From Pecten maximus (Eukaryota), in the NCBI RefSeq assembly GCF_902652985.1, contig NC_047027.1, positions 37,138,001 through 37,202,000 of the forward strand: a stretch of 64,000 bases of DNA, in the 5' to 3' direction. Within the stretch, counting starts at the first letter, position 1. The number at the start of each line of letters is the position of its first letter. Positions 1 through 64,000 of the stretch are shown piece after piece. The position numbers were made by a program, and so were the translations under genes. Under the pieces are notes generated by a model. That model saw only the letters and a program-made list of their open reading frames with translations. It was not told the DNA's origin and made no database searches.

Positions 1-514
1 CTTTTTAATTTGTCAATATTATTAGATAAGTTGTCGATGTCAAATGAAAAGTGTTGAATGTAAAAATCTAGATTTAAATTATCTTGGAGATGTATAGTCG
101 GTTTCATTGATAGACTTCTTTAATTAGGTGTAATGAGTCGTGGCTGCCATTGTTCCTCTGACTGCCACTGTCAACTACTGATGTTTAACTTGACTCTGAA
201 ATATTATAGAAAGTGGGCATTAGTATCTAGGACTCTTTTTGGAGTTCGTGATGATTTTAATATATGTTTCAGTCAACTGTACATGATTTATTATGTTTAT
301 TTTATGTAATTTATTTAGAACTATATAGTTCCTATGCGCAAAGACTGTTATGGGGGTCAACGGAGTCATCCAGCCAATCAGAGGGCCGCTAGTCTTCCGG
401 CCGAGGGGTTGAGCACAGAGTCTCGGAATCTCTGTTTCTCCAGTACCAGCCGCATTACGCTCAGAACGTCGTGAACTAGACATTATTAGTGGTTTATTTA
501 GGTAAAGATAGACA

Positions 515-1295
515 CTCATAAACTTCTAGAGTGCGGCTCCTTGCCTTTTAGAGTTGCATGTGGTTATTGCTCTAGAGTGCGGCTCCTTGCCTTTTAGAGT
601 TGCATGTGGTTATTTATTTATTATTAGGTTAGGTTTGATATTCAAGCTGCTAGAGTGCGACTTATCGCCTCTTTGAGTTGTCTATGATTATTTATTTATT
701 ATTAGGTTAGGTTTGACATTCAAACTTCTAGAGAGCGGCTCTTGGCCTCTTTGAGTTGTCTATGATTATTTATTTATTATTAGGTAAGGTTTGACATTCA
801 AACTTCTAGAGAGCGGCTCTTGGAGATGTATGTGGCTATAAACTTATCATTTGGTTAAGTTTGACATTCAAACTTCTAGAGAGCGGCTCTTGGAGTTGCA
901 TGTGGTTATTTATTTATTATTAGGTTAGGTTGTTAGATACTTCTAGAGTGCGCCTGTTCGCCTTGTTGAGTTGTGTTTGGCTACTTATTTATTATTAGGT
1001 TAGGTAAGACATTCAAGCTTCTAGAGTGCGGCTCTTGGCCTCTTAGAGTTGCCTGTGGTTATTTATTCTAGAGTGCGGCTCATGGCCTCTTAGAGTTGCC
1101 CGTGGTTATTTATTCTAGAGTGCGGCTCTTGGCCTCTTAGAGTTGCCCGTGGTTATCTATTCTAGAGTGCGGCTCTTGGCCTCTTAGAGTTGCCTGTGGT
1201 TATTTATTCTAGAGTGCGGCTCTTGGCCTCTTAGAGTTGCCTGTGGTTATTTATTTTAGAGTGCGGCTCATGGCCTGTTTGAGTTGCATGTAGTT
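515..1295. repeat. minisatellite with 47-bp and ~70-bp unit variants
   Basis: Recurrent ctagagtgcggctcttggcctcttagagttgcctgtggttatttatt. Confidence 0.9.
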
Positions 1296-4200
1296 ATTTC
1301 ATTAATAGTTAATTACCAGTTGATGGTTGGTTATGAGTGAATTATAAGTTATCGAACAGTAAAGATTGTCTTCCTTTAGTTGAAAGTCAATATTGAAAAT
1401 AGAACACTGTATTATCTTTTCTGTACTTACCATCATTTCGTTACATGTAACATAATTGAAAAATAAATACAATGCCTTGTGTATTGCTGGAGAATTTCTG
1501 TTGGTCATATTCATTGTCAGTGTAATTAACTAATAATCAGAAACTGTATTTGATACTTTATAAATGCTGACTTTTTCAGTTCTAGATAAAACATGCTGAG
1601 ACTTTAATTACTGGCTTGAATTTTCTTTCATTCATCTGAATCGTTATTGGATAAGCTAGTAGTCTGGACATGAAGGCTGAAGCAACGGATATATATATGT
1701 ACAAGTTTATAGAGATTGACCGAAGCTGTGACTTGGGGGTGGATACTGATTGCTACCAAGAGCTACCAATTGATACCACACCCACGGTTTCAGGGTTTGT
1801 CACAGTGGTGGCAGCGGTCCATTGGAATAGCTGTTCTATATCACGGAGATATAAATCGACACTGATCTTTCTCTCCAGATGGAGGATCCTGAAGAGAGTC
1901 CATCCTCCCCTGCTACCGGAGAACCCGACGTCCTACAGGCTGATTCCATTGAGACAACAACAAGTGGACAAACATTTTAGGTTCCAGAATCCCCTGGGGA
2001 GTGTAGTGGGGAGAGCATCCTTAGGTACAGCTAGAGAGCTACAGCATAGCGGAAACAAACACTGGCCAAATCACTTGTTTTGAGTTTTGAAAATGAAGAT
2101 GGTATATGGTGTCGCATGTGAACGATCAATGTCTTGGTATTGGTGTCTGGTCCACCATGGTAGCACACTACAGTAGGACAGCCTGGCCATGGGCGATTTT
2201 TTGGTTAAGCAAATAACTCCTGTATTATGATATGCATAAAAAATGTATACTATAATTGGTATATTCAGTATGAAGTAGTACATACAGGCTTAAAACAAAA
2301 ATTAATAAATTGGTTTCGGATTTTCCGCAAGTGTGTTTACACAGTTTTGCCTAGAACGAAAAATGGAAGCCCACAGAAAAGGTCAGATAGCGGGAAAACT
2401 TGATTTACAACATATGTCAAAACAAGATTAATTCTGTCTTTGGGATAGAGATATTTAATTTTAAATAGGTTTCAGAAAAAAAAATTGTGTAGAGAATTGT
2501 GTCATTTTGGGTCAAATATAATATTTTGCAATTTTTGAGCATTTGTTAAGCTGTTACCATGGTATTCACAGCTCTAAAAATCACAGAAAAACTTTATTAG
2601 AGGTTATATGTAGGGTTAACTGGCAATGTTTACATATCTAAAACATGTGCCATATTTTTCAGAATTGGGCATTTTTACTGTACACTTCTACCCAAGGAAG
2701 TTGGGGACCTGGAATTTGTCTGGGGAGCCGGTACTATGTCTACTCATTTGTCCGCCAGGCATCCAGGAGCAAGTGAAGAGTTGAATCCCCACATACTTAT
2801 GGTAGACTTGCGAGACTCTAGACTGACAAGAGAGGTTAATTTGACCCTTTTTTGCCCAGCCAATCAGCCCCTGGGGGTATGTAAGCACCAGTATGAGCAT
2901 ATGAGTATGAGCATATCATATAAATGTCATCCCATGCCGATAATGTTAACCAAGTTAGAATGAATTCCAATAGACATGAACAAATGACAATCTAAAATGT
3001 CATTTTGCTATATAAACTATAGTAAAGAATACCTCCCCAGGGGCAAACTTGTTTGGTAAAGCACTGGAGACCTTTCTAGCTGTGAAAAGTATTTGATTCT
3101 ACCACATCTGGAAGTTCAGAAGATTTTTTTTAAATTTTAGTAAATTTGACCCTTTTTGGCTCCGTCCCTCCGGCCCCTTGAGTGGGGACCATATAATTCT
3201 AAATCTTGGTTGACACTTGACCAGTGAAGGTTTCCGCCAAATTTCATTGAATTTGTTTCAGCGGTTTTGGAGAAGAGGTTAAAGATTTAATTTGTTTACA
3301 ATCGTGAAAATCTTAATCCTCTGAAACTTTGTCTTATGTGACCTAAAAAGATTATATAGAATGTAATAATGGTGTAATTGGAAGATAGGACACCACTCTG
3401 TCGTCTGTGAAAATTTCGTTTAGTACCCTAGTCAAATTGCATGTTGATCAAAAGGTTACCCTTCTCAAAATGAATAGCCTTCTAGCCCAATAATATCATG
3501 GGTCAAACTATCTAATACATTTGGAGATAGTTGCTATGTAAAACAAATGGGAATAAGATGATATGACATGCGAACTTGCTGTTGCTCTGCTTGTGGTGTT
3601 GGGTTATTTGACACGATTGATGAGGCAGCGAGAGCTAGTATGGAATATAAGTCCTTCTGGTAGAAGAAGAGGACGTCTGTCTCATCTGAGATTGTATCAA
3701 AAGCAAGAAAATTGAGCTGACAGAACCCGTAGATCAAAACTGGACTTCATCAGACAGTTATAAAATCTGTGGATGACCTGCAGCGGTTGTACATAGGCTT
3801 TTGTGCATTGAATTGATCAGTGTATTGACACTCCTCATTGGTATAGGTTTCCCTTCCTCGTGATCCTGCTAAAGCGTCAGTCGTCACACACGGCCGACCA
3901 TTTCGGAGACAGTCTGCAATCCTCCCTGTGGTACAGAGTCTCCGGATGAGACGGCAAATGGTCGATGGATGGACTCAAAATTGATCGGTCTGATCGTGGG
4001 AGGTACCTTGCATAAGAAGTGATATTGTACTGTACGTTCCCTCAACTTCCTAAAGTCATTTTAAGGTTAATTCTTTGCGCTAAAAACTTGTAAACCAAGA
4101 CGGATATATCTGAGGAGTTGTTCACAGAAATTTTGAGCCGATCCTTCAGACTGGGCTCTGAATATAGTGTATTTTCATTATCATTTGAACAGTCGGTCAT

Positions 4201-4564
4201 GGCAGTTTGTGTGTTACAAATCAGCAAATTTGAATAGTGTACCCAAGAAAGAAAGCCTTAATGGGCAAAACTTTATCAAGTTTCAGCGATTTCATTTCTT
4301 TATTCTTTTACTTTAATTTGGGACCAATCCGTAAGCAAAATGCATCACTATTTGGAACCAATCTTCAAACATTTTCGTCTGAACGTATTGCAGACCAATC
4401 TGTAACTAGCTAACGGCAAATCACGCCTCGATTTTAATAGTTCACCCAACTTTGCCAGGGATTCGCAGTTGTCTATGAACTAGCATCTGATAAATGTCCA
4501 AAACAATTATTTTATATTTCTACTTGTCTTAATCAGAGAGTATAAATAAGCGAATGTGAAGTTT

Positions 4565-4757
4565 AATTTTTTTTAACGTCCTATTAACAGCCAGGGTCAT
4601 TTAAGGACGTGCCAGGTTTTGGAGGTGGAGGTAAGCCGGAGTACCCAGAGAAAAACTACCGGCCTACGGTCAGTACCTGGCAACGGCCCCACGTAGGTTT
4701 CTAACTAGCAACCCAGAGGTGGAGGGCTAGTGTTAAAGTGTCGGGACACCTTAACCA
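4565..4757 (-). mobile_element. tRNA-derived SINE, 5'-truncated copy
   Basis: Near-identical to the other five copies; lacks the first ~15 nt of the head. Confidence 0.85.
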
Positions 4758-6782
4758 GTGTAGTTTAAAGTGCACTACTGCCTTCTGTGATCAAATTGAC
4801 CTGCCATCTTGAAAAGATCATTCCCTAATGGGAAAACAACAGTGGAAACAAGAATCCAAGAAACAAAGAATTTAGACTTGTCTGGTGTAAAGACCATACA
4901 AATACATCTTGCTAAAAAGAAAGAGGATAAAAGTCTAGAAACACGATCATTCGTCATAGCAGTCCGAAACAATAAATATAAATGCCTTAAGAGGACAAAA
5001 GAAAACAGTAGACCTAAGTCGAGGAGTGAGAAACAAGAAGTTACCTAAGGTGTTAATATCTAGTGTGTCTTTTTCTCAATTTGTACTGAAAGGTGTTAAT
5101 ATCTAGTGTCTTACTTTCAATTTGTAACGAAAATTGTTAATATCTAGTGTGTCTTACTCTCAATTTGTACCTAAGGTGTTAATATCTAGTGTCTTACTTT
5201 CAATTTGTAACGAAAGGTGTTAATATCTAGTGTCTTACTCTCAATTAGTAATGAAAGGTGTTAATATCTAGTGCGTCTTACTCTCAATTTGTACCAAAAG
5301 GTGTCAATATCTAGTGTGTCTTACTCTCAATTTGTACCGAAAGGTGTTACTATCTAGTGTCTTACTCTCAATTTGTACTGAAAGGTGCCAATATCCAGTG
5401 TCTTACTCTCAATTTGTACCGAAAGGTGTTACTATCTAGTGTCTTACTCTCAATTTGTACTGAAAGGTGTAAATATCTAGTGTGTCTTACTCTCAATTTG
5501 TACCGAAAGGTGTTACTATCTAGTGTCTTACTCTCAATTTGTACTGAAAGGTGTTAATATCTAGTGTCTTACTCTCAATTTGTACCGAAAGGTGTTAATA
5601 TCTAGTGTCTTTTTCTCAATTTGTACCGAAAGGTGTCAACATCTAGTGTGCCTTACTCTCAATTTGTACCAAAAGGTGTTAATATCTAGTGTGTCTTACT
5701 CTCAATTTGTACCGAAAGGTGTTAATATCTAGTGTGTCTTACTCTCAATTTGTACTGAAAGGTGTTAATATCTAGTGTGTCTTACTCTCAATTTGTACCG
5801 AAAGGTGATAATATCTAGTGTGTCTTACTCTCAATTTGTACTGAAAGGTGTTAATATCTAGTGTGTCTTACTCTCAATTTGTACCGAAAGGTGATAATAT
5901 CTAGTGTGTCTTACTCTCAATTTGTACTGAAAGGTGTTACTATCTAGTGTCTTACTCTCAATTTGTACTGAAAGGTGATAATATCTAGTGTGTCTTACTC
6001 TCAATTTGTACCGAAAGGTGTTAATATCTAGTGTCTTTTTCTCAATTTGTACCGAAAGGTGTCAATATCTAGTGTGCCTTACTCTCAATTTGTACCAAAA
6101 GGTGTTAATATCTAGTGTGTCTTACTCTCAATTTGTACCGAAAGGTGTTACTATCTAGTGTCTTACTCTCAATTTGTACTGAAAGGTGTAAATATCTAGT
6201 GTGTCTTACTCTCAATTTGTACTGAAAGGCGTTAATATCTAGTGTGTCTTACTTTCAATTTGTACCGAAAGGTGATATCTAGTGTGTCTTACTTTCAATT
6301 TGTACCGAAAAGTGTTAATATCTAGTGTGTCTTACTCTCAATTTGTACCGAAAGGTGTTAATATCTAGTGTGTCTTACTCTCAATTTGTACCGAAACGTG
6401 TTAATATCTAGTGTGTCTTACTCTCAATTTGTACTGAAAGGTGTTAATATCTAGTGTGTCTTACTCTCAATTTGTACTGAAAGGTGTTAATATCTAGTGT
6501 GTCTTACTTTCAATTTGTACCGAAAGGTGATAATATCTAGTGTCTTACTTTCAATTTGTACCGAAAGGTGTTAATATCTAGTGTCTTACTCTCAATTTGT
6601 ACTGAAAGGTGTTAATATCTAGTGTCTTACTCTCAATTTGTACTGAAAGGTGTTAATATCTAGTGTGGCTTACTCTCAATTTGTACTGTAAGGTGGTAAT
6701 ATCTAGTGTGTCTTACTCTCAATTTGTACTGAAAGGTGTCAATATCTAGTGTGGCTTACTATCAATTTGTACCGAAAGGTGT

Positions 6783-7813
6783 TTTTTTAGTTTAAACATA
6801 TTTTATTGTCAATTAAGTGAACAAAAGGATAAGGCACAAGTTATGTCAACTTATTGACGCCCTCTCCTAAATACAATATAATATCTATTGGCCTAGACAA
6901 TATTAATGAAATATAACACATCATATACATGTATATATAGTACGAATGTATATCTTAAAATCTTTTGCTGGACTTTATAAAATAATGCACATGTCTGAAA
7001 ATATTTAGATTTACATTATCGGCATACAGTTTGGTTTGTTTTTGTTTAACGTCCTATTAACAGCCAGGGTCATTTAAGGACGTGCCAGGTCTTGGAGGTG
7101 GAGGAAAGCCGGAGTACCCGGAGAAAAACCACCGGCCTACGGTCAGTACCTGGCAACTGCCCCACGTAGGTTTCGAACTCGCAACCCAGAGGTGGAGGGC
7201 TAGTAATAAAGTGTCGGTACACCTTAACCACTCGACCACCGCGGCCCCTAAATCGGCATACAGATTGTTACCATACAATAAAGTATTCAATGTTATATTA
7301 ATATTTAAGTTTCTTAAATTGTCAAATAAAATGCCTCTGCAATTTACATACTTTTCACATTCAAAGAAATAATGATAGGCACTCTCGCAACGATTTCCAC
7401 AACTACAATCTGGACTATTTATGAGATTTACACGGAACAAATCATAATTCAATGCACTGCATCTATGCCGTAATTTAGTATGGATAATATTTGTCTTTCT
7501 GTCACCAAAATTATAAAATGTTGGGTATTTATCTTCATCAGACCTGGATATACTTTTTTTAAAAGTTGCCAAGGAAGGAGATGATCTAGTAGATTCATCC
7601 AGGTCATTCCACATGTGTAGAGATGAAGGTATAAAGGAGGAGGTAGTAAGGGAGAGTCTGTAGTGGGGAATTCTGTAATTATTGTTAGTTCGTAAGATGT
7701 AGTTGTTAGTATCGCCAACATTTGGAGGAAGAAGAGAATTAAGATAATGTGGAGTTAAGTTCCTATCCATTTTGTAGAATAGACTTAATTTTCTTCGTTT
7801 TCGTCTCTCAGAG
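6783..7813 (-). mobile_element. 5'-truncated CR1-group LINE 3' end (ORF2 C-terminus plus 3' UTR)
   Basis: ORF LSERRKRRKLSLFYKM...SFIPSSLHMWN.L...LRHRCSALNYDLF...CSCG...ESAYHYFFEC; tail AATAAAATATGTTTAAACTAAAAAAA. Confidence 0.8.
7030..7248 (-). mobile_element. tRNA-derived SINE (V-core-like) inserted in the LINE fragment
   Basis: A box TGGTCGAGTGG, B box GTTCGAAAC, core GTGGTTTTTCTCCGGGTACTCCGGCTTTCCTCCAC, (AAAC)n tail; flanking direct repeat atcggcatacag at 7018-7029 and 7252-7263. Confidence 0.9.
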
Positions 7814-9254
7814 AGTGTTAATATATAGTGTCTTACTTTCAATTTGTACCGAAAGGTGATGATAGCTAGTGTCTTACTCTCAATTTGTACCGAAAGGTGT
7901 CAATATCTAGTGTGTCTTACTCTCAATTTGTACCGAAAGGTGTTAATATCTAGTGTGTCTTACTCTCAATTTGTACTGAAAGGTGTTAATATCTAGTGTC
8001 TTACTCTCAATTTGTACCGAAACGTGTTAATATCTAGTGTGTCTTACTCTCAATTTGTACCGAAACGTGTTAATATCTAGTGTGTCTTACTCTCAATTTG
8101 TACTGAAAGGTGTTAATATCTAGTGTGTCTTACTCTCAATTTGTACCGAAACGTGTTAATATCTAGTGTGTCTTACTCTCAATTTGTACCGAAAGTTGTT
8201 AATATCCAGTGTGTCTTACTTTCAATTTGTAACGAAAAGTGTTAATATCTAGTGTGTTTTACTCTCAATTTGTACTGAAAGGTGTCAATATCCAGTGTGT
8301 CTTACTCTCAATTTGTACCGAAAGGTGTTAATATCTAGTGTCTTACTCTTAATATGTACTACAGGATATAATTCGTACATAGTGTGTGTAGAGGAGGGCG
8401 CATGGATTTTGCAAAAAAAATTTGATTGCTTAATAAGTCTTTTTTTTTTTCAATATAATGACTCAAAAAAAAGCAGTTAAGTAACGGAACGGGGACATCA
8501 ACCTGAAATTTTATCAAATGTAACAACTTTTTTTTTTATCATTTTTAATAAAAGTATTGAACTCTCAAGTACAAGTCTTAATTGTTTCAAACAAAAGGTA
8601 AAATGCTAAAAACATTACCAATATTTGATTTTCTATAGAGAAATCTATGGAGAAACAAATGGTGTAGAATATTCATCAATATTCGCTATAAGTGTAGCAT
8701 AGCGTAGTGCAATCAACTGGGGGAAACCGACAATGTGACAGCACAGCAGGGTACATTTTCTCGATTTCCCAAGAAACACTTTCCCAGAAACATCAAGAAC
8801 TGTATTCATGAAGTCGTACTCGTGCTCAAATACATATACAATGTACATAATTGTAAGGCCGGTTTTCAAAAGTAATTTTTGGTATATTTTAACAGGAACC
8901 AGACACAGAATCGGTCCGGTGTTCGGAATTCAGAGGGATCGGTATTTGGAGGTTTTTTAATACTATAATAAAGAAGGACCAATTCCGTACAATGACAATT
9001 CGTTCGGTTTTCAGAGGTGTTCGGTTTTTAGAAGGTTCGGTTTTCGAAAGTTGCAATGTATTTTGTGATAAAACAGAATTTTTAATTTTTCAATGATTTG
9101 AAATATTTTGGAAAGACTGAGTGAGATGTCATTTGGAGGTTTAGGTTTTTTTCTGTTAAAATGATATTTCATGATTTAGCCCAGTTTAAAGAAATTAAAC
9201 CATTTGTACAGATTTCGTGTTTGAGCATGACTCCGTGGATACAGGCCTAGAAGT

Positions 9255-9302
9255 TAAGAAAGACAAAAAACACAGGACTATTTACTCATTAGATGATTTA
9301 TT
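9255..9302 (-). terminator. candidate polyadenylation signal and downstream GU/U-rich element of the RhoGAP gene
   Basis: Minus strand AATAAA (9302-9297), ~20 nt, then tgtgttttttgtctttc; implies a ~6.1 kb 3' UTR. Confidence 0.5.
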
Positions 9303-11748
9303 GAGTATGAGCGTCATCACACACGTGACACGTGTTGCTGTGTCGGTACTGTGTGATGATGTATATATGTATATATATGATATTCAGTAAATAATAAATA
9401 TTATGCTACAATCTGAACATTATTTCTACAAACAAACATGGTTACGTGACCAGTCAACAGATGTGTAACGATTTAAAACACATGATAGTCACAGTTAAAA
9501 CCCCTGTATACACATGTGTTACTATGGGAAATCTACAATGTGTACGACAAAAATGTCACTCTCACAACACCATACTTCACAAATTCAGTCTTATTCCCTC
9601 ATTTGGCAATGTTCCATACTCTTGATTTCCCCAAATTTTCCTCCAGACTTAAACTTACTCTATTTTGTTACTTTCTAACAAAACTGTACAAAATTTACTT
9701 TCATTTTGCTGTCAAATTTTAACACTAGCCTCGTCTCTTCATATTGACCAAATTACACAAATTCATTCATCTACTACCTATATGAATCCATTTTTATTTG
9801 TCTGTCTGTACATATTCCAGTCTTCTGAAACTATTTGGCACATAAGTTCCTATACAACTAGATCTATTACCCTATTTGGCTCACATTGGTATAAATAATC
9901 CACCCCCTTCTCCCACTATTTAGCATTAATCTGTTCTAATCCGTCGATCTTAATCCCTGTTTTCTAGTCATTTTCATGGCCCCTAGCTGCTTATTATTGA
10001 TAAACTTGGCCCAATTTTCAATTTAATTTCTATAAATTCATTTTTTAGTTTATCTCCTTTTTTACTAGAATATGTCCACCGATGTCTTAATGTCTCCTTC
10101 CATTAAGTCTGACAGCATCCATCACCCCATTACTTTTGCCTGCTTGTTAATATTTTCTGACACGATTTTGCGCTCCCCCAAATATTCCAGCTGATCTCAT
10201 GGTTGAAGTAAAGATGTATTTGTCTTGTAGAAGACAATTAAGTTTCAGAATATAGATAACATTATGATAATAGTTATTGCGCCAACCTGGTACAGAAATT
10301 TGCACAACCAACAAATCCAGACTTTCTTATCGACAAAATTAAAGGGAGGTAATTCCCTATTTTTAAGTAAGTTGCAAGTTTTAACCTGTGTTTGGCCTAT
10401 ATTGTTGAGAATACTGGTATCGAGAATACTGGTTATCAGGCAATTAAGACTGCTGATTGTCGCCCGCTAAGTCTGCTGATATTTATATTCCTAAAGAACA
10501 AATTTCATAAGCAGATTCATTATTTAAGAAATCACAATTAATGTTTAAAAAAAAAGTCAGAAAATAGAGAATGAACCACTAGATTAAGCAAGTGTTATTT
10601 TTTAAACACGAGTCTATCAACATAGTTAATATCAAACTCTGAACCTGTCGATATAATGAAATTGACGCACTAAGTAACACAATGACCTAAGTAGTAAGAG
10701 TCATAAAAACGTCTATTAAAAACAAAATGTTTTGTCAAAGGGATATGGCTAGCAGTTCTTCTCAAAATAAACTTGGTTTAAATTGATGGCGATAAGCTTA
10801 ATTGTGGATAATTTTTTTTTTTTTTTTTTATGTATCTACAAGAATCCTAAATTCCATAGGTCGTCCATTTTTCTTTCTTTTAGATATTGCTTACAAGAAT
10901 CTTAAATTCCATAGGTCGTCCATTTTTCTTTTTTTTAGATATAACTACTAGAATCCTGAAATCCATAGATCGTCCATTTCCATACACTGTCTGGCCCACA
11001 TTCATACGACAAAACACACGTATATAATGATTATTGTCAACATATTATTGCATATATTAGTTGTAATAGGAAGAGGAGGAACCGCTAGGATGAAATCAGT
11101 ATTACAATGTAAATGTTTGTATACCTGTTATTAAAATCACACAAAACATTTTTCCCTAACAAAATGAATGTGTACATTAGTTATAATGTTATATATATAT
11201 GGGACAATATTTAATATTAAGCAATTGTTAGCTTTTTTCAGTGTGTGAAGCCGAGGCCGGACGTGAAATGGCAGTTATAAGTTCATCAACTCATGAATAA
11301 CGTTTAGTACATACTATACTGGAACATATACGCAAACAAGTTATCTCCCCTGAAGGAACTCATATTACACTGAAAACATGGAATTCAAAGGCACAATAAC
11401 ATACCAGGCCAGTTATAACCCTGTATTTCTGATAAAATGTAACATTTATACCCAAATTATTTTGTAATTTATTTATTTTGAAAAATTAACATTGTATTTG
11501 TTTACAGTGAGTAAATCACGGCTGTAAACTAAACTTCCATCCAGGCTACAGGGATTATTTTGGGTTACCAAATGGATTGGTCATTTTCAAGGAAAAGAAC
11601 TATCTGTTATATGATTTATGGGCCATTTATAGAAATTTGAAGGATTTTTCTGAATCATGTGGGTAATTACGGAAAATTGTTGGCCAATGACCCCCTCCAA
11701 AATGATCCCCGAGACAATGACACGACTCCAGTCTAACTGAATTTAAGG

Positions 11749-11971
11749 TTTGGTTTGTTTGTTTTTGTTTAACGTCCTATTAACAGCCAGGGTCATTTAA
11801 GGACGTGCCAGGTTTTGGAGGTGGAGGAAAGCCGGAGTACCTGGAGAAAAACCACCGGCCTATGGTCAGTACCTGGCAACTGCCCCACGTAGGTTTCGAA
11901 CTCGCAACCCAGAGGTGGAGGGCTAGTGTTAAAGTGTCGGGACACCTTAACCACTCGGCCACTGCGACCCC
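11749..11971 (-). mobile_element. tRNA-derived SINE in the putative 3' UTR
   Basis: Full-length copy; tttaaggt on both flanks (likely TSD). Confidence 0.9.
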
Positions 11972-14900
11972 TTTAAGGTATACTCCGCTGAAGAACAAGT
12001 TTGTGAAAAAGGATTGGCCCATCTCCAAATCTCTTGGTTAAGAGGTTATCTGAACACCAAGAACGATGCTGGAAACAAGCAATTTTCAGTGATAATTTTG
12101 GAAAAATGTATATATAGGGAATCTTGACCATCATCCTGTGTTATCAGGCTGGACTACGTATATACATAACCAATGTACAAACAGGCTTATCTCATTACAG
12201 TTCCTTGTTTCTCTTTCGCTGAAACAGCGTCTTATTTCATTGATCCACAGTGTTAAATGGACACTAGAAATCATTTCTTGCAAAATGTTAAATTGTATAA
12301 AAAGAAAACATGTCTACTGGCAAACTCTTTCACAATCATAGCATTTAAAATAATACAGTATACAAAATATTAATGATTTCAGTGAGGGGAAAAAGAAAAT
12401 AGTCATCTATTGCACATAGCATCAATCAAATATGTTCTTCTTGCCAAATACACATTGAAATGTGTGATAATGTTTTCCCCGTTAAAAATGTGTTAATTAC
12501 AGAGTGATATTCAGGTAATGAGATGTATTAGGGGCGTGGGACTTTCTAATAAGTGAGATTCTGTTCAACCTCCCCAGTGTAGTGGCCCCGCCACACACCT
12601 CGGAGAATACAGTACAGCACAAGGAACACTGCGAGAAATTGTGAGAGCAAGCTGTAAACATGGAAATTTACGTAAGGGGAAAATTTTACGCTAAATACAC
12701 GAAGGTCATTTGGACCCAAAAAAGTCCCAACTGAATATTATTGTGATTTATGAGGTATTAATACAATAGGTGAAAACGAAAATTAGAAGAAAAGTTGAAC
12801 CCTCAAGAAAATAACCACTTTCAGAGTAAAGAAAAAATATGTTAATTCTGATGGAGTGTAATGTAGACTATTGTGTGAATTCATGTTCAGAATCAACAAC
12901 TTAAGTGGACCTCACGGTTAAGTACAAAGTTAGAAATTCATAAAATCAAGTGTTCACCAAATTTTAAGTAATCATAATTGGCCGTTATTGCTGATAGTTG
13001 AAGGTCATCTTTTAGATATAAATACTAAAATTCTCTTAACCGAACATATAAATGCAAATAATCTACCAAAATTTGGTACAGAATGATTTGATATCTTTTA
13101 AGGAAGGATTACTGAAATCTACAATTAAAAAAAACGCTGCCAAGGGAAGTCACAATGCTAACTTGTCTTGCTAATTTTAAAACCGATGCTACGTATATAC
13201 CAACTCTATGACAAATATTGCTAAACTTAATGAACGATTTGATAAAAGATGTTAATTGATGACAGATGTTGCTTACATTTTACTTAATGATCTCAACGCC
13301 GCTAACTTCGTAATTATTGCACTGATTCTGTCAAAGACGTTAGGTTGTTAACTTGATGACCATTGTCACTACCTTCATAAAAAAGGTTGTTTATTTATAG
13401 ATATTTTGGAATTGTTAGTTACATGAAAAGAAACACTCATCCATAAACTGATTTCTTTGATCCCCTATTTAAGTACACGGTAAGAGAGTCATTAAAATTG
13501 CCTGTCTATCTTTTTTTCAATTCATTGATTAAGTTTTCTTCAAATTCAAAAAATCTATTGTTGTTGCACATTCTCAGAACCAATTTAATTTCTCAAGGAC
13601 TTTAAAAATAAACTGTCTGTATAGACTAAGTGTTCATTTTATTTGTTTGTTGGAGATTTTGCTACACATCTGTAGAACGAATGAAAAATTTCAAATTGGA
13701 GATACAGATACAGGTAAAAGGTCTCTAAAACTTACAAATGCTGCGTTATGTGGACTATCTATTTCACATAATTAAAAGATTAAAACAAAATATTATGTAC
13801 TGGGCCCCAATTTCAAGTTTTTATAAATATTCTATACAATTTTTAATAATTTAAAAATCAGATCTTTACGTACGAAATCACTGGATACTCCTCTTCTTAA
13901 CCCAAGCAAGAGAAAAAAAAAAAAAATTATCATAGAAACTATAAATGACTAAAGTCTGAGCTTAACCCAATTAAAAGGTAAAATGTTGATTAATCCAAGA
14001 CACAAAATTATATTGGTCAGCTTAACCCAAGTAAAAGGTAAAATGTTGATTAATCTAAGACACAAAATTATATTGGTCAGCTTAACCCAATGAAAGAAAC
14101 AACTGAATTGATCACCATGAATGTAGCTTAGAAACTGGGGCCTAGTATTATAAAGTTCATCTATCAGTTAAAAACAGAATATGTGCAGCAGTTTAAAAGT
14201 ACAATGAATTGGATGAGGGTGCTGTATAAAATGCTACATAACTATATAACTACAATCACAACCAGATATAGTATAGTCCCCTCACACGACACATTCATCC
14301 TCAGCTAGACACCGCATTACTAAAATCTTAAAAAGTATTAAAAGAAATTAAAATACTTTGTTTTCTGTGTCCTTTTTGGCATCATCTCTCACAAACGTTA
14401 GACAGTACCGTATCTGGCTATGACTGTCACTACACTGAGTATCCACCAAGATAATTCATTATGACTAGACTGTTCGACTCCTGTTATAATTTGTACAAGA
14501 TACACCAACATACTGGAGTTTCAATTCCTTTCTTTCCAAACATGAAATGCAATTTATAACTTTATATATAAAAAAAAAAAAAAATGTCAAGATTTTATAC
14601 CCTGACCTTTCACCCTGACCATGCCCTTTGAACTCCTGATGATCAGCACTTTGACCTGTTCAGAAAGCACTTCAAATATTTATACTGACCAAAATAAATC
14701 AGTATCACACACTCCGTAATAGCAGACTTCTATTTATAGAGTCACATCTACATAGGTCCAAGAAATATATTAAAATCGCATCTTTACAGTTTTTACCTAA
14801 AAAGGTCAAATCTGCATTAACACAAACCTCTGTATATTGGTAACCCTTGTTTAGAGCACACTTCTCCATGACAGTTCATAACATACCGTATGCAAAAGAG

Positions 14901-15442
14901 AAATTAAATGTTTTCTTCCCAAATGAAACAGTAAGAGAAATATGTCTTTACTGTATAATGTCACGAACCCCAAGTTAGACTGACCTCACCCCTAAAGAAC
15001 TTAATACTTTCACACAATAGTGATTTTAGAGAGCTATAACCTCTTCTAAAGAGTGACTTTCAGAAAAACAAAGATCTTAACAGGATGACCTTCACATGCA
15101 TGAAGCCTATAATGTATACAGCAGTGATTTATATGAGATTCATCAGAAGGCTCTCAACTTTTATATCGCTTGTCCAGGAATACTGAAGTGGTAGTGACAG
15201 AGGTAGTCTGTCTGAATTTGTACTGATGTTACTGTTACCAAGAGGTTGTGTTAATGGAGACTTGACCTTTAACCCTGCATGGTGTCATTCCTATATGCGA
15301 CCCTGTACTTCACATTACTTACAATAATATACAGACTAGGTCATAATATAAGTAGTAAAACATACACTATTAGGTTTTAAAAATTCTAAAAATGTCAAAA
15401 TGTTGTACATCTTAACAGGAGAGTAAAAACAAATAGAACATC

Positions 15443-18400
15443 TTACTTCCGAGCTCCATAGAATGGTTTAGGGCCCAGCCGCACTGGCTGAGAGCGGACT
15501 GAGCCCTCTAAAGGAGGAGTTGCCCCCCTTGACGGCAGTTCCAGACTGTGGCGGACATTAACCGTCTCTAGAGATTCATGGCGATGTGATTGACAAAGTG
15601 TGGGTGACACACTACGAACCCGCGACCTTAACAACAAATTTTCCGCACTTTGAGTGTCAGTATCGTGTTTCTGTTCAAAAAACTCTCTTAGCTCTTTAAT
15701 GCTCCCTCTCCGCTCTAGATTGCACCCTTCTGTCCCACCCCAATCCTCTACACACCCCTGACTCCCCTTGGAGCTAGGCAGTATACACGACTGACTCAGA
15801 GTTCTCTCAGAACTCCTTTGTACCACACTGTCTTTCTCCACAGTCTCAACTGTTGCTATGGAGGTTTCTATTGACAATGACCTCCGATTTCCAGGTGACC
15901 TCCAAGCCCTCGGAGACTTTGGAGAACCCTCGGAGGGAGTATTATCACTTCGTCCAAAACTAACACGGCGTAACACTTTAGGCGAATCATCTGTCCTCTG
16001 TCTGTTTCGTTGTGAGGGAATAGAGATGTCACATGCCTTTTGTAAAAAAGGAGATTCACTTCCTTTACGAGATTTAGGGGAGGCAGTTGCCCCATCTAAA
16101 TGCTGAGTCTTAGGTGAGTTTCTGAGAGAAGCATCTTTGCAAAGCTTAGGTGATCCAGTATCGTGAATTTTTGTTGGTATCCTTGACTTCGGAGACCCAT
16201 CAGAGGAACATCCATCACGCTGAGATTTCGGAGAACTTTTTGAGCTTCCGACACGATTCTCTGACTCACTTACTGATGATTCACTTGCTGTGCGATTCCG
16301 TGAGCAGCTACGGTGTTTTGGTGGTTTGCTGGCACTTGTGAAGCTAGACTGACGATCCCAGGAACGCTCACGACGAGTTGTTTCCTTTCTCCTGCCAAGT
16401 TCGTATCCAATGTCAGTAGAGATACTACGGCGACTTCTCGGCATCTGCCACTCATCAGATGTCGTAACAAACTGTGTGGAAACATTTTCCTTGTCCATCA
16501 CGAAGCGTTCTGTGTGTGATTGCGAGCGTCTGGCGGCAAAGGCACTACGCGCACTGTGCAGTCTAACAGTCTCAGTGTTTTCTATCTCACCACCAGGCAA
16601 GCACACCAGCTTTTCTTGAGACGAAGATGATGACTGTTTCTTCAAATGTGATGCCTCATACTCGCCAGCAGTCTTCTCGAACAATTCCCGTAAACTTTTT
16701 AGCTTTGTGGATCTATGAGCACGAGTGAATCGAATATCTTCCTGTTGTCCTTCATCGTCTCTGCTTAAAAAATCGTCATGACGGGACGATGCCACCTGGA
16801 GGAAGGACTCATCCAAAGAACTGCGACTTGGTGGATCATTCAGAAATGCTGATAATGGACTACGTTCCAGGTTAAACCTGTGTCTTTCTTTAGGTATATC
16901 CTGTACAGCCGAAGTGTTAGTATCGACAAAAACATCATCGTTGGTGTCTGCGTCGCTTGCCTCGCCGGTCTCCAAATACTGTGCATTGTTAACGCTATCC
17001 TTTCCTTTTTTCAAGCTTGTCTTCCTTTCCATGACCAATTTAGTCTCTCCTCGCTCTGACCTCTGACCTTTTGCTCCTGTCTTGTCTGCAGTCTTCTTTT
17101 CCTTTTCTGACTTGGCCTTTTGAGCTCCTGTCCTATGAAATCCCCCCTCCCTACGCTGAAGATGTGCTTCGTCAGCCTTTGTTCGCTCTGACATTGACCG
17201 CCTGATACCAACGTTTGTTCGAGGCTCGGACTTCTTGCGGGACTTTGAACACTTTATTACACTGGGTCGACTCACTTCCATAAATTCCCTTTCAGGGGGA
17301 GGCAACTCTGGGAGATCGGATAGATTCTGTTGCCATGGAGATTCTGCTGTACTGTAATTGTCTTCATGCGCCATATTTCTTAGTTTTGAGCAACAGGCAT
17401 CGTCATCGTCAAAGTCGTCCATGTCATGTGTCATCTTTGGTGACTTCTGTGACATGGTCAGTTCTAGGTCAGCGTTGATGGCATTCTGATGAGCTTCCTC
17501 AGTGTTGTCAAGCATGTCAATGACCCTGTTAGTTGCCATGACAACAGGGCCTTGCGACAGGGAGCACAAGTTCTCTGTAGGAAGACTGATAGATGACATG
17601 CCTGCCTCTACCTCCATCCGTGTGCTTGACTGAAATTCACCCTCATACTCCCCTTGATCAAAATGTGCAGCAGTTTCGATGTGACTCATGTCTACAACAG
17701 GTCTGGCGAATCCCACGTGGACCTCATGTTCTGACTGCTCCTGATATACAAACGACTCCATGGCGACCACACTAGGTGAGTCTAAACTACTCTGTTGGGA
17801 CTGGGACTTTAATCTCTCGTTCATTTTTTCTCTAAATTCATTCGACAAGTTTTGATGCGTAGGAATGCCAAAACAACTCTCGTTGACGTCTATATCCTCC
17901 AACATGGATTGGAATGGCTGGGCGTGGTCGCGGTCGGTGAATGCAGTATTTTCTGACCGTGACGACTCACTATAATGCCCGGCACCTCCAATATTGTTTG
18001 TGTTGTAACTATTACTGGTACTCTCAGACTGACTAGAGGATATGATATGACTAAGAGCAGTGGCACCATGACTATACTGATTATCAACGAGCCTATCCTC
18101 TGACGGACCCGACGTGTCCATTCTCTCCTGCACAGAACTGTCGCGGGGAAAATCAAACGAATCCATTTTCTGAATTTTGCGAGGTTTTGGAAATGAGGCC
18201 TTTTCTTCGCGTTCACATTTTTGACTAGTTGGTAGTTTGCTATCACTTTGTTTTAACTCGTCGCGTCGTATCGACGGTTTTTCCACTGTCATACGATCTG
18301 TAATACTGTGTATTTCTGTAAGGGCGTCCGACGTCCCACTTGACGATGTCGTACTCTGGCTATCCTGAGTCATTATACTACACTGACGTATCTGAGGAAT

Positions 18401-20877
18401 GTCCGACTCTGTCAAACACTTTTTTATCATAGGTTTTTCCATTGTGACAGTCTGATCTTGTGTACAACATTCTGGAGTTTTGTCCCTTTGTTTACGACTA
18501 CCCATCAAAGTCGTTTCTATGGCACCAACTGTCTGAGATTTTTTGAGCTGTGGACGAAATCTATTAGAAGAACTAAGAACATGGTCATCGTTTGCCACTG
18601 TCCGACACACATCTCCTGTGGGGGCCAGTTGCTGGCGCCACACATCATTAAAATCAGATAAACTCTGCAATTTTCTGTCAAATTCCTCAGAAGCGGATTC
18701 AGATTCGACCTTGACTTTGTCTTTTTGTGCTTTCACAGACTCTACTTTTGTTGCATGTTTGACTGATGGAAGAGCTCCGAAGTCCTGATTTAACCCTGCC
18801 AGGTCTTCCCACCGTGGCTGTTGCCTAGGTGACCGAGGACTGGATTTGGACGACTTGTTGGACGAATCATGGTCAGATTCTAACATGAGTTTTGCAAATT
18901 CACGCCTAGCAGGAGGTTTGGTTTTATGTACCGAGTGACTCTTAGTGGTTGGCGATCCTTCACATGCTTTTGCTTCACTTGCAGTTGCGGGACTATAGGT
19001 GGCGCCACCTACATAGGCAGATCCAGACCCAGAGAATGACTGTGGCATGTACCCCATCTCCTGAGACCACTGTACAGGAGAGCTTACAGACTCGGTGGGA
19101 GACAGAACAGGACTGGATGTTGTCTCATCCTTACTTACACGACGCATTGTTTTCATTTCCTGTAGAATACCTTGCCGCGACAAGAACTCCAGATCTTCAT
19201 CTGACAAGTCAAATTCCACACAGCCATGACGCGAGTCTGAGCGTTTCATCTTGTTGTCAGGGTTACGACTTTTGACTGGATGCTCATCATCAGAGAGACC
19301 AAATTTAGCCCGCTCCTCAGGAGACATAGGACTCGGAAGACAGCTTGACTGTTGGCTACTGGCACCATGCATGGCCTGGCGAGGACTTAGCTTTCCTCCT
19401 TCACTGTATCCTGAAATATCACTTCCTGTTGGTGATGCATTCTGGGTATTAATGTGTGCTAGTTTTGTTTGGTTTGCTGCTGATGGCCGGAGTGGTGCCC
19501 TGATGACACGTGCAGTCTCTATTACCTGAATCTCCTCAGCTGGACGTTCAACAAAAGTAGTCTTAGCATCGCCAGAATCTGACGGCAGAGGTGGGATAAT
19601 GTTAGGAGACGAAAATCCAATATGGTCGCCTTGGTAATCTGAGGGAATATTGTCAAAGGATCCGGAGCGACTCCGGTTATTGGGGCGTTCTCCTTCCTGT
19701 AAGTGATTGGCCTTGTCCAAATCTCTTCTAAAGGCCTTGTCAATCTGTGCGTTGATCTCGCGTAATGTCCGTGTTAGGGGAGATTCAGCTTCATTAAAAC
19801 TGTCCACTGAAGCACTACGTCTCCGACGGGCAGCTGTATGATTGTCTTCATAACGTGCGAAACTATCTGTCGAAGCGGACAATTCACTAATCGTGATGGA
19901 GCTGAGCATGTCGTCACGAGACCCTGTACAGGACGTCATGTCCTCCAGAGACTTCTGAATGTCAGCAGGTACACTCAGGCACTTTGACATCTTGGAAACG
20001 GACAAATCGTTTGTTTCACTAACACTTTGCTGTAAAACAGTTGAAGACGTCATCTTCACAATTTTACCATCAATATTTCTAACACATTCAGAAGTACCAG
20101 ATGAAGGATCAGAGGTTGTCGGCGACGAAAGAGAAGATGACGGCGTTCCAACAGAGCGACAAGTATCAACATACATTTTCTTATCTGCACCGAACGTTGT
20201 CTCAATATGGCCAGAGATGTCCATTGGAGATGTTTTGGTCTCTTCTTCAATGCCGAATCGTGACTTCTCCTCATCAGATAGGATTTCTGCATAATCATGG
20301 TGTCTTGAGTAGTAAAAGTGAGAAGTTGGTGGTTCATCGGGAGTTCCAGCCGGTGTGGATCCACCACTACCACCCATCCAGTTTTTCCGTTTCGCACCTG
20401 GACTCTCCGGAAGTTCTATTGTCACCACCTTTCCGTCATCTGCTTGGGAGTTCTTGTCTTTGATCTTGTCCTCACGGAGACGACCCCTGACGATGGGTGG
20501 TGTTCGGCTGCCCCTTCGGCCATGTTCCCGCTTTTCTTCCGGTGAAACATTTGGTAAAAGACTCGGAGACTTGCGCTGATCTGCGGTCTTCAACAAGTTA
20601 GCATCTTTCACATGTAGGACAAATTTATCACAATCACCTTGCCCTTCCTGAGATTTACGAACACCACCAGGTGGTAGGTCAGCTTTATTGGGTTTGTCGG
20701 CACTTTTACTGCTGGAGTTAGCTCCCTTTTCCTGTTCCTGCCTTGGCGATGACGGTCCTGACGGTGATCGACGGTGTGTTATAACCTTGCGTTTGTTATC
20801 TCCCCTTACAAAGGACTGCTTACGCTCCGGTCGATTGTCAGACACACCATTTTCAGTCGGTGTACTGTCTGGTGTAT
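15443..20877 (-). CDS. ARHGAP32: ARHGAP32-like terminal coding exon (5,435 nt; ~1,810 aa Ser-rich disordered tail)
   Basis: 1800-aa ORF; acceptor ttcttcattacag|AT at 20877 in phase 1 matching the previous exon; stop TAA at 15443-15445. Confidence 0.9.
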
Positions 20878-23800
20878 CTGTAATGAAGAAAAAAAGATCA
20901 GATAAATCTTGTGTTCACGAATACCAGTAGTTATAGTATATAGTTTCCTTCTACATTCCCTTGTTTTGTTCTAACTTAAGCCAAATCAAATATCCCCTTT
21001 CCTTTTAAAGCTGTTCCAGGAAATTATATATGGGATAGGGGGGGGGGGCACTTTAATAAACTCTTTCCTTTTAAAGCTGTTCCAGGAAATTATATATGGG
21101 GGGGGGGGAGCACTTTAATAAACTCTTTCCTTTTAAAGCTGTTCCAGGAAATTATATATGGGGGGGGGAGCACTTTAATAAACTCTTTCCTTTTAAAGCT
21201 GTTCCAGGAAATTATATATGGGGGGGGGGGCACTTTAATAAATAACATGTGGTGGTGTGGTTTCATACTAAAGTCACATCTATAGGTTGGTAGGGTTTGA
21301 AATAAACTGATTCTGTTGTTGGCTGTATTTGATGTATATGTACCATTTTCACATTGAAATTGCTTCTATACCAGGGTACTGTTCACAGAAAAACAGACAT
21401 GTGGGAGGGTCATCAAAATTTTAAATAACTTCTATATATGGGTCCCCTGATTCTAAGTGCCTTCCCCTTGTCCCATATGTTTTCCTGGAACAGCCCTAAG
21501 CAAAAAGACACTTCATCCCAAATTCTTTTCCAGTAAACTGAGAGTTGGGTACATTTAAAAATTTGTTTTTAATTTATATCATAACAATTGCCTCACTACA
21601 ACATGAAGGTCTTGGTCCTAATAAATCAGTCATGTAAGTATTCCATGTCAGTGTATTAATTATTATCAAGCCTTGTTATTAAACGTCACCTAGAAAAGAT
21701 GTGATTTTTCCAATACTAGATACTCAGAAATCTGGCCATATAAGATGTCATAGCAAATGTGGTGACTGGTGGTATTAAAACGTTAAATTTCAACAGCCTG
21801 TGGTTCGTACAGATTTTTCATAACAAAATTCAAGCATTTTTCAAGCAATTTTTCTAAATTTTCCAGGAGCATTTTGTTTTTGTAAAAACTCACAGACAAT
21901 TGGGGTATTTTTTTACTTAGATTAAAATATTAAAAGTACATGTCGACCATTCCTATTCTGTAGTGTTAAGTTAAGAGCTTGTAATAAATAACCATTTAGC
22001 TAATGTTTGGTTACTGTGATGAATGAATTTAATCCAGAAAATACATCTAAAAGATGAATTTTCTTGATTTTTTTCTTAATTCTGTAACTACATGAGAAAA
22101 AAAATCAAGCACTCTCAGTTAAACTCAAGGAAGAGAAATAAAAATTCAAGCACTTTTCGGGGACTTTTATATATTTATATATATATATATATATAAAAAA
22201 GTCGATTCAAGAACATTTTGAAGCACTGATTTGAAATTTGTAAGAACTTTCGAGGTCTGTACGAACCACCAGCCAAACTGATAACACCTACCGCTGCTAG
22301 TGCCACTGGCATCCACATCAATGCCGACCTCGCGAGACCCGGTCATGATAAAGGACGGATAGGACACGGAATGGTCGGAGTGCATCAGTGCTCGTGGAGA
22401 TTCTGATGACAAGGAACGCTTGTGTCGGATACTCGGATGTTTTGATTCGTCATCTGTAAATAAGAAAACGAAATATATATCCCACAGCAATCAACACACA
22501 GAGATCAACACAAATATCAGTGGGATTTTAATAACAATGCTACATATCTGAACTTCAATCATCTGAGTTTTGTGTCCACTTTCATCAGTTTTCTTTCGTG
22601 ATGAAGTCAAACATACAAACATCGGTGCATTCTAACGAATTAATATCCCGAGAGCAGTTTGGACATTCATCATTCTATCGCGTCATAGAAAAGATACGAT
22701 TTCTTTGATACAATGATTTAACATCAATGGAGGAATTTTTTCAATACCATCAAAGACCAAGGGTATACATACACTCTTGTTAACAATACAGTGGAGATTA
22801 TTGGGACAAAATTGATATAATACCTCATATTTACAGGACTGTTTCACGTTTGTAGATTATTTTATTTCAGATGACCTATTCTCTATGTCATAAGGTTAAA
22901 GCATGTCCTACAGAATGGATACCTGTGTATCAGTACACTATCAGTAAATAACTAATTTATTCCTCTAGATCATCAGCTTAAAGCATGTCATACAGAATGG
23001 CTACCAGTACCTGTGTAGCAGTTCTCTATCACTAAATTACTAGAGACAAGGAAAATTTCTAAACCCTAGAACTTATATTTCATGATCTGGGCTAAAATAT
23101 TTAACAAGGGCCCAATGGGCCCAAATCGCTCACCTGCAATGCAGTGATCTTTTCATATATGGATCCTGCAGTTATTTGAAAGCATGCTACAGGACCAATA
23201 TAATGTCTCTCTGCACTTTGGCTTTTCACTAAAAGTCATTTAAAGATTTAAGCATACTTGATCGACGTGACCTTGAATGTGAGTCAAGGTCATTCATTTG
23301 AACAAACTTGGTAGCCCTTTACCACAGCATGCTACAGTCCCAATATCAACTCCCTGGGACTCTTGGTTATTGAGAAGAAGTCGTTTAAAGATTTTAGCCT
23401 TTTGACCCCTGTGACCTTGAATGAAAGTCAAGGTCATTCATTTGAACAAACTTGGTAGCCCTTCACCCCAGCATGCTACAGGCCAAATATTAGGTCTCTG
23501 GGACTGTTGGTTATCAAGAAGAAGTCGTTTAAAGATTTTAGCCTTTTTGGCCCCTGTGACCTTGAATGAAGGTCAAGGCCATTCATTTGAACAAAGTAGG
23601 TAGCCCTTCATCCCAGCATGCTACAGACCCAATATCAACTCCCTGGGACTGTTGGTTATTGAGAAGAAGTCGTTTGAAGATTTTAGCCTTTTTGACTCCT
23701 GTGACCTTGAATGAAGGTCAAGGTCATTCATTTGAACAAACTTGGTAGCCCTTCACTCCAGCATGCTACAGACCCAATATCAACTCCCTGGGACTCTTGG

Positions 23801-26800
23801 TTATTGAGAAGAAGTTGTTTAAAGATTTTAGCCTTTTTGACCCCTGTGACCTTGAATGAAGGTCAAGGTCATTCATTTGAACAAACTTGGTAGCCCTTCA
23901 CCCCAGCATGCTACAGACCCAATATCAAGTCCCTGGGTCTTTTGGCTATTTAGAAGAAGTCGTCTAATTTTTTTTTAGCATATTTGACTCCTGTGACCTT
24001 GAATGAAAGTCAAGGTCATTCATTTGAACAAACTTGGTAGCCCTTTACCCCAGCATGCTACAGACCCAATATCAACTCCCTGGGACTCTTGGTTATTGAG
24101 AAGAAGTTGTTTAAAGATTTTAGCCTTTTTGACCCCTGTGACCTTGAATGAAGGTCAACGTTATTCATTTGAACAAACTTGGTAGCCCTTCACCCCAGCA
24201 TGCTACAGGCCCAATATTAGGTCTCTAGGCCTTTTGGTTATTGAGAAGAAGTTGCTTGAATGGAAAGTTGACGCCGGACGGCCGGACGGACGACGGACGA
24301 CGGACGCCGCGCCACGGCATAAGCTCACTTGCCCTTCGGGCAGGTGAGCTAAAAACTGGTCAGCTGCTTTACTTCAAAGCCTATGAGTGTATGCCTTATA
24401 ATAGACATAGGAAGAGACTGGAGGGTGCAATGGGATTTCATAAAAGTAGTGAAATTAGAAATTATTTTTTCAGGATTTCAATATTGTTGTTAGACCCTGA
24501 TAAGCCAAATTTGAACAACTGGGCCCTGTTGCTCAACACAGAATAACCGTGGTTAAAAGAATCCTTTACCTGTAAAAATGACCCTACCAGACTTTGTATA
24601 CTTTTTGTACCTGAGTAGATCCTAACCCTACCAGACTTTGTATAATTTTGTACCTGAGTAGATCCTAACCCTACCAGACGTTGTATAATTTTGTACCTGA
24701 GTAGATCCTAACCCTACCAGACTTTCTATACTTTTTGTACCTGAGTAGATCCTAACCCTACCACAGACTTTCTATACTTTTTGTACCTGAGTAGATCCTA
24801 ACACTACCAGACTTTCTATACTTTTGTACCTGAGTAGATCCTGACCCTACCAGACTTTCTATACTTTTGTACCTGAGTAGATCCTAACCCTACCAGACTT
24901 TCTATACTTTTGTACCTGAGTAGATCCTAACCCTACCAGACTTTCTATACTTTTGTACCTGAGTAGATCCTAACACTACCAGACTTTCTATACTTTTTGT
25001 ACCTGAGTAGATCCTAACCCTACCACAGACTTTGTATAATTTTGTACCTGAGTAGATCCTAACCCTACCACAGACTTTTTATACTTTTTGTACCTGAGTA
25101 GATCCTAACCCTACCACAGACTTTGTATACTTTTGTACCTGAGTAGATCCTAACCCTACCACAGAGTTTCTATACTTTTTGTACCTGAGTAGATCATAAC
25201 CCTACCACAGACTTTGTATACTTTTGTACCTGAGTAGATCCTAACCCTACCACAGACTTTGTATACTTTTGTACTTGAGTAGATCCTAACCCTACCAGAC
25301 TTTCTATACTTTTGTACCTGAGTAGATCCTAACCCTACCACAGACTTTCTATACTTTTTGTACCTGAGTAGATCCTAACCCTACCAGACTTTCTATACTT
25401 TTTGTACCTGAGTAGATCCTAACCCTACCAGACTTTCTATACTTTTTGTACCTGAGTAGATCCTAACCCTACCAGACTTTCTATACTTTTTGTACCCGAG
25501 TAGATCCTAACCCTACCACAGACTTTGTATACTTTTGTACCTGAGTAGATCCTAACCCGACCAGACTTTCTATACTTTTTGTACCTGAGTAGATCCTAAC
25601 CCTAACAGACTTTCTATACTTTTTGTACCCGAGTAGATCCTAACCCTACCAGACTTTCTATACTTTTGTACTTGAGTAGATCCTAACCCTAACAGACTTT
25701 CTATACTTTTGTACCTGAGTAGATCCTAACCCTACCACAGACTTTGTATAATTTTTGTACCTGAGTAGATCCTAACCCTACCAGACTTTCTATACTTTTT
25801 GTACCTGAGTAGATCCTAACCCTACCAGACTTTCTATACTTTTTGTACCTGAGTAGATCCTAACCCTACCAGACTTTCTATACTTTTTGTACCTGAGTAG
25901 ATCCTAACCCTACCAGACTTTCTATACTTTTGTACCTGAGTAGATCCTAACCCTAACACAGACTTTCTATACTTTTTGTACCCGAGTAGATCCTCACCCT
26001 AACACAGACTTTCTATACTTTTTGTACCTGAGTAGATCCTCACCCTACCACACTTTCTATACTTTTGTACCTGAGTAGATCCTAACCCTACCACAGACTT
26101 TCTATACTTTTTGTACCTGAGTAGATCCTAACCCTACCACAGACTTTGTATACTTTTGTACCTGAGTAGATCCTAACCCTACCAGACTTTGTATAATTTT
26201 GTACCTGAGTAGATCCTAACCCTACCAGACTTTCTATACTTTTTGTACCTGAGTAGATCCTAACCCTACCACAGACTTTCTATACTTTTTGTACCTGAGT
26301 AGATCCTAACCCTACCAGACTTTCTATACTTTTTGTACCTGAGTAGATCCTAACCCTACCAGACTTTCTATACTTTTTGTACCTGAGTAGATCCTAACCC
26401 TACCACAGACTTTCTATACTTTTTGTACCTGAGTAGATCCTAACCCTACCAGACTTTCTATACTTTTGTACCGGAGTAGATCCTAACCCTACCAGACTTT
26501 CTATACTTTTTGTACCTGAGTAGATCCTAACCCTACCAGACTTTCTATACTTTTTGTACCTGAGTAGATCCTAACCCTACCAGACTTTCTATACTTTTGT
26601 ACCTGAGTAGATCCTAACCCTAACACAGACTTTCTATACTTTTTGTACCCGAGTAGATCCTCACCCTAACACAGACTTTCTATACTTTTTGTACCTGAGT
26701 AGATCCTCACCCTACCACACTTTCTATACTTTTGTACCTGAGTAGATCCTAACCCTACCACAGACTTTCTATACTTTTTGTACCTGAGTAGATCCTAACC

Positions 26801-29800
26801 CTACCACAGACTTTGTATACTTTTGTACCTGAGTAGATCCTAACCCTACCAGACTTTGTATAATTTTGTACCTGAGTAGATCCTAACCCTACCAGACTTT
26901 CTATACTTTTTGTACCTGAGTAGATCCTAACCCTACCACAGACTTTCTATACTTTTTGTACCTGAGTAGATCCTAACCCTACCAGACTTTCTATACTTTT
27001 TGTACCTGAGTAGATCCTAACCCTACCAGACTTTCTATACTTTTTGTACCTGAGTAGATCCTAACCCTACCACAGACTTTCTATACTTTTTGTACCTGAG
27101 TAGATCCTAACCCTACCAGACTTTCTATACTTTTGTACCGGAGTAGATCCTAACCCTACCAGACTTTCTATACTTTTTGTACCTGAGTAGATCCTAACCC
27201 TACCACAGACTTTCTATACTTTTGTACCCGAGTAGATCCTAACCCTACCAGACTTTCTATACTTTTTGTACCTAAGTAGATCCTGACCCTACCACAGACT
27301 TTCTATACTTTTTGTACCTGAGTAGATCCTAACCCTACCAGACTTTCTATACTTTTGTACCTGAGTAGATCCTAACACTACCAGACTTTCTATACTTTTT
27401 GTACCTGAGTAGATCCTAACCCTACCACAGACTTTCTATACTTTTTGTACCTGAGTAGATCCTGTATAGAGATTCCTCAAAGTCGCGCGAGATTCGACCA
27501 CAGTCAAGCCCCGGTAATGACATTGCTAATAACGATTCTGCACTTTTGGCACCACGTAGACGTCGCCGCTTCCAGTTGTGAACATCTTCCTCTGTGATGG
27601 CTTTCCTATCTTCACTCAGACCAAGTGGCTCTGGAATGATGTCATATTAATGGTAAATAAAATGTTTAATGTATTGAGTTATAATATTAATGGTCATTAA
27701 AGTGTGTTGAATGGTAATATTATTGGTCAATAAAGTGTATAATGTATTGAATGGTAATATTGACTGGCGCCTTTCTATTTATCTGTCACCCAGATTGCAT
27801 TTATATTGACAATAAATACAATCTGACAAGCGTTTAATTGTTGATTATAAAGTTTTCTGCACTTAACGAGTTAACTATTATGACTGTCATGCATACATGT
27901 ATTATCACAGTTCAGAAATAGCTAGAGAGTCATCTGTTGTAACACACTTGCACTAAATGCAGTATTTGTATATTAAACATGTAGACATACCAACTGATCA
28001 AGGCACAAATCTATTATAATCTGTGTATGTACTAATATTTTACCAAGTTTATGAGACAAATTATTTCAATTATGGACAAAAGTAGTCATTGACGTCACAT
28101 TTCCATTTAAAAGTTACTTACCACCTATGCTGTTTTTACGTCCCTTCTGTTTGATGCTGCCCTGCCGTGGCCCACGAGAGAAGATTGAGCGCCAACCACT
28201 CGGTGATTTCTTTGACTTGCCATAGCCTACAGTGTTACTTCCACTGACCAGCGTTTTCTTTCTGTATAGGATAAAACAGAGCCTGAAATCATGTTAGGTA
28301 CAGCATGTGGGCTTTGTCCCTCACAATGTACATAGCTGGGGTGAGAGTTCGGTTTATTTTGTTTGGTTTGTTTAACGTCCTACTAACAGCCATGGTCATT
28401 TAAGGACGTGGCAGGTTTTGGAGATGGAGGAAAGCCTGAGTACCCGGAGAAAAACCACCGGCATACAGTCAGTACCTGGCGACTGCCCCACATAGGTTTC
28501 GAACTCGCAACCCAGAGGTGGAGGGCTAGTGATAAAGTGTCGGTACACCTTAACCACTCGGCCACCACGGCCCCTGCTTGAGTGAGAGGTTGTTGGGATA
28601 ATGCAATTTAGTGGTTGGTGGTTAAATGGCATGGTAATAACATAATAGCCTTACATCTGTATAATGTTGTGTACATCATGTTGGCTTTTGTCCCCCACAA
28701 TGTACATAGCTGGGGTGAGAGGCAGTTGGGATAATTCTGTTTAGTGGTTGGTGGTCAAGTGGTGTAGATGTAACACACTTGACTTTCATCAGGGAGCACT
28801 TTCATCTGGGTCAACTAGACCGATTAAAATATCGAGGATATTGAATGATTTCAAGTTGCATATAACATACATTTCAACAGTATGACAGAATATCGATATA
28901 ACATACATTTCAAGAGTATGACAGAATATCGATATATTCTTTCATCACAATTTAGGCATTTTCTACTGTTATCTGCAGAGAATCTGTGCATGAATAGCTA
29001 ACTTCAAGTGAGTATTTTGTCAAACCTAGTCTGCATATTTCAGAAATACAGCAAAATGGCCCATCTATCTCTCAAAACTTTATTTTCAATGTAAAACTTA
29101 TATTTTCACTGCAAAATCTTATAAAATTCTCTCATCGCTGCAGTGAAGATATAAGTTTGATAAGTTTGATAAGTTTGCTAAATTTCACAGGCAAAAATGC
29201 AATAAAAGGTGATGTAACTGATTTCCCAATTGTTGTAAAACACATAAGGTTTGATATCCATTGTAGTGGCTGGATAGTGGGATAATCAAGTTAGTGGTGG
29301 TTTGATAGTTGGATTAGTGGGTTTTCTAGATTCAACAACAGTTTAGCCATTAAGTGTAGCCATTCTTAATCCAGTCATCAATCGCCTTATGCAGCTTCTA
29401 TTCTAGGTTTATACTTTTCAGATAGAACAACCCTATGCTCCAATGTAGAGGTAACTCTGATATATGAACCCAGTCAACTTGGTAAGCTTTTTTAGGTTAT
29501 TTCCCTTGAAGATATTCAATTTAAAACCTTCCTAAATCTTTCAAACTTGCATTCTGCTAATGTCTTTATATTACCAAGCTTGTAAATTGTACTGCCAGAA
29601 TCTTTATGTCAAATATTTTTTACAGAAGACCCTGAAATATACCTTTCTTATTCAGAAACGGGTTATTTTAGTGCCAAGATTTACTCTTATTTGAATAATG
29701 ATGGTATGCAAGTACCTATAGCCTGGCAAATCTATGACGGTATGGTAGCGAGATGGAAGGCGTTCTGGTCCCCCTCCGACATCTATATACTTCTGTGGCG

Positions 29801-32800
29801 GTGGGCGTAGACTAGCGGACAGGGCACGCTCCCTTGCCTCCTCCAGTGTAATTAGTTTAGTCGGTGTAGATATTGCTAGTGACTTTGGACGAGGTTTCCT
29901 CTGGGCACCTACAACACAATGGCATCAGTTTAAGACAAAGACAAAAAACAAACTTTTACATGAGGGAGTACTAAGAACATTTTACACACTTTTATACAAG
30001 GTACAACAATGTACATGTACTTGGTTCAAATTATTTGTTTTTCATATCTGTCGGGACTGGAATCGATCAATGTCAGAAATCTGGCTCTCCAAATATGCGA
30101 AAATAATGAACTCATTCCTGGGTTGCTATTCAAATAGTTATTGTAGAAACAACCAGATCTGATTCTTTTATGTTGCACATGGATCGGAATTTTTTTTGCA
30201 CAAGCTGTGTAATTCAACAAGATTAACAAAGTCTTGTCTAGCTTTCCTCTGTAATTTACAGTTGATATAATATTTGATGAATCAGCTAAATATCTGTGTT
30301 TAAACTCTTCAGATGCTAAATAAATCCCTAAATCTAGGTTTTAATGATGTAATCAGTAATCTTGATATTTTTCATTTCCAGCCAAAAATGATCCTTCTAT
30401 ATGCTGTACCAAAGGTATACTCACTTTTGAGTTCGGGTGATGAGTAAGATGGCATCTTATCACTGAAGATAAGATCAGCATAGAGTATCAGACACTCTGT
30501 GACCACAGCTTGTATCCCCACCCCCTGGAGAGCTGCAGCTCCACCCCCAGTCTCCAGCTCTTTCGACCGGAGAAGATTTGGTGCCCACACAATGGCCAGG
30601 TTCTTGGAATGCATACCGGTGTCAGGGCCATAGGCAGCCACTTTGGCTAGATGTCGCATGAGGTATTCTAAAGTTCTGGAAAATGAAATGTGTATACAAA
30701 TACAGTGAAAAATTTTCCAAACTGACATTCAATAGGATGGGAAATGCTGTGTAATCTGACATCAAGTGTCATTAAAACCTGTCTAATATGAAACCTTGAT
30801 AGATTGTAAGAGAAACCCTCCAATTAGACACCCTTTTGGATCTGTATTATATACTATTGTATGGGATCTGAATTGAATCCTATCTGAAACAAATTTAGCA
30901 GATCTGTACTTTCTAATGAGGGGGAAGCAACCTGTCCTACCTGTAATGAGGGGGAGGTAACTCATAATACTAATGAGGGGGGATAACTCATCATACCTGT
31001 AATGAGGGGGAGGTAACTCATAATACTAATGAGGGGGGATAACTCATCATACCTGTAATGAGGGGGAGGTAACTGCTGCACAACATCGTGAATCTTCCAC
31101 AGTTTATTGTCTTCATCTCGCACTGCATCCTGTCAACAATTCAAATAGATATCCGTGGATATATTTATAAGTCCAAATCACACAATTTAAAAATTCAAAA
31201 AGAAGCAATTGTAGAAGATATCCTATTAGGCTTTTACTTATGGGAACAGTTGTTTAAACTATCTTACATCAAAGAATTTTTCTGATTCAAAAATGAAAAG
31301 ATATGGCAACCCTATTTTGGGATGTGTGTCTCCTAATATGCAAATCAAATCATTCTGTAAGACAATCATACATACAGCAAATTTGTTGTAAAGTTGATAG
31401 GTAAGGAGAGGGTTGGGAAGCTCACGGAAGTACATCTTAAGTAAGGAGCTGATACTGTGGATGTCCTGTAGATAAACGTCGGTCGTCAGATCTGGAACGC
31501 GGTCTTCATCGAAGGCCAATCTAACCACAATAAAGAATTGTAACCAACATTGGCCGAACAACAACAAATATAATCCAAAATCTGGAAATATAGTACACAA
31601 CAAAGGTCGTCCATGTGTTGACGATATAATATTGGGACCGATATCTATCAGGGGTATATGCTATAAGTTCGAGATTTTGTGTGTACATGTACAACAAGGG
31701 CAGATAACTCATACACGTAACGCAAGGTAAATATCCCTATAGATTTGCACAGGGCTGTATTGCTTTTATTTCATTTCTCTTTTTATTTACAACTCTCTAA
31801 ATATCATATTAAGCAAGATATTAAAACCTACAAAGAAGGGAGATTACTCCTGTGACAACTGAAGATACCAGGTTACTGGCTGAACTCACCGGAGTTTCTG
31901 TATATTGGAGGTGATCCCTGACAGCCTGTAGATGCCATCCACAATGCCATGTTCCTCTATTACTTCTGAACAACACTTTAACACCAGGGGTACTGTAACA
32001 GAATATCACAGCGATTCTATGGATCTCTATACAGTAAAACATGTTTAGTATGAACACGTTTATAGCGATTTTATAGATATTGCGAACTGATCCCGATTCC
32101 CCAGCTATTCTCCCTCTTACTTCTATGTAATTCTGTAATTATATTGCGAATTTCACATAGCAAAATATTGTCTATAACGAACCAATTTAGCGGTCCCGTC
32201 GGCTGAAGTACGGCTATTCAATCGGTGAGTTATATTTTCGATGACTTCTGAATAAAGTGAGTTGTTTTGTCGATGTTTATGTCAAGTTGTTAATCCATTC
32301 TTCGAAGTCTAATTAGTGTGTACACAGTACAATGGCTTTATCATCAAGCGATTGAGAGCTAGTGAAAACGAGACTTCCGGGGTAAAGGTCACTGCGACCG
32401 ATTTTGTCAGTATTGATGCAGATGTTGTAAAAGACATTAAGAACGTGTTGGACAGTGAAGACGAGGAGAAAATAGAGACAGGGGACTAACAATCCGTAAT
32501 CAGTGGCGCTACGGCGAGTGATTATTTACACGAGATAAGCCATTTTCTGGAGTCCCAAAATGATATGTCAGATGTTTTTAGTACTTTGTACACACTTGCC
32601 TCACACAAAAAGTTTCGGCAGAAAATTATAACGGACTTAAAATAATTGAATCGCTTTTAATTTCTACTTGCTTGTAATTTTATTTTAATATTTTCATACA
32701 GCGAAGTTTTTAGGAAAAAACAATAAAATTTGTAATACACGTAATACGAACTATCAATATAACGAACTGATTCAGTTGGTCCCCTGGGATTCGTTATAAC

Positions 32801-35800
32801 CGTGTTTTACTGTAGCAATGTCAACAACTAAAATGGTTTTTTGTTCAGGACAAAAAAGGAAAACATGATCTGGTTGCCTGAGGCCATTAGATTTGGTGTG
32901 TGTGGACAAGTATACATTGGTGACTACTTGAATTTTCTTTACCAGTATATCATATTTATTAAATAATTCTACGATACAAACTGACACCTTAACAAACAGG
33001 AGAGTTTGAAAATCGAAAAAGAATGCCAAAAACGGTGATTTCAAGGTTATAAGTTCATTTTTAAAGTCTTTCAACAAAGACCTAGGATAAAAGAAAAGGT
33101 TTTTCTAGTTTGTATGAATATTGTAATCAATTTGATGAATTGAAACTGTTGATTCTGCACAAACTGATATCCTTATCATACAAATAAACCATTGTCCACA
33201 AATAAGCCCCTGGCTACAAACAAGCCCCTGTCCACAAGTAAGCCCTTGTCCACAAATAAGTCCCTGCCAACAAATAAGCCCCTGTCCACAAATAAATCCC
33301 TGTCCCCAAATAAGTCCCTGCCAACAAATAAGCCCCTGTCCACAAACAAGCCCCTGGCTACAAACAAGCCCCTGTCCACAAATAAACCCCTGTCCCCAAA
33401 TAAACCCCTGTCCCCAAATAAACCCCTGTCCCCAAATAAGTCCCTGCCAACAAATAAGCCCCTGTCCACAAATAAACCAATGTCCACAAATAAGCCCCTG
33501 TCCACAAATAAGCCCTTGTCCACAAACTAGCCCCTGCCCACAAATAAGCCCTTGTCCACAAACTAGCCCTGCCCACAAATAAGCCCTTGTCAACAAATAA
33601 GCCTTCCCCAACTCTAATACTTAAGTTTGACACTAGGGGAAGGGGCTTATTTGAGTATATAATATACAGCACCGTATTGTCGCACTCACCATCTGTTGTA
33701 TTTTCTTGGCCAGTGTTGAGTAAATGCTCTCCAAGATCACATCCAAACACGCGCTCCTTAACAATTCCCGACTGTTTGAGTTGGTTGCGAGCTGGACGGG
33801 TCGTGAAGAACATCCGAAGAAAAGACAGGAACTTCCCATGCTTCCGAACCACTACCATATCAACCACAAACATTACAGTATCTCATAGAAAAAAATCAGT
33901 TTATAACAATATATATCAAAATTGTTTGTGTCTGTCTGTGAACATATGACTAATGTCTCATAATTTATCTTGAAAAGAATTAAGAAAATCTTATTTAGAA
34001 AATTTAAACAGATACAATCATGAACTCATGTATAATTCAACAATGGAAGATCTTTGGGCAAAACTGAGAAGACCAATTTAATTTAGAAAGATTCTATGGT
34101 TTACAATAGAAAACTGTCTGAATTATATATAATTTACATATTTAATATACATCAGTATACAAGTAATAGACATACCAACCCACACACATGCAATGAAATC
34201 TAATCGGAACACAGAAAATCTGATAATCTTAGAATCTAAATGATTCCCAAGAGATTCAGGAAATGTTAACATTACATTGAAAGTTAATTAAAGTGTCTGG
34301 ACTCAAATCTGTTTTTCATTCACAATCGTGTGATAAATCTGTAACACACACAAGACATTAACTAACACAACCCTGGTACACAGTTAAGGAAACATGCTGA
34401 TTAACGGTAAAATAATGTCAAAAAGGTGTTGAACCTTTTGTTAAATATATACTGTATCAAACACAGGGGTAAAACAGTAATACACATTTGTTATGTAGGT
34501 GGGTAAACAGTTATACACACATGTGTTATGTAGGTGGGTAAACAGTTATACACATGTGTTATGTAGGTGGGTAAACAGTTATACACATGTGTTATGTAGG
34601 TGGGTAAACAGTTATACACATGTGTTATGTAGGTGGGTAAAACAGTTATACACATGTGTTATGTAGGTGGGTAAAACAGTTATACACACATGTGTTATGT
34701 AGGTGGGTAAACAGTTATACACATGTGTTATGTAGGTGGGTAAACAGTTATACACATGTGTTATGTAGGTAGGTAAAACAGTTATACACACATGTGTTAT
34801 GTAGGTGGGTAAAACAGTAATACACATGTGTTATGTAGGTGGGTAAACAGTTATACACACATGTGTTATGTAGGTGGGTAAACAGTTATACACATGTGTT
34901 ATGTAGGTGGGTAAACAGTTATACACACATATGTTATGTAGGTGGGTAAAACAGTTATACACACATGTGTTATGTAGGTGGGTAAAACAGTAATACACAT
35001 GTGTTATGTAGGTGGGTAAACAGTTATACACACATGTGTTATGTAGGTGGGTAAACAGTTATACACATGTGTTATGTAGGTGGGTAAACAGTTATACACA
35101 CATGTGTTATGTAGGTGGGTAAAACAGTTATACACACATGTGTTATGTAGGTGGGTAAACAGTTATACACATGTGTTATGTAGGTGGGTAAAACAGTTAT
35201 ACACATGTGTTATGTAGGTGGGTAAAACAGTTATACACACATATGTTATGTAGGTGGGTAAACAGTTATACACATGTGTTATGTAGGTGGGTAAACAGTT
35301 ATACACACATATGTTATGTAGGTGGGTGAACAGTTATACACACGTGTGTTATGTAGGTGGGTAAAACAGTTATACACACGTGTGTTATGTAGGTGGGTAA
35401 ACAGTTATACACATGTGTGTGTTATGTAGGTGGGTAAACAGTTATACACATGTGTGTTATGTAGGTGGGTAAACAGTTATACACACATATGTTATGTAGG
35501 TGGGTACACATATTTAGTACAGTAAACCAATGTTAGATGACTACTAACTGTTCATTCCTAAAACACAGTTGAACACAACTTTATATCAACCACAATTTGT
35601 TCTTTGGTAATAAGCCATTTCACATATAAAGTCAAACATTGAAAAGAGTTTGCCTTCTGTCAGCCTCCTCCCCCTCCCCTGTCAGCCTCCTCCCCCTCCC
35701 CTGTCAGCCTCCTCCCCCTCCTCTCTGTCAGCCTCCTTCCCCTCCCCTGCCAGCCTCCTTCCCCTCCCCTGTCAGCCTCCACACCCTCCCCTGTCAGCCT

Positions 35801-38800
35801 CCTCCCCCTCCCCTGTCAGCCTCCTCCCCCTCCCTTTGTCAGCCTCCTCTCCCTCCCTTTGTCAGCCTCCTCCCCTTCCTTTTGTCAGCCTCCTCCCCCT
35901 CCCTTTGTCAGCCTCCTCCCCCTCCCTTTGTCAGCCTCCTCCCCCTCCCTTTGTCAGCCTCCTCCCCCTCCCTTTGTCAGCCTCCTCCCCCTTCCTTTTG
36001 TCAGCCTCCTTCCCCTTCCTTTTGTCAGCCTCCTCCCCCTCCCCTGTCAGCCTCCTCACCCTCACTTTCTCAGCCTCCTCCCCCTTCCTTTTGTCAGCCT
36101 CCTCCCCCTTCCTTTTGTCAGCCTCCTTCCCCTCCCCTGTCACCCTCCACACCCTCCCCGGTCAGCCTATTCCCCCTCCTCTCTGTCAGTCTCCACACCC
36201 TCCCCGGTCAGCCTATTCCCCCTCCTCTCTGTCAGTCTCCTCCCCCTCCCTTTGTTAGCCTCCTCCCCCTCCCTCTGTCAGCCTCATCCCCACCCCCCTG
36301 TCAGCCTCCTCACCCTCCCCTGTCAGCCTCCTTTTTTATAATAGTGTTTGACTGTGAGTGTTAGATACACACACATGCACTTACATGGTTTCTTACTTGC
36401 GTTAGGATCTGGTATTCGACTCTCAACTGATGCAGGAACTTTGTCTCCGATCACCTCCACGCACTCGCTCGGGAAAAACCCAACCTGTATTGAAAATAAA
36501 ACAATACTGTGGAAAACTGGAAACAAAAGAAAATTAACAAACGTCTAATTACAAGTCCTAATTTTTACATGTGAAAATCAACATGTTTCTTCCCTTACTA
36601 CCGAGTAATTTTTCATGATTTTTCTGACAATATTGCTATATTTATACATTGAAATGCTGACAATCCAACCTTATTTAGTCCTAAGTAATGTCCTACATGT
36701 GACAGACATGAGCAAACGGAACTTTTCTTTACATAGATCAATATTAAAGCTGATGAATGGTCCATCAATATCCACCTGCTGATGATAGTAACATCATAAA
36801 AGGAAAATAAGAATTTCACTTTTTTCAAATGTTTCATTGTTAGGGCTGTTCCTGGAAAACATATGGGACAGGGGGGAGGCATTTTGAAATTAGGGGACCT
36901 ACCTATAGGAGCGATTTAAAATTTTGATGAGCCTCCCACATATTTGTTTTTTTGTAAACATAGAAGCAATTTTAATGTAAAAATGGTACAAACACATCAC
37001 GTACACCCAACAACAGAAGAAATTTATTTCAAACACCACCAACCTATAGATGTGATTTTAATTTGAATTTTAATTTATAAAAGTGCCTTTCCATCCCCCC
37101 TCCTCTTTTCCTGGAACTGCCCTTAGCATTTCATTTCCTTTTCATGTCCTTTGCCAAGAATTCTTTTCACTTTGTAATAATGATAATAATTAGTCCTAAG
37201 ACATATTACCACTTTATATTTGAAAATTAAATTGACATAAATTTCTCAACTCTTCTCCAATGTTACCTCAAAACCTCTCTTGCCTCGCCACCAAATCGTC
37301 TCCTCCTGTTGGGGCATATCTATCACAGATACAATGTCTCCGACCTGTAAGAAACAGAGCAGCAAACCATTGTTCACGATTAACAGTAGATCTACAGAAA
37401 ATATTTAAACAGACACTTTCATTTTCCATCTACAAGTCAATATATTAAGGTTCTTTATTTTTTTTTTTTTTTTGTTAAATAGAAGAAAATTCAATAAATA
37501 TTTTGCTGTAAAAATATTTTTTATTGTTGATATTAAAACAGCTTTCTGTTCGCATCTTAGCTTGATTTTTAAGATAAAGTCAGAAATTTTATGAGATCAA
37601 GCTTACAGTTCTTGGATCAAATAAATCTTTCGAGGGCTATACCATGAATTCAGCAACAAACATGATAGCCGTTGTTATTTTAAGCCTATTGTATAAACGT
37701 TAATATTACGTTGTTATTTTCAGCCTATTGTATAAAATGTCATTACTTCTAGAGATATTTCGTCTGGGGCCTGGGCCGTATAGCGTTTGATTGCGTGAGC
37801 AGCAGCTATTGCGGGTGTGTTGATCCCTGAGTCATCCGTCGCCAGCAAGCGGTTGCCTCGATTGTCCAGCTGGAAAGAGATATAACACATCTGGAAAATG
37901 TCTAAATGACAATTAATCTCTAGCTTCTATGCAAAATAGAATTAACGATTGACAAAGGTACGGTATCTATGAGTTGTTAAAGTGACCTTGACCTTAACAC
38001 TGTAGTGTACTGGAGTTAAAACAGTAATGAACTGGAGTTAACACAGTAATGAACTGGAGTTAACACAGTAATGAACTGGAGTTAACACAGTAATGAACTG
38101 GAGTTAACACTGTAATGTACTGGAGTTAACACTGTAGTGTACTGGAGTTAACACAGTAATGAACTGGAGTTAACACCGCAGTATACTGAAGTTAACACTG
38201 TAATGAACTGGAGTTAACACAGGAATGAACTGGAGTTAACACAGTAATGAACTGGAGTTAACACTGTAATATACTGGAGTTAACTCTGTAGTGCACTTGA
38301 TCATGATAGTAACTGTGTTAACTCTAGTGTACTACTGTGTTAACTCCAATTCACCAGTGTTAACTTCAATACACTGCGGTGTTAACTCCAGTTCATTACT
38401 GTGTTAACTTCAGTTCATTACTGTGTTAACTCCAGTTCATTACAGTGTTAACTTCAGTATACTGCGGTGTTAACTTCAGTTCATTACTGTGTTAACTTCA
38501 GTTCATTACCGTGTTAACTGCAGTACACAACAGAGTGAACGCCTTGTATGATTTATAATATGAGACAGACAGACCTGCTACATTCAAGGAAACAAACTTA
38601 CTACAAAGCCTTATTGTAGATTTCATTTTAGTTCTGAGTCATGTTCAAATGTTCATGATCAAACTCACTTCAAACAAGTTGAATACCGAGCCACAATCAG
38701 ACTCACCTCAAAACAGCTGAGTACCGAGCCACAGTCAATCAAACTCACCTCAAACCAGTTGAGTACCGAGCCACAGTCAATCAAACTCACCTCAAACCAG

Positions 38801-41800
38801 TTGAGTACTGAGCCACAATCAAACTCGCCTCAAACCAGTTGAGTACCGAGCCACAATCAATCAAACTCACCTCAAACCAGTTGAGTACCGAGCCACAATC
38901 AAACTCGCCTCAAACCAGTTGAGTACCGAGCCACAATCAAACTCACCTCAAACCAGTTGAGTACCGAGCCACAGTCAATCAAACTCACCTCAAACCAGTT
39001 GAGTACCGAGCCAGTCAATCAAACTCACCTCAAACCAGTTGAGTACCGAGCCACAATCAAACTCACCTCAAACCAGTTGAGTACCGAGCCACAGTTAATC
39101 AAACTCACCTCAAACCAGTTTAGTACCGAGCCACAATCAAACTCGCCTCAAACCAGTTGAGTACCGAGCCACAGTCAAACTCGCCTCAAACCAGTTGAGT
39201 ACCGAGCCACAGTCAATCAAACTCACCTCAAACAAGTTGAGTACCGAGCCACAATCAAACTCACCTCAAACCAGTTGAGTACCGAGCCACAATCAAACTC
39301 ACCTCAAACCAGTTGAGTACCGAGCCACAGTTAATCAAACTCACCTCAAACGAGTTGAGTACCGAGCCACAGTTAATCAAACTCACCTCAAACCAGTTGA
39401 GTACTGAGCCAGTCAATCAAACTCACCTCAAACCAGTTGAGTACCGAGCCAGTCAATCAAACTCACCTCAAACCAGTTGAGTACCGAGCCAGTCAATCAA
39501 ACTCACCTCAAACCAGTTGAGTACCGAGCCACAGTCAATCAAACTCACCTCAAACGAGTTGAGTACCGAGCCACAGTTAATCAAACTCACCTCAAACCAG
39601 TTGAGTACTGAGCCAGTCAATCAAACTCACCTCAAACCAGTTGAGTACTGAGCCACAATCAAACTCACCTCAAACCAGCTGAGTACCGAGCCACAGTCAA
39701 TCAAACTCACCTCAAACCAGTTGAGTACCGAGCCAGTCAATCAAACTCACCTCAAACCAGTTGAGTACCGAGCCACAGTCAATCAAACTCACCTCAAACC
39801 AGTTGAGTACCGAGCCACAGTTAATCAAACTCACCTCAAACCAGCTGAGTACCGAGCCACAGTCAATCAAACTCACCTCAAACCAGTTGAGTACCGAGCC
39901 ACAGTTAATCATGCTGCCAGCGATGCGAGAAAATCTCTGTAAATATTGGGACAACATCTCCTCCATCTCCTGCAACACAAAAGGAATCAGGTCCAAGGGG
40001 TCACCACAGTTTAAACAATAGAGGTCAGAGGTCAACGCTTAGTGATAAGAAGTCAGCAGACACAGTTTAAGGTTAAAAGGCGAGGGATTTTTTTTACTTT
40101 TTCTTCTACATTTATGACATATCTTCAAAATTGGATCCACAAGCCACAATACTCAATTTTCTTACACTCTTTTCGTGTTAAGAAAGAAATCTTCAACGTT
40201 TTCAGACTAAAACTGGGCTTCATTATGACCTAGTTTTAGATATTATGATATTGACATTGTTAAATGGATAACAGATGAAGGGTACTGAGCTACTGGAGAG
40301 AGAACTGGGTTACTAGGTAGGGTGTTGGAGAATATTATGGGCTATTAATTTGATAATGTACTCTGTCATAAGGGTATTGAGTTATTAGGAAGAATAGTGG
40401 ATGACATTATTAGATGGAATCTCCCATACAGAGATATTTGGTTACGGACCTTATATGTTTTATTAGTGTCCTCTTCTTGGTTGAGATTTGGGAGACGACT
40501 GAACTTCCTGTCATAGATACAGCGGTGTAACTGTCTGTCCAGCATCTTAAAGTTTTTAAATGTTCTCCGTATAGTCCAGGACTTATCATTGGCCAGAGTC
40601 TTGACGAGAAATGTTCGTTCCATAACATCTGTTTCTCCATGGTGATGGTTCTCCTGGTCCTCGTCACACAGCGACACCTGGTGGACCGATTATCAACATA
40701 TTTCAGAAAAGTGATAATTTCCTCACTGATCTTTTTCCTTAATTCCAAATTGAACAAGTTGATATTCTCAAGTAAAAGAAAAAGACTTCAGCTTTGAACT
40801 AACATGTATGAGAATCAGCTTTGAACTAACATGTATGAGAATCAGATTTGAACTAACATGTATGAGAATCAGATTTGAACTACAGGGATCACCATGGCTT
40901 CAGATTTTACTATGGAGGAACCTGCGGGGACATTTTCCCAGCGCGCCGCAAGACCAATATTAATTAATTAAAGGGAGATAATTTGTTTACATGAGTTATG
41001 TCCCTTTTCATTTTTAGGGAGATGATTTATTGTACAGTAGTTATATCCCCTTAGAAATTGTTTTCAGAAATAATGATAAACTATTTTAATCATGGTAATA
41101 TAATTTATTTATTCAATATGTAAGAAAAATAAATACAGCATTTACCAATGTCTGACTCATCCATATTTGTACATCCTTAAATTAATACACTGCTCGTTCT
41201 TCATTCTCTTTACCAACTCAGACTTTCTCAAACTCATGGTCTCTCTCTATCTCTCTTTAAGATTACCAATTAAATGTTACTGATACACTTCCAAAGCTCA
41301 AGTTTCTTAAAATAATAAGCATTATGATATCACACTAAACACAATAACGATATGTAATGTCACAGCACTAATATAATATGATTTCCAATGTCACAATTGT
41401 CAGTCATTTTCACACACAAATTGTCCATTTTCTTACAGCCCAACTTCACACTTCATTGTCCTCAGGATCAAACAATGTGGCGATGGTGATATTTCTTTTT
41501 CTGATCTGTGTCCATAGATCTGCTGTCCTGTTTACAAAACATGCCTACAAATCAAATGAAACATTCAAAGTTAATAAAAATAATTTAATGAAATGTTTAA
41601 ACATGAAACTTTCACTCTAGGTAAATACTTGGACCTAATCACTGAAAATATTGAAAAAGAATTAATTTTAATTTTTGGTTTTGTGATTAGACAAAGTCAG
41701 TATATATTTAGTCACTAATGTGAAATTTGGAAATAATACATTTTTTTATCAAATATCAACTATTAAGTTTGCTTACATTAAATATGTATAGGCCTATAAA

Positions 41801-44800
41801 TCAGTCATATACAAACTAGCCAATAACATTTTTAAAAAATAATTTAAAAATTATATTTTTTATTATGACATGTAAGAGATTTATATTATACAAAATACAT
41901 TTTAGTAACCATTTGACACCTAAATAACCTACCTTCATCTTCGTGGTACTTTAGCCATAAATATTTCTTCATTCAGTCGGTAAAAATGACGATCTGTGTT
42001 TTGACTTGAACAAGTCCGGTGAACAGACCGGGCTATGCCTTCTGTCGTTTCGGCGAATTCTCGAAAAATGATTCAATAGACTGCTGCTTTAGTTGTCGCT
42101 TCATGATTACATCATGAAATTATAATCATCGGTCTTTTTGTTCTACAGTTCATGTTACTTTCGTTTTGCAAACTCCTCATTTCTTCACAAACATCCATGT
42201 CACGTGTGTTATAAAGTAATCGGGGTCATATATGCGTTTGACTTTAATTGTCGAAGCCATTTAAGCCTTTATTCGACACAGATCGACCGCTGTCAAAACA
42301 CAAACACGCGGTTCGTGGCCTGATCAATTAAGCCATCAATTAATATTGGTATGATTGATATCGGTTAATTCGTCGGGGTATTGGACGTCCAGGTCATTGA
42401 ATGAAGTGTCAAAAGTCGCCCTAGCGTGTGAACAGGTAATTAACCGGCCTCAAGCTCTTACCTGTGCAGTCAGTAAAACACTACACAGTCGGCGGTATCT
42501 GGGGCTCACCACGGGTTAACAGAGTTTTGAATACGAAGATCGGCGGGGCAGATTTTTTTTACTATGGCGCTACATGATTTTACTATGGCGGGTAGACATT
42601 TTACTATGGCGCTGCTCCATAGTAAAACAGCCCGTGGTGATCACTGAACTAACATGTATTTGAATCAGATTTGAACTAACATGTATGAGAATCAGCTTTG
42701 AACTAACATGTATGAGAATCAGCTTTGAACTAAAATGTATGAGAATCAGTTTTGAACTAACATGTACGAGAATCAGCTTTGAACTAACATGTATGAGAAT
42801 CAGCTTTGAACTAACATGTATGAGAATCAGATTTGAACTAACATGTATGAGAATCAGCTTTGAACTAACATGTATGAGAATCAGCTTTGAACTAACATGT
42901 ATGAGAATCAGCTTTGAACTAACATGTATGAGAATCAGATTTGAACTAACATGTATGAGAATCAGATTTGAACTAACATGTATGAGAATCAGCTTTGAAC
43001 TAACATGTATGAGAATCAGATTTGAACTAACATGTATGAGAATCAGATTTGAACTAACATGTATGAGAATCAGCTTTGAACTAACATGTATGAGAATCAG
43101 ATTTGAACTAACATGTATGAGAATCAGATTTGAACTAACATGTATGAGAATCAGCTTTGAACTAACATGTATGAGAATCAGCTTTGAACTAACATGTATG
43201 AGAATCAGATTTGAACTAACATGTTTTTTTTTTGTTTTGTTTTTTTTACAAAATCTGCCATTTCTGAAATGGTACTCATATTAATTGACTTGTTTTCTAA
43301 ATTTCTGAAATTTTAAACTGGACGTCATAGACTCATTAGTGTTTTCCGTGCCTATATCACAAAGAGTGCAAAACGAACGTGTTCCCAATGTATTTTAGAC
43401 TTATTTTCCTCATCAAGGGATTAAAAATTACCAATTGTGTCCATAAATCTAGAAGTGACATGTACACTACATCATTAAACTGGTATTAAGCATGATATTC
43501 ATGAAACAATTATCAGCTTGCAAATTTTAAACATAATTAACATTTTCCTAATTCAGTCGTTTGGATTTCCCCAAAATACCTAGGAAAACCATGGCATAAC
43601 ACTGCCTTATCAATGACAACTTATTACCTGTATTTTATGGAGTTCCACAAAGTCATAGTGGAAGTGAGCACATTCTTGCAGCTTGGGAAAACGTGTCGAG
43701 CCATCTAGCATGCTGTAACAGAATCATTTATAGAGTATAGATATAGGAATAACAGTCCACAAAGACAATTTCTAACACAATATATAAGATATACATTTAA
43801 AAAAAAAAAATTTATGAAATATATTTCAGTGATTACAATGTTAACCATCATGGTTATTAGCATGCAAATAATAATGGCTACAGAAAATTAATATTTGTTG
43901 ATCGTCAGGTGTAAAGTTATGAAAAACTAAACTGTTATCAATTTGTAACAAGGTCTAAAGTCTGAAGTTCCATGCCGACATTCTGTAAAATCTCACTAAA
44001 GACTTCACAACGAACATCTATTTACAAGCTACCTGTTATTGAAGACTTCACAACAAAGATTTATTGACAAGCTACCTGTTATTGAAGACTTCACAACAAA
44101 GATTTATTGACAAGCTACCTGTTATTGAAGACTTCACAACAAAGATTTATTGACAAGCTACCTGTTATTGAAGACTTCACAATGAACATTTATTTACCAG
44201 CTACCACACTACAACAACTGAACACATACAGGTAAAGCTGAGGTGCTCAGTTAAGTGGTTGTGAGGTAAGCTGAGGTGCTAAGTTAAGTGGTTGTTAAGT
44301 GGTTGTGAGGCGTACCTCGACACACGTCGGATGCGGATAGTTGAGGTGGAGGCTGTACTGCTTCGCTGAGAACCGAGGCTGCTGTTATCAGAATCGTACA
44401 TCTGTAACACTCCACCATGCTGCTGTAACAGATATCAGTGATTGGTTACAATTTACATCAGACAATGCCAAACATATTTTTCTGTCATATTCACGCCAGA
44501 TTTTCGTAATAGTCATGTAATGATATTTCAGGATTTAACCAATTTCAAACAATAAATAAAACAATTCCCAAAACAATCTTGTTATTTTGTATCTTAAATA
44601 AAAGATATAAGAAAGACATTTCATTTCTAAATCATGGCTTTTCTGTAGAGAAATATCCCCATTGTAGTTACCTTGGTATAATACTGGGTACCTGTCCCCT
44701 CTGACCGTATGGTGGCTGTACTAGACTTTCTGTAGAGAAATATCCCCATTATAGTTACCTTGGTATAATACTGGGTACCTGTCCCCTCTGACCGTATGGT

Positions 44801-45897
44801 GGCTGTACTAGACTTTCTGTAGAGAAATATCCCCATTATAGTTACCTTGGTATAATACTGGGTACATGTCCCCTCTGACCGTATGGTGGCTGTACTAGAC
44901 TTTCTGTAGAGAAATATCCCCATTATAGTTACCTTGGTATAATACTGGGTACCCGTCCACTCTGACCGTATGGTGGCTGTACTAGACTTTCTGTAGAGAA
45001 ATATCCCCATTATAGTTACCTTGGTATAATACTGGGTACATGTCCCCTCTGACCGTATGGTGGCTGTACTAGACTTTCTGTAGAGAAATATCCCCATTAT
45101 AGTTACCTTGGTATAATACTGGGTACCCGTCCCCACTGACCGTATGGTGGCTGTACTAGACTTTCTGTAGAGAAATATCCCCATTATAGTTACCTTGGTA
45201 TAATACTGGGTACCCGTCCCCTCTGACCGTATGGTGGCTGTACTAGACTTTCTGTAGAGAAATATCCCCATTATAGTTACCTTGGTATAATACTGGGTAC
45301 CCGTCCCCACTGACCGTATGGTGGCTGTACTAGACTTTCTGTAGAGAAATATCCCCATTATAGTTACCTTGGTATAATACTGGGTACCTGTCCCCTCTGA
45401 CCGTATGGTGGCTGTACTAGACTTTCTGTAGAGAAATATCCCCATTATAGTTACCTTGGTATAATACTGGGTACATGTCCCCTCTGACCGTATGGTGGCT
45501 GTACTAGACTTTCTGTAGAGAAATATCCCCATTATAGTTACCTTGGTATAATACTGGGTACCCGTCCACTCTGACCGTATGGTGGCTGTACTAGACTTTC
45601 TGTAGAGAAATATCCCCATTATAGTTACCTTGGTATAATACTGGGTACCTGTCCCACTCTGACCGTATGGTGGCTGTACTAGACTTTCTGTAGAGAAATA
45701 TCCCCATTATAGTTACCTTGGTATAATACTGGGTACCCGTCCCGTCTGACCGTATGGTGGCTGTACTAGACTTTCTGTAGAGAAATATCCCCATTATAGT
45801 TACCTTGGTATAATACTGGGTACCTGTGCCCTCTGACCGTATGGTGGCTGTACTAGACTTTCTGTAGGGTTCATCTTCTTCGTCTACCCTTACATTT
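15443..45897 (-). CDS. ARHGAP32: Rho GTPase-activating protein 32/33-like (PX-RICS/CdGAPr family), spliced CDS of 18 exons, ~2,580 aa plus an alternative N-terminus
   Basis: Manual exon chain with GT-AG borders and matching phases throughout. Family motifs: FPKLQECAHFHY, NCGSVLNWFELDNRGN, SH3 (AHAIKRYTAQAPDEISLEVGDIVSVID..WWRGKRGFEVGFFPSECVE), VFGCDLGEHL, DGIYRLSG, KMYFRELPNPLLTYQLY, NLAIVWAPNLLRS, KLITLEEAR. Confidence 0.92.
20995..21499. mobile_element. MITE with 4x tandem amplification (~60 bp) of its left end
   Basis: gctgttccaggaaa ... tttcctggaacagccctaa; related inverted copy at 36840-37124. Confidence 0.65.
21800..22269. mobile_element. MITE
   Basis: TIR gtggttcgtacaga ... tctgtacgaaccac; subterminal ttcaagca(c)tttt repeats. 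Confidence 0.65.
22292..22453 (-). CDS. ARHGAP32: ARHGAP32-like exon (DDESKHPSIRHKRSLSS...SGTSS)
   Basis: tttacag| ... G|gtaggt, 162 nt, phase 1-1, open frame. Confidence 0.8.
23101..24355. mobile_element. Helentron-type non-autonomous element (HINE/CvA-like) carrying ~7 x 145-bp internal repeats
   Basis: Start ttaacaag-gggcccaatgggccc-gctcacctg; 145-bp tandem units; (ggac)n microsatellite; terminal hairpin agctcacttgccc-ttc-gggcaggtgagct followed by aaaaa. Confidence 0.8.
24581..27463 (-). repeat. 43-46-bp tandem array (~65 copies) spanning the exon/intron junction at 27451
   Basis: Unit gtacaaaaagtatagaaagtctg(tg)gtagggttAGGATCTACTCAG. Confidence 0.95.
27451..27630 (-). CDS. ARHGAP32: ARHGAP32-like exon (EPLGLSEDRK...RLRGAKSAESL...LYRIYS)
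   Basis: cattccag| ... CAG|gtacaa, 180 nt, phase 1-1; LRxAKSxESL family motif. Confidence 0.85.
28122..28261 (-). CDS. ARHGAP32: ARHGAP32-like exon (KKTLVSGS...KKSPSGWRSIFS...NSIG)
   Basis: tatacag| ... G|gtaagt, 140 nt, phase 2-1; KKSP.GWRS.F family motif. Confidence 0.88.
28350..28574 (-). mobile_element. tRNA-derived SINE (intronic)
   Basis: Full-length copy of the same family. Confidence 0.9.
29716..29908 (-). CDS. ARHGAP32: ARHGAP32-like exon (AQRKPRPKSLAISTPTKLITLEEARER...YHTVIDLPGY)
   Basis: gttgtag| ... AG|gtactt, 193 nt, phase 1-2; RPKSL / LEEA / YIDVGGGP / YHTVIDLP motifs. Confidence 0.9.
30425..30675 (-). CDS. ARHGAP32: ARHGAP32-like exon, RhoGAP C-terminal part (TLEYLMRHL...NLAIVWAPNLLRS...)
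   Basis: ttttccag| ... A|gtgagt, 251 nt, phase 2-1. Confidence 0.93.
30912..31075 (-). repeat. 56-bp tandem repeat (3 copies) spanning the exon/intron junction at 31053
   Basis: GTTACCTCCCCCTCATTACAG|gta ends at 31053, 30997 and 30941. Confidence 0.9.
31053..31129 (-). CDS. ARHGAP32: ARHGAP32-like exon, RhoGAP (DAVRDEDNKLWKIHDVVQQLPPPHYR)
   Basis: ttgacag| ... CAG|gtatga, 77 nt, phase 0-2; HDV.QQLPPPHYR motif. Confidence 0.92.
31376..31520 (-). CDS. ARHGAP32: ARHGAP32-like exon, RhoGAP (LAFDEDRVPDL...KMYFRELPNPLLTYQLYNKFA)
   Basis: ggttag| ... GCT|gtatgt, 145 nt, phase 2-0. Confidence 0.93.
31890..31992 (-). CDS. ARHGAP32: ARHGAP32-like exon, RhoGAP with catalytic arginine finger (VPLVLKCCSEVIEEHGIVDGIYRLSGITSNIQKLR)
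   Basis: gttacag| ... CG|gtgagt, 103 nt, phase 1-2; GIYRLSG intact. Confidence 0.93.
32032..32812 (+). mobile_element. pogo/Tigger-type (Tc1/mariner) non-autonomous DNA transposon
   Basis: TA|CAGTAAAACATGTTTA ... TATAACCGTGTTTTACTG|TA; internal degenerate DFVSIDADVVKDIKNVLDSEDEE ... RQKIITD, like Tigger C-termini. Confidence 0.75.
33180..33610. repeat. 18-bp minisatellite
   Basis: (acaaataagcccctgtcc)n. Confidence 0.95.
33690..33851 (-). CDS. ARHGAP32: ARHGAP32-like exon (VRKHGKFLSFLR...KERVFGCDLGEHLLNTGQENTTD)
   Basis: atggtag| ... G|gtgagt, 162 nt, phase 1-1. Confidence 0.9.
34468..35510. repeat. ~33-36-bp minisatellite
   Basis: (aaacagttatacac(ac)atgtgttatgtaggtgggt)n. Confidence 0.95.
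35655..36332. repeat. C-rich ~21-25-bp minisatellite
   Basis: (tgtcagcctcctccccctccc)n with variants. Confidence 0.95.
36385..36484 (-). CDS. ARHGAP32: ARHGAP32-like exon, SH3 end (VGFFPSECVEVIGDKVP...KKP)
   Basis: atacag| ... T|gtaagt, 100 nt, phase 0-1. Confidence 0.92.
36840..37124. mobile_element. MITE related to 21190-21499, opposite orientation
   Basis: ttagggctgttcctggaaaa ... ttttcctggaactgccctta; shared internal segments. Confidence 0.65.
37267..37344 (-). CDS. ARHGAP32: ARHGAP32-like exon, SH3 (VGDIVSVIDMPQQEETIWWRGKRGFE)
   Basis: cttacag| ... GAG|gtaaca, 78 nt, phase 0-0. Confidence 0.93.
37747..37869 (-). CDS. ARHGAP32: ARHGAP32-like exon (LDNRGNRLLATDDSGINTPAIAAAHAIKRYTAQAPDEISLE)
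   Basis: ctttccag| ... GAA|gtaatg, 123 nt, phase 0-0. Confidence 0.93.
37995..38530. repeat. 22-bp minisatellite arranged as two inverted arms
   Basis: (gttaacacagtaatgaactgga)n to ~38295, then its reverse complement from ~38312. Confidence 0.9.
38655..39910 (-). repeat. 38-42-bp tandem array (~30 copies) spanning the exon/intron junction at 39877
   Basis: Unit gtgagtttgattgactgtggctcggtactcaactggtttgag. Confidence 0.95.
39877..39969 (-). CDS. ARHGAP32: ARHGAP32-like exon, PX-like end (EMEEMLSQYLQRFSRIAGSMINCGSVLNWFE)
   Basis: gttgcag| ... GAG|gtgagt, 93 nt, phase 0-0. Confidence 0.9.
40450..40677 (-). CDS. ARHGAP32: ARHGAP32-like exon, PX-like (VSLCDED...KSWTIRRTFKNFKMLDRQLHRCIYDRKFSRL...TYK)
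   Basis: ccaccag| ... AAG|gtccgt, 228 nt, phase 0-0. Confidence 0.9.
40787..43223. repeat. 27-bp satellite split by the hAT-like element
   Basis: gagaatcag(c/a)tttgaactaacatgtat at 40787-40882 and 42647-43223. Confidence 0.95.
40883..42646 (-). mobile_element. internally deleted hAT-like DNA transposon inserted in a 27-bp satellite
   Basis: Imperfect TIRs CAG(G/T)GATCACCA(T/C)GG..TTTTACTATGGAG; aacta duplicated at 40878-40882 and 42647-42651; remnants MKRQLKQQSIESFF, KKYLWLKYHEDE|GMFCK (TTF-type zinc finger-like). Confidence 0.75.
43628..43712 (-). CDS. ARHGAP32: ARHGAP32-like exon (MLDGSTRFPKLQECAHFHYDFVELHKIQ)
   Basis: gttacag| ... CAG|gtaata, 85 nt, phase 2-0; FPKL.ECAHFHY family motif. 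Confidence 0.92.
43998..44205. repeat. 43-bp tandem repeat (~4.5 copies)
   Basis: gaagacttcacaacaaagatttattgacaagctacctgttatt. Confidence 0.9.
44316..44422 (-). CDS. ARHGAP32: ARHGAP32-like exon (QHGGVLQMYDSDNSSLGSQRSSTASTSTIRIRRVS)
   Basis: gttacag|CAG (NAGNAG acceptor) ... AG|gtacgc, 107 nt, phase 0-2, fits both neighbours. Confidence 0.8.
44630..45866 (-). repeat. 87-bp tandem array (14 copies) spanning the exon/intron junction at 45804
   Basis: Unit gtaactataatggggatatttctctacag + AAAGTCTAGTACAGCCACCATACGGTCAGAGGGGACAGGTACCCAGTATTATACCAAG; donors at 45804, 45717, 45629, 45542 ... 44672. Confidence 0.95.
45804..45897 (-). CDS. ARHGAP32: ARHGAP32-like first common exon (NVRVDEEDEPYRKSSTATIRSEGTGTQYYTK)
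   Basis: ttaacag| ... AAG|gtaact, 94 nt, phase 2-0, in frame with the next exon. Confidence 0.75.
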
Positions 45898-46909
45898 CTG
45901 TTAATTAACAATAACAACAATAATGAATGAATCATAAAAAGCATCTGAAGGGTTTAAGATCCAGTTTTTTTTCTTTTTAATTGTCTTTCTTTTCATTTTG
46001 TGGACCAACAATGTTTGTACCCACAGCAACATACCTCTATACATCTCATTTGTTTCCAATTGTGTTATGCATAGCTAGATCTAATGAATCCTGCTGATAA
46101 AACTCAAGTCATAACAGAACTTGGTAAGGGAAGTAACTCTCGACTCTGGACAATCTATAGTCAACTATATACTACCCCTTTTAAATGGTCCATATAGCAT
46201 ACTTATATTAACTGTCAATCAAAATTTTACACAGTTGATAATGCAATAGTCTGCTGCTCAAATCCAAAGTTTTATATATGCACATGCAAATATGTCATGG
46301 TGAATTAGCAAAAACATTGCAAGAAAGAATTAGACTCACTTAACAGATGGTGCGTTCACAGATTAATGAATTATAAAGAAAAGTTTTCCAAGAGCAGATC
46401 AAATTCAATGAACTGTTTGAAAACAACCACTAGCTACAAAAGTACCATTTCCCAACATAGATTAGAATTTTTAACAATTAATCAAAACCATCACGAAAAC
46501 TTTTGCTCAATTCTTTGATGCACATGAATTGTTCATACATAATGTGTACTGTATTTTTTTATTTTCATGAAGAACTTTGTGACATGATTATGAGAATTCA
46601 ATTTCTCAATTCTTTGATTCACATGAATTGTTCATACATAAAATGTGTATTGTATTTTTTTATTTTTATGAAGAACCTCTTGACATGATTATGATAATTC
46701 AATTTCAGTGAATTTTTGGTTTGGTGTTTACATGGATGAAATAAATAATTATTTCCTGTAATTAATGTACTAATGAGAGAAACGATTGTCACGAGATCAT
46801 GTCTACAACTCAGACTGTAAAAACCTCTAAATGTCTCTCATTCTTGTTTCAGGAGTTAAGAATCTTATTCCATTTTCTCCTCAAATCTATTTTATGTCTT
46901 AAATTCATT

Positions 46910-47000
46910 TTAACCCTTTCACCCCTACTGACCATAATGGACTTCAACTTATGAAAGAATGGCAGATTCCACTAAAGTTTCTTAGGGTTGAAAGGGTTAA
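46910..47000. mobile_element. piggyBac-like mini-MITE (83 bp between TTAA sites)
   Basis: TTAA|CCCTTTCACCCCTA ... TAGGGTTGAAAGGG|TTAA. Confidence 0.6.
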
Positions 47001-49142
47001 TCATAAAGGCTTACACTGATAAATGGTAAAATAGAATTGAATACATGTTATGTATTGAGATGAAGCCTAATATATGTCTAATACTACTTAGGTTGTCAGT
47101 GACATCAATCTTCTGAATTAGCATAACATGGTGTAAATCATTGAAATTCCAATGACTCGGAAATTTATTGAACATATGCAACAACCAGCGTACAATCATA
47201 TTGTTGTATCTGAAATTATATCAACTCGACTGATACCGCTGACGACCACATTGTTGCATACAAAACTCTAGCACCTTGATCGAAGGAAGCCTGCGTACAT
47301 CGAGGGTTTTTTCTGGCCTGTCACAAGCTGGCAGCCATTATATATATATATATATATACCCAGAGGAATTATCATCTGTTCTGGCAAATGTTTGACAGAG
47401 GTTACCCTAAAGGGATAGCATGATGACTGACCTTTACATATGATACCAGCCAGCTATTATAATTTAATAAAACAATTTCCCACCAACAGTTGTCACGGTT
47501 CATGTATAACTTGAATGAGCAATCCATCGCCCTCGTGTTTCTGCGTCGTGTACATGCCAGCGATTTTTGAGGGCCATTTGGGGCATAAATTCATCCCACA
47601 GCTCTATTTTACAATATCAGTCATAAATACATATTGCAATTGTATATAACAAAATTTTATCAAATAAGGAAAAGTACACACAAACAGCATAATGAGCATA
47701 TATATATTGAAAAATATTAGTCTTGGATTTATTTTAAAGAAAGAAAATAATTGATATATCTTACATTAAATAAATGCATTTCTTACAGTGTATTAACTTT
47801 GATATTTATAGTTTGTACGATTAACGTTATGATTTAATTAGTGTTTAATCAAATCAATTCTGGTTATCAAGAATCTTAGAAATGTTGATGTTTATACCAT
47901 CAACAGTAAATTGTCTCATGCTCACGGTGCTGTGCATTCCTTCAATTCTCATTTAAAGATATTTTATATAACTAAAGCTAACTATAGCTAATGGGTTGTA
48001 GGTAAGGGAGGTAACTCCAATCTAATACCAACACGCGTTGCTTATAAAGGGGAAGGAAATTACTGATACCTAAATAATAATTATACCGAATAGGAATCTT
48101 GTCAAGCAGTCATGTATATTTATAAATTATAGACTAGATCAATTTTCTTTCTGGAAGCTGGAGATAACTAAAGAAAGATCAAAGGGAGATAACTCTAAAT
48201 TTGTATATAAAAGGGAAATTATCTAAGCATTATAAAGCAAACTGGGAAAAGGAGTTTTAACAAAGGGAAGTAACTCAAACAAAATATACCAGAAGAGACA
48301 TGTACACAAAAAAAAAACAATTGTTAAAGTTATTTATAGAAGATGTAAATAGTTTCTGAAACTGACATTTTAATATTTCCAATATGTAAACCTAAAATCA
48401 CAGCATGAGATTATGATATCTTCGCTGATTTTAAATTACACAAGGATTATGAGATACAGGGTCATGCAAATTAATGTATTTCTCTAATGTCAGCAGTCCT
48501 GTTATGATTATACACAAACACATTGAGTTAACACTGACGTACCAAGAAGTACTCCTCTATAATATCCAAGGTCAGTTATAACGACTTTATAGTAAACCAT
48601 GCATTTGAATACACACACGACGTAGTTAGATGTTTTTTAAACTTGAGTATCGACGGGTATGTGCGGGTATAAAAACTGTATGTATGATGAGTACTGGTGA
48701 TACTGGTATCTATAAATAGAGTATGATATACAGGTATAGACTTTTAAGGATTCATGCAGCAGGAGGATTGTCTGAAAGCCAAAATGCAGAAAATTTGTCA
48801 GGAGAGAAACTAAAGAGAGGATCGTAACTGATTAAGAATCAAAGCATCAGGTAAAACAAAAGGAAAACAAGTCGGTGTGGCCTGGTACAGGTACAGACAA
48901 AGATGTCAAGGAATGCAAATCAAATGCTTGAACTTTTGCTTGTACAGAAGATGGTATATCAGAATGTTGGTAATGATCTGCAGTCTAAACATTACCAAGC
49001 AGGCAGGTATATCTACAAACAGGTCTATGGTAATGCTTTTTCAGGGGCTATGGACAAGGATTAGGGTCATGCAGTTATATGACTGGACACAACTTCATTA
49101 TAGGTAACATGCCAAATGTCCACTATGCATCGGCATGGTTAC

Positions 49143-49243
49143 CTCAGGTCAATCAAGGTCATCCTCCTTGGCCGGATACATGGCCTCTTTCTGGGAATCT
49201 GCGGCGTGCCATAGATATTCTGTACCTCAAAGGATTCCATCAT
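49143..49243 (-). CDS. candidate alternative first coding exon (MMESFEVQNIYGTPQIPRKRPCIRPRRMTLIDL)
   Basis: ATG at 49243, open frame to AG|gtaacc in phase 2, matching the 45897 acceptor; GC-richer island. Confidence 0.55.
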
Positions 49244-49898
49244 GGATCAATGATCGAGTGTCCCGGGTCAGAGTTCGTGTGTCCCGGGTCAGAGGTTAGT
49301 ACACACATGTCTGCAGACAAAGCACAGGGTCAAACAAGAGTGATCTCCCTTTTATATATAGGACAGAAAAAATGCAGAATTTCTATATTTCTAGCAATGT
49401 TATACTGTAATGTTCAAGTGAGGAAACGGACTCATACATAGTCTGTACAGATATATAAAGACTCTTAAAGCAATAGCAGAGGAGAAAAATCTGAAAAAAA
49501 AAGAAAATACTGCTCGAGTTGAATTTCAAATTCACAATTAAGTACTGGAATTTGAAAGTGAGACCTACAAAGACTGAACCATTTATAATCTCAATGCTGT
49601 AATTAATCACAATGTTGTTCAACTCATTTGAGACAAAAATATCAAATAACACTGCATTCAACAATTAATAAATTGCTTTGTCCATTCCTGTCATACTATT
49701 AATTCACATCCACATGTTCACTAATGTTCATCTTATACTGATAACTATGATAATTATCAACTCTTGTGTTACAAGGAATTAACCAGACTTCAGAATTATA
49801 TTTTGCACACTGCATTGATTTTTGTTTTTAACAATTTCTCAATAATCATTCTGGTCTTGTTAAAGTAACCTGGTCCATTTTTACACATAAATCTTGGT

Positions 49899-50109
49899 TA
49901 CTGTAAACGTACTTATTTTAGCGCAATCAAATTTTAGCGCATTTGCAGATTTCAGCCAGTTAGCGCAATGATGAATTAGCGCATCCACAGAACTTTCTAT
50001 AGAAATGGAACGTACAAAAAGTAATTAGCCCTATCATAATTTAGCGCAAGGCTTCCAGCGCGAAAAGCGCTAAAATAAAATTACCGCTAAAATATGTACG
50101 TTTACAGTA
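49899..50109. mobile_element. MITE with TA ends
   Basis: tactgtaaacgtacttattttagcg ... cgctaaaatatgtacgtttacagta. Confidence 0.8.
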
Positions 50110-51499
50110 TCCCAACATTAATCTATTTCACCACAAGTAAGAACAGATAAAAGCAATATGTATATTCATTTTCATTATAACTGCATCACAAATTCGAAGA
50201 CACTTGTTTATTTTCTATGATGTTGACCTTTGACCTCAGAAATCCCAAGGATTTACTTCATGAAGATCGGGACGGTACCAAAAGGAACAAAAAAGGGATG
50301 TCTACTTCATCATGGCCATCATTACCCAGTAAACGCCAGGGCAAGAGGTCCAGCTCAGGTACACATGGCCATGTTTATTAAACATTGGGTTACCTCCCCT
50401 GATCTGACATTTTGTATATAATAAAGCTGGGTAGAACCAAGGCATGTTTATAAACCACTAACATAGCTCAACTTGGTTACTGTTTCAGAATTCCTTTGAT
50501 ACAACCAGTAGAGGTAGGCTGTATATACAAAAGTCTTATGGGTCAGACTTGACACAAAATTATCATGAACTGCATTCAATTCAGTCTGACTTGAATGCAA
50601 CATCATTTTAAAACCTGATTATTTACATACCTGTAACAGCTAGTGCCTTTTCATAATTTTCATAAATTGTTAATTAACATATTTACTCACCGACCGCTGA
50701 TTTCAATGGCGGTGAAGATTATCAGAGACGACTACTGAAATGTTTTACCGGAGTGATTAAATGTCATGGCTTCTAAATACACCTTTTATCTATCAATTTG
50801 GTCTGATTATTAATTAACCCCATGATCGGGAGTGACAACACACACTATCGTTATCCCTATTGTCAGTCAGGGCATCTAGGGGAGAATCTTGCTGCGGGGG
50901 TCACGACCAACACCTGTCCAGTGGTCAGTACAGGTAAACTTTTGTTCGAATCATGAGATGTCAATTACCTATGACATCATAGCTAACGGGCCATGAAAAA
51001 AGTTTGATACATCGAAAACTTCGATTTATAAAAATTTGAATCATGCATAGGTTCGTTAGTAGCGTTACATAGTAAGGAAATTCGGGACCAAGCAAAAAGT
51101 TCAATACAGCGAGAAATTTCAATCAACGAAGTTCGAATCATCGAGGTTTGACTGTATCTCTGAAATAAAATTTTCCCTTATAACCTATAGCTATCTCTTT
51201 ATTGTATAGAGTATACCGCTTCTATATAATATCATTTATCTTGAAGAATCCCAATCTAATTACCTAACAATAAACATTTTACCTTTTTTCGTTCCTACAA
51301 TTGTGCAAAATTGTACATGCATTATGTTGAAATTGTAATTAGGACCGCTATATATAATACATATCCAACATAACAGGAAATTCAAATCTTTACCTTCGGA
51401 TCACCAACACATAGTGTATATGATACATCTGTACACTGTGCTAATTATTTGTTATATAGCATAATAGTAACACAAATGTGAAAGGCAGATAATTTGATG

Positions 51500-51590
51500 A
51501 CTCGTGCCTTGACTGGGCCTCGAACTCACAATCTACCGCACCTAATCGCCTAGCCAGAAATACCCACAGCTTATACCATTGTGCCATATC
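51500..51590 (-). mobile_element. tRNA-derived SINE head fragment of a different family
   Basis: TGGCACAATGG A-box-like and GAGTTCGAGGC B-box-like motifs. Confidence 0.45.
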
Positions 51591-51829
51591 CACATTTTTA
51601 AATACATCTGATGTCCCCAAAATATATAAAAATGAATATGTAGTTCCCCAGAATTTCTGTATATCATAAATACATGCTTAATGTAGTCAACAAATCAGAT
51701 CACACCGACGAAATAATAGTACATAAGTACAATAGAATTTAGATCTTTTCAAATTTTAACAATATTAATATCCTTCCAACCAAATCATAAAATTAATGAC
51801 ACACTTACAAGAACAAGGTGTTCTACAAA

Positions 51830-53510
51830 TTTGGGCTGGTCTACAAGAGTACAGCTAGTCTACAAGTTGTGAGCTGGCCAACAAGATCAGGGCTGGTTCA
51901 TGATTTCATTGCTTGTCTACAAGTTCACAGTTGATCTATTAGTTTAAGAGCTGGTCTACAAGTTCACAGTTGATCTACAAGTTTAGAGCTGGTCTACAAG
52001 TTCACAGTTGATCTATTAGTTTAGAGCTGGTCTATACAAGTTCACAGTTGATCTATTAGTTTAGAGCTGGTCTACAAGTTCACAGTTGATCTATAAGTTT
52101 AGAGCCGGTCTACAAGTTCACAGTTGATCTATTAGTTTAGAGCTGGTCTACAAGTTCACAGTTGATCTACAAGTTTAGAGCTGGTCTACAAGTTCACAGT
52201 TGATCTATTAGTTTACAGCTGGTCTACAAGTTCACAGTTGATCTATTAGTTTAGAGCTGGTCTACAAGTTCACAGTTGATCTACAAGTTTAGAGCTGGTC
52301 TACAAGTTCACAGTTGATCTACAAGTTTAGAGCTGGTCTACAAGTTCACAGTTGATCTATTAGTTTAGAGCTGGTCTACAAGTTCACAGTTGATCTATTA
52401 GTTTAGAGCCGGTCTACAAGTTCACAGTTGATCTATTAGTTTACAGCTGGTCTACAAGTTCACAGTTGATCTATTAGTTTAGAGCCGGTCTACAAGTTCA
52501 CAGTTGATCTATTAGTTTAGAGCTGGTCTACAAGTTCACAGTTGATCTACAAGTTTAGAGCTGGTCTACAAGTTCACAGTTGATCTATAAGTTTAGAGCT
52601 GGTCTACAAGTTCACAGTTGATCTATTAGTTTAGAGCTGGTCTACAAGTTCACAGTTGATCTATTAGTTTGAGCCGGTCTACAAGTTCACAGTTGATCTA
52701 TAAGTTTAGAGCTGGTCTACAAGTTCACAGTTGATCTACAAGTTTAGAGCTGGTCTATACAAGTTCATAGCTGGTCTATCACTTCAGGACTGAACTACAA
52801 GTTCATAGCTGTTCTTTGTGAGTTTAGGGCTTGTCTACGCTGGTCTACAAACTCAGAGATTCCAGGTCTATGAGTGCAGAGCTGGTCTACGCTGGTCTGC
52901 AAGCTCAGAGATTCCAGGTCTATGAATGCAGGGCTGGTCTACACTGGTCTGCAAGCTCAGAGATTCCAGGTCTATGAATGCAGGGCTGGTCTACACTGGT
53001 CTACAAACTCAGAGATTCCAGGTCTATGAATGCAGGGCTGGTCTACAGTGGTCTAAAAGCTCAGAGCTTCTAGGTCTATGAGTGCAGGGCTGGTCTACGC
53101 TGGTCTGCAAGCTCAGAGATTCCAGGTCTATGAATGCAGAGCTGGTCTACACTGGTCTACAAACTCAGAGATTCCAGGTCTATGAATGCAGAGCTGGTCT
53201 ACACTGGTCTACAAACTCAGAGATTCCAGGTCTATGAATGCAGAGCTGGTCTACACTGGTCTACAAACTCAGAGATTCCAGGTCTATGAATGCAGGGCTG
53301 GTCTACAGTGGTCTGCAAGCTCAGAGCTTCTAGGTCTATGAATGCAGGGCTGGTCTATGCTGGTCTACAGGCTCAAAGCTTCCAGGTCTATGAGTGCAGG
53401 GCTGGTCTACGCTGGTCTTAAAGCTCAGAGATTCCAGGTCTATGAATGCAGGGCTGGTCTATGCTGGTCTACAGGCTCAAAGCTTCCAGGTCTATGAATG
53501 CAGGGCTGAT
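51830..53510. repeat. composite satellite: 38-bp array (2 x 19 bp) followed by a 52-bp array
   Basis: ctggtctacaagttcacagttgatctattagtttagag (51915-52770); ctggtctacactggtctacaaactcagagattccaggtctatgaatgcagag (52830-53510). Confidence 0.93.
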
Positions 53511-54414
53511 CGTCTACCACCTCAAGTTCACAGCAGGTCTTCAAGAACTCAATCAGAACCATTCTTCAAGCTGGTCTACATTCATATCTGGTCTATAAGC
53601 TGACCTCCAAATTCAAAGCTGGTCTAAGATTTCTAAGAAGCTCCAGCACCAGCAGACACTGGAATAAAACTCAACCCATTGTGAGTCTTATATATATACT
53701 AAATCACCCACATATATGAGACATGGATAGCTTGGTCTTTGTCACTTCCTCTAGATCTACAAACATCCCACTGGACTGATGAATAGCATTGAAAGTTGTT
53801 TTATATACTTACACGTGCACCTACAACCTAAGAGTAACAAATGATCAGATGGTATGTATGCCTGAAATGGCCTGGACATTTCCCGCCTCCCCGGACCCTA
53901 CCATACCAGCATGGGGAATTTTATTAAAGAAATGATTTTTTTTTTGTTTTTTTGTTTTTGTTTTTTTGTTTTTTCTTATTTTTTTTTTTTTTTTTTTAAT
54001 TTATCAGCTTTGTTAACTTCAATTCATTAAAATCACCAGTTCAATTTCTTAAATATTCTTTAAATGTGTAACATTAAATCTGTTTTATAATTACATATAT
54101 AATTTTCTAGATTTTACAGTCAAGTATTGATCATTCCAAGTTGAATCTAATTAAGTTTGGAATTTCGTCATGACAGTAAAAAGAATTTGTTTAATCAGAC
54201 TTGAAGCCTGTAATGCTTTGTACAGGAAAATTACACATTGTGTACATATGTGTATATACCATGTATATATATATATATGGCTTTGTAATGCAATCTCGGA
54301 AATACCAGCTACAAATCAGGAAGTATTTCTATGTACAAATTTCTACACAAAATAATCGTAATAAGAAACGGAAAATCACAACGGATATTAGTCATTGAGA
54401 TTGACCAGCTGAAC

Positions 54415-54570
54415 CATTGTGATGCCATGAAGATCTGTCACCAAACACGAGAATCTTGTGATAGATTATAGTGATGCCATGAAGATCCGTCACCGAACAC
54501 GAGAATCTTGTGATAGTTTATAGTGATGCCATGACGATCCGTCACCGAACAAGAGAATCATGTGATGGTT
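54415..54570. repeat. ~54-bp tandem repeat x3
   Basis: gtgatgccatgaagatccgtcaccgaacacgagaatcttgtgatag. Confidence 0.85.
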
Positions 54571-54737
54571 TATCATAACTCTTAATTGTTTATCATATAT
54601 TTTATTACGCTTCATCACAATATTTTCAACATCAAATTCATGCAAGTTCAACAAAAAGTCTTGCTGGGTCAACTTGAATTTAAACAAACTATAATGACGA
54701 AGCACGTGATTTAGTCACATACAAAGTTTACAGCGCT

Positions 54738-54956
54738 TTTGGTTTGGTTTGTTTTTGTTTAACATCCTATTAACAGCCAGGGTCATTTAGGGACGTGCCA
54801 GGTTTTGGAGGTGGAGGAAAGCCGGGGTACCCGGAGAAAAACCACCGGCCTACGGTCAGTACCTGGCAACTGCCCCACGTAGGTTTCGAACTCGCAACCC
54901 AGAGGTGGAGGGCTAGTGATAAAGTGTCGGGACACCACTCTGCCACCGCGGCCCCC
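54738..54956 (-). mobile_element. tRNA-derived SINE
   Basis: Same family; small deletion in the head. Confidence 0.9.
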
Positions 54957-55074
54957 GTTTACGAGGCAGTCACTAGTCTGACAATATGTGACATCAGAGG
55001 TCTCTCTAAGAGACAATACTGTCATACCCATTTCTGATATATTATCATGATGAAAAGGTCAGGGGTCAACTGCC

Positions 55075-55210
55075 CGGCCACATGGGTTTTCTACAGGTAT
55101 TTCGGTTTCCTACCACACTTAAAGACCTCTTGTGTGCTTCCATCCGGGCCATCAAGCGTGATTAATATATGTTGTTTCAATTCGCCATTGTAGTTAAATA
55201 GATAAAGTCT
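55075..55210 (+). mobile_element. diverged fragment of a second V-core-like SINE
   Basis: gggttttctacaggtatttcggtttcctaccac resembles the V core but has a different tail. Confidence 0.45.
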
Positions 55211-55651
55211 ACATCTTTTTCTTTTAGATATATAATCAATCAAACATTTACAGCCTTCATACACTTTTCAGGTGTGACAAGATTCCAAACAGAATTGATG
55301 ATTGCGAGAGCAAATGGCAACAGGCTCAATATCAAAATAAAAATATTCATAAACAGCAGTAGAAACGAGCAATGATAAAAATATCATAAGACTCTCTAAT
55401 CTGACCCTTAAGCTGATTCCTTGAGTAATCCAATATACTCATACCATTTATATTACTACAGTTAAATATCAGCTGCTTCCTACCAGCTCAACTGGGGGTG
55501 GAATTTCTCTTTAGCTTGAACAGTATAGACCGTCAGACATGTAGGTCAGAGGGCCCTGATTTGATCCCTAATAGTGGAGGCAATGAAATATTAATAATCT
55601 GTCTGCTACATTAATGAAAACTACTAAATATAACCTCATTTAATCTGTCTT

Positions 55652-56036
55652 ATCTGTCCAATATTTTATGTGGTACAGTTATTAGACAGATTTCTCTGTA
55701 GTACACCCATCAAATCATTGTCAATATACCCCGGTACTAGTTGTCCAATATCTTATGTGGTGCAGCGTGGTGATTAGACAGATGTCGTACACCAATCATT
55801 TGTCAATATACCCCGGTACTAACTGTCCAATATTTTATGTGGTACAGTGATTAGACAGGTGTCTCTGTAGCACACCCATCAATTGTCAATATACCCCGGT
55901 ACAAATTGTCCAATATCTTATGTGGTACAGTGACTAGACAGGTGTCTCTTTAGTACACCAATCAAATCATTGTCAATATACCCCGTACTAATTAAAATAA
56001 TTGTCCAATATTTTATGAGGTACAAGACAGGTGTCT
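55652..56036. repeat. ~85-90-bp diverged tandem repeat x4-5
   Basis: tgtccaatattttatgtggtacagt...attgtcaatataccccggtac recurs. Confidence 0.85.
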
Positions 56037-56204
56037 AAATAGCTAGATACCAGTCAAATCAATGTATATTTACTTTTGTTCAATATATACCAGTGTCCAG
56101 AATCCAAATAAAAAAACCTACAGTTTACTGTGATACAACCAGGTAAACAGACAATAGCCAGTATCTCCACTAACACCCTGTGTACTGCATAGTGGCATAC
56201 TCAC

Positions 56205-56209
56205 CGCAT
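56205..56209 (-). CDS. candidate alternative first exon ending ATG CG|gtgagt (Met-Arg)
   Basis: aagaaaATGCG|gtgagt: A at -3, strong donor, phase 2. Confidence 0.4.
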
Positions 56210-58931
56210 TTTCTTGTCGGCAATCCTGTGTACCACAAAACAATCCAATACACATCAGTAAACACTCGTTAGAACAGGTAATCACCAAACGATCCAATAC
56301 ACAGGAGTAAACACTCGTTAGTACAGGTAATCACCAATCCATTTCAGGTAAGTGGTGAAACAGAGGAACATTGATCCATCTCCAATATCATACATGTATA
56401 ATTGTTACTTAAGGAGCAATATCAAAACGGGTAACTTAGAGGTCAGATGGAATCCATTCCCATTCGCATATTTTTTAAGAAGTGGTCAAAACAGGAGATT
56501 TGTCATCATACAGGTAAATTTTCTCCCGTTTCCAATCATCCTTTACTTTTGTAAATGTCAACACATCAGGGGTTGTGAATGGCGAGGCCAGGTATTAATT
56601 AGATAATACATTAATTAGTCATGATCGCACTGACTGGCCATATATCAGTCTCATTACATCTATACAAGATAGTACACCCCAGCATCCCGACACAAAATCA
56701 ACATCATTTTATACCGAATCTTTTAAATAAAACTTTGGTAGATCCCGTTTTATGGAAGACATCTGTCTTTTTTGTAGAATCATCTAATTATGATGACAAA
56801 TGTATTTTTTTGTCTGAATGCTCTGATCAATCTAGATTAAACATCTGCAGATTTCTGTCTCCAGACTCATCATCAAGCTTGATGATGAAGAGCATCTGTT
56901 GTTGGTCATGGTATATACACTTACAGTTTACTCAAACACATCTGGGTAATTCCCAATGTTTACACAACTGATCAGGTGAGCAGGACACCTTACCATCCCC
57001 AGTCTGACTATAATCCCCTGGGTCCAGCCGGTCAGTGGGAGGGTCAGTGGTCAGTCTAGCCAGGATCACAACCTGTACTGAATTGCCCTCTAGCCCAGGG
57101 AACACTGACAATCAGTACATCCCTGGAATGATGTCGAAGGGGACATGATGGGTTATGTATAAGAATAATCACTATGTATCAGAATAATCACAAGTCCAAA
57201 TTACTGGTCACTGGTCATCTCTTGGTCATTTTCGCTCCTGACATTGGTCAATACAAAGGGAGATAACTGTAATCCCAAAAAGGTCACTTTAGACAAACAC
57301 TTGAATCCACTCTCCGTCTCTGACACTGCATGAGAACTAAATAATTTTAAGGACCGGAGTTTCACATCAGATATGTTTTAGAAATCCTTCCTGTTACATA
57401 TGGTCACACTGGAAGGAAATGCTGGTCAACATAGCCAATCATATCACCAGAAGTACCTGTGGAGGTCATAGCAAGGAAAACCGCTAAAAATCTGTTAATT
57501 ACAGCAGAAACACCATAACACTGCTGTAAAAACTCTGTCCATCACACAGGTTCCTACTGGTGGTCATCTTCAGTCGGTCAGGGTCACTACAGCGGTCAAT
57601 CTCCAGGAAACAGTTCTACCATAATCACTGTTGTTACCCAGTGGTGATGGTAGTATAGTGTTATTATGGGGAACTCACCCTCTAGTAATGAGCACAGCAG
57701 CCGCAACAGGAAGCTGCCTGTACTTAGAGTCCATGTGCTAACATTTATAAGAGGTCCCAAGAGGAGCAAAAATCTCTGGGGGCCCACAAAGGGAGATTTA
57801 CAAAACATAACCACAAAAATATTATATAATTGGTAGATTTCTTTTTCAATTTTTTTTTTTTTTTTCAAAAATCAATTAAAGAAATCATGTTATATAACAA
57901 AACTTTTTTGAGATGATAGATTGAATGTTTGTGTATATGTGCTTTAAGACAAAAGTGGAATGCATAATATCTATGTATTTCAAACTTTTGTATAATAGGT
58001 AGTGTATTGCATGAAAGGTTGTTGAGGAGGAAAAAGCAATTAGCAGCACCCTGACTTTCTGTGACCATGTGTTACGGGTTACCAGCCACTCGGATGGAGA
58101 GGAAACCATTGTACTAGTAAATTATCTACTAATAGATGTCACTGTCTTGGTGAAGGAAGCTACCACAGGAACGAATTCACTGTTAATCATTTTAAGTTCT
58201 CAAGAAATTTAATTTGAATCAGGTGAAGTTTTCTAATTTAAACATCCCCCACTGTTTGACGATCTCCCGGTGAAGAACTACTGAATCAATCTGTAGAGGA
58301 TCTAGGAAATCAGTTTTGTACAGTAAAATATGCATAATGAGAATCTAAGAAAAATTTTAATAATAGAAATCTTTATGTAAGGATTTTCATAAATTTTCTT
58401 TGCCAGGTGACAAAAAAAACTAAAACCTACTGTCGATGTACTTAAATTTCAGTGCATCATCATCATTTTTCTTTCTTTACATATTAGTGCATGGATGAAT
58501 CAGCATTCACAGATCATTTCCTATATAGAAGCAGTATATAAAAACTATAATTAGCGCAATCAAATTTTAGCGCAACATTGACACCACAAAAATGTCCCTT
58601 AATTCAGTCCCTTGTAATAGCTACCAACAGATAAGAAAACCCATTTGCCACCAATGTATTAAGAACCATGCTGCTGTTCATTGTCATGACAACTGACAAG
58701 GTCAGGTTTGACACTATTTAGATAGAATATTCAATCTTCTACACTTTTTAGTGAAGTTTTTAAGGCAACATAAAACAGAGTGATACTTCGAGTTCAAATT
58801 CTTGGTTTAACCTTGAAACTCTTGATGGCTACTGTCCACATAATCGTTCGTCGTTCTAGTCGTGATGTATAGAATAGGAACCACCATCAGACACCATAAA
58901 ACATGCATCAGTAAAGTTTAATTGATCTCAG

Positions 58932-59145
58932 TTTGGTTTAGTTTATTTTGTTTAACGTCCTAATAACAGCCGGGGTCATTTAAGGACGTGCCAGGTTTGG
59001 AGGTGGAGGAAAGCCGGAGGACCCGGAGAAAAACCACCGGCCTACGGTCAGTACCTGACAGCTGCTCCACGTAGGTTTCGAACTCACAACCCAGAGGTAG
59101 AGGGCTAGTGATAAAGTGTCCGGACACCTTAACCACTCGGCCCCC
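58932..59145 (-). mobile_element. tRNA-derived SINE
   Basis: Same family. Confidence 0.9.
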
Positions 59146-59762
59146 TTTAACCTTTAATTAATCCAATAGCAACTCATATCAACATCTATTACAATCACAG
59201 TTGTGTTAGGAACGTCATAACTCCTAGTGTGATCTGAGAGAGTGATCTGAGAGACAAAATTTTCGCTAGTCAGCTTAAGGCTGTAATAGCAGATGGAAAC
59301 TTGTTAAATAAATATATGAATAAATGAAAAGATGTGATCTGTTGTAACAAGATCTTGATGTAGCATTCATTCATGTCAAATCCATGATGTCACATTCATA
59401 ACAGGAAAGAGAAACATCGTTGATGAAGCATATGATGCTTACCCTTCCTGAACACCTGGTCCATATCTCCTTGGCTTTTTCACCCATATCATGATCTATA
59501 TTTTGTTCATATCCTACTTTGCTCTTGTTTCATTTATTTTTAGTTGAAATTAAAATTTTGTTTTCACATCTCTATATGCACGTTGTTTTTGATGTTTGAG
59601 ACACAACTTCTTCCCAGAAATACAAATAACACTAATAGGCAATTTTGTATTTAAACAAATCTGATTTTTACAACAATACCATTTGACCTTTTGCTTCTTG
59701 TCCCTCCTGACCTTATGACCTCTTCACCCCTACATTAATCCTTCTTAAAAGATTTAACATAC

Positions 59763-59809
59763 CTTGACCGTCTCCGTGTCCACAGTGACAGCAGCCCTGC
59801 CCAGATCAT
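59763..59809 (-). CDS. candidate alternative first coding exon (MIWAGLLSLWTRRRS)
   Basis: acaagATG ... AAG|gtatgt, 47 nt, phase 2. Confidence 0.4.
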
Positions 59810-62800
59810 CTTGTACTGACCAATTGTGGCGGTCACTCAGGTGCCAAACAGTAGGTTTTGTTCACTCATGAAGCTGACTATAACTGATTACAAGTTTAAT
59901 TTCAAGTTCTTGATGATCACTTCCAAGATCCAGTCTCTATAGCACCGATTGGGAAAATGACCGGTTTTCCTCTTGTCACTGTGGTCAGACGTTAAGCTGA
60001 CCAATCATAAACAACAACGACAGCTATAATTGGTGACCTGCTTCCTTAACAAGACACTCAGACTGAGAGAATCACCACCTGTCTTTTTCTGTCTCCATAG
60101 ACAAAATAATTAACAGCTAGATTAATTAGTCCAAGACGAAATGTTTCGTTGATAAAATCTCCAATTATTCCAACACTGGTCAATATGTGTTACCATAGTG
60201 ACAGACAGTCTGCTTGTCGGACAGCTGATGGTCAGTCTGGTGAAGTGACCGTTGATCACCCTGAAGTTGATCACCCTGAAGTAAACATTTCCGGGTGTAC
60301 ACCATCTGCCTGGTGGTGGTAGATTTGTCAGCCGAGTCTACTGTAATGTACACTCTGGTGAAATCTTCCCTATCAATAATTCACACCCACTTCTGTCTCT
60401 GGAACAGTCCTACCATGTAACACAATTTCACTTTTTTCCCACAATAGATGTAAAACAGAAACAGCATCGACCAACAAAATCTAGCCACAGCTTTATGTAC
60501 ATAAACATGATCGACTTCCCTTGAGGATAAAACACTTTGCTAACATTTCTGATATCCTATACACAGAACATTCTACAGACAGAGTTTTGATCACATGGTC
60601 AGTAACGATTATCAATCTCTTCTGTGTATTTGGCCGTTATGGAAAAATCCAAGATCTTCCCAAACGTCCAGTTCCTTTCTGAATATTCTGGAAACATTCA
60701 TATATCAAAATTTTGGAGTTCTGACAATTTCCATGGTATGGAGGCAGGATATTCCCATCAGTGGTGGAATTTTTAAACAAATAATTATTTCAGCTGTTCC
60801 GAGGTCTATCAGAAACTATTTTCTTTTACCTGTTTCATCATAACTAAATGGAAATCTGACAATGACGTCTGTATCCTAACACATGATAGAGAATGAACTT
60901 ATATATATAATTAGTACCATGTAGAGGAAAAGGTCATTTGAAGGTCAAATTTTAAATTAGACCAGGTCAGCTTTCATGGACAATTAACATGTAATATTAC
61001 ATCTTTGTCTGATTTAGTTGCCATCAAAAATGACAATTACGATCCGGACAAAACTACTGACGTCCCATCTCCAATGACAAAAAAACATCGGCTGTTACTC
61101 CATGCATATATGTTTCGGCAACAGTTGTCTCCCCTCACAGTCACATGTGGCCGAATTGTTTACCAGTGTAAAGGAGATTGAGATGCCTTCCATTTGTCAT
61201 CGGTCAAAGGTCTGGTGTGAGGTGTGAATCGGACTAGTCATACCGGCCACTTCAGGCTAAATCATTGTAATAACATTTTATACATGTTAGGATGCTGTTG
61301 GTATCAACTGTGTGTGGTATTATTCCTAAAAACACTAAAATCTGAGTTCCACTAAATACTCGGTCAAATCAGGTCTTTCATTTCATTCAGCCAAAAGATT
61401 GTGATTTCATCCTCCAGCATGTCATCTGTAGAATTTTCCGGCGTTGTAATCCTTAGACACAGTATTGATATAATTCCTTTATAACGTCACGGAGAATACA
61501 TCACAAAATTAAACCATGAGTTACATGTTTGGTCATATTGTAGTATCTTCAAGACACTGACCAGCAGTGACCACTGACTGACCAGCAGAGATATCCCTTT
61601 CAGTAGTCAACAGACATCAACTAGCAGTGACACGATATATATCCTCTTCTTCAGTAGCTGATTTTATTATACATAACAACCTGTGGGACACTCCTGCGGA
61701 ACAGAAGTCACTGATATGCGACTAAGTCAGTGGTTTGAGATGTATACAGCCTGGAGGTCACCCTAGTGAGCGTGTATATGCGGTCATTTGGTCATCCCTG
61801 TGAGATACAGGCCTTGAGCTGCTACTGATGCTGGGGTGAGTCAGCAGCCCTTTATCAGCCGGCATGTTGAATCACAATAAACCTTTTATCTTCACAACCC
61901 TGGATCAATAACCCCCCCATTTAGCACAGTGAGCTCAACCAAATTACATTATCTGGGACGGTCCATTAAAATATCTGGGGATGTATAGGACCGAGTGTTA
62001 CAGACATTATGATGCAGTTTAGCCAGTCACAGAGGCATGATAAACCGGAGCTGTGAGATCAGAGAATTGACACATTTCAATGTTTTCCCGGTACTATAAC
62101 AACATTTAGGCAGCAGCCCAACTACTGTTGATTCCCAGATTTATGGACAGTTGAATCGCACTTATATGTACTATGGTGTTAAAAACGACATGATGCCAAA
62201 CCCTTTTTCACATACAAAAGATGACATTCATGTCAAGTTTCTCTTCTCATACAAAAGACTCATTTATATTATATTAATGGAAAAAACAGCACAGCACACA
62301 TCCAATTTCCAACATGATTGTTTTGAAAGTATGTCCACCAAAATTGGATCAAATACATACCCTGTATCTAGATAAAATCTGTTCATTTTACCCGAGACAA
62401 ATACTTGGGTGTGTATATATATATATTTATCTCGGTACAACAGGAAATTCAAATCTATATATATATATATATATATGTCAGTCATGATTGCATATATGTA
62501 GGAAAGAAAAAAATGCTGAAGGGGGGGGGGGGGGGGGGGGGGGCAGAGAGAGAGGAGGGGTGTGTCTAGGGGACTTCCCCAGCAGGGTTATAAAGGGCAG
62601 AAGTGAACATCAAAATTTTACAAGAAAGCGGAATTTCCCTTTAAAGCAGAAAATAATCATGTCTGATATGTAGGATTTTTTTTCCAAATCTGTGAGATCT
62701 ATTAAATTTTAATCTAGAAGATTTGTTTCTTTTTAAAACTAGTCTTTTTAATTTGTAGATTTTAAATCACTTTTAAAGAATCTGGGTTTTTTTTCTGAAG

Positions 62801-63264
62801 AAATCTCTAGAATTTTATTTTCAAACTGTTAAAATATGTTAATTAAATGTGCATGCCAAACTACAAATGTTAATTAGTGTAATAAATCAAAATCCAACTG
62901 CAGCACATAAAAGTATGTATTTTTTCATCTTGAGTATCTTTCATTGTCCCCAGGGTGTATTTCTTGGCAAATACGGTTAAGAAACGTACATCATAAACAA
63001 TGGGTTAGGATCTAAAGGACAAAATATCTGTAGAACATTTACGCGATAAGTAAACTTGTTTCCACAGTGTACTTCCCAGATGTATTTTGTATATTGATGC
63101 GGAGAATGTAGAATTTATTCCGTCAGAACGAGAAAGTCGGTGAAATGTTGGCTATTATATAAACAGTACCACCTGTAGCCAGCGAGGTCTCAGCCAACTC
63201 TACTGATCAAAGCTCAGAATTACTGGCCATTCCAGGATATCTTTTTAACTCCCAAAATATTAAT

Positions 63265-63510
63265 AATATTTAAACCTTTTCTCTTTCCTCAAGTTTAATA
63301 CTTGTATATTTAAACCTTCTTTCTTTCCTCAAGTTTAATACTTGTATATTTAAACTTTCTTTCTATCCTCGGGTTTAATACTTGTATATATTTAAACCTT
63401 CTTTCTTTACTCAAGTTTAATACTTATATATATTCAAACCTTCTTTCTTTCCTCAAGTTTAATACTTGTATATTTAAACCTTCTTTCTTTCCTCAGGTTT
63501 AATACTTGCC
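63265..63510. repeat. ~40-bp tandem repeat x6
   Basis: tatttaaaccttctttctttcctcaagtttaatacttgta. Confidence 0.85.
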
Positions 63511-64000
63511 TAATATACAAACATATATACAATTCAAAACTTAAAATCTTCCAGAAATCCTTCATAGATGTAAGATCTTTATTGCTGCTTCAGTTGAACT
63601 GAAAATCTGTTATAGTTAAAATCAGACATGTTTTCTTCTAACTTTTGGAAGACTGATATTTTGTTTTTTTTAAATCTCATATTTATATGAACACTGAGAA
63701 TTGGTGAGTTTGTGAAGTTTTCAATTTGTTGCACATACAATGATGCATTGGCAGGGATCACTCAAGATTTAATGGAATAAGTAAACGTCTCTATTTAGGG
63801 AAAAAATCTGGGGCTCCATTATATTATAGCAATTTTGTTTTTGATTTCATCTTGTTGAAAAAGATAAGCAACAGAAATGGTAATGCCCAAGTATTTCAGA
63901 TTATTGGCAATACATGTATAATTGATAAAGTTTTCATGGGGGGGGGGAATGAACTACCGGGTAGCTAGTCATTTGGGGAATTTTTCTAATTTGAAGGGGG

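What the first reader, a model, noticed from the sequence alone, without database searches (positions are those of the whole stretch)
24581..45897. Splice-donor-anchored tandem arrays: four introns of one gene start with amplified copies of their own exon/intron junction
Seen: at four separate exons (ends 45804, 39877, 31053, 27451) the repeat unit is the exon 3' end plus the first intron bases, amplified 14x, ~30x, 3x and ~65x. The units are unrelated in sequence and length (87, ~42, 56, ~44 bp). In every case the exon-proximal copy is the real junction, the array extends only into the intron, and the junction reads AG|GT. Four of 17 introns affected, all at the donor and none at an acceptor, suggests more than random satellite placement. 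Inference: either a process that duplicates DNA at 5' splice sites (transcription/splicing-coupled R-loops, or microhomology slippage/rolling-circle copying), or selection tolerates only this geometry because the exon stays intact. The result is large banks of decoy, alternative or recursive donors. It also matches the known tandem-duplication (AG|GT proto-splice) model of intron gain.
Basis: partly seen in the sequence, partly recalled or inferred. Interest (0 to 1): 0.9.

Follow-up and report, generated by a model that had tools for sequence, protein, structure and literature searches.

The report
Splice-junction minisatellites in a scallop gene
Four introns of a king-scallop RhoGAP gene begin with tandem copies of their own exon end plus splice donor; this repeat type is already known ("mirage" minisatellites), but it is unusually common in this repeat-rich genome and moderately favours donors.

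Summary
The window is Pecten maximus DNA. The gene is the ARHGAP32-like LOC117341471, on the minus strand.

At exon ends 45804, 39877, 31053 and 27451, the exon tail (64, 35, 22 and 13 nt) plus the first 23, 7, 34 and about 31 intron bases is repeated 14, 31, 3 and 66 times. The repeats run into the intron only. No other donor and no acceptor of the gene has junction copies. The arrays exist nowhere else in the 918-Mb assembly.

- The kind is known: amphioxus "mirages" and the human F7 IVS7 repeat.
- The arrays grew by ordinary minisatellite turnover. One 667-bp block of 15 units is duplicated at 100% identity.
- Donor exclusivity fails. In 85 independent exons of this genome I found 3-6 donor-anchored and 2-4 acceptor-anchored arrays.
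- A real but moderate donor excess remains. Triple strong-donor arrays give 20,693 matches genome-wide against 3,739 for the reversed motif. This gene has 4 donor arrays against 0.7-0.9 expected.
- The introns were not created by these duplications.

RNA use of the distal donors could not be tested. This scan has reported the same thing in at least 8 other windows of this genome.

The parts
15446..49240 (-). Host gene: Pecten maximus LOC117341471, an ARHGAP32-like protein (PX, SH3 and RhoGAP domains, then a 1.8-kaa tail). It has 19 coding exons in the longest model.
   Evidence: P0001 is 100% identical to the last exon and carries NCBI's name; Pfam PX, SH3 and RhoGAP on single exons; exon mapping.
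45804..45897 (-). Exon A, coding ..NVRVDEEDEPYRKSSTATIRSEGTGTQYYTK. It ends AAG|GTAACT. Its last 64 nt form the exon part of the 87-bp unit.
   Evidence: Mizuhopecten and NCBI isoforms X3/X4 read ..YYTK|QHGG..
44640..45867 (-). Array A1: 87 bp x14 (64 nt of exon plus 23 nt of intron). All 14 donors are intact. The unit length is a multiple of 3, but copy 3 is 88 bp. The array makes up 84% of the intron.
   Evidence: unique in the genome.
44316..44422 (-). Exon B (QHGGVLQMYD..). Its acceptor TGTTACAG| is unique sequence about 217 nt beyond the array.
39877..39969 (-). Last PX-domain exon (..AGSMINCGSVLNWFE), ending GAG|GTGAGT. Its last 35 nt form the exon part of the 42-bp unit.
   Evidence: The residues are conserved in pectinid orthologues P0002 and P0003.
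38658..39911 (-). Array A2: 38-42 bp x31 (35 nt of exon plus 7 nt of intron), with an 80-bp higher-order period. 26 of the 31 copies keep GT.
   Evidence: unique in the genome.
31053..31129 (-). RhoGAP-domain exon (..KIHDVVQQLPPPHYR), ending CAG|GTATGA. Its last 22 nt are in the unit.
30914..31074 (-). Array A3: 56 bp, with donors at exon end 31053 and at pseudo-copies 30997 and 30941. The 56-bp copies are 100% identical. The unit itself is built on an older 28-30 bp duplication.
27451..27630 (-). Exon (..GRISRDFEESLYRIYS), ending CAG|GTACAA. Its last 13 nt are in the unit.
24581..27463 (-). Array A4: 43-46 bp x66, with a 133-bp higher-order period. It makes up 57% of a 5-kb intron.
   Evidence: unique in the genome apart from one 69% match.
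25781..27170 (-). Inside A4, a block of about 15 units duplicated at a shift of 667 bp with 100% identity. This is either recent unequal exchange or an assembly artefact.
   Evidence: unit-length pattern; autocorrelation; two 100% matches 667 bp apart.

Best explanation
These are four independent, locus-specific 'mirage'-type minisatellites.

How each arose and grew. In each case one tandem duplication happened to span an exon/intron junction, taking in 13-64 nt of conserved coding sequence plus 7-34 nt of intron. The duplicate then expanded inside the intron by the usual minisatellite processes (replication slippage, unequal exchange). This genome is very rich in such arrays: about 19% of genic DNA is in them.

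What the arrays do to the gene. The exon-proximal copy stays the working junction because it is the first 5' splice site after the exon. That is the rule shown experimentally for the human F7 IVS7 repeat. The downstream copies are therefore silent passengers, and the introns swell (37-84% of these four introns is array).

Why donors might be favoured. Donor-side arrays may be tolerated better than acceptor-side ones. Deletions that would remove a junction-anchored array also cannot cross into the exon. Together these two effects could give a moderate donor excess without any splice-site-specific mutational process.

Shown here: anatomy, local origin, growth by block duplication, presence of acceptor-anchored arrays elsewhere, and a moderate genome-wide donor excess.

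Inferred: silence of the pseudo-donors in this gene, and the reason for the donor excess.
For: - Real junctions.
- Conserved coding sequence inside the units (NCGSVLNWFE, QLPPPHYR, and the YRKSS..QYYTK tail, which is single-copy in Mizuhopecten and in P0002).
- Arrays found only at this locus.
- Higher-order periods and a 100%-identical 667-bp block.
- Boundary copy not homogenised: the true exon has GGC where all 13 A1 pseudo-copies have GGG or TGG. The amphioxus paper describes the same exclusion of boundary copies.
- No extra decay of the donor core in the pseudo-copies.
- Array density: 18.8% of 289 kb around 85 unrelated exons.
- Independent sample: donor-anchored L063, L016 and L073, plus degenerate L019, L054 and the exon upstream in L062. 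Acceptor-anchored L079, L007 and L060..
- Conserved proximal-donor splice in NCBI isoforms X3/X4 and in orthologues.
- Literature: mirages span either boundary and do not disturb splicing (PMC3087553). In F7 IVS7 only the most upstream of identical donors is used (PMC1557585).
Against: - The donor excess is larger than pure random seeding predicts. This gene has 4 against 0.7-0.9 expected.
- Genome-wide, triple AGGTRAGT arrays give 5.5x the matches of the reversed motif, and about 2.8x by array count on contig C1. About a quarter of all AGGTRAGT in the genome sits in such arrays.
- In the 85-exon sample, array starts within about 100 nt of donors are about 2x denser than deeper in the flank. 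Acceptors show no such excess.
- My tolerance/retention account of this excess is an inference, not a test.
- No RNA data could be laid.
- NCBI isoforms X1/X2 are modelled from the last A1 donor.
Confidence: 0.68

Rival explanations
1. 5' splice sites are mutational hot spots for tandem duplication in this genome. Possible causes are transcription- or splicing-coupled events such as R-loops, polymerase pausing at U1-bound sites, or template switching. On this reading arrays are born at donors more often than elsewhere.
For: - Nominal excess in this gene.
- 5.5x excess of strong-donor triple arrays over the reversed motif, although the single motifs are equally common outside arrays.
- About 2x denser array starts near donors but not near acceptors in 85 independent exons.
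- Every strong-donor triple array in my 352-kb sample sits at a real donor.
Against: - Acceptor-anchored arrays occur at a similar order of frequency.
- Generic donor hexamers are not significantly enriched among array units.
- Growth is by internal block duplication, so at most the seeding step would be biased.
- The match-level count is heavy-tailed and motif-dependent. One shuffled control was swamped by a microsatellite.
- The array-level ratio has a wide interval, about 1-7.
- No mechanism of this kind is documented in the papers I read.
Confidence: 0.17
2. The arrays are functional. They could be banks of alternative, decoy or recursive donors, or U1-binding sites, kept by selection. For the in-frame 87-bp and 42-bp arrays they could be a source of variable protein isoforms or alternative exons.
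For: - 87 and 42 are multiples of 3.
- All 14 A1 donors and 26 of 31 A2 donors are intact.
- NCBI isoforms X1/X2 use the last A1 donor.
- Each A1 unit also carries a plausible 3' splice site (TTTCTCTACAG|), which would define a 58-nt pseudo-exon.
- A4 ends in TTTTTACAG|GTAAAG.
Against: - Copy 3 of A1 is 88 bp, so the frame from the real exon breaks. X1/X2 therefore have to start at an ATG inside the array. That pattern fits short junction reads mapping equally to 14 identical donors, with the shortest intron chosen (inference).
- Variation among A1 copies is concentrated in a few codons and mostly changes the amino acid.
- The 56- and 44-bp units shift the frame, and A4 has an in-frame stop in the first unit.
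- Orthologues have a single copy.
- No protein in the 5.8-billion-sequence set carries the repeat.
- Two of four unit lengths divisible by 3 is close to chance.
Confidence: 0.1
3. The arrays, or their copy numbers, are assembly artefacts of a repeat-rich long-read assembly.
For: A 667-bp block inside A4 is duplicated at 100% identity. That is what a mis-joined repeat can look like.
Against: - There are four unrelated arrays, each in register with a real junction.
- Copies diverge by 3-9% and carry variants ordered in higher-order patterns.
- The same architecture is seen at unrelated loci and in other windows noted by this scan.
Confidence: 0.04

Closest known systems
'Mirage' minisatellites of amphioxus (Adh3, globin genes BflGb6 and BflGb9; Canestro et al. 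2002, cited and extended in PMC3087553)
   Same: Tandem repeats whose unit spans an exon/intron boundary. Unit lengths run from tens to about 160 bp. The authentic copy is used in the mRNA. The copies carry AG/GT signals. The cluster-boundary copy is excluded from homogenisation.
   Different: - Here the host is a bivalve mollusc.
- Copy numbers reach 31 and 66, against a handful in amphioxus.
- There are four arrays in one gene.
- This genome shows a measurable donor bias.
- Somatic or allelic instability was not testable here.
Human F7 intron 7 37-bp VNTR (PMC1557585)
   Same: The first monomer contains the exon 7/IVS7 junction, so the authentic donor is followed by identical pseudo-donors. 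Only the most upstream donor is used. This is the best available mechanistic model for why such arrays are tolerated.
   Different: F7 has 5-9 copies at one locus. Splicing was tested experimentally there and not here. In F7, in-frame pseudo-sites were not used either.
Intron gain by tandem duplication of an AGGT-containing exon segment (Rogers model; Hellsten et al. 2011, PMC3265369)
   Same: A tandem duplication places a second AG|GT downstream of the first (for the paper).
   Different: In that model the new intron is made of the duplicate and its acceptor comes from the copied AG. Here each intron has its own unique acceptor and unique distal sequence, and the exon after the acceptor does not continue the unit. 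These are old introns that were inflated, not new ones.
Human CBS 844ins68
   Same: A duplication of an intron/exon boundary that is spliced around, leaving a normal mRNA.
   Different: It is a single duplication at an acceptor, not an array.

Membership tests
Mirage (splice-junction) minisatellite | Head-to-tail minisatellite array | tested here: met
   TRF; spacing of the donor anchors.
Mirage (splice-junction) minisatellite | The repeat unit spans a real exon/intron boundary, and the exon-side copy is the authentic junction | tested here: met
   Protein-to-genome mapping with P. maximus isoforms and two pectinid orthologues; junction probes.
Mirage (splice-junction) minisatellite | Normal splicing from the authentic site; the copies are not used | tested here: inconclusive
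   NCBI isoforms X3/X4 and the orthologues show the proximal splice. X1/X2 are modelled from the last A1 donor.
Mirage (splice-junction) minisatellite | Minisatellite turnover: concerted evolution inside the array, with the boundary copy excluded | tested here: met
   Higher-order periods and a 100%-identical 667-bp block. The real A1 exon copy differs from all 13 pseudo-copies at one site.
Mirage (splice-junction) minisatellite | Length polymorphism between alleles or in somatic tissue | not testable with these tools
Intron created by tandem duplication (AG|GT proto-splice model) | The intron consists of the duplicated segment, and its 3' splice site is the copied AG of AGGT | tested here: not met
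   The acceptors at 44422, 37869, 30677 and 22452 are unique sequence outside the arrays. The downstream exons do not start with the unit's post-donor sequence.
Dispersed satellite or transposon-borne array inserted next to exons | The same unit is present at other loci | tested here: not met
   Own-genome DNA searches return only the arrays themselves.
Recursive (ratchet) splice sites | A polypyrimidine tract plus AG immediately followed by GTAAGT-like sequence, used stepwise in long introns | tested here: inconclusive
   Most units lack a pyrimidine tract before AG|GT. A3 units (CCTCCCCCTCATTACAG|GT) and the distal end of A4 (TTTTTACAG|GTAAAG, near 24572) look the part. Use was not testable.

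The most novel reading that the evidence does not exclude
In Pecten maximus, 5' splice sites are genuine hot spots for the birth or retention of minisatellites. The rate would be several-fold above neighbouring intron sequence and above acceptors. On this reading the genome holds on the order of a thousand arrays of three or more consensus donors, and about a quarter of all AGGTRAGT words lie in them. That would point to a splice-site-linked duplication or retention process. It would also make the genome a large natural experiment on how the spliceosome chooses among identical donors. In-frame cases such as the 87-bp array could feed new coding repeats or alternative exons.
Probability: 0.3. 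Interest if true: 0.7.

Novelty: new member of a known kind. Interest (0 to 1): 0.42.

Why it matters
For annotation. Arrays of identical donors mislead spliced aligners and gene predictors. Two of the four NCBI isoforms of this gene start inside the 87-bp array and translate 11 copies of it.

For splicing biology. A gene with 14, 31, 3 and 66 tandem copies of its own donors tests the 'first donor wins' rule well beyond the 5-9 copies studied in F7.

For genome evolution. These arrays account for 37-84% of the four introns, so this is one concrete way in which scallop introns grow.

The moderate donor bias, if confirmed against the annotation, would need explaining. It could reflect a mutational bias, or differences in tolerance and retention.

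Tried and rejected
RNA evidence
- All runs found were kept as assembled contigs, and most were only guessed to be RNA.

Orthologous introns
The age and conservation of the arrays stay untested.

Protein and paper searches
- A protein search with the 359-aa open frame of the 87-bp array found nothing.
- PDB searches with single short exons gave nothing or a frame error.
- The original 'mirage' paper (PMC117041) is not held. I cite it through PMC3087553.

Own-genome sampling
- The shuffled control motif GATGRTGA is invalid because it matches (GAT)n microsatellites.
- L068 looked donor-anchored by coordinates, but its array starts 28 nt into the intron.

Ideas considered and rejected
- Dispersed satellite or transposon origin.
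- Intron gain by these duplications.
- Selection inactivating the pseudo-donors.
- Meaning in the AG|GT junctions: about half of the gene's other donors are AG|GT too.

Step left out
- I built and searched no joined (spliced) coding sequence. Exons were searched one by one by reference, and full-length comparisons used database proteins only.

Full report
WHAT THE WINDOW IS

The 1,823-codon open frame at 20914-15446 (minus strand) is 100% identical to Pecten maximus LOC117341471 isoform X2. It has full-length orthologues in Mizuhopecten yessoensis, another pectinid transcriptome, oysters and mussels, several of them named ARHGAP32. Single exons hit Pfam PX, SH3 and RhoGAP. The window is G000:C13:37138001-37202000 of a 918-Mb assembly.

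Mapping the four NCBI isoforms and two orthologues onto the window gives 19 coding exons on the minus strand.

CHECKING THE OBSERVATION

TRF finds the four arrays at the stated places. The junctions read:
- AAG|GTAACT at 45804
- GAG|GTGAGT at 39877
- CAG|GTATGA at 31053
- CAG|GTACAA at 27451
.

Three of these exon ends lie in conserved coding sequence:
- ..NCGSVLNWFE| then LDNRGN..
- ..QLPPPHYR| then TLEYLMRHL..
- ..QYYTK| then QHGGVLQ.., which is single-copy in Mizuhopecten and in the other pectinid.

So the arrays were copied from the exons, not the reverse.

The unit anatomy, by array:

| Array | Exon nt + intron nt | Donor copies |
|---|---|---|
| A1 | 64 + 23 | 14 |
| A2 | 35 + 7 | 31 |
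| A3 | 22 + 34 | 3 |
| A4 | 13 + about 31 | 66 |

.

A 22-nt junction probe finds copies only downstream of these four donors. It finds none for the 12 other donors or the 13 acceptors tested. The units are unrelated to one another. Each array is unique to this locus in the whole assembly. That excludes a dispersed satellite or transposon origin.

HOW THE ARRAYS GREW

- A4 has a 133-bp and A2 an 80-bp higher-order period.
- The order of A4 unit lengths repeats over about 15 units. At a shift of 667 bp, roughly 700 bp are 100% identical.
- In A1 the real exon copy carries GGC where all 13 pseudo-copies carry GGG or TGG. The boundary copy therefore stays outside homogenisation, as reported for amphioxus.
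- The donor core of the pseudo-copies is no more decayed than the rest of the unit.

All this is ordinary minisatellite turnover. Only the seeding duplication has to span the junction.

The arrays make up 84, 61, 37 and 57% of their introns. The acceptors and distal intron parts are unique sequence. These are therefore old, formerly short introns that were inflated, not introns created by the duplication.

THE 87-BP ARRAY AND THE NCBI MODELS

Isoforms X3 and X4 splice 45804 to 44422, like the orthologues. Isoforms X1 and X2 start at an ATG inside the array (45619), translate 11 units and splice from the last donor copy (44672).

Copy 3 is 88 bp long, which breaks the frame coming from the real exon. 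That explains the internal start.

Junction reads with 64 nt or less on the exon side fit all 14 donors equally well. I therefore take X1/X2 for a likely mapping artefact, but this is an inference.

IS IT MORE THAN CHANCE, AND IS IT DONOR-SPECIFIC?

(a) Within the gene. Nineteen arrays sit in 11 introns. If each had been seeded at random in the array-free part of its intron, 0.7-0.9 would span a donor and as many an acceptor. Four donor arrays give P = 0.003-0.009 nominally, in a window chosen for looking striking. Zero acceptor arrays is unremarkable.

(b) An independent sample. Own-genome Pfam searches (dynein PF03028, myosin PF00063, kinesin PF00225) gave 90 loci of one exon plus 1.5 kb on each side, 85 of them non-redundant.
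- 18.8% of these 289 kb is in arrays of period 10 or more.
- Clear donor-anchored arrays: L063 (70 bp), L016 (about 86 bp) and L073 (26 bp x29.5, CAGACAG|GTGAGT).
- Degenerate donor-anchored ones: L019, L054, and the exon upstream in L062, where the copies read GA instead of GT.
- Acceptor-anchored arrays also exist: L079 (..TTGTTAG|GGTCGG), L007 (41.5 bp x28, TTCCTAG|GTTGTGACCCTGCCG) and L060.
- About 1-2 per side are expected from the density of array starts (0.45-0.62 per kb) times the unit length.
- Array starts are about twice as dense within 100 nt of donors as deeper in the flank. Acceptors show no such excess.

(c) Genome-wide motif counts. The tool supplies its own control, the pattern read backwards.

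| Pattern | Matches | Reversed control | Ratio |
|---|---|---|---|
| Three AGGTRAGT, 20-50 nt apart | 20,693 | 3,739 | 5.5x |
| Single AGGTRAGT | 90,251 | 77,124 | 1.17x |
| Three TTTHCAGG (acceptor-like), 20-50 nt apart | 8,186 | 5,389 | 1.5x |

.
- About a quarter of all strong-donor words in the genome therefore lie in such arrays.
- Counting arrays rather than matches on contig C1 gives about 6 in 4.15 Mb against about 11-12 in 21.9 Mb. That is about 2.8x, with a wide interval of roughly 1-7.
- A shuffled control was spoiled by a microsatellite, which shows how heavy-tailed match counts are.
- In my 352-kb sample, every strong-donor triple array sits at a real donor.
- Generic donor hexamers are not significantly enriched among all array units.

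READING

The kind is known:
- 'Mirages' in amphioxus occur at either boundary, and splicing is undisturbed (PMC3087553).
- In the human F7 IVS7 37-bp repeat, identical pseudo-donors are functional but silent, because the most upstream site is chosen (PMC1557585).

This scan has already reported the same thing in at least eight other windows of this genome, with differing views on enrichment. My own tests put the donor excess at roughly 2-7x, depending on the measure. Acceptors are near background but not empty.

The simplest account has three parts:
- rampant local tandem duplication;
- tolerance of donor-side arrays, because the first donor wins;
- poorer tolerance of upstream cryptic acceptors, and slower loss of arrays that abut an exon.

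A splice-site-linked mutational bias is not excluded (about 0.17). Function of the copies is unlikely but untested (about 0.1).

LIMITS

- No RNA or raw-read evidence could be obtained.
- I made no joined spliced model. Exons were searched singly by reference.

Noticed in passing
window 44640-45867 (minus strand): Each 87-bp unit also carries a good 3' splice site (TTTCTCTACAG|A) 29 nt after its donor, so every unit defines a 58-nt pseudo-exon. Using one in place of the real 94-nt exon would keep the frame (a 36-nt difference). Adding one would shift the frame. No RNA evidence was obtainable.
   Followed up: partly
window 44672-45619 (minus strand): NCBI isoforms X1 and X2 (XP_033759218.1, XP_033759219.1) start at an ATG inside the array and translate 11 repeat units. 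This is probably an annotation artefact caused by 14 identical donors.
   Followed up: partly
window 37994-38284 and 38312-38524: Two 22-bp arrays lie directly after array A2 in the same intron and are reverse complements of each other. Together they form a long palindromic pair just upstream of the next exon.
   Followed up: no
window 42645-43224 and 40788-40882: The same 27-bp unit forms two separate arrays 1.8 kb apart in one intron, the second about 110 nt before the acceptor of the PX exon.
   Followed up: no
window 23233-24252; loci L010, L019, L054, L079, L007: The motif AAGGTCA/TGACCTT recurs in many unrelated arrays. It is in 11 of 143 array units against 3.3 +/- 1.6 in matched non-array DNA. 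The 145-bp satellite at 23233-24252 holds it as a palindrome.
   Followed up: partly
window 58963-59157, 54786-55058, 28399-28650, 11783-12037, 7073-7267: A dispersed element of about 200 bp, with an open frame reading ..[39 protein letters not shown].., occurs at least five times in the window on the minus-strand reading. It is probably a SINE- or MITE-like repeat.
   Followed up: no
window 5047-6783 and 7815-8359, flanking 7060-7899: Two arrays of the same 43-bp unit flank a 280-codon open frame that looks like the tail of a mobile element.
   Followed up: no
window 24560-24581 (minus strand): The last, variant copy of A4 reads TTTTTACAG|GTAAAG. This is a pyrimidine tract plus AG|GT, like a recursive splice site, 2.9 kb into a 5-kb intron.
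   Followed up: no
window 36383-36398 (minus strand): Two alternative donors about 12-15 nt apart (CAA|GTAAGA and CAT|GTAAGT) account for the 4-residue difference between NCBI isoforms X1 and X2.
   Followed up: partly
locus L062 about 460-1300: A 30-bp x27 array starts right after a kinesin exon and derives from its donor, but the copies read CAG|GA instead of CAG|GT. This would be a junction array whose pseudo-donors are dead.
   Followed up: partly
G000:C1:3361201-3371205: A satellite of about 10 kb with 57-bp units, each holding AAGGTCRAGGTGAGTGG. It dominates the first listed matches of the strong-donor pattern. It is unknown whether it abuts an exon.
   Followed up: no

What the first reader, a model, noticed from the sequence alone, without database searches (positions are those of the whole stretch)
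44630..45897. 87-bp array forms a ready-made mutually exclusive exon cluster
Seen: each unit is a 29-nt gt...ag spacer (gtaactataatggggatatttctctacag) followed by a 58-nt cassette ending CAAG|gt. The cassette starts in phase 2 and ends in phase 0, exactly like the parent 94-nt exon, so any one copy could replace it in frame with KSSTATIRS(E/V/D)(G/W)T(G/C)TQYYTK. About five peptide variants exist among the 13 extra copies, and one copy (~45655) has a +1 indel. Established: 29 nt is below normal metazoan minimum intron size, so adjacent cassettes could not be joined, which is the steric mechanism of mutually exclusive splicing. The acceptor arose from a ctacagaaa microhomology shared by the exon (CCCTACAGAAAG) and the original intron (ctctacagaaaag, ~44640). 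Inference: a Dscam-like exon cluster caught at birth.
Basis: partly seen in the sequence, partly recalled or inferred. Interest (0 to 1): 0.88.

Follow-up and report, generated by a model that had tools for sequence, protein, structure and literature searches.

The report
Splice-junction minisatellite in scallop RhoGAP gene
A king-scallop gene carries 13 extra tandem copies of the end of one exon plus the start of its intron. Each copy looks like a usable mini-exon, but the RNA available shows normal splicing, so it is most likely a young, tolerated repeat of a known kind and not a working set of alternative exons.

Summary
The DNA observation is correct in every detail. An 87-bp unit (29-nt gt...ag spacer plus 58-nt cassette) is repeated 14.1 times at 44640-45867 on the minus strand. 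It has 13 extra cassettes in the same phase as the parent exon, five peptide variants, one +1 indel and a 9-nt microhomology at the array borders.

The gene is Pecten maximus LOC117341471, an ARHGAP32-like PX-SH3-RhoGAP gene. The parent is its exon 2, which encodes a motif that hardly varies across bivalves.

RNA evidence does not show a working exon cluster:
- Spliced contigs from two runs of two studies join the parent donor (45804) directly to exon 3 (44422).
- No contig joins a first exon to a cassette acceptor.
- One third run joins exon 3 to 51 nt carrying a cassette-type G. That is either a synonymous allele of the parent exon or real cassette use, and it is unresolved.

Three more minisatellites in the same gene also start inside an exon end and copy its donor. 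This is the known "mirage" or F7-IVS7 type of repeat, where the first donor is used. The scan has already found this type many times on other DNA of this genome.

Oddities that remain are a 10-nt variation hot spot and RefSeq isoforms X1/X2, which translate the array.

The parts
45804..45897 (-). Parent exon 2 (94 nt) of LOC117341471. It encodes NVRVDEEDEPYRKSSTATIRSEGTGTQYYTK.
   Evidence: Exact mapping of RefSeq isoform X4 (P0049) onto the window. Spliced RNA contigs of runs X2 and X14 cover 45804-45899. The peptide is conserved in bivalve orthologues.
44640..45867 (-). The 87-bp minisatellite, 14.1 units. Unit 0 is the 3' 58 nt of exon 2 plus the first 29 nt of intron 2. Thirteen further cassettes follow.
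   Evidence: TRF; units printed in register; the only locus of this repeat in the genome.
45717..45774 (-). Cassette 1 (SDGTGT variant). It lies 29 nt after the parent donor.
45629..45687 (-). Cassette 2, 59 nt because of a +1 letter in the variable core. It breaks the frame if the array is read through.
   Evidence: The open frame from exon 2 ends at 45594, and a new one opens at 45706.
44672..44729 (-). Cassette 13, the last one. Its donor lies 249 nt from the exon 3 acceptor. RefSeq X1/X2 join this donor to exon 3.
44643..44671 (-). Last spacer, which is the start of the original intron. It is the only spacer with C instead of T at position 8. It ends in the pre-existing ctctacag.
45859..45867 (-). 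Exonic copy of the 9-nt microhomology CTACAGAAA (upstream array border).
   Evidence: Sequence.
44640..44648 (-). Intronic copy of the 9-nt microhomology CTACAGAAA (downstream array border).
   Evidence: Sequence.
45823..45832 (-). The 10-nt variable core (cassette positions 29-38), shown here in the parent. The same positions in every cassette hold 7 of the 8 variable columns of the array.
   Evidence: Clustering P about 2.5e-6 (all columns) or 1.4e-4 (substitutions only) by simulation.
44316..44422 (-). Exon 3 (107 nt), the acceptor used by the parent donor.
   Evidence: joint 44422->45804 in runs X2 and X14.
49145..49240 (-). Alternative first coding exon (MESFEVQ...), conserved in other scallops and in Haliotis.
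59765..59809 (-). Alternative first coding exon (MIWAGLL...) of RefSeq isoform X3.
38658..39911 (-). Second junction minisatellite of the same gene: 42 bp x about 31. The unit is the last 35 nt of exon 6 plus its GTGAGT donor.
24581..27463 (-). Third junction minisatellite: 44 bp x 65. The unit is the last 13 nt of exon 17 plus its donor.
30914..31074 (-). Fourth junction repeat: 56 bp x 2.4. The unit is the last 22 nt of exon 13 plus its donor.

Best explanation
This is a young, single-locus 'mirage' minisatellite, meaning a tandem repeat whose first unit spans an exon-intron boundary. It sits in intron 2 of the Pecten maximus ARHGAP32-like gene.

Proposed origin (inferred): slippage or unequal exchange between two 9-nt direct repeats (CTACAGAAA) lying 87 nt apart, one in exon 2 and one 21 nt into the intron, duplicated the last 58 nt of the exon plus the first 29 nt of the intron. 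Further unequal exchanges expanded this to 14 units.

Because the intronic repeat copy happened to end in a pyrimidine-rich ...ctctacag, every extra unit looks like a 58-nt exon with both splice sites and the right phase.

In the RNA that could be examined, the spliceosome uses the authentic acceptor (45897) and the first donor (45804), and removes all 13 cassettes as part of a 1381-nt intron (shown). The likely reasons are inferred. The first of several identical donors is chosen, as shown experimentally for human F7 IVS7. In addition, the only good branch-point-like motif of the spacer (gUAAc) overlaps the donor itself, so a spacer bound by U1 cannot also serve the next acceptor.

RefSeq isoforms X1/X2, which start at an ATG in a spacer and translate 11 units, are most likely artefacts of multi-mapping reads and pre-mRNA coverage.
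For: G000 has 918,306,378 bases in 3983 contigs, the same figures as the published P. maximus assembly (PMC7191990).

Canonical joint 44422->45804: it appears in a 522-nt contig of run X2 and a 327-nt contig of run X14. X2 matches the parent exactly on 45804-45899; X14 shows one other letter there. Both continue at 45899 into the MATCT first exon. X2 and X3 are two 2020 runs of one study, and X2's laid exon pieces match the reference without a difference. That fits the two mantle RNA samples taken from the genome specimen, though this link is my inference.

Run X2 has no contig on the array. Run X1 has cassette-to-spacer contigs at depths 16 and 54 against 4-9 for single-copy intron. That is what pre-mRNA or DNA background multiplied by copy number would give.

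Orthologues in Mizuhopecten, Argopecten, oysters and mussels have one copy of the peptide, and the SEGTGT motif is the same in nearly all bivalve sequences seen.

Three more arrays of the same gene start inside exons 6, 13 and 17 and copy their donors, and the mapped mRNA uses the first donor each time. Arrays fill 41% of the 25-kb span.

Known precedents are amphioxus mirages, which do not disturb splicing (PMC3087553), and the human F7 IVS7 37-bp VNTR, where only the most upstream donor is used (PMC1557585).
Against: In run X1 a 1913-nt spliced contig (depth 29) joins exon 3 to 51 nt that carry G, the cassette letter, where the reference parent exon has C. No X1 contig was laid on the parent-specific 5' 36 nt. 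The tool warns that holes prove nothing.

The cassette acceptor is as good as real acceptors of this gene.

Variation is confined to 10 nt of the coding part and is mostly non-synonymous transversions. A purely neutral repeat does not predict that.

Only assembled contigs could be laid, not raw reads. Contigs drop rare isoforms, and nonsense-mediated decay would hide frame-shifted products.
Confidence: 0.75

Rival explanations
1. Nascent alternative-exon cluster. In some individuals or tissues a first exon is spliced directly to one cassette, and that cassette to exon 3. The protein would lack 12 N-terminal residues of exon 2 and could carry a variant of the SEGTGT motif. Neighbouring cassettes cannot be joined because the intron is only 29 nt. 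Multi-cassette products are frame-shifted (58 is not a multiple of 3) and removed by decay.
For: The splice signals and phase are credible. Run X1's spliced contig carries the cassette-type G next to exon 3, and nothing of X1 lies on the parent-specific part of exon 2. The variable core is mostly non-synonymous. Short intervening introns and frame-dependent decay are real ways of enforcing exclusivity in C. elegans (PMC4165533).
Against: No contig joins a first exon to a cassette acceptor. X2 and X14 are canonical. The G in X1 is synonymous, and X1 also differs synonymously in exon 3 (44372). Raw-read heterozygosity of the species is 1.71%, so an allele of the parent exon, or gene conversion from the array, explains it. 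The variants change a motif conserved in the bivalve orthologues seen. Non-adjacent cassettes are not sterically excluded. No selector-like RNA structure exists (z = +1.8). Three other arrays in the gene have no such reading.
Confidence: 0.12
2. The array is retained in a real mRNA and translated as a 29-residue tandem repeat, as in RefSeq isoforms X1/X2 (XP_033759218, XP_033759219). These start at the ATG of a spacer after the indel unit and use the last cassette's donor.
For: The 87-nt unit has no stop in frame. The RefSeq models begin MGIFLYRKSST and run through 11 units into exon 3. Cassette-to-spacer contigs exist in run X1.
Against: Their depth in X1 (16 for a three-copy variant) is at intron level per copy, below the mRNA's 29. 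X2 has none. Read from exon 2, the +1 indel gives a stop at 45594. The spacer peptide is hydrophobic filler with no homologue, and orthologues lack it. Spliced reads with short overhangs map equally to all 14 donors, which invites this model.
Confidence: 0.06
3. Assembly artefact: the array, its copy number or its variants were created by long-read assembly or polishing.
For: The assembly is PacBio CLR polished with Arrow and freebayes. The +1 letter lies in a G-rich stretch. No alternative haplotig exists for comparison.
Against: A run from another study (X1) holds cassette-to-spacer contigs. These include the exact SEGTCT variant and a variant not present in the reference. So the repeat and its variable core are real and polymorphic. 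Copy number and the indel remain unverified.
Confidence: 0.04

Closest known systems
Human F7 intron 7 37-bp VNTR (Borensztajn et al. 2006, PMC1557585)
   Same: It is a minisatellite whose first unit spans the exon-intron boundary, so the authentic donor is followed by identical pseudo-donors. These are functional in principle but normally silent, and the most upstream site is chosen.
   Different: The F7 units carry no acceptor-like site and are not frame-compatible mini-exons. The scallop unit is longer (87 bp) and includes 58 nt of coding sequence. Nothing has been tested experimentally here.
Amphioxus 'mirage' minisatellites (Adh3, globins; Ebner et al. 2010, PMC3087553)
   Same: They are tandem duplications of exon-intron boundaries, often with AG/GT signals in the units. 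Regular splicing is undisturbed, length is unstable between haplotypes, and units evolve in concert. That paper already proposes that a unit's exonic part could be recruited as a real exon.
   Different: The phylum differs. Here at least four such arrays sit in one gene, and earlier notes of this scan report them as unusually frequent at donors across this genome.
Mutually exclusive exon clusters born by tandem exon duplication (Dscam; C. elegans let-2 and egl-15, PMC4165533; PMC6071210)
   Same: Homologous tandem exon copies in the same phase. The intervening intron is below the minimum size, as in egl-15 (14 nt) and let-2 (30 nt). Exon length is not a multiple of 3, so double inclusion would be removed by decay.
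   Different: No cassette has been shown in mRNA. The cassettes are truncated copies (58 of 94 nt). There are 13 nearly identical copies, not diverged ones, and no docking or selector structure. Steric blocking covers only neighbours. Orthologous proteins have one copy.

Membership tests
Mirage / splice-junction minisatellite | Head-to-tail tandem array inside an intron | tested here: met
   TRF: period 87, 14.1 copies, 97% matches.
Mirage / splice-junction minisatellite | First unit spans the authentic exon-intron boundary, so each unit repeats the exon end plus the 5' splice site | tested here: met
   Exon 2 ends at 45804 by exact protein mapping. The unit is 58 nt of exon plus 29 nt of intron.
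Mirage / splice-junction minisatellite | Regular splicing uses the authentic (first) donor; repeated sites are silent | tested here: met
   Joint 44422->45804 in contigs of X2 and X14. X1 is ambiguous because of one cassette-type synonymous letter. Only contigs were available, no raw reads.
Mirage / splice-junction minisatellite | Instability or polymorphism between individuals | tested here: inconclusive
   Run X1 holds a variant unit absent from the reference array. Copy number in other individuals could not be measured.
Mutually exclusive exon cluster | Tandem homologous exons of matching phase with own splice sites | tested here: met
   Both lengths, 58 and 94 nt, leave remainder 1 on division by 3. 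The donor is identical, and the acceptor scores 8.4 bits, within the upper half of real acceptors. The cassettes lack 36 nt of the parent.
Mutually exclusive exon cluster | Each variant found in mature mRNA, exactly one per transcript | tested here: not met
   No joint into a cassette acceptor, and no D, V, W or C variant joined to exon 3, in four runs. One run has a letter shared by the cassettes that may be an allele. Contigs can miss rare forms.
Mutually exclusive exon cluster | A mechanism that enforces exclusivity over the whole cluster (competing RNA structures, steric block, spliceosome incompatibility or decay) | tested here: inconclusive
   The steric block holds only for neighbours (29 nt, against a smallest intron of 246 nt in this gene). 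No structure is better than shuffles. A frame shift with a stop in exon 3 would allow decay (sequence).
Mutually exclusive exon cluster | Conservation of the cluster in related species | not testable with these tools
Proteins of Mizuhopecten and Argopecten show a single copy, but their introns could not be read.

The most novel reading that the evidence does not exclude
The array is a proto-cluster already in partial use. In some animals or tissues, such as the one behind run X1, a first exon is spliced to a cassette instead of exon 2. The 10-nt hot spot then reflects either selection on, or targeted mutation of, the otherwise near-invariant SEGTGT motif. That would be a mutually exclusive exon cluster observed within a population at the moment of origin from a minisatellite.
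Probability: 0.1. Interest if true: 0.8.

Novelty: new member of a known kind. Interest (0 to 1): 0.3.

Why it matters
If the cassettes are silent, this is one more well-documented case of a boundary-spanning minisatellite. It adds to the picture that the king-scallop genome makes such repeats unusually often at splice donors. It also flags two RefSeq protein isoforms (X1, X2) as probable artefacts.

Its extra value is as a natural test object. It offers fourteen identical donors and thirteen good acceptors spaced 29 and 58 nt apart in a conserved neuronal gene, which is a ready-made substrate for asking how splice sites are chosen in molluscs.

If even a few percent of transcripts use a cassette, it would show directly how tandem exon clusters can arise from minisatellite expansion.

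Tried and rejected
- **Orthologous introns.** The array therefore could not be dated.
- **Transcript fragments.** I searched the protein collection with the exon 2 plus two-unit frame by reference to find scallop fragments that would show the 5' side of cassettes. It returned only three fragments from other bivalves.
- **Spliced models.** Exons were searched by reference, and a RefSeq protein was mapped back onto the window in a script.
- **Rfam.** Nothing found on 43000-50000.
- **Structure.** DNA and RNA folds of one and three units are no better than shuffles. A hairpin or quasi-palindrome explanation of the hot spot, and a docking/selector structure, are both unsupported.
- **Donor enrichment within this gene.** The test is only weak: 4 observed against 1.3 expected, P = 0.03.
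- **Alternative haplotig.** None exists.

Full report
**What is there**

Tandem Repeats Finder reports one array at 44640-45867 with period 87, 14.1 copies, 97% matches and no indels at its resolution. Read on the minus strand and cut in register, unit 0 is the last 58 nt of a coding exon plus the first 29 nt of its intron. Thirteen further units follow. Each is a 29-nt spacer that begins gt and ends ag, followed by a 58-nt cassette ending CAAG before the next gt.

Cassette 2 (45687..45629) has one extra letter. The array borders are two copies of CTACAGAAA, at 45867..45859 in the exon and at 44648..44640 in the intron. This is the signature of a duplication by slippage or unequal exchange between short direct repeats 87 nt apart.

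The last spacer (44671..44643) is the only one with C at its eighth position, as expected if it is the original intron start. The repeat exists at this one locus in the genome, and the unique flanks are single-copy.

**The gene**

The genome is Pecten maximus. G000 has 918,306,378 bases in 3983 contigs, the exact figures of the published assembly (PMC7191990).

The minus strand of the window carries PX and RhoGAP exons and an open frame of 1823 codons (15446-20914), most of which is the last exon (20877..15446). That frame retrieves LOC117341471, whose orthologues are named ARHGAP32 in several bivalves.

Mapping RefSeq isoform X4 onto the window reproduces the protein exactly and gives 18 exons here. 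The parent is exon 2 (45897..45804, 94 nt), exon 3 is 44422..44316, and the introns are 246-4997 nt long.

Exon 2 encodes a peptide containing TIRSEGTGTQYY. It is almost unchanged in scallops, oysters, mussels and clams, and is still recognisable in abalone. Several alternative first exons feed into exon 2. Two of them lie in the window, at 49145-49240 and 59765-59809.

**Could the cassettes be exons?**

Formally yes.
- Both 94 and 58 leave remainder 1 on division by 3, so a first exon joined to any cassette joined to exon 3 stays in frame.
- The donor is the real one.
- The acceptor-like site scores 8.4 bits on a small matrix built from this gene's 18 real acceptors. Their leave-one-out scores run from -5 to 13 with a median near 7, and the site is in the top 3% of all AG sites of the gene.
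- A 29-nt intron is far below anything in this gene and below the roughly 40-nt limit documented in C. elegans (PMC4165533).

Three points weaken the picture.
- A cassette lacks the first 36 nt of exon 2, which are 12 strongly conserved residues.
- Steric blocking applies only to neighbours. Cassette i to cassette i+2 would be a 116-nt intron, so exclusivity over 14 units would have to rest on frame shift and decay. One extra cassette puts a stop in exon 3, as read.
- The only good branch-point-like motif in the spacer overlaps the donor. This is my inference from the sequence.

No stable or unusual DNA or RNA structure is predicted.

**RNA evidence**

Only assembled contigs were available, and whether the runs are RNA is a guess by the tool. 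The spliced contigs do show that RNA is present.

- **Run X2.** A 522-nt contig contains a first exon whose reverse complement reads ATG GCA ACA TGT ACA (that is, MATCT). It continues through exon 2 as an exact match including the parent-specific C, then exon 3, then the next exon.
- **Run X14**, from another study, shows the same 44422->45804 joint.
- **X2 and X3** are two 2020 runs of one study. X2's laid exon pieces match the reference without a difference, which fits the two mantle samples of the genome specimen described in the genome paper. That link is my inference.
- **Array coverage.** X2 has no contig on the array.
- **Cassette acceptors.** No run shows a joint or loose end at a cassette acceptor.

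Run X1 is different. A 1913-nt contig (depth 29) joins exon 3 to 51 nt that were laid on a cassette (joint 44422->45368), because they carry G where the reference parent exon has C. Those 51 nt cannot say what lies upstream.

The same contig has a synonymous difference in exon 3 (44372). The species has 1.71% raw-read heterozygosity, and all 13 neighbouring cassettes carry G. A parent-exon allele, either ancestral or acquired by gene conversion, is therefore the simpler reading. No X1 contig was laid on the parent-specific part of exon 2. The tool states that holes prove nothing, but the point stays open.

X1 also holds cassette-to-spacer contigs. One matches the SEGTCT variant exactly (depth 16). 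One is a valine variant not present in the reference (depth 54). Single-copy intron depth in X1 is 4-9, so these depths are what pre-mRNA or DNA background times copy number gives. They do show that the array is real and variable in a second animal.

**The RefSeq isoforms**

Isoforms X1 and X2 (2869 and 2865 residues) begin MGIFLYRKSST at the ATG of the spacer after the indel unit. They read through eleven units and join the last cassette to exon 3. This works because the whole 87-nt unit is open in frame.

Spliced reads with short overhangs fit all 14 donors equally. The per-copy depth of unspliced units in X1 is at intron level, and X2 has none. I therefore regard these models as probable artefacts. 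X3 and X4 are the real forms.

**Context**

The window has 58 tandem-repeat rows, and arrays fill 41% of the 25 kb between exon 2 and the last exon.

Three further arrays of this same gene begin inside an exon end and copy its donor:
- 42 bp x about 31 after exon 6
- 56 bp x 2.4 after exon 13
- 44 bp x 65 after exon 17

In each case the mapped mRNA uses the first donor. No array crosses an acceptor. Four observed against 1.3 expected under random placement gives P = 0.03, which is weak on its own.

Earlier notes of this scan report the same repeat type many times elsewhere in this genome, with an excess at donors. I did not test that genome-wide claim.

The type is known. [quoted passage not shown] They often contain AG/GT signals, do not disturb splicing and are unstable between haplotypes. 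They have even been proposed as a source of new exons and introns (PMC3087553). In the human F7 intron 7 VNTR, identical downstream donors are functional yet silent, because the most upstream one is selected (PMC1557585).

**What remains unexplained**

Seven of the eight variable columns of the array lie in 10 nt of the cassette, and the other 77 positions are identical in all 14 units apart from the border spacer. Simulation gives P of about 2.5e-6 for all columns and 1.4e-4 for substitutions only. Most of the other arrays of the window vary at scattered positions; the 27-bp array is partly clustered.

Of the six substitution columns, four are transversions and four change the peptide. Two of the variants recur in run X1, so they are not assembly errors. 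I found no hairpin to explain this. From memory only, the G-rich core resembles the classical minisatellite core motif. That is a lead, not a test. Either a local mutation or conversion hot spot, or selection, could produce the pattern. I consider the first more likely because the RNA shows no use of the variants.

**Verdict**

- Observation: confirmed.
- Interpretation: partly supported. The architecture of a potential exon cluster is real, but the available RNA shows ordinary splicing.
- Classification: the structure belongs to a known class that this genome produces in quantity. It is a new member of a known kind, of moderate-to-low interest.
- Residual chance: about one in ten that a cassette is really used in some animals.

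**Limits**

- Only contigs could be laid, not raw reads.

Noticed in passing
window 38658-39911, 30914-31074, 24581-27463 (minus strand): Three more minisatellites of the same gene start inside the 3' end of exons 6, 13 and 17 and repeat the donor about 31, 3 and 65 times. The mapped mRNA uses the first donor each time. No array crosses any of the 17 acceptors.
   Followed up: partly
window 45823-45832 and the same positions of every cassette: Variation in the 87-bp array is confined to a 10-nt G-rich core. Most changes are transversions and alter the peptide. Two variants also occur in an independent run. The cause is unknown.
   Followed up: partly
window 46910-47000: A 91-bp element with TTAACCCTTTCA...TGAAAGGGTTAA inverted ends, so a MITE-like element with a TTAA target. 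It gave at least 435 first-look candidates in the genome, of which the 40 scored are 94-100% identical. Its summed contig depth is 250-5300 in three of the four runs, with many different flanks.
   Followed up: partly
RefSeq XP_033759218.1 / XP_033759219.1 (P0050, P0001): Isoforms X1 and X2 of LOC117341471 begin in a spacer of the array and translate eleven 29-residue units. This is probably an annotation artefact of multi-mapping reads.
   Followed up: partly
window 44588-44756, run X1: About 2000 depth-nt in this bin are not explained by the listed contigs. An unlisted contig at the array end or the start of the unique intron may be deeper than other single-copy intron pieces.
   Followed up: no
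window 1-64000: There are 58 tandem-repeat rows in 64 kb. Arrays cover 41% of the 25-kb span between exon 2 and the last exon.
   Followed up: partly
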